Shown: positions 1 to 20,000 of the stretch, in pieces
How the letters are laid out: each line of letters opens with the position of its first letter
Numbering within the stretch: the first letter of the stretch is position 1
Source: an uncultured virus (IMG/VR IMGVR_UViG_3300025390_000008)
Lineage: Duplodnaviria; Heunggongvirae; Uroviricota; Caudoviricetes
IMG/VR virus record: IMGVR_UViG_3300025390_000008
Direction: 5' to 3' (one strand)
DNA: 20,000 nucleotides
Position numbers and translations under genes: made by a program
The notes under the pieces: model-generated
The model's database searches: none
Seen by the model: the letters and a program-made list of their open reading frames with translations, nothing else
Told to the model about the DNA's origin: nothing

Positions 1-1437
1 CAGCAACAGGGCCAACAACAGGCTGCAAACCAAGCGCGTCAGACCCAAGCCGGTGCCTTTGGTGGTAGCCGTGCCGCCGTGGAAGATGCCCTGCAGAACC
101 AATCAAACCAGCTGGCCATGTCCAACCTGATTGGTCAAGGTTACAACACTGCCTACGGTCAGGCAGCTCAGCAGTTCAACGCCCAGCAACAGGCTAACCT
201 GCAAGCACAGCAAGCCAACCAACAAGCTGGTCTTACCGTGGGTCAGCAGAACCTTGGAGCTAACTTACAGACTCAGAATCTGGGCGCTACGTTGGGCCAG
301 CAAGCCGCTCTGGCAAACCAGTCAAACCAACAGCAAGCCAATTTGCAGAATCTGTCGGCTAACTTACAAACTCAAGGCTTACAGGCTCAGACTGGTTTAC
401 AGGCTCAGCAGTCAAATCAATCGGCCAACATGCAAGCTGGTCTGGCAAATCAACAGATGGGCTACAACACTGGTCTGCAGAATGCCCAGTTGGCTCAGCA
501 AGCTGCTTTGGCTAACCAGTCTTTGGCTGGTCAGTACGGTTTGCAAAATGCGTCTATGGCTCAGCAAACTGGCATCGCTAATCTGTCGAACCAACAGGCT
601 GCCAACTTGGCTAACCAGCAATACGCCAACCAATTTGGCTTGGCTAATCAGGCTGCACAAAATCAGTTCTCTCTGGCCAACCAAGCTCTGGCTGGTCAGT
701 ATGGTTTACAGCAAGGTCAGTTCAATCAAGCGGCCAACATGAACACCGCTGCCAACCAGCAGGCGGCTAACCTTGCCAATCAGCAAATGGGCTACAACGT
801 TGGCAATACCAACTTGCAGGCTTTGCTCGGCGTTCAGAGCTTGGGATCCGGTCAGAACATGCAATCGCAGTTGGCCAACCAAAGCACCAATTTGGCAACG
901 CAACAAGCACAGCAGGCGGCTAACCAGTTTGGCTATTCGCAACAAATGCAAAACGCTTTGAATGCTGCCAACTACGGTCAGCAAGCTAATGCGCTTAATG
1001 CCAACCAGCAGCAGTTTGGTGCCAACTATTACATGCAGGGTCAGCAAGCGGCCAATACGGCGGCAGCTAACTTGGGTAACTTGGGTAACACTCAGTATCA
1101 ACAGCAGACTGGTATTGCTAACTTGCAGAACCAGTTGGGCGCTCAACAGCAACAGTACCAACAAAACTTGGATACTGCTGCTTACCAAAACTACCTCAAC
1201 CAACAACAGTTGCCATATCAGCAGCTCAGCTTCTTGAACAGCATCATGAATGCTATGCCAACCAGTGGAAGCACTACCAGCATCTACTCCAATCCTTCGC
1301 CCATTTCTATTGCGGCTGGTTTGGGTACAGCGGCTATTGGTGCTAGTAAACTTGGCGGCAAGAAGGGCGGCGGCGTAGTAGAGGGCGGTATGCGTAAGGG
1401 CGGCTTGGCTGCACTGGCTGTTTCCAAATTGCACTAA
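1..1437 (+). CDS. Gln/Ala/Asn-rich internal virion (DNA ejection/pilot-type) protein, 5'-truncated by the window edge
   Basis: Frame is open from base 1 (QQQGQQQAANQARQTQAGAFGGSRAAVE...), so GTG79 is not the true start. AGAFGGSR motif, many Q-A-x-L-A-N-Q repeats, Gly-rich hydrophobic C-terminus and K-x-GG tail resemble podovirus ejection proteins. First of three large co-oriented genes. Confidence 0.7.
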   Translation, partial: QQQGQQQAANQARQTQAGAFGGSRAAVEDALQNQSNQLAMSNLIGQGYNTAYGQAAQQFNAQQQANLQAQQANQQAGLTVGQQNLGANLQTQNLGATLGQQAALANQSNQQQANLQNLSANLQTQGLQAQTGLQAQQSNQSANMQAGLANQQMGYNTGLQNAQLAQQAALANQSLAGQYGLQNASMAQQTGIANLSNQQAANLANQQYANQFGLANQAAQNQFSLANQALAGQYGLQQGQFNQAANMNTAANQQAANLANQQMGYNVGNTNLQALLGVQSLGSGQNMQSQLANQSTNLATQQAQQAANQFGYSQQMQNALNAANYGQQANALNANQQQFGANYYMQGQQAANTAAANLGNLGNTQYQQQTGIANLQNQLGAQQQQYQQNLDTAAYQNYLNQQQLPYQQLSFLNSIMNAMPTSGSTTSIYSNPSPISIAAGLGTAAIGASKLGGKKGGGVVEGGMRKGGLAALAVSKLH

Positions 1438-1446
1438 GGATTAAAC

Positions 1447-3285
1447 ATGGCGACTTCACCTAACGCGATGATGGGACAGGTGGCACCTGGTGCTCCGTCA
1501 AATTTATCTCCTTCTGTCATTGCTCAGCTGCAGCAGGAAATGATGGTTATGCCGCTGGACCAGCTTCAGCAGTATGCCCAACAACACATGGACGACCCCG
1601 TCTACGGTCCTACGGTTGTATCGATGGCGTCGTATGTCGCCAACATGAAGAAGTCTGCCCAGGCTCCTCAAGTTAACGCTACCCAGCCTACCGTGGCCCA
1701 ACAGGCCGTGCAAAACATTGCTCCTCAACAAGCGCCTCAAGGTATGCCCATGCAGGCTCCTCAGGCGCGCCCTACCCAAGGACCGGTAACGCCTGCCCTG
1801 CCGGAAGATCAGGGTATTGGTCAGCTGATGGCCAAGAACATTGAGAACATGGCTGGCGGCGGTATTGTTGGTTATGCGGGCGGTGGTCATGTTCCAAGCT
1901 ATGCCGGAAGCACTGACGGTAGTTTGGTAACAGGGACGAGTACTGGAGATATCAACTCTCGGTTCTCCAACTTGGCCTCGCAGGTAAATCAAGCTCAGAA
2001 TCAATTGGCGGGCGCTTATGCCTCTGGCGATCCTCAGTCCATATCCCTGTATCAATCTCGTCTAGCAGATCTGAAATCTCAACTGAATAATCAGGCTGGT
2101 AATCAGGCGGACCTATTGCTTAGGCAGAATCCTCAACCAATGGGTGCAGCCATTCCTACTACGGCTCCTGCAACGGCGGCGGCTATGGCGGCTCCTCCTG
2201 GTGAAGCTAGTAATGCGTCGCCTACTACGCCTGCGCCAGCCCCTGCTGCTGCACCGGCAACACCCGGAGCAACTGGTAATATTACCAGCGGCAACTCAGC
2301 AATGAGTCAAGGTTTGGGATCGTTTGTATCGCCCACCGGTAAGATGATTGCAGATGCCAAGAAAGCCTTGGGTGATGATGCTAATATGACTTTGAAAGAT
2401 CACGTTGCTCAGGCCCAAGGTATGCTGCCTCAGGTATATAGCTCTGATGATGCTGATCTTGAGATCCAAGCACAGAAGTTTAGAGATGCTGTGGGCGGTG
2501 ATCCTGCATTCAAGAAAGACCTTGACCGACTGGATAAGTTGGATAGCAAGTTGGAAAAGAACAAGCAAGATTCTGTTGGAATCAATACCTTGTTGGCTGG
2601 CTTGAGCATGATCAGGTCTGGTAATCCTTGGGAGGCTATTGCACAAGGTGCGGGCACTGGTCTCAAGAGTTACAAAGATGATATGGACAAGATTGACAAA
2701 GCCCAAGAAGAGCATGAAAAGATGCGTCAGAACTTGGATGTTGCGGCTATGGCTAACAACATGGGCTTTACCCGTATGGCTGCTGACAGCGTTAAGGAAG
2801 CCAAGTCGGCTCAGGTTCGCTCGGCTGAAGCTGCTTTGAGTGCGGGCTCTCATGCTTTTGATGCTGAGCAGCAACGCATGACTACTTTGGCAGGCGAAAA
2901 TATTCGCGGTCAGTATGGTCTGCAGCAAGCGGCAATTGGTGCTAATGCTCCGTCTCAAGAAATCAAAACCTTGTCGGCATTCGCAAGCAATCCGCAGTTG
3001 GCTGAGCAATACAAAAACTCGCCTCAGTATCAGGCCCAGTTGCGGAATGATATTGTGAGCGCCATGAATACTGCACAAAAGACGCTTGGTGATTTGACTG
3101 CCAGCGAAGATGACCGCGCAGAGGCTCGCAAGAAGATTGTTGGCTACCAGAACCAGCTTCAAGCAATGTTCAATCAAAATGCACCATTACCGGCTGGCCT
3201 GCCGACTGGCGCAAAGTTTGTGGGCACCAGCGGTGGCAAGCGCGTATATGAATTGCCAAACGGTAAGCAAGTGGTTGAACAATAA
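1447..3285 (+). CDS. Putative internal virion/ejection protein (612 aa)
   Basis: RBS AAGGA before ATG1447; MAGGGIVGYAGGG motifs; Pro/Ala linker and helical/coiled-coil C-half; lies between the pilot-like and giant virion genes. Confidence 0.65.
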   Translation: MATSPNAMMGQVAPGAPSNLSPSVIAQLQQEMMVMPLDQLQQYAQQHMDDPVYGPTVVSMASYVANMKKSAQAPQVNATQPTVAQQAVQNIAPQQAPQGMPMQAPQARPTQGPVTPALPEDQGIGQLMAKNIENMAGGGIVGYAGGGHVPSYAGSTDGSLVTGTSTGDINSRFSNLASQVNQAQNQLAGAYASGDPQSISLYQSRLADLKSQLNNQAGNQADLLLRQNPQPMGAAIPTTAPATAAAMAAPPGEASNASPTTPAPAPAAAPATPGATGNITSGNSAMSQGLGSFVSPTGKMIADAKKALGDDANMTLKDHVAQAQGMLPQVYSSDDADLEIQAQKFRDAVGGDPAFKKDLDRLDKLDSKLEKNKQDSVGINTLLAGLSMIRSGNPWEAIAQGAGTGLKSYKDDMDKIDKAQEEHEKMRQNLDVAAMANNMGFTRMAADSVKEAKSAQVRSAEAALSAGSHAFDAEQQRMTTLAGENIRGQYGLQQAAIGANAPSQEIKTLSAFASNPQLAEQYKNSPQYQAQLRNDIVSAMNTAQKTLGDLTASEDDRAEARKKIVGYQNQLQAMFNQNAPLPAGLPTGAKFVGTSGGKRVYELPNGKQVVEQ

Positions 3286-3296
3286 AAGGATCGGTC

Positions 3297-6200
3297 ATGC
3301 CGTTTCAAGAATTTACGGGGCAGTTGGATGCGCCTTCGATGGCCCCCAAGTGGCAAGAGTTCAATGGAACCCTTGACGATTTAACTCCCAAGGCCGTCCC
3401 CAAACCGGAGGCTCCTAAGCCACAGGCTGGTTTGATGAGCGAGCTGGAGCGCGGCGGTCATGAGATCTACTCTAATCTCCGCACGGCGCTCACTGCCCCG
3501 TTCGTTGGCTCTGATGTAGCCGCTCGGGCCGGTGCAGAGCGTGCAGAGGAATACAACAAGACTGCCGCTCCCTCGGTGGATGTGCTGGGCGATATCCAGA
3601 AAGCGTACCAAGAGAAGGGCATCCTAAGCTCTATTGGCGCTGGCTTAAAAGACCTGCCTGCTTTGGTGGGCCAGGTTGCTCCTACGGTGGCTGAGTATGG
3701 TGCTGCTGAAGCGCTGCTGCCCGTGGTTGGTCCTGCTGCTTTGTTCTTGGCTCAGCACTACGGTCAAAACGTCGCCCAGACTGCGGCCACTCAGATGGCT
3801 CAAGGTCGTGATGTGGATGTGGATTCCCTGAAGGCGCTGGGTTATGCCGTGCCTCAGGCCGCTCTGGACGTGGCACATATTTCCATTCCTCTTGGTAAGC
3901 AAGTCATCGGCAAGATCTTTGGCAGAGGCGTAGAGGAAGCTGTTGAGAAGGGTGCGATGAGCGAGGCTGAGAAGCTGGCTCAAGAGCAGCTGGCCAAGAA
4001 GAGCTTTGGCGAATCCATTCAAGACGGCCTCAAGACTGGTTTGGTCAGCGGCGTGCCCATCATGGTAGCGCAGACAGCCTTGGAACGCGCATACAACGGC
4101 GATAAGCTGTTCGACGATGATGCCCTACACCAATACGGTAGCGCTGCTTTAAGTGGCGCTCTGATGGCTCCTATGGGCGTGCTCGGTGCTTTGTCCGAGA
4201 AGAGCCAAGCTGCCAAGGCTGTAGGCGAGCGTGATTCCGCTGCCGCCAAAGCTGCTGCTGAGGCCGCTGAAGCTGAGGCAAACAAGCCTGAGAATCTGCT
4301 CAAACTGCACGAAGATTTCCAGAATGCCAAGGCGGAGCAGGCTGATCTGCGTAACCAGATTCCAAGCAAGCCTAAGAAGGATGCGCCCGAGGAAGAGGTC
4401 CAGGCTTACAACGATGCCAAGACTGCTGCCGATCAGCATTTGAACGACGTTCTCAAGCCGTTGAAGTTGGAATTTGACCAGCGCAAAGATGCCATCATGC
4501 CGGTGGTATTGGCCGACCAAACGGCCAAGATCAATGCTGCGGCTCAAGCCCAGTCGGCTATGGAGACGGCTATCCCTCAAGAGACGGCTGCTGCTCCTAT
4601 TAACAATGCCCCTCCGATTACACGCGCTACCTTGCCCGGTCGGGACATGGCCGCTCAGCTCACTGGTAACGTTGGCTTCAATCAGAACCTGTTGCAGGCT
4701 GGCCGTGAAGGCGCAGAACAGCGTGATGTTGCCACCCAGAATGCCATGCGCGTTGCTGCTGATAAACGTGCCAACCAGATCCTGAGCACGACGTTCAGCA
4801 ACGACCCTGCCATGAATATCATGAAGCAGACCTCGGCCCTGAAACAGATGGGCTATGAGGCCGTGCCGGACAAGAAGGGTAACCTGGTAGCCAAGCCTAT
4901 CGCTGAGCCCGCACCAGTTGAGGCGCCAGCACCAACTGCTCCGCTGCAAGCCAACCCTGAGACCATGCGTGCAAACTTGGAAGCACCTGCTGGCCAAGCC
5001 AATGCCGCCTTCATGCAAGCTGCCAGAGAGGCGCGTGAGGCTACTGCCAAACGTGATGCTGCCGCTCAGAAGGCGCAGGAGCAGGCTAAGCAAGCTCAGG
5101 CTAACCAAGTCCTGTCCACCACGTTTAGTCCCGATCCATCTATCAATGCGCTGCGTCAGAACGCCGCCTTGAAACAGTTGGGTTATGAGTCTGTGCTGGA
5201 TAAAAACGGCAAGCAAGTTGCTCGTCCAGTGGTAACGTTACCACCTGAGCTCGCTCCTGAGCCCGCACCAGCCCCTGCTCCGTCGCCCGTTGGTAATGCT
5301 GACGCCTTGCGCGCACGTCTGGCCACTGCTGGTAACGAAGCCAACCAGAATATGCTGCAGGCTGCCCGCGATCGACTGGCCGCCCTTGAGAAACAGAAGG
5401 CTGCCGACACTACCGCCCAAGCTCAGAACATTGTCAAGAGCACGATGAGCGCTGATCCGGCGATCGATATTGCCCGTAAGAAGAGCGCCCTGGCTGAGAT
5501 TGGCCATGAGTTGGTTCAAGATCCGAAGACCGGCGAGATTACAGCGCAACCCATCAAGGAAGCTGCTCCCGAGATGTCAGACGTTCGTAAGAATGTTTTG
5601 AGCCGTCAGTACGACGAAGAGTTCAAGAGCCTTTTCCCTGATCATGAGCCTGAGCATTTGGAACAGTTCCGCTCCATGCCTGCTGAGTCCAAGGATGCCT
5701 TCTTGCAGTTATTCTCTGATGCCAAAGAGCGTCAGACCATAGAGAATCCTTCGTTTGACGAGTTGGCATCTAAGCAGACTAAACCTGTCGCTGGGCCAAA
5801 GAACGTTCCCGAGAATCCTGATGTTGTTGAATCATCCAAAGAAAGCAAACAGCTGACTGCCGATATCAACAAGCTGAAGAACAGCAAAGACAACTTAAAG
5901 AACGCGCTGAAGGGTTCGTTGAATGCCAATGACGCTACCGATGTAAGCCCTGAGAAAGATTTCCTGCGTTACTTTGCCAGCAAAGACGGTCGAGGCCGGT
6001 CTATTTCCGAATTGGTTTCAGACAAAACGTTGGATCGTTTCTTGCCAGAAAATATGCGCCCAGGCTCTGATGACTTTGACGCTCAGGTCTCGGAGGAGTA
6101 CATCAAGCAAAAGCTGCGTGATGAGGACTACGCAACCCCTGAGGATGCACAAGAGATCAGCAGGTTGAGCGATCAGAAGTGGGAGCTGGAAAGCTATCTC

Positions 6201-9200
6201 GAAGAGCAAGAGCGTGCCAAGAAGGCCAACGAATCTGTAGCTGGAATTTCTACCGAAGTAACGCCTGAGGGTTTACCCGTACGTACAGATAATCTGTACC
6301 GTGTGCAGGGCGAGGCCAAGGGCGTGCCGGTTAACTTGGTACAAAGACTGGTTAACCAGATCAGAGAAGGCTGGGCGAATGCCCCTGAGATACAAGTTCA
6401 CGCCGATGAATCTACTTTGCCTGATCACATTCGTGCCCAAGCTGAGCGCGATAAGGTGACTGGCCAGATCCCTGGTGTCTACGATCCCAACTCCAAGATT
6501 GTTCACATCGTCAGCAGTAACTTGGCAGATGTTAAAGATCTGTTTGCCACTGTGGCCCACGAAGCAGCAGGCCACTTTGGTTTGCGCGAGATGCTGGGTG
6601 ACCAGTATGGCCGCACGATGGACAAGATCTACGAAGGCAACAAGGCCGTTCGTGAAGCTGCTGATGAGAAGCTGAAGGGCTCTAACCTGTCGCGTCAGGT
6701 GGCCACAGAAGAAGTCTTGGCGGAAATGGCTGAGAGCGAGAAGACCTCGACACCGGCTGAGCGCAGTGCCCTGAAGCAGATCTATGACACCATTCGTCGC
6801 TGGGTCTACGACAAGTTTGGTATTGGCGGGATGACCGACAATGACGTTAAGCAGATCGTTGCTAATGCCCGCAAGTTTGTGGTCGAGGGCGGTGAGAAGG
6901 GCGCTGGTAATATTACCAGTGAAGCCGTTTACCGTACCAAGTACAACCCTGGCTTCGAGAAGGCTGCTGACCTGACCAAGAAAGTCTTGTCGTCTGAGCG
7001 CCCATTCATGGAGCAGTTTAATAAGACTGCCTTTGGCCGTGCGTCGCTTGGCTGGATCCAGAAAGTCCAAGATCAATACCGTCCTTTCCTGAAGCTTACG
7101 CAACTCAAGGATGCCAATGGCCAACGGTTGATCGGCGACTCGGCTGGTAACCAGATGATGTCTGACCTGCGGTTCTATCAGCAGCGTCTGAACTTCTTGG
7201 GTGCCGTCATCCAGAACGGTGCCTTGACATTCAAGAAAGGCGTCGTGGATGGCGCTAAGCGTTCGCTCTACGAGACCGATGGCAAGGAAAGCCTGAAGCA
7301 GGTCTTTACTGAATTGCGCCCTGCAGACAAGATTACCGGCAGCCGTGAAGCTACCAATGCCTTGTATTCGCTGTGGGCTATTGCCGAGCGGGTGCGTAAG
7401 GGCGGCGCTACGCTGGAGCAGTTGAACTTTGACCCGAACATCGTCAATGCCAAGTCGCTCAAGGCGGCGATGGATGAGATTAAACAGCATCCTGAGCTGA
7501 TCAAGACGTTCGAGAGGGCCAACGAAACCTATCAGAATTTCAACTCCAACATGATGAAGTTCGCGGTGGATGCTGGTGCTATTCCCAAGGCTACTGCCGA
7601 CAAGCTGTTGTCGCGTCGGGACTACGTTCCTTACTACCGCGAAGAGCCTGATGGAACTATTTCCATGATGTCCAATGGTGAGTCGATCTTTAAGGTTGGC
7701 AACATCAAGACCCAGCCTGAGTTGAAAGCTCTGATTGGCGGCGACCAGCGGATCTTGGACTTTGCTGAGAGCTCTGTGCGTAATGCCAACATGCTGCTAA
7801 GCATGGGTATGCGTAACCAGGCGGTTAAGAATTCTATGTTTGAGCTGCAGAAGATCGGCTTAGTCGATATCCGCGACAAGGCTCCGAAGAACATGGAAAA
7901 GGCCGTGGAGTTCAAAGTCCAAGGCAAGAGCAAGTATGCCGTCTTTGACGACGCCGCTACTGAGAAGCTGAACATTCCTACCCAGTTATTCATCAAGGGC
8001 TTGGAAGGTGTTCCAACACAGATGAGCACATGGCTCAAGGTGATGAGCATTCCCAGTACCGTCCTGAAAGAAATGTTCGTTGCCAACCCCATCTCGGCAG
8101 CGCGTATCGTTTTCAAGGATACGATGTCTTCTGCCCTGGTGGCGGGCTCTGACTTTGGCAAGATCGTTGATTCCTTGCAGAGCGTTAAAGACGGTTTGAT
8201 GGTCAAGCGTGGCCTGTCGGGCGGTCAGTTGTTCACTGGCCAACCAGAAGAGATTGCCCGTGTGCTGCGTCAGGCTCAAGCCGGTGGTGTTAACGCTTCC
8301 AGCGCCTTGGCTATGGCCCATGCCTTGCACGCTCAAGCCGATGCTGCGACCCGCCAGATTCGCTATGACAGCTACCTGCATCAAGGTCTGAATGAGTTTG
8401 ACGCCAACCTGATGGCGCTGGAGTCGATGAACTTTACCAAGCGTGGTTTGTCTCCCAGCATCCATATCTTGAATGCGCTGAACCCGTTCATTAACTCTCA
8501 GATCCAAGGCGTCAATACGTTGATCGCAGCCATTCGTGGCGAGATGCCTATGCAAGAGCAGCTGCGTATTAAGCAGAAGATCCTTGCTCGCGGTGCGATG
8601 ATTGCTGGCGCGACAATGCTTTACTCTGCGCTTATGCAGGACAACAAGCACTACCGTGACGCCATGCCGGACCAGAAGTATTCCAACTGGTACATGCCCT
8701 TCCCAGGCTTGGAAGAGCCGGTAAAGATTCCAATTCCGTTTGAAGCCGGTATGCTGTTCAAGTCGGTGCCTGAGGCGATGGTCGAGCTGTTCATGAAGCA
8801 CGACAAGTCGGCGATCGACGGCCTGAAGATGACGGCCATGCGGATGATCCCCGGCCTTGAGACTTCTGCTGTGGCTCAAGCTGTTCGCCCTGGCTTGGAG
8901 GCTTACACCAATACATCCTTGCAGACTGGTGAGACGATCCAGAGCGAACGTGAGTTGAAGATGCTTCCCGGCGAACGTATCCGTCCTGGCACTTCTGGCA
9001 TTGCTCAGGAGATTGGTGGCGCTTTGAATCTGTCACCCGTCATGATCGATCACGTCATTGGTGGATACACCAGCTCGATGGGCATGGCTCTGATGCACAT
9101 TACTGATGGCATCGTTGGCTCCAAGATGCAGGGCGCTCCGGTGGCCAGCGACTTGTCTCAGACGCCTGTGATTGGTTCGCTGTTCGCTCGGGACGGCGGG

Positions 9201-9503
9201 GCTATTTTGCAGGAAGCTATGGGCAAGTTCCATGACTTGGAAGAAGTGAAGAACACTTTCACGTCTTTGAAGAATGCTGGCCAGACTGATCGGGCGATGG
9301 CTTTCTTGCGTCAACACCAAGAAGAGTATGCCAAGGCTGCGATGGCCACGTCTGCCCAGAAGCAGATTGGTCAGTTCACCAAGCAGATTGAAATGGTTGT
9401 GGCCAACAAAGACATGACCGGAGAAGAGAAGAAGCGACGCATAGACCAGATTAAGGAACAGCGCCGCGACTTTGCTGAAAAGATGTTGGCTCGGGTGAGC
9501 TAA
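3297..9503 (+). CDS. Large polyvalent virion/ejection protein (2068 aa) with zincin-like metallopeptidase (MPTase-PolyVal-like) domain and LPD38-like C-terminal region
   Basis: RBS AAGGA upstream. HEAAGHFGL at 6558-6584 followed by EEVLAEMAE. C-terminal PFINSQIQG and KIPIPFEAGMLFKSVPE resemble LPD38. Domain names recognised from memory, not searched. Confidence 0.75.
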   Translation: MPFQEFTGQLDAPSMAPKWQEFNGTLDDLTPKAVPKPEAPKPQAGLMSELERGGHEIYSNLRTALTAPFVGSDVAARAGAERAEEYNKTAAPSVDVLGDIQKAYQEKGILSSIGAGLKDLPALVGQVAPTVAEYGAAEALLPVVGPAALFLAQHYGQNVAQTAATQMAQGRDVDVDSLKALGYAVPQAALDVAHISIPLGKQVIGKIFGRGVEEAVEKGAMSEAEKLAQEQLAKKSFGESIQDGLKTGLVSGVPIMVAQTALERAYNGDKLFDDDALHQYGSAALSGALMAPMGVLGALSEKSQAAKAVGERDSAAAKAAAEAAEAEANKPENLLKLHEDFQNAKAEQADLRNQIPSKPKKDAPEEEVQAYNDAKTAADQHLNDVLKPLKLEFDQRKDAIMPVVLADQTAKINAAAQAQSAMETAIPQETAAAPINNAPPITRATLPGRDMAAQLTGNVGFNQNLLQAGREGAEQRDVATQNAMRVAADKRANQILSTTFSNDPAMNIMKQTSALKQMGYEAVPDKKGNLVAKPIAEPAPVEAPAPTAPLQANPETMRANLEAPAGQANAAFMQAAREAREATAKRDAAAQKAQEQAKQAQANQVLSTTFSPDPSINALRQNAALKQLGYESVLDKNGKQVARPVVTLPPELAPEPAPAPAPSPVGNADALRARLATAGNEANQNMLQAARDRLAALEKQKAADTTAQAQNIVKSTMSADPAIDIARKKSALAEIGHELVQDPKTGEITAQPIKEAAPEMSDVRKNVLSRQYDEEFKSLFPDHEPEHLEQFRSMPAESKDAFLQLFSDAKERQTIENPSFDELASKQTKPVAGPKNVPENPDVVESSKESKQLTADINKLKNSKDNLKNALKGSLNANDATDVSPEKDFLRYFASKDGRGRSISELVSDKTLDRFLPENMRPGSDDFDAQVSEEYIKQKLRDEDYATPEDAQEISRLSDQKWELESYLEEQERAKKANESVAGISTEVTPEGLPVRTDNLYRVQGEAKGVPVNLVQRLVNQIREGWANAPEIQVHADESTLPDHIRAQAERDKVTGQIPGVYDPNSKIVHIVSSNLADVKDLFATVAHEAAGHFGLREMLGDQYGRTMDKIYEGNKAVREAADEKLKGSNLSRQVATEEVLAEMAESEKTSTPAERSALKQIYDTIRRWVYDKFGIGGMTDNDVKQIVANARKFVVEGGEKGAGNITSEAVYRTKYNPGFEKAADLTKKVLSSERPFMEQFNKTAFGRASLGWIQKVQDQYRPFLKLTQLKDANGQRLIGDSAGNQMMSDLRFYQQRLNFLGAVIQNGALTFKKGVVDGAKRSLYETDGKESLKQVFTELRPADKITGSREATNALYSLWAIAERVRKGGATLEQLNFDPNIVNAKSLKAAMDEIKQHPELIKTFERANETYQNFNSNMMKFAVDAGAIPKATADKLLSRRDYVPYYREEPDGTISMMSNGESIFKVGNIKTQPELKALIGGDQRILDFAESSVRNANMLLSMGMRNQAVKNSMFELQKIGLVDIRDKAPKNMEKAVEFKVQGKSKYAVFDDAATEKLNIPTQLFIKGLEGVPTQMSTWLKVMSIPSTVLKEMFVANPISAARIVFKDTMSSALVAGSDFGKIVDSLQSVKDGLMVKRGLSGGQLFTGQPEEIARVLRQAQAGGVNASSALAMAHALHAQADAATRQIRYDSYLHQGLNEFDANLMALESMNFTKRGLSPSIHILNALNPFINSQIQGVNTLIAAIRGEMPMQEQLRIKQKILARGAMIAGATMLYSALMQDNKHYRDAMPDQKYSNWYMPFPGLEEPVKIPIPFEAGMLFKSVPEAMVELFMKHDKSAIDGLKMTAMRMIPGLETSAVAQAVRPGLEAYTNTSLQTGETIQSERELKMLPGERIRPGTSGIAQEIGGALNLSPVMIDHVIGGYTSSMGMALMHITDGIVGSKMQGAPVASDLSQTPVIGSLFARDGGAILQEAMGKFHDLEEVKNTFTSLKNAGQTDRAMAFLRQHQEEYAKAAMATSAQKQIGQFTKQIEMVVANKDMTGEEKKRRIDQIKEQRRDFAEKMLARVS
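4648..5570 (+). repeat. Three diverged ~90-100-aa tandem protein repeats within the 2068-aa protein
   Basis: LQAGRE..ANQILSTTFSNDP..SALKQMGYE..DKKG..AKP / MQAARE..ANQVLSTTFSPDP..AALKQLGYE..DKNG..ARP / LQAARD..AQNIVKSTMSADP..SALAEIGHE..DPKTG..AQP, separated by PAPAP-type linkers; boundaries approximate. Confidence 0.85.
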
Positions 9504-9512
9504 CTGGAATTA

Positions 9513-9794
9513 TTACCACTCAGCGGATTCTGGATAGTTTTCCATGAGCCGCTGGATGGTAACGTTTAGGGCGTCGAGCTCATCCATTTTGGCGATGATC
9601 CATGCCCGCTTCTCGCCGTGGATACCCATCTTAGGTCCTTGGTGGCAGTCGTAACAGAGGGCGATGCACGTGTACTGACTGCGCTGCCGGAAGTGGTGGG
9701 CGGCGCTGGGTCCAGGTGCATTGCATACTGAGCACGGGAGAAGCTTCACCCTTTTGAGATGACGCCTCTCCTTTGCGCTTAGCTTGTTATTCAC
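9513..9794 (-). CDS. Ref/DUF968-like Zn-binding HNH-fold nuclease
   Basis: PCSVC...AHH...ALCYDCH..G..GIHG pattern; last gene of the leftward operon. Confidence 0.7.
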   Translation of the reverse strand: MNNKLSAKERRHLKRVKLLPCSVCNAPGPSAAHHFRQRSQYTCIALCYDCHQGPKMGIHGEKRAWIIAKMDELDALNVTIQRLMENYPESAEW

Positions 9795-9985
9795 TTAATC
9801 CGTTCCTCAAGGCACGCTCTGGCCGTCTCATAGGCGCGGATAGCTTTCCCTTTTGAGGTGTAGCTATCGTCGTAGCCCATGAGGGCGAACGCTGCGAAGA
9901 AGTCCAGCAGTGTCATTTCCTCGATGCTGGGGACCGGCGGTGGTGCCGCCAGTGCCTCAAGGCCTTCAAGCTTTGGCTTGCTCAT
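9791..9985 (-). CDS. Small phage hypothetical protein
   Basis: Overlaps both neighbours; MTLLDFFAAFAL resembles the common phage MTLRDYFAAxA motif. Confidence 0.65.
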   Translation of the reverse strand: MSKPKLEGLEALAAPPPVPSIEEMTLLDFFAAFALMGYDDSYTSKGKAIRAYETARACLEERIK

Positions 9986-10268
9986 AGCCTGCCTCGTTGG
10001 TCAGTTGTGTTAACTGTTCCACGATCATGTCGGTGATGGGCACGCCCGAGATGGCGATGCTCGATACCAGCTTGTGGCGCTTGACCACTTCCTCGGCGTC
10101 GCGCATGGCCTTCTTGTAGCCTGCCATGTACTGACTGTCGCCTTCAACGATCATGGTGATGGCGTCGCGGACCAGTGAAGAAGCTTTGCGTTGTCCAGCT
10201 GCTTCTTTCAGCTTGTCGTAGATGTCTCGTCGCAAGTGGACTGAGTAAGGGATTAAGCGGTCATCCAT
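9966..10268 (-). CDS. Putative ribbon-helix-helix DNA-binding protein
   Basis: N-terminal YSVHLRRDIYDKLKEAA..KASSLVRDAI fits the beta-alpha-alpha RHH pattern; coupled within the operon. Confidence 0.55.
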   Translation of the reverse strand: MDDRLIPYSVHLRRDIYDKLKEAAGQRKASSLVRDAITMIVEGDSQYMAGYKKAMRDAEEVVKRHKLVSSIAISGVPITDMIVEQLTQLTNEAGYEQAKA

Positions 10269-10681
10269 GCTTTGAACTCCTGGAGAATGTATTTAAATTG
10301 TTGTGCTGCTTCTGGGTTGGTTTTCAACTCAGTGCGGGATTGAATGTGCAGTTCTTCACGTAGCCATTCGATAGCTTCCTCCTCGGATGCCTCGAAGGTG
10401 TGGCCGATCTCATGTAACCACTCTTGGAACTTTCGGTCGGCGCAGAGCATTCCTGCCTGTTGGACGATGTCCTTGGGGCGGGGCAGCTCCTGTTCTCGGT
10501 TCATGGGTCGCTCGTTTTCATTGATGCGAACCATGACCACCTGATACCGTGCGCCAACATAGTCGCGCATGATGGCATCAGGCACTTCGTCAGGATGGAT
10601 ATTCAGGGTAAGGATATACCCAGTCTTATCCTGCTTGATGGCGACCTTTACGGCCTCGAAGTGTGGATGTGTCATGGTCAA
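10253..10681 (-). CDS. Phage hypothetical protein (142 aa)
   Basis: ATGA overlap with the upstream gene; globular composition; function not recognised. Confidence 0.75.
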   Translation of the reverse strand: MTMTHPHFEAVKVAIKQDKTGYILTLNIHPDEVPDAIMRDYVGARYQVVMVRINENERPMNREQELPRPKDIVQQAGMLCADRKFQEWLHEIGHTFEASEEEAIEWLREELHIQSRTELKTNPEAAQQFKYILQEFKAWMTA

Positions 10682-10962
10682 AATGGCAAGTCTTCCTCGG
10701 GCATGTCATGGCGTGGAGCCTGACGTGGTGCCTGAGGTTTGTAGTCGTCGTACTTCAGGCTCAGGAAAGTGCCTTTGGTTCCTTGGCGTTTCCATCCGCT
10801 GATCTTTACCTTTACCGAGAAGCCGTCTTCGGATTCTTGGATCAGTTGCTGGAGCAGGCTGATGTCGAGGTCGATGCTGCCGTTGTAGTCGGGGGCTTTC
10901 TCGCTACGCTTTGGCAGTTTGGCTGCGAACAGTGCGCCGGAGTTTGGGTATTGGTTGCTCAT
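10678..10962 (-). CDS. Putative single-stranded DNA-binding protein (94 aa)
   Basis: Start MSNQYPNSGALF via ATGA overlap with the ERF stop; APDYNG motif; acidic-aromatic EEDLPF tail typical of SSBs; directly downstream of the annealase. Confidence 0.6.
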   Translation of the reverse strand: MSNQYPNSGALFAAKLPKRSEKAPDYNGSIDLDISLLQQLIQESEDGFSVKVKISGWKRQGTKGTFLSLKYDDYKPQAPRQAPRHDMPEEDLPF

Positions 10963-11654
10963 GCTTTTGATTCCTTGTGTTGTTTGAAGATTGCCATCAG
11001 TTCGTCCCACTTGGTCTGGTTAACAGACTTGAGTGTGCTGAAGATGTTTTGGTTTACCTTGAAGATGGACATCACGTCCGACTTGCTCTTGGCGATTTCC
11101 AGAGCGAGCTTGGTTGCTTCGAGTAATAGTTCCACCCAGTTGTCGATATCAGCGCCAGGATCGGTTGTTATCTTGAGCATCCAAGGGCCTTCTACGCCGG
11201 ACATTTCTGCTGGGGCGGTCTTTGGTAATTCTGCCACTACTGTCTTGGCTTCTGGCTTGGGCTTGGCTGGTAGCGTGGAACCGGCAACGGCATCTACTTC
11301 GTCATGCTCTGATAGCTCTAGGGCGATCAACCACATGTATCGGCGCATGTAGGTATGCGTGCTACCCAGAGACTGGATAGGCTGGCCTTTGGCGTTCTCT
11401 GCCATGACGGTGGGGCTGCTGAACTGAACTGATCCGCCGTTGGGCTCGTTGTCAAATATGTCCAGTGTGGTGACGGCGGTATTGATGTTAAACACACCGC
11501 ATAGGCCTACGGCGTCCATCAGCTTGTGGGCAGTTGGCATGAAGTCGCCAAGCTCGAAGTATTCAAAGCCAGCGAACTTGTTTTTGCCGGACTTCTTGAG
11601 GTTTAGCTTGGAGAGTTCGTATCGAACTGCTTGGAGTTTTCTATACACTGACAT
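10959..11654 (-). CDS. ERF-family single-strand annealing protein (231 aa)
   Basis: Start MSVYRKLQ with AAGGA RBS; KSGKNKFAGFEYFEL and QSLGSTHTYMRRY match the ERF Q-x-x-GS-x-x-TY-x-RRY signature. Confidence 0.85.
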   Translation of the reverse strand: MSVYRKLQAVRYELSKLNLKKSGKNKFAGFEYFELGDFMPTAHKLMDAVGLCGVFNINTAVTTLDIFDNEPNGGSVQFSSPTVMAENAKGQPIQSLGSTHTYMRRYMWLIALELSEHDEVDAVAGSTLPAKPKPEAKTVVAELPKTAPAEMSGVEGPWMLKITTDPGADIDNWVELLLEATKLALEIAKSKSDVMSIFKVNQNIFSTLKSVNQTKWDELMAIFKQHKESKA

Positions 11655-11847
11655 TGTTTTTCCTTTGTTGATTGGATGGGTGGAGCAGCCATTTCGGGCC
11701 GAGCAGTTTAATGGACTGCTGTCGCTTTGCTTCGTTGGTTTCGGCCAGTACACGCAGAAGCTCTGGCGTGACGGGGCCGTGGAATATGCTGTCGCTGATA
11801 GGCTGAGGGTTCATCAGCTCTGGAAAAAATATGTGTTTAATGTTCAT
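11641..11847 (-). CDS. Hypothetical protein (68 aa)
   Basis: AAGGAG RBS and ATGA coupling with the upstream gene. Confidence 0.65.
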   Translation of the reverse strand: MNIKHIFFPELMNPQPISDSIFHGPVTPELLRVLAETNEAKRQQSIKLLGPKWLLHPSNQQRKNNVSV

Positions 11848-12062
11848 TTGTTTCTCTCCTTGTTAATCCCTGCCATGAATCCTTTGTCCCATGCCTTCGC
11901 CCAGCAGATGCACCACAGGTCGTAGTAGCCACGGTTAAGCGGGAAACCAAAGCCTTCTTCTGAAAACATGGCCTTCACGTCTTTGCGCTTTATGAACGAC
12001 TCCCACGAATTGTCTCGTTCACGGTTCATTAGTGGCACATCATCAAACAGTCCTTCAGTCAT
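11844..12062 (-). CDS. Hypothetical protein (72 aa)
   Basis: AGGAG RBS and ATGA coupling. Confidence 0.7.
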   Translation of the reverse strand: MTEGLFDDVPLMNRERDNSWESFIKRKDVKAMFSEEGFGFPLNRGYYDLWCICWAKAWDKGFMAGINKERNK

Positions 12063-12307
12063 TCTGTTTCTCCTGAATTAAGCATTTTTAAACTTCCAAC
12101 AGTTTCGTTGCCGCAGCCGTCGCCGTCGCCGAAGCCGTTGCCGTTTCCGTAGCCGTAGCCGTAGCCGTTGCCGTCGCCGTAGCTGTAGCCGAAGCCGTAG
12201 CCGTTGCCGCCGTAGCCATCGTCGCCGTCGCCGTCGCCGTTTCCGTAGCCGTAGCCGTCGCCGTCGCCGTAGCCGTAGCCGTTGCCGTTGCCTATTGGCC
12301 TAAACAT
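12059..12307 (-). CDS. Gly-rich (G-N/Y/D-G) low-complexity protein (82 aa)
   Basis: Start MFRPIG overlaps the upstream TAA (TAATG); body is a degenerate hexamer repeat. Confidence 0.65.
   Translation of the reverse strand: MFRPIGNGNGYGYGDGDGYGYGNGDGDGDDGYGGNGYGFGYSYGDGNGYGYGYGNGNGFGDGDGCGNETVGSLKMLNSGETE
12110..12292. repeat. Degenerate hexanucleotide tandem repeat (GCCGTA/GCCGTC/GCCGTT)n
   Basis: Directly visible; encodes the Gly-X dipeptide run on the minus strand. Confidence 0.9.
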
Positions 12308-12624
12308 TAAAGCCCCCAATCATCTGCAACGGGAACGCAAAACACTTCTGCATTTTGAGGCAGGTCAACACCTTGCGGTAATGGTTTGATAATTGCTTTA
12401 TCGCTCTTTGGATTAGCAATTACGCCATCAAATCCAATTGATTCCCATCGGAATAACCAAACGGCTCGGCTCAGTTTAATGCGTCCATTTTCTCGATTTA
12501 CATCTCCTGCGAAAATCCAGCCTCGATCAACCACAATTACAGCGCGAATGCCGGTTGGTGCAGGTTGTACGGAATCGGCGCGAACATAATCGACGCCATT
12601 GATAGAGATGGTTTCATTTTTCAT
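12307..12624 (-). CDS. Phage protein, DUF6948-like (105 aa)
   Basis: MKNETISINGVDYV start with AAGGA RBS (alternative start 12654); VIVVDRGWIFAG..LSRAVWLFRW; pairing with a downstream Gly-rich ORF is a familiar phage arrangement. Confidence 0.55.
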   Translation of the reverse strand: MKNETISINGVDYVRADSVQPAPTGIRAVIVVDRGWIFAGDVNRENGRIKLSRAVWLFRWESIGFDGVIANPKSDKAIIKPLPQGVDLPQNAEVFCVPVADDWGL

Positions 12625-12650
12625 TTCAATTTCCTTTGTGGTTTGGTTAA

Positions 12651-12707
12651 TCATTCTGTTATTCCTGTTGCATCCAGCGCCATGCGTAAGGCTTCGTCTT
12701 TAGTCAT
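12651..12707 (-). pseudogene. 18-aa mini-ORF MTKDEALRMALDATGITE, probable deleted cassette remnant
   Basis: Starts at the junction-repeat ATG with a full RBS; N-terminus parallels MKDEALKLALEAL of the adjacent gene; ends in another AGGA..ATGA junction. Confidence 0.6.
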
Positions 12708-13150
12708 GTGTTCTTCTCCTTGAGTTTGGCTTCGATGCGTCTTGCGTAAACATCAATGGTCTGTGTTGGCAAACCTTGTAAGCATTCTTGTATTTCCTCA
12801 TCCGTCAGCCCAACCCATGTGCGCTGTGGTGACAACATTTTTTGAACATCCCCACACATTACTTTGATTGCGTTGTAGCCTTCAGGATCATTGCTGTCTG
12901 CAAGTTCATAAGCCTCTTGCATAATCCTGATTCTGATGGGTTCAAAGTCTTTGTTGCTCATCCACCCCACAGGCTCCTGCACAGGTGCTGCAAGGGCTTG
13001 CTTAATGGCGGTGATGGCTTGTTGCGTCCGATATGAACCGCCCAGTCGCCACACAGCAACATCGCCACTATTTTCTCCAGTCAACATATCAGGAATACCA
13101 AACAGTTTTTCCAACGCCTCCAGCGCCAGCTTCAATGCTTCGTCTTTCAT
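12704..13150 (-). CDS. Modular hypothetical protein (DEALKLALEAL / QEPVGW / WVGLTDEE / IEAKLKEKNT)
   Basis: Bounded by junction repeats at both ends. Confidence 0.8.
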   Translation of the reverse strand: MKDEALKLALEALEKLFGIPDMLTGENSGDVAVWRLGGSYRTQQAITAIKQALAAPVQEPVGWMSNKDFEPIRIRIMQEAYELADSNDPEGYNAIKVMCGDVQKMLSPQRTWVGLTDEEIQECLQGLPTQTIDVYARRIEAKLKEKNT

Positions 13151-13392
13151 GTGTTCTTCTCCTGCGCTGCTTTCAAAATTGACCGAGCAAAATCAATGAT
13201 GCGGATTTCGGTCGGGGCGTATTTAATGGTCTTATCCCAAATTTGCATGATCTCTTCATGCGATAGGTCAATCCATTCGTCCTTTGCATTTAAGGATTTG
13301 CCCGTTATCTCCAGCATGTTTTTCAGGCGATGGAGTTCCATCTCAACGTCTTTGAGTTTTGAAATTGCCTCAAATGTTTTTTCGTGCTTCAT
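13147..13392 (-). CDS. Modular hypothetical protein (81 aa; WIDLSHEE..EKNT)
   Basis: GAGGAG RBS before ATG13392 (MKHEKTF); ends in the junction repeat. Confidence 0.75.
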   Translation of the reverse strand: MKHEKTFEAISKLKDVEMELHRLKNMLEITGKSLNAKDEWIDLSHEEIMQIWDKTIKYAPTEIRIIDFARSILKAAQEKNT

Positions 13393-13543
13393 CCCGCATC
13401 TCCTCAAGTACAGTTTTAAATTGGTTGTTGACAATATCCAGTTTCAACATTTCTAAAATACCAACTACATGTGATGCTGGCAAAGTACCGTTGTATTTCA
13501 TAACAAGATCAAATAATTCAACCATCAATGTACTAGCGTTCAT
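13370..13543 (-). CDS. Hypothetical protein (57 aa, MNASTLMVELF...)
   Basis: Start supplied by the junction repeat at 13540. Confidence 0.7.
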   Translation of the reverse strand: MNASTLMVELFDLVMKYNGTLPASHVVGILEMLKLDIVNNQFKTVLEEMRDEARKNI

Positions 13544-13761
13544 GTGTTCTTCTCCTTGAGTGGATCGGTTGTGAACTTGATGTCGCCAATGGCAACCCAA
13601 TAGCCCTCTCGGTATCCTTCGTAGTGAGCAAGCCACCTTCCGTTCAAATCTTCATCGCTCATGTGGGGAACGTCGCCTTTTTTCATTGCCTCGACGTAAG
13701 CGTTCTTTCGGTTGGTCGCATATCTTGCGGCATCAAGATGCAGTTGTTCTGATGGTGTCAT
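13540..13761 (-). CDS. Hypothetical protein (73 aa, ends LKEKNT)
   Basis: Junction repeats at both ends. Confidence 0.75.
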   Translation of the reverse strand: MTPSEQLHLDAARYATNRKNAYVEAMKKGDVPHMSDEDLNGRWLAHYEGYREGYWVAIGDIKFTTDPLKEKNT

Positions 13762-14042
13762 GTGTTCTTCTCCTCGGCGTAGCCGTTCTTTTGCTTGAGT
13801 TTGGCTTCAATGGCTTGGGTCAGATTACGCAACCACGATTCATCTTTTGCACAAGTGGTTGTTTCTTCAAGTGTTAGCATTTCCTCATCAGTCAGCCCAA
13901 CCCATTCACGCTTCTTTAGGCGCTCTCTTGCGGCGATTGCCCTAATAAACATTGACATGGGGTGCGTAACGGGATACGCAGATTCAAGACCAGCCTCTTC
14001 TCTAAACCAAGCTAGGTTTTTAACCAAGTCCTCGTCTGTCAT
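13758..14042 (-). CDS. Modular hypothetical protein (94 aa; WVGLTDEE..IEAKLKQKNGYAEEKNT)
   Basis: Junction repeats at both ends. Confidence 0.75.
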   Translation of the reverse strand: MTDEDLVKNLAWFREEAGLESAYPVTHPMSMFIRAIAARERLKKREWVGLTDEEMLTLEETTTCAKDESWLRNLTQAIEAKLKQKNGYAEEKNT

Positions 14043-14212
14043 GTGTTCTTCTCCTTTTCAACTGGCCCATTAAACAGCGCCATGCCCAGCGATCCAAGCA
14101 TGACCGCCTTCAACTCTTCGCGCTCCTCTTCTGGATATTCACTGGCGACCTCATCCATGATTTTCATAATGCTGGCGGCCACTTCTTTTGCGGGAATCGG
14201 CTTTGCGCTCAT
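14039..14212 (-). CDS. Hypothetical protein (57 aa, MSAKPIPAKEVAASIMK...VEKEKNT), absent from the ORF track
   Basis: Translated by hand: 174-nt open frame running exactly between two junction repeats. Confidence 0.75.
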   Translation of the reverse strand: MSAKPIPAKEVAASIMKIMDEVASEYPEEEREELKAVMLGSLGMALFNGPVEKEKNT

Positions 14213-14406
14213 GTGTTCTTCTCCTTGTCGTATGGCCCTACCCCCAACTCTTTGGCGATTTTGTGTTGCAACTCCGTGATTCGGTGAGTGTTGCCAGCCA
14301 CTTGTGCATTTAGCAAACGAACATAACCAAGCGTGTTTTCATTGTGGTCTACAAGCAAACGCAGCTCTTCTTGCAACCGTTTTAGATACGTTGTTGGTTT
14401 ATCCAT
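14209..14406 (-). CDS. Hypothetical coiled-coil protein (65 aa, MDKPTTY...DKEKNT)
   Basis: Start ATG lies in the variant junction repeat with AAGGAG RBS. Confidence 0.7.
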   Translation of the reverse strand: MDKPTTYLKRLQEELRLLVDHNENTLGYVRLLNAQVAGNTHRITELQHKIAKELGVGPYDKEKNT

Positions 14407-14743
14407 TGTTCTTCTCCTTGAGTTTGGCTTCGATGGCTCGGGCGCGACCTTCTGCTGTGATGTAATTTCCCAAACATTCATCGCGCTCCTCATCCGTCAA
14501 CCCAACCCATTCACGCTTGCCCATTGCGTTGACTGCTTTGTCCACGCTTGATTGCATCTGTTTTTGCATTCCATCAATAAAGCCACGCTCGTATTCGCTG
14601 GCGTGCTTTCGCCAATCATCGTTGATATCCTGCAGTATCTGCTTGCCCAAGTTGGACTGTCTTTCCACCTCGTTAAAGGCTTCGTCTTCCTCCGGCGTCC
14701 AATCAACGCTGAGTCGGTCAAATACAAGTTCTACTTTTTTCAT
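14399..14743 (-). CDS. Modular hypothetical protein (114 aa; WTPEEDEAF / YERGFIDG / WVGLTDEE / IEAKLKEKN)
   Basis: TAAGGAG RBS; shares modules with paralogous ORFs in the array. Confidence 0.75.
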   Translation of the reverse strand: MKKVELVFDRLSVDWTPEEDEAFNEVERQSNLGKQILQDINDDWRKHASEYERGFIDGMQKQMQSSVDKAVNAMGKREWVGLTDEERDECLGNYITAEGRARAIEAKLKEKNNG

Positions 14744-14752
14744 TGCTACTCC

Positions 14753-14974
14753 TTAGATGATGGTTGTTCTGCGGGTGGCGGACTTTGGAAAGAACACCAG
14801 CGAGAAGACGGGGAAGTCGATCTCTTCTTTCGGGTCAACCCGCTCGGTGTTAATAATTACAGCGCCTTGCTGCATGTGGCGACGTAGTTCTCCGCCGCTC
14901 ATGTCAGTGCATGGATGCTCTGCTGACATAGGAATGGCAGGGCGTAAGTTGCTCAGGTATTGCAGGGCGTTCAT
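14753..14974 (-). CDS. Small protein with S4-like RNA-binding motif
   Basis: SGGELRRHMQQGAVIINTERV resembles the S4 consensus S-x-x-E-A-R-R-L-I-x-x-G-A-V-x-I-N-G; ATGA coupling. Confidence 0.5.
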   Translation of the reverse strand: MNALQYLSNLRPAIPMSAEHPCTDMSGGELRRHMQQGAVIINTERVDPKEEIDFPVFSLVFFPKSATRRTTII

Positions 14975-15207
14975 TGCTGCTCATTCAACTTCTTTTTCAG
15001 TGCACGGTTCTCATCCATGACTTCTTGAAGCATCTTTAGATGTTCTTTGTGGCGCTGCTCCATGACGGAAACCACTTTTTCAAAGTCAAGCATCCATTTC
15101 TTGATTGCTTGCTTGAGTAGCTCGGCGTTATACCAAATGTAGTGTTCGGTGACACCTTCAATCTTTACGCTGTCTTTCACAATAAATTCTTTAGTATTCT
15201 CATCCAT
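14971..15207 (-). CDS. Hypothetical protein (78 aa, C-terminal coiled coil)
   Basis: AGGAG RBS before ATG15207 (MDENTKEF), overlapping the exonuclease stop. Confidence 0.7.
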   Translation of the reverse strand: MDENTKEFIVKDSVKIEGVTEHYIWYNAELLKQAIKKWMLDFEKVVSVMEQRHKEHLKMLQEVMDENRALKKKLNEQQ

Positions 15208-16069
15208 GTTGCTGCTCCTGGTAACGTTTCCACTGATCACAAAAAGGTGCTGCTTGGCAGTAGCCCTCGCAGCGCGTTCTACCGCCAGGACGAACCTCAA
15301 TGGCGTATCCCTTGGTCAATACCGCTTCAGCTTCTTCCAGCGTCTTGTGGACTGATTTGGCCCGCTTACCGCCCTCTTTCATCACGGCGTACATCGTGGG
15401 TTTCTCCCACATCTCTTCAGGTGTGCATTCAGGCAGGTCGAAGTTGGCGGCGATCGCAAACACGGCATCGTTGTGTGCGCTCAGGCGTCTGGCTACATAC
15501 TGCTCGGCGTATTGAAAATCCCAGATCGGGATATCAATGATGACCACTGGGGCTTGTGGGTAGTTCTCGCGGGTAGTTGCTTCGCGGGCAGACCAGTCGC
15601 GGATGATGGCGCAAATCTGCAGCTTCTTTACATTACTTTGCTTTACTTTACGAACCAGCCAAGCATAGATGTTCAGCTGGTTCTCCCAATCGGCCTTGGT
15701 GTTCATAACAGACCATGCACCAGTAACTTTGTAGTCGCTGATGATGATGCCGTCTTCCTCGACTTCTTGCAGGTCAATAGCGCCAGAGATATGCCAGCCG
15801 TTAAATTCGATGTGCAGCCGCTCTTCAACGATGTGGTGATTGTCTTTGCCGTGCTCCAAGATGCCGTGGACGGCGGAGCCAAAGATAGACCAGACCATTT
15901 CAGAGGCGTCTTGTGTCAGCTCATCCCAATGCTTGTTCTTTAGCTGAACAATGCGGGGCGAATTCAGAATTTCTGTAGCAGATATCTGGGACGCGCCCTT
16001 GGAATACTGAGGCCGCTTGATCACATTTACAAATGTGTCCGGCAAGTTGTGGACATTGGTTATACGCAT
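15200..16069 (-). CDS. PD-(D/E)XK superfamily (RecB/Cas4-like) exonuclease
   Basis: GSAVH..LE, ISGAIDL, DYK and QLNIYAWL motifs, plus C-terminal RC..YC....FC; AGGAG RBS; first gene of the recombination operon. Confidence 0.85.
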   Translation of the reverse strand: MRITNVHNLPDTFVNVIKRPQYSKGASQISATEILNSPRIVQLKNKHWDELTQDASEMVWSIFGSAVHGILEHGKDNHHIVEERLHIEFNGWHISGAIDLQEVEEDGIIISDYKVTGAWSVMNTKADWENQLNIYAWLVRKVKQSNVKKLQICAIIRDWSAREATTRENYPQAPVVIIDIPIWDFQYAEQYVARRLSAHNDAVFAIAANFDLPECTPEEMWEKPTMYAVMKEGGKRAKSVHKTLEEAEAVLTKGYAIEVRPGGRTRCEGYCQAAPFCDQWKRYQEQQHG

Positions 16070-16103
16070 TCATACTCCTATAATTGGGGTTACGAACATC
16101 CTT

Positions 16104-16118
16104 ACTGGTTGTTCTGGT
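16104..16118 (-). promoter_or_regulatory. 15-bp box ACCAGAACAACCAGT (copy 1)
   Basis: Exact copy at 18302-18316 on the + strand; both lie just downstream of a -10 element. Confidence 0.65.
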
Positions 16119-16122
16119 AGAT

Positions 16123-16151
16123 ATGCTATCAGGTATATTCTGGAAATGCAA
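16123..16151 (-). promoter_or_regulatory. Sigma70-type promoter of the leftward operon
   Basis: TTGCAT-17 bp-TAGCAT with TGn extension on the minus strand. Confidence 0.6.
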
Positions 16152-16170
16152 CACATGAGGAAAAATATTT

Positions 16171-16464
16171 ATGGCACGTAGGGCGATGAGGCAGGACGAC
16201 AATCATGGGGCGGTGGTGACTGCTCTGCGGGCGATGGGTGCTACGGTGCATACGATCAGCCAAGGCGGTGGGATACCGGACTTGCTGGTGGGTTATAAGG
16301 GGAAGACGGCGCTGCTGGAAGTGAAGGACGGGGACAAGCCGCCGAGTGCGAGAAAGCTGACGGAGCCGGAGGAGAAGTTCTTTGCGAGCTGGTCAGGTGG
16401 TCCGCTGTTTATAGTGAACAGTCCTGAGGAGGCTTGTGCCATGCTGGAGCATCTTGGAGCGTAG
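16171..16464 (+). CDS. VRR-NUC domain nuclease (Holliday junction resolvase-like)
   Basis: GIPDLLVGYKG..LLEVK..LTEPEEKF motif; GAGGA RBS. Confidence 0.85.
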   Translation: MARRAMRQDDNHGAVVTALRAMGATVHTISQGGGIPDLLVGYKGKTALLEVKDGDKPPSARKLTEPEEKFFASWSGGPLFIVNSPEEACAMLEHLGA

Positions 16465-16483
16465 TGGAGCATTGTGGTATACT
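16445..16483 (+). promoter_or_regulatory. Extended -10 promoter (TGgTATACT) preceded by three phased TGGAGC repeats
   Basis: TGGAGC at 16445, 16455 and 16465 (10-bp period); TATACT at 16478-16483. Confidence 0.45.
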
Positions 16484-16549
16484 GAACCCGCTATTGCATT
16501 CATACATCCCTTGGTGGGTTCCACGGCTTCTTCGGAGGCCGTTTTTTTT
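16484..16549 (+). ncRNA. Candidate small antisense RNA against the exonuclease RBS/start
   Basis: Stem 16484-16493/16512-16521 with loop GCATTCATAC-A-TCC complementary to mRNA GGA-GUAUGAAUGC (16066-16078); ends in a terminator. Confidence 0.5.
16523..16549 (+). terminator. Rho-independent terminator
   Basis: ACGGCTTC-TTCG-GAGGCCGT (cUUCGg tetraloop) followed by a T run. Confidence 0.9.
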
Positions 16550-16550
16550 G

Positions 16551-16566
16551 CTGGTAATATTACCAC
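16551..16566. promoter_or_regulatory. Palindrome TGGTAATATTACCA, intergenic copy of a dispersed motif
   Basis: Perfect 14-bp palindrome covering the -35 position of TACAAT (16575-16580); other copies at 2273, 5229, 6904 and 18870, near-copies at 9504 and 15218. Confidence 0.7.
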
Positions 16567-16586
16567 TTGGCAGGTACAATTGTTCC

Positions 16587-16770
16587 TGCGTACCAAGACG
16601 CATGGGGATTGGCATAAATGGCTTACCCGCTGGAATAAACCGACAAATACCGGGTTAATGCCAAGTCGGGCTAACAGTCCCCAGTCGTGTTGGTAATGGG
16701 TTGGGGGCGAGTAGGCGAAAGCTGAAAGGGTCGCCGTGTGCAGATACACCCTGCGATGCACACACCAACA
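16587..16770 (+). ncRNA. Candidate structured RNA(s)
   Basis: Stems TGGGGATTG/CAGTCCCCA (16603-16611/16675-16683), TGTTGGT/ACCAACA (16688-16694/16764-16770), GGCGA/TCGCC and GTGTGCA/TGCACAC; AGTA-GGC-GAAA-GCT-GAA loop-E/GNRA hairpin. Confidence 0.5.
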
Positions 16771-16777
16771 ATATTTT

Positions 16778-16926
16778 CGGGTTGAAGCGTGATGTGGTGG
16801 CACGATTGCACATTGGGTGCAAAACTTCTTCTGTGGCTACTTGCTTGAACGGCAACTTCTAGAGTGCGTAATAAACAGCAGGGTGTGTTAGAAGTCTATC
16901 TGGTTCGACTCCAGACGACCCGACCA
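16778..16926 (+). tRNA. tRNA-like element (Pro-like acceptor) with ~75-nt variable-region insertion and non-canonical anticodon loop
   Basis: Acceptor CGGGTTG/CGACCCG + A + CCA; T-arm TCTGG-TTCGACT-CCAGA (16899-16915); D-arm CGT..TGG..ACG; anticodon-position stem TTGCA-CATTGGG-TGCAA; total 149 nt. Confidence 0.6.
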
Positions 16927-16927
16927 A

Positions 16928-17010
16928 TTTAGGGGGAAAGCGGATGCTGGTTACTTGTTCTAGACAGGGCACATAAAGAGACACTAGACGCAGCGAGTAC
17001 CCCACCTAAA
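16928..17010 (+). ncRNA. Candidate structured RNA with loop-E/sarcin-ricin-like motif
   Basis: GGGG-GAA (16932-16938) opposite AGTA-CCCC (16996-17003); inner helices CTGGT/ACTAG and CTTGT/ACAGG. Confidence 0.45.
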
Positions 17011-17018
17011 AAAAGTTG

Positions 17019-17045
17019 TTGACAACAGTTCTATCTGTGTATAAT
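17019..17045 (+). promoter_or_regulatory. Sigma70 promoter TTGACA-15 bp-TATAAT
   Basis: Both hexamers are perfect consensus but the spacer is short (15 bp); A-tract upstream; palindrome TGTTGACAACA (17017-17027) overlaps the -35. Confidence 0.65.
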
Positions 17046-17054
17046 CCAAAACAT

Positions 17055-17200
17055 CAACGGATTGGTAACCCGTTGTAGTTCGTAGAAACGCAACCGCAAA
17101 CCCATTGGTGAGCGGGCTTCGTCAAAGCTGGGATGTCCTGTCTACGCAGGCTCTTATGCGGCAACCAAGCCTAAAGCTCGTTCACCAATGGGTTTTTTGC
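17055..17200 (+). ncRNA. C4/CI-like antisense or attenuator module
   Basis: 22-bp stem 17098-17119/17174-17195 followed by Ts; internal TCTACG (17141-17146) and ACCAA (17164-17168) complement upstream CGTAGA (17081-17086) and TTGGT (17062-17066). Confidence 0.5.
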
Positions 17201-17205
17201 TTTTT

Positions 17206-17622
17206 AGCCGTATACCTTGATCTGGTAATTTAACGGGCACATGAACGGTTTGGCCCAGATCGAGAGCCATAAAAAGTATCGACGTGGCAAGCGCGGGTGG
17301 AGATAGCGCCAGATGTTGAGTAAACCGCCAGAACGGATCTAGGTCGAGAGATTGAGGTAATCCGGGGCAACGGCAACATTTGGGACAAGCTCGGTCAGTG
17401 CGCTAAGAAGGGGTCTCACAATGGGCCTAAATGTCTGACAGCTACGGCGGAACATTGAGAGATGACCGTAGCCAATGTAACGAAGGAAACGACCGACGTG
17501 ATATTGTTCTTCAGCCAACCCCGCGTCCTGTGGGCTAGGGGTGGGTTGTGTCCAGAGCTTCAGTCTTCTCCCTCCGTGATGTGGGTGTAATACCTTGTAT
17601 TTAGTGGCTCAGACCGATACTT
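17206..17622 (+). ncRNA. Candidate large pseudoknotted RNA upstream of the HNH gene
   Basis: No ORF of 60 aa or more in the track; many 6-10-bp helices, including long-range pairings 17264-17281 with 17600-17622. Confidence 0.5.
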
Positions 17623-17635
17623 ACCGGAGATGTAG

Positions 17636-18229
17636 ATGGCTAATCAGGTTGATAAGAGAGTTAAGGGTAGTGCCTTACCTTGGTTTATCACGTCGCGGGT
17701 CCGAGCTGATCGTCGGCTGGGGCTGAGTGAGATGGAGCAGGCGTGTCTAGCCCTGGAGGCTGAAGGTATGCCCTGCCCTGCCGATGTAAGCTTTGAGGCG
17801 TGGGTCAGGACCAACTTTGCCTATATCTGTGCTAGGTATATGGAGAAGTATCCAAAGCCTATTGGCAGTAAGGTAAAGCCCCGTCCGTCCAGGGCTCAGC
17901 GCAAGGCAGCTAGTCAACTTCGTCGTAACGCCAAGTCAGAAAAAGCGCCCGTTAAGCGGGTCGTCAAGGTGTGTGGTGTTGATGTGACCACCGACGCCTT
18001 TTTATCGACGTATGAATGGCGCAGGGTGCGTATGGAGGCGCTGAAGAAGTTTGGGCCTAAGTGTCAGTGCTGTGGAGCTACTCCCGCCCAAGGAGCTGTT
18101 ATGAACGTTGACCACATCAAGCCACGTAAGCTGTATCCAAACTTAGCCCTCAATGTAAACAATCTTCAGATCCTATGCCATGAGTGCAACCACGGTAAGG
18201 GCAATTGGGATCAAACCGACTGGCGGTAA
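17636..18229 (+). CDS. HNH endonuclease (197 aa) with N-terminal extension
   Basis: CQCCG..NVDHIKP..NNLQILCHECNHGK; GGAGA RBS. Confidence 0.92.
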   Translation: MANQVDKRVKGSALPWFITSRVRADRRLGLSEMEQACLALEAEGMPCPADVSFEAWVRTNFAYICARYMEKYPKPIGSKVKPRPSRAQRKAASQLRRNAKSEKAPVKRVVKVCGVDVTTDAFLSTYEWRRVRMEALKKFGPKCQCCGATPAQGAVMNVDHIKPRKLYPNLALNVNNLQILCHECNHGKGNWDQTDWR

Positions 18230-18258
18230 AAATAATTTGACGGAGATGAAAAAAAGTA

Positions 18259-18286
18259 TTGCATGATAATTTTCCTATGATATGCT
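18259..18286 (+). promoter_or_regulatory. Sigma70-type promoter of the rightward operon
   Basis: TTGCAT-16 bp-TATGCT with TGn extension and upstream A-tract. Confidence 0.6.
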
Positions 18287-18301
18287 ACCACCTACAAAGA
18301 C

Positions 18302-18316
18302 ACCAGAACAACCAGT
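18302..18316 (+). promoter_or_regulatory. 15-bp box ACCAGAACAACCAGT (copy 2)
   Basis: Exact match to the reverse complement of 16104-16118. Confidence 0.65.
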
Positions 18317-18341
18317 TGACAATTACAGGGAGCACGGCAAA

Positions 18342-18797
18342 ATGAGAAAACGGACAAAGCGCAAGGTGTATGCACTGGTGAACGTTATTCAGCACGCTAT
18401 GGAGGGAGCGGCGCTGGTAGACGGTAAGCCGCTGGAGGATTTAAGGACGAGGGAGTTGCTGGCTTTGGAGGCGTTCCGATCGGGCACAGCGACACCGAAT
18501 GATTGGCGGTCTATTTCGGCGATGGTGAACATTGCTGAGGTGATGGCTAAGAAGGGCGTGGGGCCAGAGGCGATTGAGGTTTGCCGAGAGGCGGAGCTTC
18601 AGTTGCTGGATGACCATGTCAGGTTTGAGAAGACCGGAAAGATGGGCACGACAGCGGGGGGCTTAACGGCTTACCGCGAGGTGTATGAATACCATGACTT
18701 GCAGAGGACATCTATCAGCAGGTCAGAGTATGAGAGGTGGATAAAGAAGACCGCTGACATTTTGAAGAGCGGCCAGGATGTAGTTCATTTAACCTAA
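18342..18797 (+). CDS. Phage hypothetical protein (151 aa, MRKRTKRK...)
   Basis: GGGAG RBS before ATG18342; the track start 18282 lies inside the -10 box. Confidence 0.75.
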   Translation: MRKRTKRKVYALVNVIQHAMEGAALVDGKPLEDLRTRELLALEAFRSGTATPNDWRSISAMVNIAEVMAKKGVGPEAIEVCREAELQLLDDHVRFEKTGKMGTTAGGLTAYREVYEYHDLQRTSISRSEYERWIKKTADILKSGQDVVHLT

Positions 18798-18809
18798 AAA
18801 GGAGTTTGT

Positions 18810-19157
18810 ATGAAACGAGAGATTAACGATAACGTGGCGGCTTGTAAACAGATCGATCACGACCAGCGGCTGGTAACGTTACCAGTTTACGTTCACCACT
18901 ACCGCCAATACGATGGCAAGTTTGCTTTTTCGATCTCATCGTTTGACCAAAGCAAATACAGCTCGGAGTATGTGTTGGTGGGTAAGACTGAGTTGGTGTA
19001 TTTAGTTCCAGAGGAATTCGATCCGATCGCCCAAGAGGTGGCTGCCCTGCGCCGCAAGAAGATGGACGTGATCAATGAGTTCAATAAGCGGGTCAAAGAG
19101 ATCGAGGAGCAGATCGGTAAGCTGACTGCTATTGAACACACGCCTGCGGAGTTCTGA
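18810..19157 (+). CDS. Hypothetical protein (115 aa, C-terminal coiled coil)
   Basis: AAGGAG RBS. Confidence 0.8.
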   Translation: MKREINDNVAACKQIDHDQRLVTLPVYVHHYRQYDGKFAFSISSFDQSKYSSEYVLVGKTELVYLVPEEFDPIAQEVAALRRKKMDVINEFNKRVKEIEEQIGKLTAIEHTPAEF

Positions 19158-19158
19158 C

Positions 19159-19548
19159 ATGGGAGTAGCAACAGCAGTCGCCATCTCGGCGGCAACATCA
19201 GCAAATATTGCGGCTCAGCACGCAGCAGAATCAGCAGCTCGGGCAGAGTGCATAGCCTACGTGCCAACCTATAAACACGCAGGGGCTACGCTGGAACAGA
19301 TCCACTACTACGCCTATTGCGCGGAGAAGCTATACCCTCAGCCGCATGACGTAGACCGTAATGACGTCATCATATTCAAGGTTGCTTTGATCTTGATCTT
19401 TATCGGTGCTGGCGTAGGCGCTTATTTGAATCGTGACGATTATGATGGACCGTTTATTGGCGCGTTGTATGGCTCGGTGGGAATGCTTTTAGCCGAGTTC
19501 ATTTTGGCCATTGTTGTGATGGCTTTGTACTTTATATTTTTGGGGTGA
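19159..19548 (+). CDS. Hypothetical membrane protein (two C-terminal TM helices)
   Basis: GGAG RBS before ATG19159; hydrophobic segments VIIFKVALILIFIGAGVGAYL and FIGALYG..FIFLG. Confidence 0.7.
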   Translation: MGVATAVAISAATSANIAAQHAAESAARAECIAYVPTYKHAGATLEQIHYYAYCAEKLYPQPHDVDRNDVIIFKVALILIFIGAGVGAYLNRDDYDGPFIGALYGSVGMLLAEFILAIVVMALYFIFLG

Positions 19549-19551
19549 ATC

Positions 19552-19752
19552 ATGACCGGAAGCTATTACATCGGCCAGACCAAGGCACCGCTTGCGAAGG
19601 AGTGGCGCTTGGTCGCCAAGGGGGACGACCCTATGGAAGTCGCCAAGAAGACCACTGCCCTAGCCAACAAGGGCGAGACGATGGCTCGCGTGATGTGGGT
19701 ATCGGATGAGCGGTGGGACAACACCAAAGTAATTCAGGAGATGAAGGTATGA
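19552..19752 (+). CDS. Hypothetical protein (66 aa)
   Basis: Follows the previous stop by 3 nt; ATGA coupling downstream. Confidence 0.65.
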   Translation: MTGSYYIGQTKAPLAKEWRLVAKGDDPMEVAKKTTALANKGETMARVMWVSDERWDNTKVIQEMKV

Positions 19753-20000
19753 CTGACGAACAAATTGCAAAACTATATGACCAAGCCTTGGTTATTAAAA
19801 GCAATGGTGACTATGTTGCTGGCGAATTAGACCCCGTAAAGTTTGCCAGATTGGTAGCACAACATGAGCGTGAGGCGTGTGCAGAGTTGCGCAAAACTTT
19901 GTCAGCCATTCCAAATAGCCATGTTCCACAATTACAACCAGCAGTTGATTCTGCGCTTGATTTTTATGCCGAAAGAATCCGAGCAAGAGGTGAAGCATGA
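19749..20000 (+). CDS. Hypothetical protein of the EREACA..IRARG motif type (83 aa)
   Basis: ATGA overlap and AGGAG upstream; FARLVAQHEREACA and IRARG motifs are common in small phage ORFs. Confidence 0.75.
   Translation: MTDEQIAKLYDQALVIKSNGDYVAGELDPVKFARLVAQHEREACAELRKTLSAIPNSHVPQLQPAVDSALDFYAERIRARGEA

Follow-up and report, generated by a model that had tools for sequence, protein, structure and literature searches.

A palindrome dispersed through a tailed phage genome is probably the site of the phage's own ParB-like protein

The window analyzed here, a 20,000-nucleotide stretch of a tailed phage, carries a palindrome that recurs in unrelated genes, which raises the question of which protein reads it and for what purpose. 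Exact matches to STGGTAAYRTTACCAS were found at five positions (2273, 5229, 6904, 16551, and 18870), with a one-mismatch copy at 15218 and a two-mismatch copy at 9504; our recount confirmed the positions and sequences of all seven copies reported in a sequence-only reading of the same DNA. The perfect palindromes of 14-16 bp noted in that reading comprise four of 16 bp and one of 14 bp, and they rank as the longest among 11 perfect palindromes (≥10 bp) in the window. The center varies (CG, TA, CA/TG, and others). In 200 dinucleotide shuffles of the window, the mean was 0.03 copies (maximum 1), and none of the 200 reached the observed number.

Four exact copies, and five at ≤1 mismatch, lie within 26 genes listed for the window, versus means of 0.008 and 0.136 in 2,000 synonymous codon resamplings. 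None of the 2,000 reached the observed numbers, and the enrichment thus withstood the codon-preserving control suggested earlier. The five coding copies cover all three frame offsets and read GNIT (two), VTLP (two), and WKRYQ (one), as described. The resampling and the frame offsets indicate that the constraint acts on DNA; a constraint at the protein level was ruled out by the same two results. Regular spacing of the sites was rejected, with a coefficient of variation of the gaps of 0.73-1.06 in four records.

The site CTGGTAATATTACCAG occurs at 2273..2288 in a 612-aa gene (1447-3285) and again at 6904..6919 in a 2068-aa gene with an LPD38 domain, reading GNITS in both. The 2068-aa gene also holds GTGGTAACGTTACCAC (5229..5244, reading VVTLPP). 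All three sites are identical in the related record G004, in which the displayed flanks of the 5229 site differ by several substitutions. A variant, CTGGAATTATTACCAC (9504..9519), lies beyond the 2068-aa gene, where convergent genes meet, and is of the same type as two copies within the ParB-like gene described below; a site near the end of the 2068-aa gene is also present in G004, G011, G012, G013, G014, and G015. The site CTGGTAACGTTTCCAC (15218..15233, reading WKRYQ) occupies the 3' end of a PD-(D/E)XK exonuclease gene (15200-16069), is retained in G004, and shows one central change in G003. It had been regarded as a near-copy, which is correct relative to STGGTAAYRTTACCAS; however, it is a full member of the family because the consensus widens with relatives to about STGGWAAYRTTWCCAS. 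Among exonuclease relatives (51-67% identity), 2 of 46 loci had a match at ≤2 mismatches. The site CTGGTAATATTACCAC (16551..16566) had been placed at a likely promoter. This is unsupported because a terminator-like hairpin (16523-16542) and a T run directly precede it and a promoter scan of 16000-17700 returned 0 sites; no Rfam match was found in 16000-18000. The site CTGGTAACGTTACCAG (18870..18885, reading LVTLP) lies in a 115-aa gene (18810-19157), is retained in G003, and is lost from G004. A scan of a viral collection for TGGTAATATTACCA matched at least 121 stretches, with no preference for C/G flanks among the matches listed; we consider these matches to be mostly chance and to carry no information on the palindrome.

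PHROGs and Pfam searches of 29 ORFs in the window found no regulator, and no tRNA was found in the window. The stretch 14301..20000 (+) is 100% identical to bases 1-5700 of record G002, which joins the window to a likely reader: a ParB-like gene, P0001 (G002 6200-7000, + strand, 266 aa), located approximately 500 bases beyond the window end, with genes for a helicase and a primase after it. P0001 was present in 34 of 35 related records. Three records in a GenBank phage collection matched it, none with a named host, and a literature search, mainly of open-access main texts, found no paper on this family or the motif.

P0001 comprises a ParB domain (1-99), a helix-turn-helix (approximately 124-147) carrying Ser135-His136-Val137, a linker, and a coiled coil (approximately 182-265). 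Foldseek ranked ParB, Noc, and KorB highest, with a best E of 2.5e-8. VIA-align gave Z 13.7 against Noc (rmsd 1.9, 96 aligned) and, for residues 1-147, Z 13.0 against KorB (rmsd 3.0, 136 aligned). The PHROG match was "ParB-like partition protein" (E 3.8e-12), and the Pfam ParB_N score (21.5 bits) was below the cut-off of 26.3. Two features of ParB-CTPase-fold helix-turn-helix proteins with cognate palindromes, an N-terminal ParB/Srx fold and a central helix-turn-helix (helices 125-132 and 136-147, block pLDDT 83-94), were found. The alignments to KorB and Caulobacter ParB both extend through residue 147, and His136 corresponds to Arg173 of Caulobacter ParB provided that no gap falls within the final 12 aligned residues (model 147 = 6t1f 184); Arg173 is a specificity residue according to the available text of PMC7383237. 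The predicted homodimer scored 0.44 (0.00 for the best of three controls), with interface residues 194-266, at least 43% of contacts agreeing between runs, and pLDDT of at least 59. Among solved homodimers, 20 of 30 reached this mark, as did 1 of 23 single chains, and a coiled coil may pass it generically. In the model, the coiled-coil dimer module differs from the C-terminal module of ParB itself. Q18, R20, G58, R61, and N94 were invariant among 55 homologues and align to the ParB QPR, GERR, and EN motifs; the nucleotide motif is GFHR, nearer to sulfiredoxin than GERR.

The P0001 gene itself contains the motif. Its linker coding sequence holds two copies 24 bases apart (G002 6692-6707 and 6716-6731), and an AANNTT-core near-palindrome was found in the linker after the helix-turn-helix in 54 of 170 distinct homologous genes versus 1 of 170 in an N-terminal stretch of the same length. 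Linker peptides, scored by eye in 121 proteins, differed with the two residues following the conserved serine: G[NK][VI]T[TS] in 42 of 50 His-Pro proteins, GNVAT or VATLP in 11 of 21 His-Thr, V[NS]VDT in 4 of 4 Asn-Thr, DNVIT in 3 of 3 Gln-Pro, and [ST]VKTN or SVNFN in 25 of 26 Pro-Gln. Among distant homologues in bacterial genomes, a perfect palindrome with 6-bp arms lay 3' of the helix in 12 of 79 versus 2 in a control stretch, and all four His-first members with mixed sequence start with TGG. The covariation of intragenic sites could be hitchhiking, given their physical linkage to the helix.

The spread of the motif was assessed in 34 gene-bearing records (G001, G003, G033, G038, G039, and the last 104 bases of G007 lie outside this set). 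In 13 records, a blind palindrome scan gave a top family with p <1e-5, and 12 of these 13 families had xxxxAA arms; in the other 21 of the 34, no dispersed family was significant. Two alternative motif scans were less sensitive and yielded no additional family, and a convincing site was absent from G005, G006, and G030. Exact copies numbered from 1 to approximately 15 per record, often with one inside the ParB-like gene; these counts use overlapping or related records (G001 covers window 1-13018, and G002 1-5700 equals window 14301-20000). Positions were kept best at gene ends and, within the terminase region, immediately upstream of a gene for a LexA-type winged-helix protein; coding copies elsewhere varied by lineage.

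By sequence comparison across these related viruses, the palindrome arm tracks two recognition-helix residues of the ParB-like protein, with exceptions. His-Pro/Val records (11 of 11) held 77 TGG[TA]AA, 2 TGGCAA, and 0 CGTTAA sites; His-Thr records (3 of 3), 2, 13, and 0; Pro-Gln records (4 of 4), 0, 0, and 10; and 16 records with other residues, 6, 0, and 0. These are exact 12-base matches, the classes were defined from the same data, and near-duplicate records are included. In a tree built without helix and linker columns (136 of 284 rows left after redundancy filtering, 60 bearing both traits), the association of Thr with C at base 4 gave 11 independent pairs, of which 6.6 went the same way, 0.1 the opposite way, and 4.3 showed no difference (median p 0.031); for His versus G, there were just 5 such pairs (p 0.125). 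The code is imperfect: of the His-Thr rows in the tree set, 12 had TGGCAA and 10 had TGG[TA]AA, P0004 (His-Val) carries a Pro-Gln-type linker peptide, G023 (Pro-Met) has four exact TGGAAA sites, and G025 has TGGCAA within the gene and TGTAAA upstream of the LexA-type gene. The code words for Gln-Pro and Asn-Thr come from peptides alone because the families predicted from them were not found in G019 (Gln-Pro) or G027 (Asn-Thr); a targeted search for genomes with these variants found no long record from the lineages that had supplied the defining peptides. Statistically, the palindrome is enriched on the phage's own replicon and matched to the helix-turn-helix, with these exceptions.

A site upstream of the LexA-type gene, picked blind to ParB, had an AANNTT core in 16 of 27 records versus 10% of random windows. 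Its correlation with the two ParB residues was rho 0.39 (p 0.0015), 0.37 (p 0.001) with the LexA-type protein removed, and 0.40 (p 0.0005) with the ParB N-domain removed. These Mantel tests used 23 of the 27 records (the near-duplicate G004 and three records without a palindrome by rule were excluded), and the picks in G010, G014, G017, and G006 (the last with no known family) missed the family site. Terminase large-subunit distance gave the same rho (0.39); without two outgroup records, it gave 0.20 (p 0.06) and ParB 0.31 (p 0.009), and with near-duplicates also removed, both were weak, at 0.24 (p 0.05) and 0.26 (p 0.03), respectively.

Most records carry a site directly upstream of the LexA-type gene, as an autoregulated repressor would, and another regulator of the phage could use the palindrome as its operator or stoperator, the candidates being the LexA-type protein (G002 14566-14883), the 9966-10268 protein, and the terminase small subunit. 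In shape (CTG-N10-CAG), the motif matches the LexA box, and the site was weakly correlated with whole-protein distance of the LexA-type protein (rho 0.24, p 0.044). However, its recognition helix gave rho 0.18 (p 0.09), or 0.13 (p 0.15) with ParB removed; this helix is near-identical in G017 and G028, the motifs of which differ, and G036 has a divergent LexA-type protein yet a TGG[TA]AA site matching its ParB. Sites are concentrated near the terminase small-subunit gene in three records (G002, G008, and G010), but the helix of that protein gave rho 0.04 (p 0.34); power was low in these helix tests (n 16-23). The 9966-10268 protein, which the sequence-only reading gave as an example for binding tests, has an N-terminal YSVHL that is identical in phages with three motif classes and in phages with none. 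Moreover, none of the three proteins explains the copies within the ParB-like gene. Dispersed stoperators are known in mycobacteriophages; in cluster A, many sites genome-wide serve one phage protein (PMC9283540, available text), but the sites are asymmetric and read by a monomeric immunity repressor, in contrast to the symmetric sites and ParB-fold protein here. We consider another phage regulator improbable.

An even less probable alternative, also raised earlier as a LacI-type decoy, is a site for a host protein (a LacI-type or LexA-type regulator or a nucleoid protein), with the motif differences reflecting different hosts. LacI-family operators are palindromes with a central CG, a shape that the motif resembles, and G023 and G026 carry CTGT-N8-ACAG, presumably the proteobacterial SOS box, upstream of the LexA-type gene. 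The variable center argues against this explanation, and the motif follows the recognition helix of the phage protein, switching with the ParB residues even between close sister phages. The host-genome scan proposed earlier gave a single match in 4 of 401 genomes versus 10 for the reversed control, in one betaproteobacterial family that may not be that of the host, and 0 of 5 bacterial genomes with distant P0001 homologues had a match.

We concluded that the palindrome is probably the site of the phage's ParB-like protein, used for something besides classical partition. Of the first proposal, the constraint on DNA, a site for a dimeric protein, and a parS-like and self-marking character are supported, with the covariation with the helix among the evidence; the likely reader is P0001 rather than the 9966-10268 protein. 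A centromere of a plasmid-like prophage, partitioned through a host or unrecognized ATPase, shares this binder and differs in purpose alone. A ParB fold with a 16-bp palindrome and an intragenic copy recalls B. subtilis parS-359 (PMC4442127, available text), centromere sites of the OB type can be scattered (PMC5016525, in part), and a non-integrating carrier state is possible because no tyrosine integrase was found in 20 records. However, none of 20 records, of which 16 were at least 90% complete, yielded a ParA (PF13614) match, with the control positive in 14 of 14, the ParA-binding motif (L/F/I)G[KR]G(L/F/I) defined in the available text of PMC12704722 was not found in P0001, which starts directly with the ParB domain, and the gene precedes helicase and primase. 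Classical partitioning, also suggested earlier, is thus unlikely.

Among known systems, KorB-OB of plasmid RK2 similarly pairs a ParB-fold helix-turn-helix protein with palindromes scattered over its own replicon, and KorB acts on promoters kilobases away (PMC13768133, available text). However, KorB has a ParA partner and serves in partition as well, whereas the present group comprises tailed-phage replicons with no ParA found, a long coiled-coil dimer module (in the model), and specificity that differs between sister genomes. BisD of ICEclc is described as a ParB-like CTP clamp that loads at palindromes within genes, spreads, and controls transcription; it differs in having two 23-bp sites in inrR and ssb (16-bp sites here), an activator domain, and the partner BisC (PMC12409273, available text). 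Chromosomal ParB-parS and Noc-NBS share 16-bp palindromes and the best fold matches, and in the accessible parts of the sources, a specificity residue directly following the helix serine (PMC7383237) and a parS within B. subtilis parB (PMC4442127). They differ in that P0001 lacks a ParA and ParA-binding motif and has GFHR rather than GERR and another consensus, and in having two conserved specificity classes versus many natural variants in one phage group. HerB, an orphan ParB-fold protein of conjugative plasmids, likewise has a ParB domain, helix-turn-helix, and dimer module, and its action comes soon after entry (PMC13370423, in part); it binds sites on the host chromosome, whereas the palindromes here are on phage DNA.

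P0001 very probably binds the palindrome directly, as a cognate parS-like site of an orphan ParB-family protein. A dimer joined via the C-terminal coiled coil would read each half-site with its helix-turn-helix, and His136-Val137, directly after the conserved serine, would set arm bases 3-4. By analogy with ParB, Noc, KorB, and BisD, P0001 may load at these sites; provided that its N-terminal domain has retained nucleotide use, it would then slide away from them and cover phage rather than host DNA. By this analogy, a nucleotide-gated sliding clamp is somewhat favored. Long-range transcription control, as in KorB and BisD, is the foremost candidate purpose, at slightly less than an even chance, because the best-kept sites are upstream of the LexA-type gene and at gene ends. 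Replication or genome organization is a weaker candidate, and protection or self-marking is doubtful. More tentatively, we speculate that these phages are a widespread, non-integrating group of podovirus type in which a ParA-free nucleotide-gated ParB clamp marks and coats the phage's own genome during infection through a two-residue/two-base code (base 3: His-G, Asn-T, Gln-A; base 4: Pro-T, Thr-C, Val-T/A) that is diversifying between sisters, with the LexA-type protein as a KorA-like clamp lock. The in-gene site would then turn reader and site into one transferable cassette, and phage-specific self recognition might serve to shut out co-infecting relatives or to ignore them.

Phages commonly encode orphan ParB-fold proteins, most of them with no known ligand or role. 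In the available text of PMC12704722, which like the present case concerns orphans on mobile elements, 17 of 28 ParB-fold proteins bound no NTP and missing DNA cofactors were named as one possible reason; "palindrom" and "intragenic" do not occur in its main text. P0001 supplies a candidate site, matched variants, and residue swaps for the direct testing of binding, nucleotide use, and spreading. If the present explanation is correct, sliding-clamp gene control, known from plasmids and ICEs, extends to ParA-free phages, this phage group is a natural library for the evolution of ParB specificity, and orthogonal protein-site pairs for DNA labelling may result.

The dispersed 16-letter palindrome of the window (CTGGTAACGTTACCAG) is constrained at the DNA level. 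The motif STGGTAAYRTTACCAS had five exact matches (2273-2288, 5229-5244, 6904-6919, 16551-16566, and 18870-18885) and seven at up to two mismatches (the others at 9504-9519 and 15218-15233), whereas 200 dinucleotide shuffles of the window gave a mean of 0.03 and at most 1. The coding sequence of 26 window genes held four exact and five near copies, counts never attained in 2,000 rounds of synonymous resampling (means 0.008 and 0.136, respectively), and the coding copies occupied all three frame offsets. The copies and the constraint on DNA rather than protein claimed by the sequence-only reading were, therefore, borne out. However, its likely promoter at the 16551 copy was not; this copy comes after a terminator-like hairpin, and the promoter scan found no promoter-like match there. 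A rightward promoter is likely at 17019-17045 (TTGACA and TATAAT separated by 15 bases, with TG immediately before the latter), which was read by eye in a 1.2-kb stretch with no convincing gene (16465-17635) and was missed by the scan because its spacer is under 16. At 16880-16930, GGTTCGACTCC...ACCA resembles a tRNA 3' half; neither ARAGORN nor Rfam gave a match for it.

The window codes for a giant protein with an LPD38 domain, an SSB, an annealing protein of the Erf-like kind, and an exonuclease; other nucleases, among them an HNH, are also encoded. Among related virus records, G001 covers window 1-13018 and bases 1-5700 of G002 correspond to window 14301-20000, in both cases with 100% identity; G004 is a relative with 82-99% identity by block. 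The G002 capsid protein shares 64% identity with that of Pelagibacter phage HTVC023P and 71% with that of Pag-Yong1/MinM2. Sites within two mismatches numbered 11 in 24 kb of G002, 14 in 39 kb of G004, 7 in G001, 3 in G003, and 0 each in G005 and G006. Five of the six window sites aligned to G004 were identical and the 18870 copy was lost; palindrome copies thus turn over. On the minus strand, a short ORF of Gly-Tyr/Asn/Asp dipeptide repeats (12059-12319) was noted, as were several small ORFs with common short motifs (WVGLTDEE..., ...EAKLKEKNT; 12704-14743), the sequences of which suggest duplicated or shuffled modules. The latter block varies between close relatives.

The candidate reader of the palindrome is P0001, an orphan ParB-like protein of 266 aa encoded at G002 6200-7000, approximately 500 bases past the window end. 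Its coding sequence contains two motif copies 24 bases apart. The structure model of P0001 (mean pLDDT 83.5; linker 152-179 below 50) resembles ParB, Noc, and KorB, and modeling supports a homodimer through the coiled coil (score 0.44 vs 0.00 for the best control), although coiled coils may score well by general resemblance. Homologues accounted for 1,871 of 2,646 scored candidates. The gene was present in 34 of 35 related records. Of these records, 23 had been picked for carrying it; among the 12 selected by way of the exonuclease, 11 have it. Other long palindromes (CGGGAAATTTCCCG, GGAATATCGATATTCC) lie close to the exonuclease gene in the exonuclease relatives L145, L148, and L150-L154. Neither ParA (PF13614) nor tyrosine integrase (PF00589) was detected in any of 20 records searched, of which 16 had a completeness of 90% or more. 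The phage system falls outside ParABS.

The palindrome covaries, with exceptions, with two recognition-helix residues that follow a conserved Ser (136-137 in P0001). In a scan of all 4,096 palindrome arms that took no account of the protein, the top family passed the threshold of p 1e-5 in 13 of 34 records, and no significant family was found in the other 21. Seven His-Pro/Val records, as well as G023 (Pro-Met), had TGGTAA or TGGAAA on top; the top family was CGTTAA for two Pro-Gln records, TGGCAA for G028 (His-Thr), and CCCAAA for G029. In the 64-kb record G011, the top family was a TACTAT/TAGTAT near-palindrome (7 copies, p 1e-10) unrelated to the ParB-type site. With classes derived from the same data and near-duplicates in the record set, exact sites numbered 77 for TGG[TA]AA in 11/11 His-Pro/Val records, 13 for TGGCAA in 3/3 His-Thr records, and 10 for CGTTAA in 4/4 Pro-Gln records; the remaining 16 records, with other residues, had six TGG[TA]AA sites. 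Two further loci, each with one additional site in the ParB-like gene, had seven TGGCAA sites within one mismatch (L359, His-Thr) and three TGGTAA sites (L397, His-Pro). In Pro-Gln phages, five sites are grouped in the region of the terminase small subunit instead of being spread out (G008 36711-37124, G010 42713-43482), resembling a clustered centromere.

In a tree test (FastTree, helix and linker columns removed), Thr and C at base 4 changed in the same direction in 6.6 of 11 independent pairs and in the opposite direction in 0.1 (p between 0.004 and 0.375, with a median of 0.031); for His and G, 4.0 of 5 pairs agreed (p 0.125). His136 of P0001 corresponds to Caulobacter Arg173 if the alignment end is ungapped. 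According to PMC7383237, Caulobacter ParB Arg173 reads G and that Noc Gln reads A, and the pairing of Gln-Pro with TGATAA is in line with the latter. The exceptions to the residue code are P0004, G023, G025, G019, and G027, and in the tree set ten His-Thr proteins had TGG[TA]AA sites vs 12 with TGGCAA. G005, G006, and G030 have the ParB-like gene, and a convincing site was not found in them.

The ParB-like genes themselves carry sites. An AANNTT-core near-palindrome lay in the linker after the helix-turn-helix in 54 of 170 distinct homologous genes vs 1 in a control stretch, and the linker peptides of 121 ParB-like proteins spell out the site and vary with the recognition-helix residues. At the peptide level, V[NS]VDT was present in 4/4 Asn-Thr proteins (two lineages, judged by flanking sequence) and DNVIT in 3/3 Gln-Pro proteins. 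Of 79 distant homologues in bacterial genomes, 12 had a perfect palindrome after the helix, compared with 2 for the control stretch; T/A runs make up two of the 12, and those with their own 16-bp palindromes are L482, L489, L495, L501, L502, L508, L510, L519, L536, and L538. L502 (His-Pro), which comes from a Rhodoferax record, carries CTGGTAGTTCTACCAC, with three further near copies in 12 kb. Many homologues, including those in G014, G015, G016, G021, and G031, have an extra K/R-rich segment (e.g. KYxTPxG) after the helix-turn-helix, which P0001 lacks; the in-gene site of G014 and G015 falls inside it.

There is a small chance that the LexA-type or terminase small-subunit protein reads the palindrome instead. 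A rule-picked palindrome upstream of the LexA-type gene was perfect in 13 of 27 records vs 9% of random windows, and it brought out lone sites where a dispersed family is absent (G019, G020, G021, G022, and other records). Its sequence correlated more closely with the pair of ParB residues (rho 0.39, p 0.0015) than with the helix of either the LexA-type protein (0.18) or the terminase small subunit (0.04), the ParB N-domain (0.12), or the helicase (0.16). The terminase large subunit equaled the ParB residues (0.39), but was weaker without two outgroup records; with near-duplicates and the outgroup removed, the correlation with the ParB residues was modest (rho 0.26, p 0.03, n=18). CTGT-N8-ACAG palindromes, which have the shape of an SOS box, occur upstream of the LexA-type gene in G023 (46994) and G026 (57561), with three near copies in the L187 locus; they may represent either variants of the ParB site or SOS boxes of the host.

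A P0001 dimer probably binds the palindrome and, by analogy with ParB, KorB, and BisD, may load at sites and slide. The phage system may work like KorB-OB (PMC13768133), BisD-bisS (PMC12409273), and ParB-parS/Noc-NBS (PMC7383237), parS-359 is an in-gene precedent within a ParB-type system (PMC4442127), and HerB, which acts on the host chromosome, is a plasmid analogue (PMC13370423). Orphan phage ParB folds were surveyed in PMC12704722, the available part of which names no sites for such proteins, and no published description of the P0001 family was found in the literature searched. The present study adds a compact code relating residues to bases, together with tests in which rival regulators were compared.

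Since most sites are within coding sequence and their spacing is close to random, a loading site fits better than a promoter-overlapping operator. STGGWAAYRTTWCCAS occurred once in each of 4 of 401 genomes of one bacterial family, which may not be the host's, vs 10 for the reversed control; phage DNA, at one site per few kb, would therefore stand out against a host of this kind. The position of the ParB-like gene ahead of helicase and primase would also be compatible with a role in replication or genome organisation. The best-kept positions are close to the LPD38 gene end and, between the two terminase genes, ahead of the LexA-type gene; they point to long-range transcriptional control, in which the LexA-type protein is possibly a partner of P0001.

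What the first reader, a model, noticed from the sequence alone, without database searches (positions are those of the whole stretch)
12704..14437. Array of small genes joined by a repeat that is C-terminus, RBS, stop and next start in one
Seen: six exact 17-bp cores plus one variant, 170-443 bp apart. Each encodes EKNT-stop, contains AGGAG, and supplies the ATG of the next gene. Every inter-repeat interval is fully coding, including a 57-aa ORF missed by the track. One gene ends in a doubled tail (KLKQKNG-YA-EEKNT). The region looks more A/T-rich than the virion genes. Inference: an integrase-free gene cassette system in which the ERF annealase and exonuclease of the same operon recombine short junction homologies, so any incoming gene is expressed immediately. 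Such peptide tails are familiar in environmental phage ORFs, but I know of no mechanistic description.
Basis: partly seen in the sequence, partly recalled or inferred. Interest (0 to 1): 0.78.

Follow-up and report, generated by a model that had tools for sequence, protein, structure and literature searches.

The report
Gene-swapping joints in lake phage
An uncultured lake phage carries a row of small unknown genes joined by one short sequence that ends a gene and starts the next, and related phages have swapped, reordered and re-spliced these genes at that joint and at a second short sequence inside the genes.

Summary
The repeat is real: six exact 17-mers plus one variant on the minus strand, each joining EKNT-stop, AGGAG and the next ATG. 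Nine close haplotypes (exonuclease DNA 91-98% identical) all differ in this array, with genes lost, gained and reversed in order. Against 14 relatives, 26 of 38 homology ends fall on the junction or on two in-gene blocks (WVGLTDEE, IEAKLK) covering 18% of the region. So half-genes are swapped as well as whole genes. One gene occurs 99% identical, bounded by these blocks, in a phage with no detectable match to this phage's core genes. The blocks keep fixed synonymous codons. One sample holds a self-closing 478-nt two-gene contig (circle or tandem copy, unresolved). ERF dependence is not supported: 4 of 22 repeat-bearing phage records have a detectable annealase, and distant exo-ERF relatives keep such genes elsewhere. 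It works like T4 PeSL cassettes and phage boundary sequences, but the joint is coding, with no promoter or terminator. This scan has reported the same kind of junction on other DNA. Verdict: new variant of a known kind; cargo function unknown.

The parts
14402..14418 (-). Variant junction (EKNNG-stop, AGGAG, ATG at 14406-14404)
   Evidence: 3 mismatches; breakpoint in L175, L187
14209..14225 (-). Exact 17-bp junction B|C
   Evidence: breakpoint in L175, L184
14039..14055 (-). Exact junction C|D
   Evidence: breakpoint in L185, L196; joint 14038 to 13540 in run X15
13758..13774 (-). Exact junction D|E behind the doubled tail KQKNGYA-EEKNT
   Evidence: breakpoint in L185
13540..13556 (-). Exact junction E|F, the most used breakpoint
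   Evidence: ends in L130, L185, L190, L196, L197, L198, L244, L248
13147..13163 (-). Exact junction G|H
   Evidence: breakpoint in L188, L197
12704..12720 (-). Exact junction H|stub
   Evidence: ends in L130, L184, L190, L196, L248
14486..14518 (-). In-gene block (K/Q)R-x-WVGLTDEE in gene A, second crossover site
   Evidence: (D5)
13881..13913 (-). In-gene WVGLTDEE block in gene D
12794..12826 (-). In-gene WVGLTDEE block in gene H
14399..14743 (-). Gene A, 114 aa, mosaic (N-part, WVGLTDEE, swappable tail, IEAKLK-EKNNG); no family
14209..14406 (-). Gene B, 65 aa; no family
   Evidence: 99% in L175 and L188 in other contexts
14039..14212 (-). Gene C, 57 aa; no family
   Evidence: related gene in L184, L136, L146
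13758..14042 (-). Gene D, 94 aa, mosaic with doubled tail; no family over cut-off
   Evidence: N-part with other tails in L185, L196
13540..13761 (-). Gene E, 73 aa, mobile cargo with 60 related loci; no family
13370..13543 (-). Gene F, 57 aa; travels with G as one unit
   Evidence: L197, 13146-13556 at 92.7%
13147..13392 (-). Gene G, 81 aa (95 aa from a TTG), with a degenerate W block; ends EKNT
12704..13150 (-). Gene H, 148 aa, mosaic of DEALKLAL, AITAIK..EPVGW, WVGLTDEE and IEAKLK-EKNT blocks with variable spacers; no family
12651..12707 (-). 18-codon stub resembling the start of gene H, coupled to the next gene; inferred remnant of a recombined H-type gene
   Evidence: same stub in L130
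15200..16069 (-). PD-(D/E)XK exonuclease upstream of the array (context)
   Evidence: phrog_2139 E 4e-48; PF12705
10959..11645 (-). ERF single-strand annealing protein downstream of the array (context), followed by an SSB-like gene at 10678-11010
   Evidence: PF04404 over cut-off; phrog_155, phrog_18154

Best explanation
The array is an accessory-gene exchange hotspot of a freshwater tailed phage. Short DNA blocks shared by many lake phages lie inside coding sequence: the IEAKLK-EKNT/RBS/ATGA junction at gene ends, WVGLTDEE about 25-50 codons upstream of it, and minor blocks (DEALKLAL, AITAIK, EPVGW). Homology-directed recombination between these blocks, within one genome or between co-infecting phages, deletes, inserts, permutes or replaces the DNA between them. 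Because every block is read in one frame and the junction carries RBS, stop and start, products stay in frame and coupled: crossing at junctions swaps whole genes, crossing at WVGLTDEE swaps N-parts and C-tails and makes mosaic proteins. Shown: rearrangement, breakpoints on the blocks, shared blocks in both partners, DNA-level fixation of codons, spread of near-identical cargo to other backbones. Inferred: that homology causes the crossovers, that the genes are expressed, that circles are intermediates. The enzyme is not dedicated: ERF plus exonuclease may do it in this phage (about 0.35), other phage or host recombination elsewhere.
For: 9 of 9 close haplotypes with DNA in the array differ from the window. 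Order reversals: window D-E, L185 E-D; window B..H, L188 H-B; window E-FG-H, L197 E-H-FG. 26 of 38 distinct homology ends on junction, W or IEAKLK blocks that cover 18.1% of 12651-14760; all 7 junctions and all 3 W blocks used. In all-against-all comparison 40 of 55 ends lie on a block against 17% expected, and both partners carry a block at those ends. The same C-tail sits on H (window), A (L184), another gene (L188). Gene E with bounds IEAKLK to junction is 98.9% identical over 269 bp in a 42.7-kb record with no match to window 1-11600. E relatives show 39 different downstream neighbours in 47 distinct contexts. W-block codons are fixed beyond background in 61 distinct contexts (GGG 0.89 vs 0.13, ACG 0.84 vs 0.21, GAT 0.95 vs 0.50). 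122 of 134 junctions end a long ORF in the EKNT frame (1 and 3 in the other frames), 114 of 120 start an ORF of 40 aa or more. A self-closing D+E contig joined at the repeat in run X15. Phage ERF/exo pairs recombine short, diverged homologies (PMC3945230, passages).
Against: Junctions are also gene boundaries and W may be a domain boundary, so selection for intact units would put surviving breakpoints there whatever the mechanism; the only repeat-free boundary inside the array (F/G) was shared by one relative only, so that control is weak. 12 of 38 ends lie off the three main blocks, among them an indel in gene A near 14622-14637. The ends are not independent, so the binomial values (1e-11, 2e-19) overstate the case. 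Exact identity between the six cores is 17-22 bp, under the 23-27 bp minimal segment quoted for Red-beta and 31-34 bp for RecA. Haplotypes are metagenome assemblies, and short repeats can mislead assemblers, though a 17-29 bp repeat is shorter than usual k-mers and reads. Many E relatives lack a full junction (E ends EKN/EKQ in 27 of 47). No expression data.
Confidence: 0.72

Rival explanations
1. One reading: a dedicated cassette system in which the ERF and exonuclease of the same operon act on the 17-bp junction, and whole genes are the only units.
For: Array lies between the exonuclease and ERF genes on one strand in the window and in L175; ERF/exo of phage D3 is a RecA-independent recombinase (PMC3945230 passages); no integrase in 4 of 4 kin records, all fragments.
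Against: ERF in 3 of 22 repeat-bearing records (1 of 10 at least 90% complete), Sak 1 of 22, RecT 0, Rad52 0, AAA_24 0 over cut-off; junction between exo and ERF in 1 of 44 distant loci; a second variable array with another junction lies in the opposite operon; 11 of 38 breakpoints are inside genes. The census uses a fast first look and can miss distant annealases.
Confidence: 0.12
2. The blocks are conserved because they are functional protein motifs or strong translation signals of one paralogous family; rearrangements are homology-independent and only survivors with intact genes or domains are seen, so blocks mark but do not cause breakpoints.
For: Frame is nearly always the same; genes A, D, H share a W..IEAKLK C-terminal module found in 34-78 of 174 distant loci; mycobacteriophage start-associated 13-bp repeats are read as translation signals (PMC3203893 passages); illegitimate recombination plus selection is the standard account of phage mosaics (PMC3029335 passage).
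Against: Synonymous codons in the blocks are fixed, which protein selection does not need; both partners share the block at the breakpoint; unrelated proteins, including an integrase and a Cro-like HTH, follow the junction and unrelated proteins acquire the EKNT tail; other insertions are also flanked by short duplications (Dam gene in L130).
Confidence: 0.12
3. The different orders are assembly chimeras made at the repeats from a mixed population.
For: All haplotypes are metagenome contigs; contigs in the four runs end at the repeats (table 8).
Against: Novel neighbours carry sequence absent from the window; identical arrangements recur in separate records (L130 and L190 over 2007 bp; D-E in window and L196); a chimera needs real variation at the same points to arise.
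Confidence: 0.04

Closest known systems
PeSL (promoter-early stem-loop) cassettes of T4-type phages (Arbiol et al. 2010, PMC2839356: passages read; Comeau et al. 2014, PMC4122927: abstract and outline)
   Same: Short repeated elements flank small unknown genes in variable regions; recombination between them deletes, inserts and shuffles genes without an integrase; mini-circles are formed; each element brings expression signals.
   Different: PeSLs are intergenic promoter plus terminator elements; here the joint is 17-29 bp of coding DNA with RBS, stop and start only (no promoter or terminator excess), a second block lies inside genes and makes mosaic proteins, and the blocks are shared by phages with different backbones.
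Boundary-sequence mosaicism; Island3 genes 67/68 with a common 60-bp coding 3' end (Pope et al. 2011, PMC3029335: section 13 and passages read; the original lambdoid boundary-sequence work is recalled, not seen)
   Same: A shared C-terminal coding tail is the crossover point for gain or loss of a gene.
   Different: A single event there; here a recurring array of seven joints, at least 128 matches in viral contigs (scan stopped at its limit), with RBS and start fused to the tail and further in-gene blocks.
Start-associated sequences (SAS) of cluster K mycobacteriophages (PMC3203893: passages)
   Same: Oriented short repeat holding AGGAG just before ATG of non-structural genes, conserved beyond Shine-Dalgarno need.
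   Different: SAS were proposed as translation signals; in the passages seen no shuffling at them was shown; the repeat here encodes the upstream C-terminus and marks breakpoints.
Relaxed homologous recombination by Rad52-like phage annealases (Red-beta, RecT, ERF; De Paepe et al. 2014, PMC3945230: abstract and passages)
   Same: An ERF/exonuclease pair is present; short homologies border exchanged segments.
   Different: Most repeat-bearing records have no detectable annealase; exact core is shorter than the quoted minimal pairing segment.
Integron gene cassettes (recalled)
   Same: Promoterless small genes in one orientation, gained, lost and reordered at a repeated site.
   Different: No palindromic attC, no dedicated integrase, site is coding and non-palindromic, crossovers also occur at other blocks.

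Membership tests
PeSL cassettes | Element contains a strong sigma-70-like promoter | tested here: not met
   3 promoter-like sites in 11600-17700 against 6.8 in shuffles, none at a junction
PeSL cassettes | Element contains a terminator stem-loop and is intergenic | tested here: not met
   9 terminator-like sites against 8.1 expected, none at a junction; region wholly coding
PeSL cassettes | Gene gain, loss and replacement with breakpoints at the element | tested here: met
PeSL cassettes | Mini-circles formed between neighbouring elements | tested here: inconclusive
   One self-closing contig of genes D+E in 1 of 4 runs; circle, tandem copy and merged linear orders cannot be told apart
Boundary-sequence mosaicism | Short conserved sequence shared by both partners at the mosaic boundary | tested here: met
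   40 of 55 ends on a block, present in both partners
Boundary-sequence mosaicism | Crossover caused by homologous recombination at that sequence | not testable with these tools
   Needs a recombination assay
Integron cassette array | Tyrosine integrase (IntI) beside the array | tested here: not met
   No PF00589 in 4 of 4 kin records, all fragments; 2 of 22 other repeat-bearing records have one
Integron cassette array | Imperfect palindromic attC site between cassettes | tested here: not met
   Repeat is a non-palindromic direct repeat; none of the 25 longest of 211 inverted pairs flanks a junction locally
Start-associated sequences (SAS) | Oriented repeat with AGGAG a few bases before ATG of non-structural genes | tested here: met
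Start-associated sequences (SAS) | Cluster K 13-bp consensus and extended 17-bp inverted repeats | tested here: not met
   Sequence differs from the consensus given in PMC3203893 apart from AGGAG; no such inverted pairs seen
ERF-driven system | ERF co-occurs with the repeat | tested here: not met
   3 of 22 records, 1 of 10 near-complete

The most novel reading that the evidence does not exclude
Freshwater phages share a community-wide combinatorial protein library: a small grammar of in-frame coding blocks (DEALKLAL, AITAIK/EPVGW, WVGLTDEE, IEAKLK-EKNT/RBS/ATG, and a second REACA..IRARGEA junction) is kept at DNA level by its own use as crossover sites, lets genes and half-genes move as excised mini-circles between unrelated phage lineages, and builds new small proteins at high rate, a prokaryotic analogue of exon shuffling that needs neither integrase nor non-coding sites.
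Probability: 0.3. Interest if true: 0.8.

Novelty: new variant of a known kind. Interest (0 to 1): 0.55.

Why it matters
Most small phage genes have no known origin or function. Here their turnover can be traced to exact crossover points that are cheap to test: a 17-29 bp scarless joint and an in-gene block. If homology at these blocks drives exchange, it explains how a large class of lake-phage ORFans is built and spread, shows that some conserved 'peptide motifs' in phage proteins are recombination sites, and gives a natural case for the boundary-sequence model of phage mosaicism against illegitimate recombination plus selection. It also marks such arrays as libraries to screen for host-takeover or anti-defence proteins.

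Tried and rejected
No whole genome is held for the window. Family scans of cargo genes A-H: nothing in PHROGs, nothing over cut-off in Pfam, one weak PADLOC hit (PtuB, E 0.003, 1 of 9 proteins; not accepted). Atlas searches for H and E gave only unnamed clusters under 0.9. 75 of 80 genes that start at the junction in other phages have no Pfam family. Cultured-phage records gave only short block-sized matches, 7 records by DNA and 3 by protein. A search for the reversed E-D junction in viral contigs found 0; it rests on L185 and run X15. No RNA holder listed. Codon figures for the KEKN block were dropped because the search seed fixes them; IEAKLK figures are partly biased for the same reason. 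Searches had no positive control in the same call, so the lack of ERF and of core-gene matches in those five fragments is weak, strongest for the 42.7-kb record. Paper searches that found no description of this junction: (the library lacks most subscription journals; supplements were not read). The lambdoid exo-xis/Ea22 region was considered as an analogue from a search listing only and not tested. Loci L193 and L194 were fetched and not analysed. No fold or complex job was sent: it would not bear on the recombination claim.

Full report
Observation. The minus strand of 12704-14418 holds six exact copies of a 17-mer and one variant; shuffles give at most one match at three mismatches. Spacings are 443, 393, 218, 281, 170 and 193. 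Each exact copy reads EKNT-stop in the upstream gene, holds AGGAG, and overlaps stop and start as ATGA. Eight ORFs, here A to H in reading direction (114, 65, 57, 94, 73, 57, 81, 148 aa), cover every base of 12704-14437. The region is 46.6% GC against 53.4% in 1-9503.

Context. The array lies in a leftward operon between a PD-(D/E)XK exonuclease and an ERF annealase followed by an SSB-like gene. The left half of the window codes large proteins; that they are podovirus-type virion proteins is my inference, the 2068-aa one hitting only an unnamed PHROG. 24 of 24 listed runs are freshwater metagenomes. A 23-base form of the junction occurs in 11 genome contigs, 8 of them titled as betaproteobacterial bins, a weak hint at the host. 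None of A-H has a family.

Close relatives differ in the array. The exonuclease and a DNA anchor at its 3' end gave L130, L175 and seven informative metagenome contigs (L184-L188, L190, L191), 91-98% identical in the exonuclease gene; two of nine metagenome hits were left out (L183 ends before the array, L189 repeats L130), and L129 and L181 are the window's own sequence. All nine differ from the window. L175, 95% identical over the left-hand genes, has a four-gene array and lacks C to H. L185 has E before D, the window D before E; L188 has H before B. Five further records with gene E at 97-99% (of 60 E loci) add E-H-FG in L197 and E joined directly to the window's 11844-12062 gene in L244.

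Breakpoints. Against these 14 relatives there are 38 distinct ends of alignments of 70 bp or more in 12651-14760, contig ends excluded. 15 fall on a junction (9.0% of bases), 7 on a WVGLTDEE block (6.1%), 4 on IEAKLK (3.0%), 12 elsewhere; all seven junctions and all three W blocks are used. Several of the 12 lie on minor blocks (DEALRMAL, EPVGW, AITAIK, the RBS of A); four belong to one indel in A. All-against-all among ten haplotypes, 40 of 55 ends lie on a block against 17% expected, with a block in both partners. These ends are not independent, so the counts matter more than the P values. The segment between W and IEAKLK is itself a module: the tail of window gene H sits on gene A in L184 and on another gene in L188, and gene A has a different tail in most haplotypes.

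Reach. The exact 17-mer has at least 128 matches in viral contigs (stopped at its limit). In 134 distinct contexts with enough upstream DNA, 122 end an ORF of 50 codons or more in the EKNT frame, against 1 and 3 in the other frames; 114 of 120 start an ORF of 40 aa or more. Of 80 such downstream genes, 5 have a Pfam family, among them an integrase and a Cro-like HTH. Gene E, bounded by IEAKLK and the junction, is 98.9% identical over 269 bp in a 42.7-kb record that gave no match to window 1-11600 or to the ERF (no positive control in those calls). E relatives have 39 different downstream neighbours in 47 contexts, though only 27 of 47 keep an EKN/EKQ end. In 61 distinct contexts the W block, which was in no search pattern, keeps single synonymous codons far above background (GGG 0.89 vs 0.13, CTG 0.79 vs 0.25, ACG 0.84 vs 0.21, GAT 0.95 vs 0.50). 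This is conservation of DNA, as expected if blocks spread and are homogenised by exchange; common descent alone could contribute.

Reads. Four runs were laid, all as contigs. Contigs and loose ends stop at the blocks. In run X15 one 508-nt contig of depth 163 (flanks 53-87) runs through gene D with another tail, gene E, and back into D through the repeat, its two ends overlapping by 30 bases. My reading is a closed loop of about 478 nt: an excised circle, a tandem copy, or the D-E and E-D orders merged. It cannot be resolved here. D-E to E-D is what excision and re-entry at the inner junction would give.

Enzyme. ERF/exonuclease pairs recombine short and diverged sequences without RecA, with a minimal exact segment of 23-27 bp quoted for Red-beta (PMC3945230, abstract and passages). 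Exact identity among the six cores is 17-22 bp, 29 bp for one pair with the variant. Of 22 records of 28 kb or more that carry the junction (21 from the first 80 loci plus L175), ERF was found in 3, Sak in 1, RecT and Rad52 in none, AAA_24 in none over cut-off; among 10 near-complete records, 2 have an annealase. In 44 distant loci with both exonuclease and ERF, one has a junction between them; 16 of 46 distant loci have junctions, mostly upstream, downstream or on the other strand. So the blocks do not depend on an adjacent ERF, though ERF may act in this phage. No tyrosine integrase was found in four fragmentary kin records; 2 of the 22 others have one.

Known systems. PeSL elements of T4-type phages shuffle small genes and form mini-circles without an integrase (PMC2839356, passages; PMC4122927, abstract); they are promoter-terminator elements, which this joint is not. 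Mycobacteriophage Island3 genes 67 and 68 share a 60-bp coding 3' end read as the crossover for gene gain or loss (PMC3029335, section 13): the same principle, once. Cluster K start-associated repeats resemble the RBS side only (PMC3203893, passages). Six searches found no paper on this junction. The scan's own notes hold 32 findings with these words in other genomes, one of them on lake phages with three blocks; none matched this DNA by sequence. They are unchecked notes and were read after my reading was set.

Verdict. A real, well-supported exchange hotspot that works like PeSL or boundary-sequence shuffling but is not a PeSL or an integron. What is new is that the crossover sites are coding, in frame, scarless, of more than one kind, and shared across phage backbones. 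The causal role of homology, the enzyme, circles and cargo function remain inferred or open. New variant of a known kind; interest 0.55.

Noticed in passing
window 19552-20000 (+), continuing in L129; L130, L175, L183, L191: A second variable array in the opposite operon uses another junction (IRARGEA-stop, GAGGTG, ATGA) and an in-gene REACA block; contents differ in 5 of 5 records. One gene sits in this array in L175, L183, L191 but behind an EKNT junction in L185, and L198 runs from this array straight into A and E.
   Followed up: partly
L130 8501-8947 and L190, behind the exonuclease (window 15200-15232): A Dam-family methyltransferase (PF05869, E 3e-29) is inserted with a duplication of the exonuclease's last codons, so the same tail-as-joint principle applies with a third sequence.
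   Followed up: partly
L191, within gene A (window about 14691-14706): A 173-aa ORF with an HNH-like look (motif recalled, not scanned) is fused to the start of gene A and followed by a restarted copy of A.
   Followed up: no
window 12059-12319 (-): 86-aa Gly-Tyr/Asp-rich low-complexity gene made of 6-bp units, with very high summed contig depth, so shared by many phages in the runs; absent from L175.
   Followed up: no
window 11844-11860 and about 12059-12075 (-): Weaker junction-like sites; the gene between them is 96-97% identical in L196 and L244, where it follows an exact EKNT junction, so the mobile zone extends to about 11844.
   Followed up: partly
window 17098-17195 and 16523-16551: A 22-bp inverted repeat pair with 54-nt spacer (I9) and a strong terminator-like hairpin kept in L175 and L183 in the mostly non-coding region between the divergent operons.
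   Followed up: no
window 17636-18229 (+): HNH endonuclease gene (phrog_144); L175 and L183 have no alignment to it.
   Followed up: no
L068 1925-3004 (-): A phage integrase gene (PF00589, E 1e-14) starts directly at an exact EKNT junction.
   Followed up: no

Follow-up and report, generated by a model that had tools for sequence, protein, structure and literature searches.

To our knowledge, few small RNAs (sRNAs) with a known target have been described from phages without lysogeny genes. By their location, sar of phage P22 and OOP of phage lambda are cis-encoded perfect antisense RNAs. Both are short phage RNAs with a promoter of their own, and each represses an early gene (PMC12197685). C4 antisense RNA, encoded by phages P1 and P7, blocks translation of a phage gene by pairing around its ribosome-binding site (RBS); it silences an antirepressor for lysogeny, is cut from the operon that it regulates, and carries its seeds in loops (PMC12197685, PMC8198154). 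VpdS of phage VP882 and PreS of lambda act through Hfq and largely on host functions (PMC12197685). For sRNA1 and sRNA2 of PAK_P3, no target is reported, and sRNA2 matches a host tRNA, not gene starts (PMC4933390).

The sRNA predicted here in an uncultured tailed phage is one that would act like P1 C4, has the build of 3′UTR-derived sRNAs of type I, and belongs to no curated family. With C4, it shares its nature as a phage-encoded small RNA predicted to pair around a phage RBS and block translation, in which sequence differences could set phage specificity. Unlike C4, it is predicted to have its own promoter and terminator, faces away from the target operon, and comes without an integrase; instead of standing in the leader of its own target operon, as C4 does, it is found on the opposite strand behind another gene. 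Like type I 3′UTR-derived trans-acting sRNAs, it has its own promoter inside a gene end, a shared terminator, and a predicted action in trans. Three marks of that type are found: a promoter at the 3′ end of a gene (by sequence only; in 101 of 138 loci the −10 box starts with the stop codon), a terminator shared with the gene (166 of the 226 loci gathered), and short, imperfect, conserved complementarity to a start region, which is weak among the closest pairs. The type I RNAs are, however, host RNAs acting on transporter or envelope genes, whereas the phage RNA is viral, has a swappable target, and shows no sequence relation to them. Unlike sar and OOP, the phage RNA lies about 430 nt from its target (seed at 16496-16509, target at 16066-16078) and pairs imperfectly. 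With VpdS, PreS, and PAK_P3 sRNA1/2, it has in common that it is a trans-acting or intergenic phage sRNA.

Rfam 15 gave no match at gathering score in 15900-17700, where two matches of 21 bits against cut-offs of 45 and 50 were driven by the terminator, and over 20 related loci it found five tRNAs and nothing else; the model of the C4/P4 CI antisense RNA matched neither in this region of the window nor in those 20 loci. No description of the sRNA family was found in the largely open-access literature searched, and it may sit unnamed in the candidate lists of PMC10690425.

Gene neighborhood of the locus

The DNA analyzed, a stretch of 20,000 nt hereafter called the window, comes from a tailed phage, with large rightward structural ORFs as far as 9503. 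The features around the locus are as follows.

9513..16069, minus strand: leftward operon, a run of about 20 ORFs that abut one another and include those of the exonuclease, an ERF annealing protein, and an SSB-like protein, besides small ORFs
15200..16069, minus strand: PD-(D/E)XK exonuclease, a 289-aa ORF that heads the leftward operon here (phrog_2139, E 4e-48; PF12705, E 3e-8)
16113..16133, no strand: inverted repeat over the divergent promoter region, a possible operator (repeat scan)
16123..16151, minus strand: predicted leftward promoter, −35 TTGCAT (16151-16146), 17 nt, −10 TAGCAT (16128-16123)
16171..16464, plus strand: 97-aa endonuclease gene, divergent from the leftward operon (phrog_93, E 1e-6)

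The 97-aa endonuclease, which matches no Pfam family at E 0.01 and which we take from its motif to be VRR-NUC-like, carries the sRNA promoter in the last codons of its gene, and the rightward genes of the window lie beyond it. The leftward promoter scores 7 of 12 in the window; in 22 of 24 lineages its score is 8 or more of 12. Its leader is about 47 nt long in the window and 19-47 nt across lineages. A record identical to the window over 16000-16700 (G003) adds genes for ParB-N-like, helicase, Toprim, terminase, SU10-type portal, and capsid proteins. The phage capsid shares 57-71% identity with its counterparts in MinM2, HTVC023P, DSL-LC04, and CRP-902, and judging the habitat from these capsid relatives, the large group apparently consists of uncultured freshwater bacterial viruses. 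The nuclease profile had no match in the cultured capsid relatives MinM2, HTVC023P, DSL-LC04, CRP-902, and QDWS535, which leaves no ready-made test system among them.

Several minor observations concern this neighborhood. The leftward operon includes a low-complexity ORF of Gly-Tyr/Asp/Asn repeats (12059-12319, minus strand) and a 100-aa ORF (9966-10268, minus strand) that occurs in 45 of 54 related loci sets. For the latter, an atlas lead points to ribbon-helix-helix proteins (score 0.89, RHH_3 in 44% of the cluster), so that this ORF may encode a repressor acting on the inverted repeat of 16113-16133. In two relatives (L256 and L247), CTGT-N8-ACAG-like repeats, presumably SOS-box-like, stand in for the usual divergent promoter region. 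The nuclease ATG lies 5-8 nt past a TAnnnT box, without a Shine-Dalgarno (SD) sequence, in 10 of 31 lineages, which suggests that the nuclease mRNA is leaderless there and so could not be blocked by an anti-SD RNA; the window copy of the nuclease start (16155-16173) does have an SD.

The predicted RNA and its match to the exonuclease start

The elements of the predicted RNA and its target are listed below.

16454..16483, plus strand: predicted sigma-70-type sRNA promoter, −35 TTGGAG (16454-16459), 18 nt, extended −10 TG-n-TATACT (16475-16483)
16484..16521, plus strand: 10-bp stem, complete only in read-through (3′UTR) nuclease transcripts; lineage-specific
16490..16549, plus strand: predicted small RNA of about 60 nt, with its start placed 7 nt past the −10 box (16488-16491 possible)
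16496..16511, plus strand: seed, an anti-start-codon and anti-SD stretch (from sequence and energies)
16523..16549, plus strand: intrinsic terminator, a UUCG hairpin (found by scan at 16523-16542) and U-tract, shared with the nuclease gene
16066..16079, minus strand: predicted main target of the sRNA, SD AGGAG (16079-16075), 5-nt spacer, AUG (16069-16067)

The −35 hexamer of the sRNA promoter overlaps the end of the nuclease gene, and the −10 TATACT occupies 16478-16483 with the TG at 16475-16476. Its score is 8 of 12, so that a 9-of-12 scan missed it; the promoter is presumably active. The terminator is the single site in the window that passes the strict terminator scan, and ARAGORN found 0 tRNAs or tmRNAs in the window. 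A 13-nt direct repeat with 20-nt spacing at 16445-16477 (plus strand) is a small duplication, by which the −10 box has been moved 16 nt past the stop codon in the window phage and one relative (L179).

Folding of 16484-16549 gives the 10-bp stem, an 18-nt loop, and the UUCG terminator hairpin at −26.8 kcal/mol (z −5.3), which 0 of 200 shuffles matched. The −10 box, stem-loop, and terminator were where the initial annotation had placed them, but the 18-nt loop on the 10-bp stem that it took for the working form was not upheld. The stem starts at the base immediately past the −10 box, most of its 5′ arm is upstream of ~16490, and it is missing in the five closest relatives among the matches listed, one of which (L182) has another stem. 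The same annotation had allowed that a start near 16490 would shorten the stem; in the RNA folded from 16490, the seed stays single-stranded, and the binding gain on the leader is −18.3 kcal/mol versus −9.6 for the 66-nt form. Seed accessibility is 0.57 versus 0.58 with shuffled flanks, that is, without gain.

The sequence GCATTCATAC is found exactly twice on the plus strand of the whole window, at 16066 and 16496, and nowhere on the minus strand. The identity of 16496-16505 with 16066-16075, continuing as A-TCC versus TCC, amounts to 13 bp with one bulge that span GGAG and the AUG (16069-16067) of the 289-aa exonuclease ORF; both the two copies and the pairing had been correctly described from the start. 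The exonuclease start is the first-ranked partner of the loop among all 40-nt windows of the 20 kb and of the RNA body among the 55 start regions of the window phage, and the ranking against phage start regions proposed initially (here by RNAduplex) thus came out for the exonuclease. Against this start alone, 1 to 2 of 1000 dinucleotide shuffles match as well, and against any of the 55 start regions, the 10-nt match is reached in 29 of 200 shuffles and the best loop energy is equaled in 14 of 200. The match within a single genome exceeds chance just modestly and is weak alone.

A helicase start in the same phage as the window (L099 7023-7056, plus strand) pairs with the seed as well as the exonuclease start does, with a loop energy of −20.3, and a second-best partner as good occurs in 2 of 200 shuffles. 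The helicase leader is also present in two relatives (L100 and L180), where the respective RNAs match it less well, and the window seed may have gained it as a second target. As a family-wide second target the helicase start was rejected (26 lineages, advantage −0.1, p 0.40); it holds in the window phage alone. At locus L277, an ORF with a LexA-type DNA-binding domain lies directly before terminase (2495-2725, plus strand), and its start region ranks third among the partners of the RNA in this phage.

Conservation of the unit and co-variation with the first leftward gene

The anatomy of the unit, its conservation, and the co-variation of seed and target are demonstrated in related loci. At least 226 loci with the nuclease gene, a redundant set from viral and metagenome contigs that includes the best 80 of 435 and the best 80 of 455, were gathered. 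A hairpin and U-tract stand within 200 nt past the nuclease stop in 166 of the 226, and 115 are distinct in sequence. Of the 60 loci that this search missed, 17 were inspected: about eight carry the unit in a form whose hairpin is imperfect or longer, and the remainder show another layout. Many other missed loci are distant nuclease homologues in other gene contexts. An exact-pattern scan of viral contigs returned four loci, three already known and one an unrelated capsid terminator. The unit is single-copy, and in the records scanned, its terminator and that of the capsid gene are the sole strict terminators. A 1.5-kb contig in a Cyanobium bin (L294) also carries a typical member of the RNA family; this is probably a stray phage contig, not host evidence.

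Of the 166 loci, 28 were set aside because the flank was short or because a first gene, a −10, or a body was missing. In 101 of the remaining 138, a TAnnnT hexamer serving as −10 box begins at the nuclease stop codon, under a choice rule that favored the hexamer nearest the stop codon. It is a compact gene design, in which the −10 box of a promoter starts with the stop codon of the host gene. Since stop codons themselves supply the TA, other stop codons were used as a promoter control: a combined −35 and −10 score of at least 8 of 12 consensus positions was reached by 96 of the 123 distinct variants and by 20 of the 559 control stops, and the spacer is 17 nt in 98. RNA bodies are 47-91 nt long (median 69). 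The 99 distinct bodies consist of 44% U and 25% G; an anti-SD core is present in 92 (500 shuffles: mean 23, maximum 35), and an anti-start codon stands at the right distance before it in 46 versus 3 expected, whereas the SD-sense motif occurs in 0 of 99. In the subfamily with a 5′ hairpin, a count made sequence by sequence found the outer stem retained in 22 of 26, with four patterns of pairs; such pairs, kept through base changes, point to RNA. Automatic consensus folding of 14 of the 5′ hairpins gave two pairs and no covariation, with a poor alignment register. The idea of a trans-acting short RNA, separately promoted and terminated, accordingly gained ground as a prediction, promoter, terminator, and seed all being conserved in relatives.

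The first leftward gene is not constant: there are at least nine families and seven unclustered genes among 25 lineages, and the six closest loci among the matches listed have four different first genes behind a nearly invariant leader. This variation was used to compare each RNA with its own and foreign start regions by RNAduplex energies, in which target structure is ignored, on gene starts from a heuristic caller. In the closest clade, both exonuclease-first phages have the CAUAC seed. The RNA of L052 (−27.9) and that of L182 (−22.6) are each the best for their own first gene, and those of L051 and L180 fit theirs poorly. With row and column effects removed, the own-phage advantage for the first gene over 25 lineages is −4.9 kcal/mol (p 0.0002), and the preference for the own first gene stands at p 0.0007 for 24 clusters and 0.008 for 12; for 41 clusters the advantage has p 0.0001, and p 0.02 for the coding part +4..+18. 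Mock RNAs from three neighboring stretches of the same genomes have no own-phage advantage, which argues against base composition as the cause. The duplex covers the SD in 23 of 24 cases and the AUG in 14 of 24.

The advantage follows operon position. On 1098 start regions with a clear SD from 31 lineages, it is −5.1 kcal/mol at position 1 (22 of 25 lineages), then −2.8, −2.5, and −1.6 at positions 2-4, and about zero thereafter; positions 2-4 beat later positions in 15 of 19. It persists in the 19 lineages whose first gene is not the exonuclease (p 0.0001). When orthologue families were followed instead, p was above 0.05 in 15 of 20 families, and those with a signal include the exonuclease, a ParB-like gene, and two small families. 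Co-variation of seed and target, the sign of pairing initially proposed, was found in the preference of RNAs for their own first gene (22 of 25 lineages), and the exonuclease stood as target where it is the first gene, not as such: the target is a position, gene 1 and then 2-4.

The relation is less tight in two respects. Among independent pairs with nuclease identity of at least 75%, 20 of 31 are better and 10 worse (p 0.003); at identity of at least 85%, 12 of 23 are better and 10 worse (p 0.11), without significant tracking. By rank, the first gene is the best partner in 6 of 25 lineages (0.7 expected) and among the top three in 8 (2.1 expected), and it falls far down in several, for example to 62 of 75, 34 of 35, and 31 of 78, where five rank lists include the antisense of the element itself as a row and a few first-gene calls (L125, L145) are doubtful.

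Proposed action and alternative readings

Probably, these podovirus-type phages encode a family of trans-acting sRNAs that repress early translation. Transcription, pairing in vivo, repression, timing, and any use of Hfq are parts that we infer. Host RNA polymerase would transcribe the sRNA from the promoter that the nuclease gene carries in its final codons and stop codon, and transcription would end at the terminator of that gene. The single-stranded U/G-rich part would pair over the SD, and often the start codon, of the first leftward (recombination) gene, and more weakly with genes 2-4 as well as with a small number of further early or middle genes, and would thereby block 30S loading. As the sRNA accumulates after infection, it may cap the promoter-proximal early output (nuclease and recombination), like a brake or timer; this role appears likely because both promoters resemble host sigma-70 promoters.

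It is unlikely, though not far-fetched, that the RNA is a broad anti-leader RNA with many phage and host mRNA targets, its first-gene match reflecting the start-region style of the lineage. Such an RNA would account for the small significant advantages also seen in the other early and middle blocks (rest of the leftward operon, replication block, and far leftward cluster; −0.7 to −0.8 kcal/mol), for best partners that are often genes other than the first, and for the 53 of 99 bodies that have no anti-start codon, just an anti-SD with U/G-rich flanks. However, the first-gene advantage is about seven times larger, in the analysis of 1098 start regions the first gene is one of the top three partners for 13 of 25 lineages versus 2.8 expected, and late genes show none (+0.7). 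Distinctly improbable in our estimate is a DNA-level origin, in which the stretch derives from the leftward leader as a copy or remnant and its likeness is maintained by copying or by a dual-binding protein, the two stretches being direct repeats on the minus strand and the hairpin merely the nuclease terminator. Mirror orientation does not discriminate here, giving a nearly equal advantage (−3.25 versus −3.51, the real one favored in 19 of 41), G-U-type mismatches are barely enriched (21% versus 19%), and the likeness extends upstream of the SD (−30..−13, p 0.001). Energies alone therefore cannot separate RNA pairing from DNA-level likeness, and the direction of the RNA rests on promoter and terminator. 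Against a DNA-level origin stand a dedicated promoter conserved about 7 nt upstream of the seed, matches that are short and interrupted, 5′ hairpins that co-vary as RNA would, and conserved letters that are the SD read in complement.

That the stretch is the RBS and start of a small minus-strand gene antisense to the nuclease gene seems extremely unlikely. An SD and start codon are on the minus strand in 46 of 99 variants, some opening frames of 60-90 codons, and in the window a frame of 36 codons opens with the ATG at 16503, inside ORF 16393-16803; yet 53 of 99 have no start codon, the remaining starts are spread over all three frames (10, 16, and 20) with 2-94 codons, and promoter and U-tract both face the plus strand. 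An RNA switch between lysis and lysogeny or an immunity factor of a temperate phage, the former also suggested in the initial annotation, is very unlikely as well. Divergent promoters with an inverted repeat, the RHH-like lead for 9966-10268, two ORFs of the identical record (a weak ParB-N and one with LexA-type DNA binding), and the like action of P1 C4 (PMC12197685) would fit it. But with positive controls, tyrosine integrase (PF00589) was found in 0 of 16 related records and resolvase-type recombinase (PF00239) in 0 of 14, no integrase is present in 14 near-complete relatives, and the unit occurs in 1 of 25 genome-collection loci, the 1.5-kb contig L294. The lysogeny part of that suggestion is not supported by these counts.

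Within the preferred reading of an sRNA family repressing early translation, an immunity based on RNA only, without integrase, is conceivable, with a small chance of being right: a resident sRNA would silence the first early genes of an incoming relative. The leader stays fixed while the gene behind it is swapped, and the seed is retuned afterwards; this would then be an escape-and-chase between related phages, an extension as speculative as the immunity itself. The lag in the closest relatives fits immunity and equally well plain co-evolution. If the RNA does exclude relatives, abundant uncultured phages would have in it a mechanism of immunity that is simple. One locus provides about 100 natural sRNA variants and naturally swapped target leaders, so that the rules of the seed, the range of targets, and the RNA-based timing of early genes are open to plasmid-reporter testing without the phage.

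Two further structured stretches lie downstream. A long hairpin at 16585-16697 (plus strand) follows right past the terminator, with conserved ends and a variable middle (z −3.2 for 16566-16700); similar ends recur in many relatives, including L003-L005, L008-L013, L057, and L058, not in L051 and L052. The other, at 17050-17195 (plus strand), is strongly structured and non-coding (z −5.35, 22-bp closing stem 17098-17195, no Rfam match) and lies upstream of the rightward genes, with a promoter-like TTGACA/TATAAT pair before it at ~17019-17045; it is kept in L052, and L051 has another long hairpin instead.

What the first reader, a model, noticed from the sequence alone, without database searches (positions are those of the whole stretch)
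16778..16926. 149-nt tRNA-like RNA: intact acceptor, T-arm and CCA, altered anticodon loop, very large variable region
Seen: C1-G72 and A73 (tRNA-Pro-type identity), canonical TTCGA T-loop, encoded CCA. The loop CATTGGG has TGG out of register (TTG centred, A at position 33). A ~75-nt insert can close by ACTTCT/AGAAGT with inner CTTGCT/AGCAGG. The insert is too short for a group I intron and is not in the anticodon loop; there is no G3-U70 as in tmRNA. Inference: a tRNA scaffold repurposed to stabilise or display a cargo RNA, a decoy for anticodon nucleases or synthetases, or a decaying tRNA.
Basis: partly seen in the sequence, partly recalled or inferred. Interest (0 to 1): 0.72.

Follow-up and report, generated by a model that had tools for sequence, protein, structure and literature searches.

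The report
New tRNA-shaped phage RNA family
A lake phage carries a 149-base RNA gene that keeps the outer shape of a transfer RNA but cannot read codons; it belongs to a small, conserved family I could not find described, which moves between unrelated phages and most likely binds a host tRNA-handling protein, which is untested.

Summary
The feature is real and is not a decaying tRNA. Pattern scans gave 13 distinct members (56-99% identical) in uncultured phages or phage-like contigs. Of 36 consensus pairs, 16 show compensatory change and 99% of cells pair. No member has a canonical anticodon loop (0 of 13). The loop and the arm's tip vary freely, while the D arm, the anticodon-stem letters and a bulge at the arm's base are about 92% identical. 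Five members encode CCA; the other eight close the acceptor stem with 11-15 further base pairs. Gene neighbours differ, and a close relative lacks the whole 443-bp cassette. Rfam and ARAGORN find nothing. Best reading (about 0.4): a non-decoding tRNA mimic, cut out by host tRNA-processing enzymes, whose invariant core binds a host tRNA-handling or tRNA-attacking protein. The nearest precedent is T4 RNAC, of unknown role. tRNA-Pro ancestry is likely, but Pro function is not supported. Expression was not shown. This scan's earlier notes describe similar tRNA look-alikes on other DNA, but its sequence look-ups did not return this family.

The parts
16778..16926 (+). tRNA-shaped non-coding RNA gene, CCA-encoding subtype
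   Evidence: model R1 score 162 bits, but this sequence is in the training set
16778..16784 (+). acceptor stem 5' strand (pairs with 16916-16922); C1-G72 in 13 of 13
   Evidence: 6 of 7 pairs compensatory
16788..16804 (+). D-like arm: 4-bp stem and loop with the invariant GG; stem register rests on invariant letters only
   Evidence: 91% identity
16807..16821 (+). anticodon-arm-like hairpin: four invariant pairs, one covarying pair, variable 4-6-nt loop, no usable anticodon
16824..16895 (+). long variable arm: basal 6-bp helix (16824-29/16890-95), 5-nt bulge, 3 invariant pairs including two G-U, second 6-bp helix (16840-45/16878-83)
16846..16877 (+). variable tip of the arm; folds as an irregular hairpin in most members
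   Evidence: 41% identity
16899..16915 (+). T arm, 5 bp with canonical loop
   Evidence: 3 of 5 pairs compensatory
16916..16926 (+). acceptor 3' strand, discriminator A73 (A in 11, G in 2 of 13) and CCA (5 of 13)
16560..17002 (+). optional 443-bp cassette of four structured RNAs (A, B, this RNA, D), absent from close relative L041/L085
16523..16549 (+). intrinsic-terminator-like hairpin upstream of the cassette
16552..16580 (+). possible weak promoter (8 of 12 consensus letters, 17-nt spacer), read by eye; the scan reported none
   Evidence: inference
16591..16695 (+). element A: conserved outer stem with variable insert
   Evidence: z -3.6
16688..16770 (+). element B: stem-closed structured element
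16931..17006 (+). element D: conserved ends with variable insert; also follows family member L469

Best explanation
A phage accessory gene for a non-decoding tRNA mimic. Step 1 (shown by covariation): it folds as a five-helix, class-II-like cloverleaf with a normal acceptor-plus-T top half and a roughly 75-nt variable arm. Step 2 (shown): it has no usable anticodon, so it does not decode. Step 3 (inferred): it is co-transcribed with its neighbours and released by host RNase P and 3' trimming, like phage tRNAs. In the subtype without CCA it sits on an 11-15-bp closing stem, and is either kept as a domain of the longer RNA or cut out while the stem holds the flanks together. Step 4 (inferred): the invariant core (D arm, anticodon-stem letters, bulge with tandem G-U pairs, D/T-loop elbow letters) is a binding surface for a protein. 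Step 5 (most speculative): that protein is a host tRNA-handling or tRNA-attacking factor, which the RNA occupies as a decoy during infection.
For: 16 of 36 pairs are compensatory. Identity is 91-93% in the D arm, anticodon stem and bulge, against 61% in the acceptor 5' strand, 60% in the loop and 41% at the tip. 0 of 13 loops are canonical. U at -1 occurs in 11 of 13, the preference reported for bacterial RNase P (PMC4919922, passage). L468 lies 5 nt from a tRNA-Gly gene. Neighbours differ: major head protein, replication initiator, primase/helicase-polymerase, Erf/exonuclease, primase, HNH. The gene is optional: absent from L041 and from 48 of 48 related-phage contigs searched, many of them fragments. 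PMC12409363 raises the possibility that viral tRNAs inhibit AriB by competition (passage).
Against: No partner, host or phenotype was identified. None of three RNA libraries covered the gene (these runs held only a small share of the stretch, so this is uninformative). In the window the consensus fold is 3.2 kcal/mol above the MFE (0-7.7 across members), and the arm's basal helix has predicted pair probability 0.11. 8 of 13 members lack CCA and have a paired leader, which should hinder RNase P (my knowledge). Part of the apparent invariance could reflect the search patterns, although the D-arm and 3' patterns share no letters and returned overlapping sets. Only 13 members are known, several closely related.
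Confidence: 0.4

Rival explanations
1. Processing signal. The tRNA shape is a cut-here mark for RNase P and 3' nucleases that matures or stabilises neighbouring small RNAs or the phage mRNA, as mascRNA does for MALAT1.
For: In the window it sits between structured elements B and D, at the slot where L046 and L088 carry a true tRNA-Pro(TGG). In 6 distinct loci it precedes one conserved downstream motif. U at -1 occurs in 11 of 13.
Against: The downstream motif occurs without it in 4 of 10 distinct loci. L472 carries it alone between protein genes. A cut signal does not need an invariant D arm, anticodon stem and bulge.
Confidence: 0.2
2. Structural subunit of a ribonucleoprotein, or a charged non-decoding RNA. 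It works like the tRNA-like domain of YrlA or tmRNA, tethering a phage or host enzyme, or it is charged by a synthetase that ignores the anticodon (SerRS, LeuRS; recalled) and donates the amino acid outside translation.
For: Long variable arm and discriminators A or G only; invariant core; closed-acceptor subtype.
Against: No Rfam YrlA or tmRNA match on any member. No shared neighbouring protein gene was seen. The acceptor sequence varies freely, and 8 of 13 lack CCA.
Confidence: 0.15
3. Stabilising scaffold that displays a variable cargo at the arm's tip (antisense, guide or aptamer), like the neighbouring 'conserved stem plus variable insert' elements.
For: The tip is 41% identical and varies in length. 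Elements A, B and D have the same design.
Against: The longest exact match of the arm to its own flanks (up to 1 kb each side) is 7-10 nt, no better than to other members' flanks. No cognate loop-tip pairing (permutation P = 0.86). Host genomes could not be searched for targets.
Confidence: 0.12
4. Cis-acting leader element: a conformational switch or antiterminator for downstream phage genes.
For: Several closed-stem members follow a promoter and hairpin-terminator leader (read by eye). An alternative fold pairs the D loop with the bulge region and is the MFE in the window.
Against: The alternative helix is complete in only 4 of 13. Downstream genes are unrelated. One member lies among tRNA genes.
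Confidence: 0.08
5. A tRNA with a removable intron in the variable region, or a decaying tRNA-Pro.
For: tRNA-Pro is enriched among the nearest ordinary tRNAs: 11 of the top 30, against 9% of 493. Other phage tRNAs with inserts exist (L168, L249).
Against: Removing the insert would still leave a non-canonical, variable loop (0 of 13 canonical). No Rfam intron match. No joints in the four runs laid, of which only the DNA run covers the gene. Compensatory changes exclude neutral decay.
Confidence: 0.05

Closest known systems
Phage T4 RNAC (rnaC, species 1 RNA; AF158101.6 70908-71046)
   Same: About 140 nt, phage-encoded, canonical T arm, C-G first pair as I read the ends, not called by ARAGORN or Rfam tRNA. 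Its role is unknown (PMC3014915 and PMC9697503, passages); PMC2330249 (passage) places it in the tRNA precursor transcript.
   Different: Model R1 gives RNAC only 20 bits, within the range of ordinary tRNAs (up to 38), against 117-168 for members. RNAC's predicted expansion is a long 5' hairpin with a short arm before the T arm. Here the D and anticodon-like arms are normal in size and the variable arm is long. It works like RNAC at most; homology is not shown.
Class II tRNAs (Leu, Ser, Tyr) and tRNA-Sec; Rfam RF00005, RF01852
   Same: Five-helix junction with a stem in the variable region; 7+5 top half.
   Different: Variable region of 76-86 nt, no U33/R37 seven-base loop, no Rfam match on the members.
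Phage tRNA-Pro(UGG)
   Same: Similar D arm and TTGG remnants in several loops; C1-G72; the same genomic slot in L046 and L088; 5 of the 8 best-scoring ordinary tRNAs are Pro.
   Different: No in-register anticodon. His and Gln score nearly as well (mean 9.13 and 8.25 against 9.19), four CUA-anticodon tRNAs average higher, and the single best is a Gln.
tmRNA and YrlA (Y RNA-like, RF02553) tRNA-like domains
   Same: Non-decoding tRNA mimics with D/T-loop features and an added long helix (recalled).
   Different: No G3-U70, no conserved tag frame, a D stem is present, and there is no ARAGORN or Rfam match.

Membership tests
decoding tRNA (RF00005) | 7-bp acceptor, 5-bp T stem, canonical T loop | tested here: met
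decoding tRNA (RF00005) | 7-nt anticodon loop with U33 and purine 37 on a 5-bp stem | tested here: not met
   0 of 13
decoding tRNA (RF00005) | ARAGORN or Rfam detection | tested here: not met
tRNA-Pro | C1-G72 and A73 | tested here: met
   C1-G72 in 13 of 13, A73 in 11 of 13; also found in phage tRNAs of other isotypes, so not diagnostic
tRNA-Pro | G35-G36 anticodon in register | tested here: not met
   loops vary, for example ATTGG, ATCTA, GTTGA, GTTG
tRNA-Pro | charging by ProRS | not testable with these tools
   needs an aminoacylation assay
tmRNA | G3-U70, tag reading frame, pseudoknots | tested here: not met
   pair 3-70 is GC or AU; no ARAGORN tmRNA; stop positions differ between members in the three frames
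YrlA / bacterial Y RNA | match to RF02553 | tested here: not met
   no hit at E<=5 in the window or E<=2 on 12 member loci
group I intron-containing tRNA | catalytic core in the anticodon loop | tested here: not met
   insert of 76-86 nt lies in the variable region; no Rfam hit
archaeal-type (BHB) intron tRNA | bulge-helix-bulge motif at the junctions | not tested
   no formal motif search was run; the consensus shows one 5-nt bulge
T4 RNAC-like RNAs | sequence and structure homology to rnaC | tested here: inconclusive
   20.2 bits, E 0.0035, the level of ordinary tRNAs; different predicted fold
T4 RNAC-like RNAs | stable, processed RNA during infection | not testable with these tools
   no RNA library covered the gene

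The most novel reading that the evidence does not exclude
An undescribed class of mobile phage tRNA mimics with a sequence-fixed protein-docking core. It exists in two states: a free CCA-ended RNA, and a module on a closing stem that is cut out of, or kept within, a longer leader RNA. It blocks a host tRNA-targeting immune factor or synthetase by binding, rather than by replacing a cleaved tRNA: an RNA anti-defence inhibitor.
Probability: 0.2. Interest if true: 0.88.

Novelty: new variant of a known kind. Interest (0 to 1): 0.64.

Why it matters
T4 RNAC and RNAD are described as of unknown function (PMC3014915, PMC9697503). This family offers a second, alignable case of a non-decoding phage tRNA look-alike, and its alignment separates positions under sequence selection from those under pairing selection only. 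That gives specific mutants for pull-down, processing and anti-defence assays. The phage tRNA counter-defence described in the passages I read works mainly by supplying uncleavable decoding tRNAs (PMC12409363); a non-decoding mimic would be a different strategy. The clean split between encoded CCA and a closed acceptor stem also poses a direct test of how RNase P handles paired leaders. ARAGORN and Rfam miss these genes.

Tried and rejected
No genome was held for the window. blastn of the region or of two members against cultured phages, and of the window RNA against plasmids, gave no match or only 21-32-nt T-arm pieces. The genome contigs pattern gave 8 of 8 chance hits. Model R1 found no new member in 48 related-phage contigs, in 50 tRNA-rich contigs (best 38 bits), or in the non-member loci. 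Most pattern hits were chance and were dropped: 35 of 38, 117 of 119, 19 of 25, 47 of 59 and 37 of 44. RNA libraries X21, X23 and X24 covered only element B, in other flanks; this shows neither expression nor absence. DNA run X20 covered the gene with no joints. An antisense target in the flanks, loop-tip kissing, a tag frame and an alternative conformer as the conserved fold were tested and not supported. The host was not identified; the best cultured exonuclease match is 39%. Literature searches listed no description of this family. The Fremin et al. catalogue (PMC10690425) could hold it: I read passages and searched part of its supplements for six short motifs without a hit, but two zip files and one spreadsheet were not searched and three files could not be read. 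PMC9004378 (passages) was irrelevant. No protein-complex or fold job was run.

Full report
Setting. The window is phage DNA: PHROG hits include an endonuclease at 16171-16464, an exonuclease, an Erf-like protein and an HNH endonuclease. Its sequence is held by freshwater metagenome runs of 2017, probably one campaign. No host could be assigned. The finding lies in a non-coding stretch after a terminator-like hairpin at 16523-16549. ARAGORN finds no tRNA or tmRNA in the window, and Rfam finds nothing at these coordinates at E<=5.

Observation. All described features are present. Folded alone, the RNA is no more stable than shuffles (z -0.25), and its MFE keeps the acceptor, T and anticodon-like stems but not the proposed insert stems. 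The single sequence therefore could not decide between selection and decay.

Homologues. A Pro-type long-range pattern returned 38 loci, 3 of them identical copies. Two of these belong to a different phage that shares only window 16676-17212, and a close relative (96% exonuclease identity) lacks 16560-17002 entirely. A loose 5' pattern gave one diverged member among 119 loci. An insert pattern gave 6 members of 25 loci, a D-arm pattern 12 of 59, and a 3' pattern that shares no letters with the D-arm pattern 14 of 14, including all 12 contigs of the D-arm set. The metagenome scan gave 7 of 44, one of them new. The bacterial and archaeal genome scan gave 0 of 8. In all there are 13 distinct sequences, 56-99% identical.

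Structure. RNAalifold gives a five-helix cloverleaf. With my 36-pair version, 99.1% of cells pair and 16 pairs change on both sides: 6 of 7 in the acceptor, 3 of 5 in the T stem, 3 of 6 in each of the two insert helices, and 1 of 5 in the anticodon-like stem. The D stem and the three pairs after the bulge never vary, so they are supported only by complementarity. The D stem is shifted by one base from the register of ordinary tRNAs, which covariation cannot confirm. Against this fold, it costs 0-7.7 kcal/mol over the MFE (3.2 in the window), so it probably needs tertiary contacts or a protein (inference).

What is conserved. Mean pairwise identity is 0.91 in the D arm, 0.93 in the anticodon-like stem, 0.92 in the bulge region and 0.90 in the T loop. 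It is 0.61 in the acceptor 5' strand, 0.60 in the anticodon-like loop and 0.41 at the tip. No member has a seven-base loop with U33 and purine 37 (0 of 13). The RNA cannot be a decoding tRNA, and removing the insert would not make it one.

Two subtypes. Five members encode CCA and have 0-1 leader-trailer pairs. Eight do not, and extend the acceptor stem by 11-15 pairs. Over 11 positions in those eight, 100% of cells pair and 5 pairs are compensatory. U is at -1 in 11 of 13. PMC4919922 (passages) reports a preference for U(-1) and pairing with the 3' RCCA in bacterial RNase P.

Context. Neighbouring genes include major head proteins, replication initiators, primase/helicase with DNA polymerase, Erf with exonuclease, primase and HNH. 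L468 lies 5 nt upstream of a tRNA-Gly gene. A downstream motif that follows six members also occurs without the RNA in 4 of 10 distinct loci. Model R1 scores members 117-168 bits (they built it) and ordinary tRNAs up to 38, and found no further member in 48 related and 50 tRNA-rich contigs. The gene is a rare, mobile accessory unit.

Ancestry. C1-G72/A73 occurs in phage tRNAs of many isotypes: 97 of 131 matches to a pattern built to exclude most tRNA-Pro had an acceptor partner at normal tRNA distance, and by eye they carry Arg, Lys, Leu, Ile and His anticodons among others. Using the D and anticodon region only, Pro makes up 11 of the 30 closest among 493 tRNAs (9% overall). His and Gln are close behind, four CUA-anticodon tRNAs average higher, and the best single match is a Gln. 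L046 and L088 carry tRNA-Pro(TGG) in the same slot. Pro descent is likely but unproven.

Mechanism. The fold and the loss of decoding are shown; the rest is inferred. Free acceptor sequence with a fixed core argues for recognition of the core and elbow by a protein, not of the anticodon or acceptor identity. Varied contexts argue for action in trans. I favour a decoy or inhibitor of a host tRNA-handling or tRNA-attacking protein (0.4). Rivals are a processing signal (0.2), a ribonucleoprotein subunit or charged non-decoding RNA (0.15), a cargo scaffold (0.12), a cis switch (0.08), and intron or decay (0.05). Tests for an antisense target, loop-tip pairing and a conserved alternative fold were negative. 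Three RNA libraries did not cover the gene and the DNA run showed no joints, so expression is open.

Comparison with what is known. T4 RNAC is a 139-nt stable RNA in the tRNA region. PMC3014915 and PMC9697503 (passages) call its role unknown, the latter reports Northern validation, and PMC2330249 (passage) places it in the tRNA precursor. It scores 20 bits with R1 and is predicted to fold differently, so this family is of its kind but not shown to be related. Rfam gave no match on the gene in any of 12 member loci. Searches listed no description. For some searches I saw listings and abstract openings only, apart from passages of PMC12409363 and PMC4919922. The alignments of the Fremin catalogue could not be searched, so prior computational detection is not excluded. 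Earlier notes of this scan describe other oversized tRNA look-alikes, but sequence look-ups returned none for this RNA. Statements on tmRNA, YrlA, SerRS/LeuRS and RNase P leader binding that carry no call number are recalled.

Verdict. A real, selected, apparently undescribed family of non-decoding phage tRNA mimics with two end architectures. New variant of a known but unexplained kind; interest 0.64.

Noticed in passing
window 16591-16695, 16688-16770, 16931-17006; L046, L047, L057, L086-L091, L096, L462, L469: Three further families with conserved ends and freely varying inserts (7, 9 and 3 distinct pattern hits; the nine B hits mix two subtypes). They are stacked in changing combinations beside tRNA genes and had no Rfam match where scanned.
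   Followed up: partly
window 16961-16971 and 17134-17144: The insert of element D is complementary over 11 nt (one G-U) to the loop region of the downstream hairpin-terminator; possibly an antisense RNA of the C4/CI immunity type. Not tested in other phages.
   Followed up: no
window 17014-17203; leaders in L463, L470, L471, L474, L475: A promoter-like site, then a small hairpin and a long hairpin-terminator. In several loci the first hairpin's loop is complementary to a stretch inside the terminator, with covarying letters (read by eye): an attenuator-like switch.
   Followed up: no
L168 (match at 351-391, - strand): tRNA-Arg(TCT)-like gene of about 197 nt with a roughly 120-nt insert in the D loop.
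   Followed up: no
L249 221-341 +: tRNA-like gene of 121 nt with an insert in the anticodon loop that holds T-loop-like motifs.
   Followed up: no
L005, L018, L027 701-828: About 127-nt element with a T-loop motif and an acceptor-like stem, not called by ARAGORN.
   Followed up: no
L006 1138-1255: Rfam Betaproteobacteria-1 RNA (101 bits) follows the shared cassette in the other phage.
   Followed up: no
window 16675-16776: Contigs from three RNA libraries match element B with different flanks; presence in an RNA library does not show transcription.
   Followed up: partly
window 12059-12319 -: Short ORF made largely of Gly-Tyr/Asn/Asp repeats.
   Followed up: no
window 17636-18229 +: HNH endonuclease present in the window but not in relative L040 at the same place; no link to the RNA cassette was shown.
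   Followed up: no

What the first reader, a model, noticed from the sequence alone, without database searches (positions are those of the whole stretch)
17206..18229. ~415-nt pseudoknot-rich RNA candidate abutting an HNH endonuclease gene
Seen: crossing helices AGCCGT/ACGGTT (17206-11/17245-50) with TTGATCTGG/CCAGATCGA (17217-25/17255-63). Long-range crossing pairs GAGCCATAAA/TTTA-G-TGGCTC (17264-73/17600-10) and AAGTATCG/CGATACTT (17274-81/17615-22). CCAGATGTTG/CAACATTTGG (17309-18/17374-83) encloses a GAGA tetraloop arm. TCGGTC/GACCGA (17391-96/17491-96) encloses pseudoknot GCTACGG/CCGTAGC plus ACATTG/CAATGT (17441-17478). Hairpin at 17512-17548. The structure ends 3 nt before the HNH RBS, and the HNH protein has a ~115-aa N-terminal extension with a K/R-rich stretch. 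Established: HEARO/omegaRNA partners IscB, but no RuvC motifs are apparent here. Inference: a new large ncRNA or ribozyme, an RNA-associated compact HNH nuclease or mobile element, or a replication-primer RNA next to a passenger HNH.
Basis: partly seen in the sequence, partly recalled or inferred. Interest (0 to 1): 0.82.

Follow-up and report, generated by a model that had tools for sequence, protein, structure and literature searches.

The report
Swappable phage RNA in initiator slot
The gene-free stretch encodes a conserved, intricately folded RNA of about 370 bases, not in the Rfam catalogue, that sits where related phages keep their replication-starter gene and is swapped between close relatives for other folded RNAs, so it may start DNA copying without a starter protein; the nuclease gene behind it is an optional passenger.

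Summary
Real, but not as drawn. Window 17216-17582 (+) is a non-coding RNA kept in 27 distinct phage sequences. No Rfam match. The HNH is a passenger: it follows the RNA in 10 of 24 loci, 73 of 77 HNH relatives lack this RNA, and it is not IscB. The RNA fills a slot behind a promoter and a terminator-like leader. Near-identical phages fill that slot with other RNAs, including Rfam Betaproteobacteria-1, and the same kind of leader heads protein initiator genes. Slot-RNA phages carry an SF2 helicase and primase (16 of 18 near-complete) and lacked the full initiators tested; initiator phages lack that pair (0 of 15). Best reading (0.45, inferred): an RNA-based replication origin. Expression and function are untested. 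The scan has reported similar RNAs on other phage DNA.

The parts
17019..17045 (+). Promoter-like site: TTGACA 17019-24 and TATAAT 17040-45 (15-nt spacer, so outside the scan's rule)
   Evidence: Sequence; TATAAT-like box in 5 of the other 5 rows of the six-way alignment; not listed by the consensus scan. Activity untested.
17055..17205 (+). Leader: small 5' hairpin (loop 17061-69), long hairpin closed by a U tract (17193-98, 17201-05); loop TTGGT 17062-66 is complementary to ACCAA 17164-68 inside the long hairpin
   Evidence: Fold; same build with changed complementary words in other loci; found before 20 of 23 family RNAs, 25 of 64 initiator genes and 12 of 200 control ORFs.
17216..17582 (+). 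Structured non-coding RNA, about 370 nt ('family A')
   Evidence: 21 distinct close copies including the window: 83 pairs, 98.7% of cells paired, 30 pairs with double changes, 0 of 500 shuffles as high; 6 distant copies at 63-85 bits. 114 of 117 indels are not multiples of 3; variable pairs show 151 G-U against 3 A-C cells, so non-coding and + strand.
17216..17264 (+). P1 hairpin 17216-25/17255-64
   Evidence: 6 of 10 pairs with double changes
17266..17288 (+).
   Evidence: 2 of 5 pairs with double changes, 3 of 5 with distant members
17290..17439 (+). Pseudoknot 1: helix 17290-95/17399-404 crossed by helix 17394-98/17435-39
   Evidence: First helix: 2 pairs with double changes in 27 sequences. 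Second: 2 pairs changed on both sides, both in one sequence, L241.
17309..17383 (+). Long irregular arm: 17309-18/17374-83, 17325-27/17371-73, 17334-37/17361-64, 17339-45/17350-56 with GAGA loop
   Evidence: the GAGA loop is replaced in the distant subfamily
17411..17472 (+). Hairpins 17411-16/17423-28 and 17441-47/17466-72, joined by loop-loop pairing AAUG 17420-23 / CAUU 17453-56 (pseudoknot 2)
   Evidence: Hairpins covary. The loop-loop pairing is kept in 27 of 27 with one double change, in L417 only.
17473..17582 (+). 3' domain: helix 17473-77/17502-06, hairpin 17520-23/17531-34, G-rich tract 17536-44, conserved tail
   Evidence: a G-rich tract pattern matched in 26 of 29 loci; 15 G in 31 nt at 17530-60
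17636..18229 (+). HNH endonuclease, 197 aa; variable N-terminal domain, basic linker, C-terminal Cys4-HNH domain; optional passenger
   Evidence: PF01844 E 4e-8, phrog_144 E 3e-19; best solved relative 5h0m, a small HNH endonuclease; IscB model 36 bits against a cut-off of 175, HNH stretch only

Best explanation
The RNA is the replication-initiation module of a group of tailed phages that have a ParB-like protein, an SF2 helicase and a Toprim primase but no DNA polymerase A and none of the full-length initiators tested. Shown by comparison: it is a conserved folded RNA; it sits behind a promoter-like site and a terminator-like leader; the slot is exchanged as a cassette between close relatives; the same kind of leader heads protein initiator genes in other phages. 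Inferred, not shown: read-through of the leader makes the RNA, it folds while being transcribed, its G-rich 3' part stays hybridised to the template (an R-loop, as with ColE1 RNA II, recalled), and this opens the DNA for the phage helicase and primase and possibly primes the host polymerase. The HNH gene is a free-standing homing-type nuclease that rides on the cassette and may drive the swaps (inferred).
For: Cassette swaps: L303 is 98.5% identical to the window over 16676-17212, identity stops 4 nt before P1, and Rfam Betaproteobacteria-1 begins 3 nt later. L229 and L031 share flanks at 92-98% and differ only in RNA plus next gene. Leader before 20 of 23 family RNAs and 25 of 64 initiator genes (11 with a loop complement of 6 nt or more), against 12 of 200 control ORFs (1). 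Primase in 37 of 50 slot-element records and 16 of 18 near-complete ones; helicase in the same 16 of 18; initiator family phrog_6451 in 0 of 50; DNA polymerase A in 0 of 18; phrog_678 in 1 of 18. Initiator phages: primase 0 of 30, helicase 0 of 15, this RNA 0 of 15. Behind another slot family the next gene is only the C-terminal part of an initiator (also G010). Starting from the primase alone, cultured Acidovorax phage AP1 has Betaproteobacteria-1 35 nt after the primase gene. Precedent: mycobacteriophage prophages use RepA or a non-coding RNA at the same place (PMC7157519, abstract and passages).
Against: No experiment and no expression data. The two phage sets are probably two lineages, so the 16 of 18 against 0 of 15 contrast is close to one event, not 33; I picked the 50 and the 30 records by hand. 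Only four initiator profiles were tried, two of them on five genomes; the helicase itself could bind the origin. These phages have their own primase, so an RNA primer is not obviously needed. No antisense control RNA was found (simple promoter scan only). The G-rich tract is short and lies partly in a hairpin. No similarity to plasmids. Several loci with this leader show no such RNA behind it (e.g. L298, L332, L321). Two of 18 near-complete slot-element phages lack helicase and primase (G010, G079). In 39 of 64 initiator genes my test found no leader.
Confidence: 0.45

Rival explanations
1. A cis-acting transcription antiterminator (like HK022 put or conAn2) that modifies RNA polymerase at the head of the early operon, perhaps helped by the small protein encoded behind it.
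For: Position after promoter and leader, ahead of about 10 kb of early genes. conAn2 regions are 260-600 bp, poorly conserved and act in cis (PMC8191782, passages). A small zinc-finger-like gene follows the RNA in 8 of 24 loci.
Against: Few strong terminators downstream on the same strand: 3, 0 and 0 in about 10 kb of three genomes; 14 on both strands against 10.4 expected. conAn2 lies downstream of its protein gene, here no gene lies between leader and RNA. It does not explain why initiator genes take the same place. In several genomes the RNA follows the primase instead of preceding it.
Confidence: 0.17
2. A free, trans-acting large RNA (GOLLD/ROOL-like cage, or a scaffold bound by the phage helicase, primase or ParB protein).
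For: Size, two pseudoknots, 77% mean column identity; tRNA clusters just upstream in relatives, as for GOLLD and ROOL (PMC12286853, PMC5737381, passages).
Against: No Rfam match to either. No terminator at the 3' end; the RNA runs into the next RBS. The slot also takes short, G-tract-ending elements and protein genes.
Confidence: 0.15
3. A ribozyme with a group-I-like core that cuts or processes its own transcript, releasing the downstream mRNA or an RNA end used as a primer.
For: Order of helices matches the group I P3/P7/P8/P9 order (recalled): 17290-95, long arm, 17394-98, 17399-404, hairpin, 6-nt joiner, 17435-39, hairpin. P1 has a U-G pair in 20 of 21 close copies.
Against: No P6-like branch; no Rfam group I hit at E up to 1; the G-C pair at the would-be guanosine site is G-U in 2 of 6 distant members and the P1 U-G is not kept in place there; no gene is interrupted; unrelated folds fill the same slot.
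Confidence: 0.13
4. An RNA-guided or RNA-dependent compact HNH nuclease.
For: Adjacency in 10 of 24 loci; most HNH relatives have some conserved non-coding block upstream; basic linker.
Against: 14 of 24 RNA loci and all 6 distant members have no such HNH; 73 of 77 HNH loci lack this RNA; one N-terminal domain type pairs with RNA families A, B, C, D, F, H, I and with protein genes, another with A, B, C, E; HNH in 11 of 66 leader loci; no variable guide-like end; not IscB.
Confidence: 0.04

Closest known systems
RNA-based prophage origins of cluster A mycobacteriophages (PMC7157519; abstract and passages read)
   Same: A non-coding RNA region stands in for a RepA-type initiator at the same genomic place, next to partition genes.
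   Different: Those are Actinobacterial prophage-plasmids with parABS; here a ParB-like gene, an SF2 helicase and a primase, no integrase in 5 of 5 records, many interchangeable RNA folds. No sequence comparison was made.
ColE1 RNA II pre-primer (mechanism recalled; summarised in PMC7157519 passage)
   Same: Long folded transcript, no initiator protein, G-rich 3' part.
   Different: No antisense RNA I found, no plasmid match, phage encodes its own primase and helicase.
Betaproteobacteria-1 RNA (Rfam RF02932)
   Same: Occupies the very same slot in a near-identical phage and follows the primase in phage AP1.
   Different: No sequence or model match to this RNA; the Rfam model is 120 nt.
GOLLD and ROOL RNAs (PMC12286853, PMC5737381; passages)
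   Same: Large, pseudoknotted phage RNAs, often near tRNA genes.
   Different: No Rfam match; smaller; tied to a leader and an exchangeable slot.
IscB with omega-RNA / HEARO
   Same: About 350-nt structured RNA directly before an HNH-containing gene.
   Different: Protein has only the HNH domain; pairing is optional; no Rfam HEARO match.
Group I intron core
   Same: Order of the two crossing helices and flanking hairpins.
   Different: No P6 branch, guanosine-site pair not fully kept, no interrupted gene.

Membership tests
IscB-omegaRNA (HEARO) | Protein with N-terminal PLMP domain and split RuvC around the HNH | tested here: not met
   Only HNH families in Pfam at E up to 0.1; IscB model matches residues 126-192 only, 36 of 175 bits
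IscB-omegaRNA (HEARO) | RNA matches HEARO and is obligately paired with the nuclease | tested here: not met
   No Rfam hit; HNH in 10 of 24 RNA loci
Group I intron | P3/P7 pseudoknot with P8 and P9 in order | tested here: met
   P7-like helix rests on double changes in one sequence; the group I order itself is recalled
Group I intron | P4-P6 domain with a P6 branch | tested here: not met
   One unbranched arm between the crossing helices
Group I intron | U-G pair at the 5' splice site in P1 and invariant G-C guanosine site in P7 | tested here: inconclusive
   U-G in 20 of 21 and G-C in 21 of 21 close copies; not kept in place in the 6 distant ones, G-U in 2 of them
Group I intron | Interrupts a gene; intron-less allele with joined exons | tested here: not met
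   Alternative alleles carry another element, not joined flanks
ColE1-type RNA replicon | No initiator protein in the replicon | tested here: met
   0 of 50 for phrog_6451, 1 of 18 for phrog_678, none in G003 and G004 ORF scans; other initiator families not excluded
ColE1-type RNA replicon | Antisense control RNA from an opposing promoter | tested here: inconclusive
   No minus-strand sigma-70 match in 16400-18400; a consensus scan only
ColE1-type RNA replicon | Persistent RNA-DNA hybrid, RNase H cut, Pol I extension; region sufficient for replication | not testable with these tools
   Needs experiments
GOLLD / ROOL | Match to the family covariance model | tested here: not met
   (E up to 1); distant members L408, L417, L421 also without a hit at gathering score
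Betaproteobacteria-1 (RF02932) | Match to the family covariance model | tested here: not met
conAn / put antiterminators | Several intrinsic terminators in the downstream operon | tested here: not met
   3, 0, 0 strong sites in three genomes by my own script; Rho-dependent sites not testable
conAn / put antiterminators | Read-through activity in cis | not testable with these tools
   Needs a reporter

The most novel reading that the evidence does not exclude
A widespread group of aquatic tailed phages has replaced the protein replication initiator by an RNA: ten or more unrelated, exchangeable RNA folds (this one and the orphan Betaproteobacteria-1 among them) each act as an RNA initiator that is read by a phage SF2 helicase-primase pair, with copy control by a pseudoknotted attenuator and spread by a homing HNH nuclease.
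Probability: 0.33. Interest if true: 0.88.

Novelty: new variant of a known kind. Interest (0 to 1): 0.7.

Why it matters
It adds a large, doubly pseudoknotted RNA family with strong covariation that Rfam lacks, and gives it a testable job from natural swaps rather than from shape. If the slot is an origin, an orphan Rfam motif (Betaproteobacteria-1) gains a function, a cultured phage (AP1) carries a sibling element for testing, and phages with no polymerase and no initiator get an explanation for how they start replication. It also warns that 'large RNA next to an HNH gene' in phages need not be an RNA-guided nuclease.

Tried and rejected
No whole genome is held for the window; contig L001/G002 is identical over the overlap and is counted as the window itself. 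Single-sequence folding was uninformative. No match of the region in annotated phages, plasmids or, by one 19-nt pattern, GTDB genomes, so the host is unknown; a close primase sits in a Betaproteobacteria MAG contig and in Acidovorax phage AP1. Expression: no RNA holder listed; the one run offered is probably DNA and holds only short pieces of relatives; no evidence either way. The family A model does not find the other slot families (0 slot hits in 18 loci with filters off; 0 in 73); family B covaries with another topology (11 sequences), so I do not claim one homologous superfamily, only shared short 3' motifs seen by eye. My first guess that every HNH relative has an upstream RNA was too wide: families K and M are protein genes. 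Pattern scans brought many chance hits that were dropped after profile tests (about 105 of 118; 10 of 18). The atlas gave nothing for the HNH N-terminus and only unnamed clusters for the small zinc-finger-like protein. Paper searches that found no description of this RNA. The supplement of PMC5737381 could not be read; in PMC10690425 six supplementary files had none of six short motifs, but files 1, 2 and 4 were not searched, so fragments (their candidates are at most 151 nt) may be listed there.

Full report
Setting. The window is part of a tailed phage: virion genes at 79-9503, a minus-strand block with ERF, SSB and exonuclease genes, then a plus-strand early region. IMG/VR contig L001/G002 is identical over the overlap and continues into a ParB-like gene, an SF2 helicase and a Toprim primase. 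Rfam finds nothing in the window at E up to 1 apart from one chance hit elsewhere.

Is the RNA real? Alone the sequence folds no better than shuffles (z 0.44). Pattern and profile searches gave 21 distinct close copies, the window included, and a covariance model of the core gave six more distant ones at 63-85 bits. On the MAFFT alignment of the 21, my 83-pair structure is paired in 98.7% of 1740 cells, 30 pairs change on both sides, and no shuffle of 500 or slid control comes near. On the 27-sequence alignment, which was fitted to the model and so leans towards its nested helices, 27 of 44 pairs change on both sides. Indels break frame in 114 of 117 cases and variable pairs hold 151 G-U against 3 A-C cells, so the element is non-coding and works as the plus-strand RNA. 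Conservation runs from 17216 to about 17582.

Kept: 17216-25/17255-64, 17309-18/17374-83, 17441-47/17466-72 and the inner 3' hairpin. Lost in homologs: the first pseudoknot, both long-range pairings to 17600-22, and ACATTG/CAATGT. New: hairpin 17266-70/17284-88; helix 17290-95/17399-404 crossed by 17394-98/17435-39; and a loop-loop pairing 17420-23/17453-56. The two crossing elements not in the model rest on few events: two double changes in L241 and one in L417, with all 27 rows paired. The order of these helices recalls the group I intron core (recalled), but there is no P6 branch, the guanosine-site pair is G-U in two distant members, and no gene is interrupted, so I do not file it there.

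The HNH is a passenger. Of 29 loci examined, 24 had at least 580 nt downstream: 10 have this HNH domain, 8 a small zinc-finger-like gene, 6 something else, two of them HNH remnants beside an intact RNA. Of 77 HNH loci only 4, the window's own included, have this RNA. HNH N-terminal domain types fall into clusters that cut across RNA families. The protein matches small phage HNH nucleases, and IscB only through the HNH stretch.

The slot. Upstream of the RNA lie a promoter-like site (17019-45) and a 150-nt leader: a small hairpin whose loop is complementary to a bulge in a long hairpin that ends in a U tract. Anchoring on this leader gave 66 distinct loci; what follows falls into 12 clusters and 9 singles, mostly 250-500 nt without a convincing gene, with the HNH in 11; clusters were joined by 80-nt matches and can be mosaics, and some loci show no RNA. 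Close relatives swap the content: L303 matches the window at 98.5% up to 17212 and then has Betaproteobacteria-1; L229 and L031 share both flanks and differ in RNA plus next gene. The same kind of leader stands before 25 of 64 initiator genes (11 with the loop complement) and 12 of 200 control ORFs (1), and before 20 of 23 family RNAs. One slot family is followed by an initiator reduced to its C-terminal part.

Gene content. Among 50 hand-picked slot-element records the primase occurs in 37 (16 of 18 near-complete), the helicase in the same 16 of 18, initiator family phrog_6451 in none, phrog_678 in one, DNA polymerase A in none of 18. Among 30 initiator phages the primase occurs in none; among the 15 near-complete ones neither helicase nor this RNA. 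No tyrosine integrase in five records. Coming from the primase side, two of three annotated phages fetched carry Betaproteobacteria-1 within about 1 kb after the primase, cultured phage AP1 among them; the third showed only a short family C match. These sets are related within themselves, so this is a lineage-level contrast and not many independent events.

How it most likely works. Shown: conserved fold, slot, swaps, shared leader type, gene content. Inferred: transcription through the leader yields an RNA whose G-rich 3' part stays on the template and opens an origin for the phage helicase and primase. A precedent for RNA in place of RepA exists in mycobacteriophage prophages (PMC7157519, abstract and passages), and plasmid-linked motifs were proposed for replication in PMC5737381 (passages). 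Against it: own primase, no antisense RNA seen, short G tract, limited initiator search, no expression data. I put it at 0.45; antiterminator 0.17 (PMC8191782 passages; few terminators downstream); free scaffold RNA 0.15; ribozyme 0.13; RNA-guided HNH 0.04.

Novelty. The family is absent from Rfam and from the paper searches named under Tried and rejected; unread supplements could hold fragments. The scan's own notes had no look-alike of this RNA's sequence but do report similar RNAs next to HNH genes or helicase-primase genes on other phage DNA; these are unchecked AI notes and not support. My replication idea was noted, before I saw them. Verdict: a real new RNA family, a new variant of RNA-based initiation if the inference holds; interest 0.7.

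Noticed in passing
window 16728-16927 (+): tRNA-like ends: GGGTCG pairs with CGACCC, with a T-arm (GGTTCGA loop) and ACCA at the 3' end, around a 150-nt folded insert; missed by ARAGORN and Rfam; identical in L303/L312 and shortened in L304.
   Followed up: partly
window 16591-16695 and 16932-17005 (+): Two more small closed-stem elements in the tRNA-cluster position; the word CCCCAGTCGTGTTG recurs upstream in several relatives.
   Followed up: partly
window 12704-14220 (-): Six small genes are joined by the same junction GGAGAAGAACACATGA (RBS plus overlapping stop and start), a cassette-like gene array.
   Followed up: no
L271, L273, L276 and other family B loci: A second unlisted RNA of about 450 nt in the same slot, with its own covarying helices and a likely pseudoknot.
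   Followed up: partly
L021, L024, L030, L051, L054-L073: Several shorter slot elements end in GGGGGTAGGGGG followed by a T-rich run, resembling hybrid-forming G tracts.
   Followed up: no
L085, L229, L236, L241, L415, L417, L420, L422: A 64-83 aa His/Cys protein of no known family takes the HNH's place right behind the RNA in both subfamilies; a candidate RNA- or origin-binding partner.
   Followed up: partly
L301, L324, L343 cluster; G010: Replication initiators reduced to their C-terminal domain lie just behind a slot element, as if the element replaced the DNA-binding half.
   Followed up: partly
window 17055-17205 and L007, L012, L018, L028, L430-L476: The leader is itself an unlisted RNA class with a covarying loop-bulge pseudoknot and many interchangeable sequence families.
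   Followed up: partly
window 16523-16552 (+): Strong intrinsic terminator closing the small nuclease gene at 16171-16464, upstream of the non-coding cluster.
   Followed up: no
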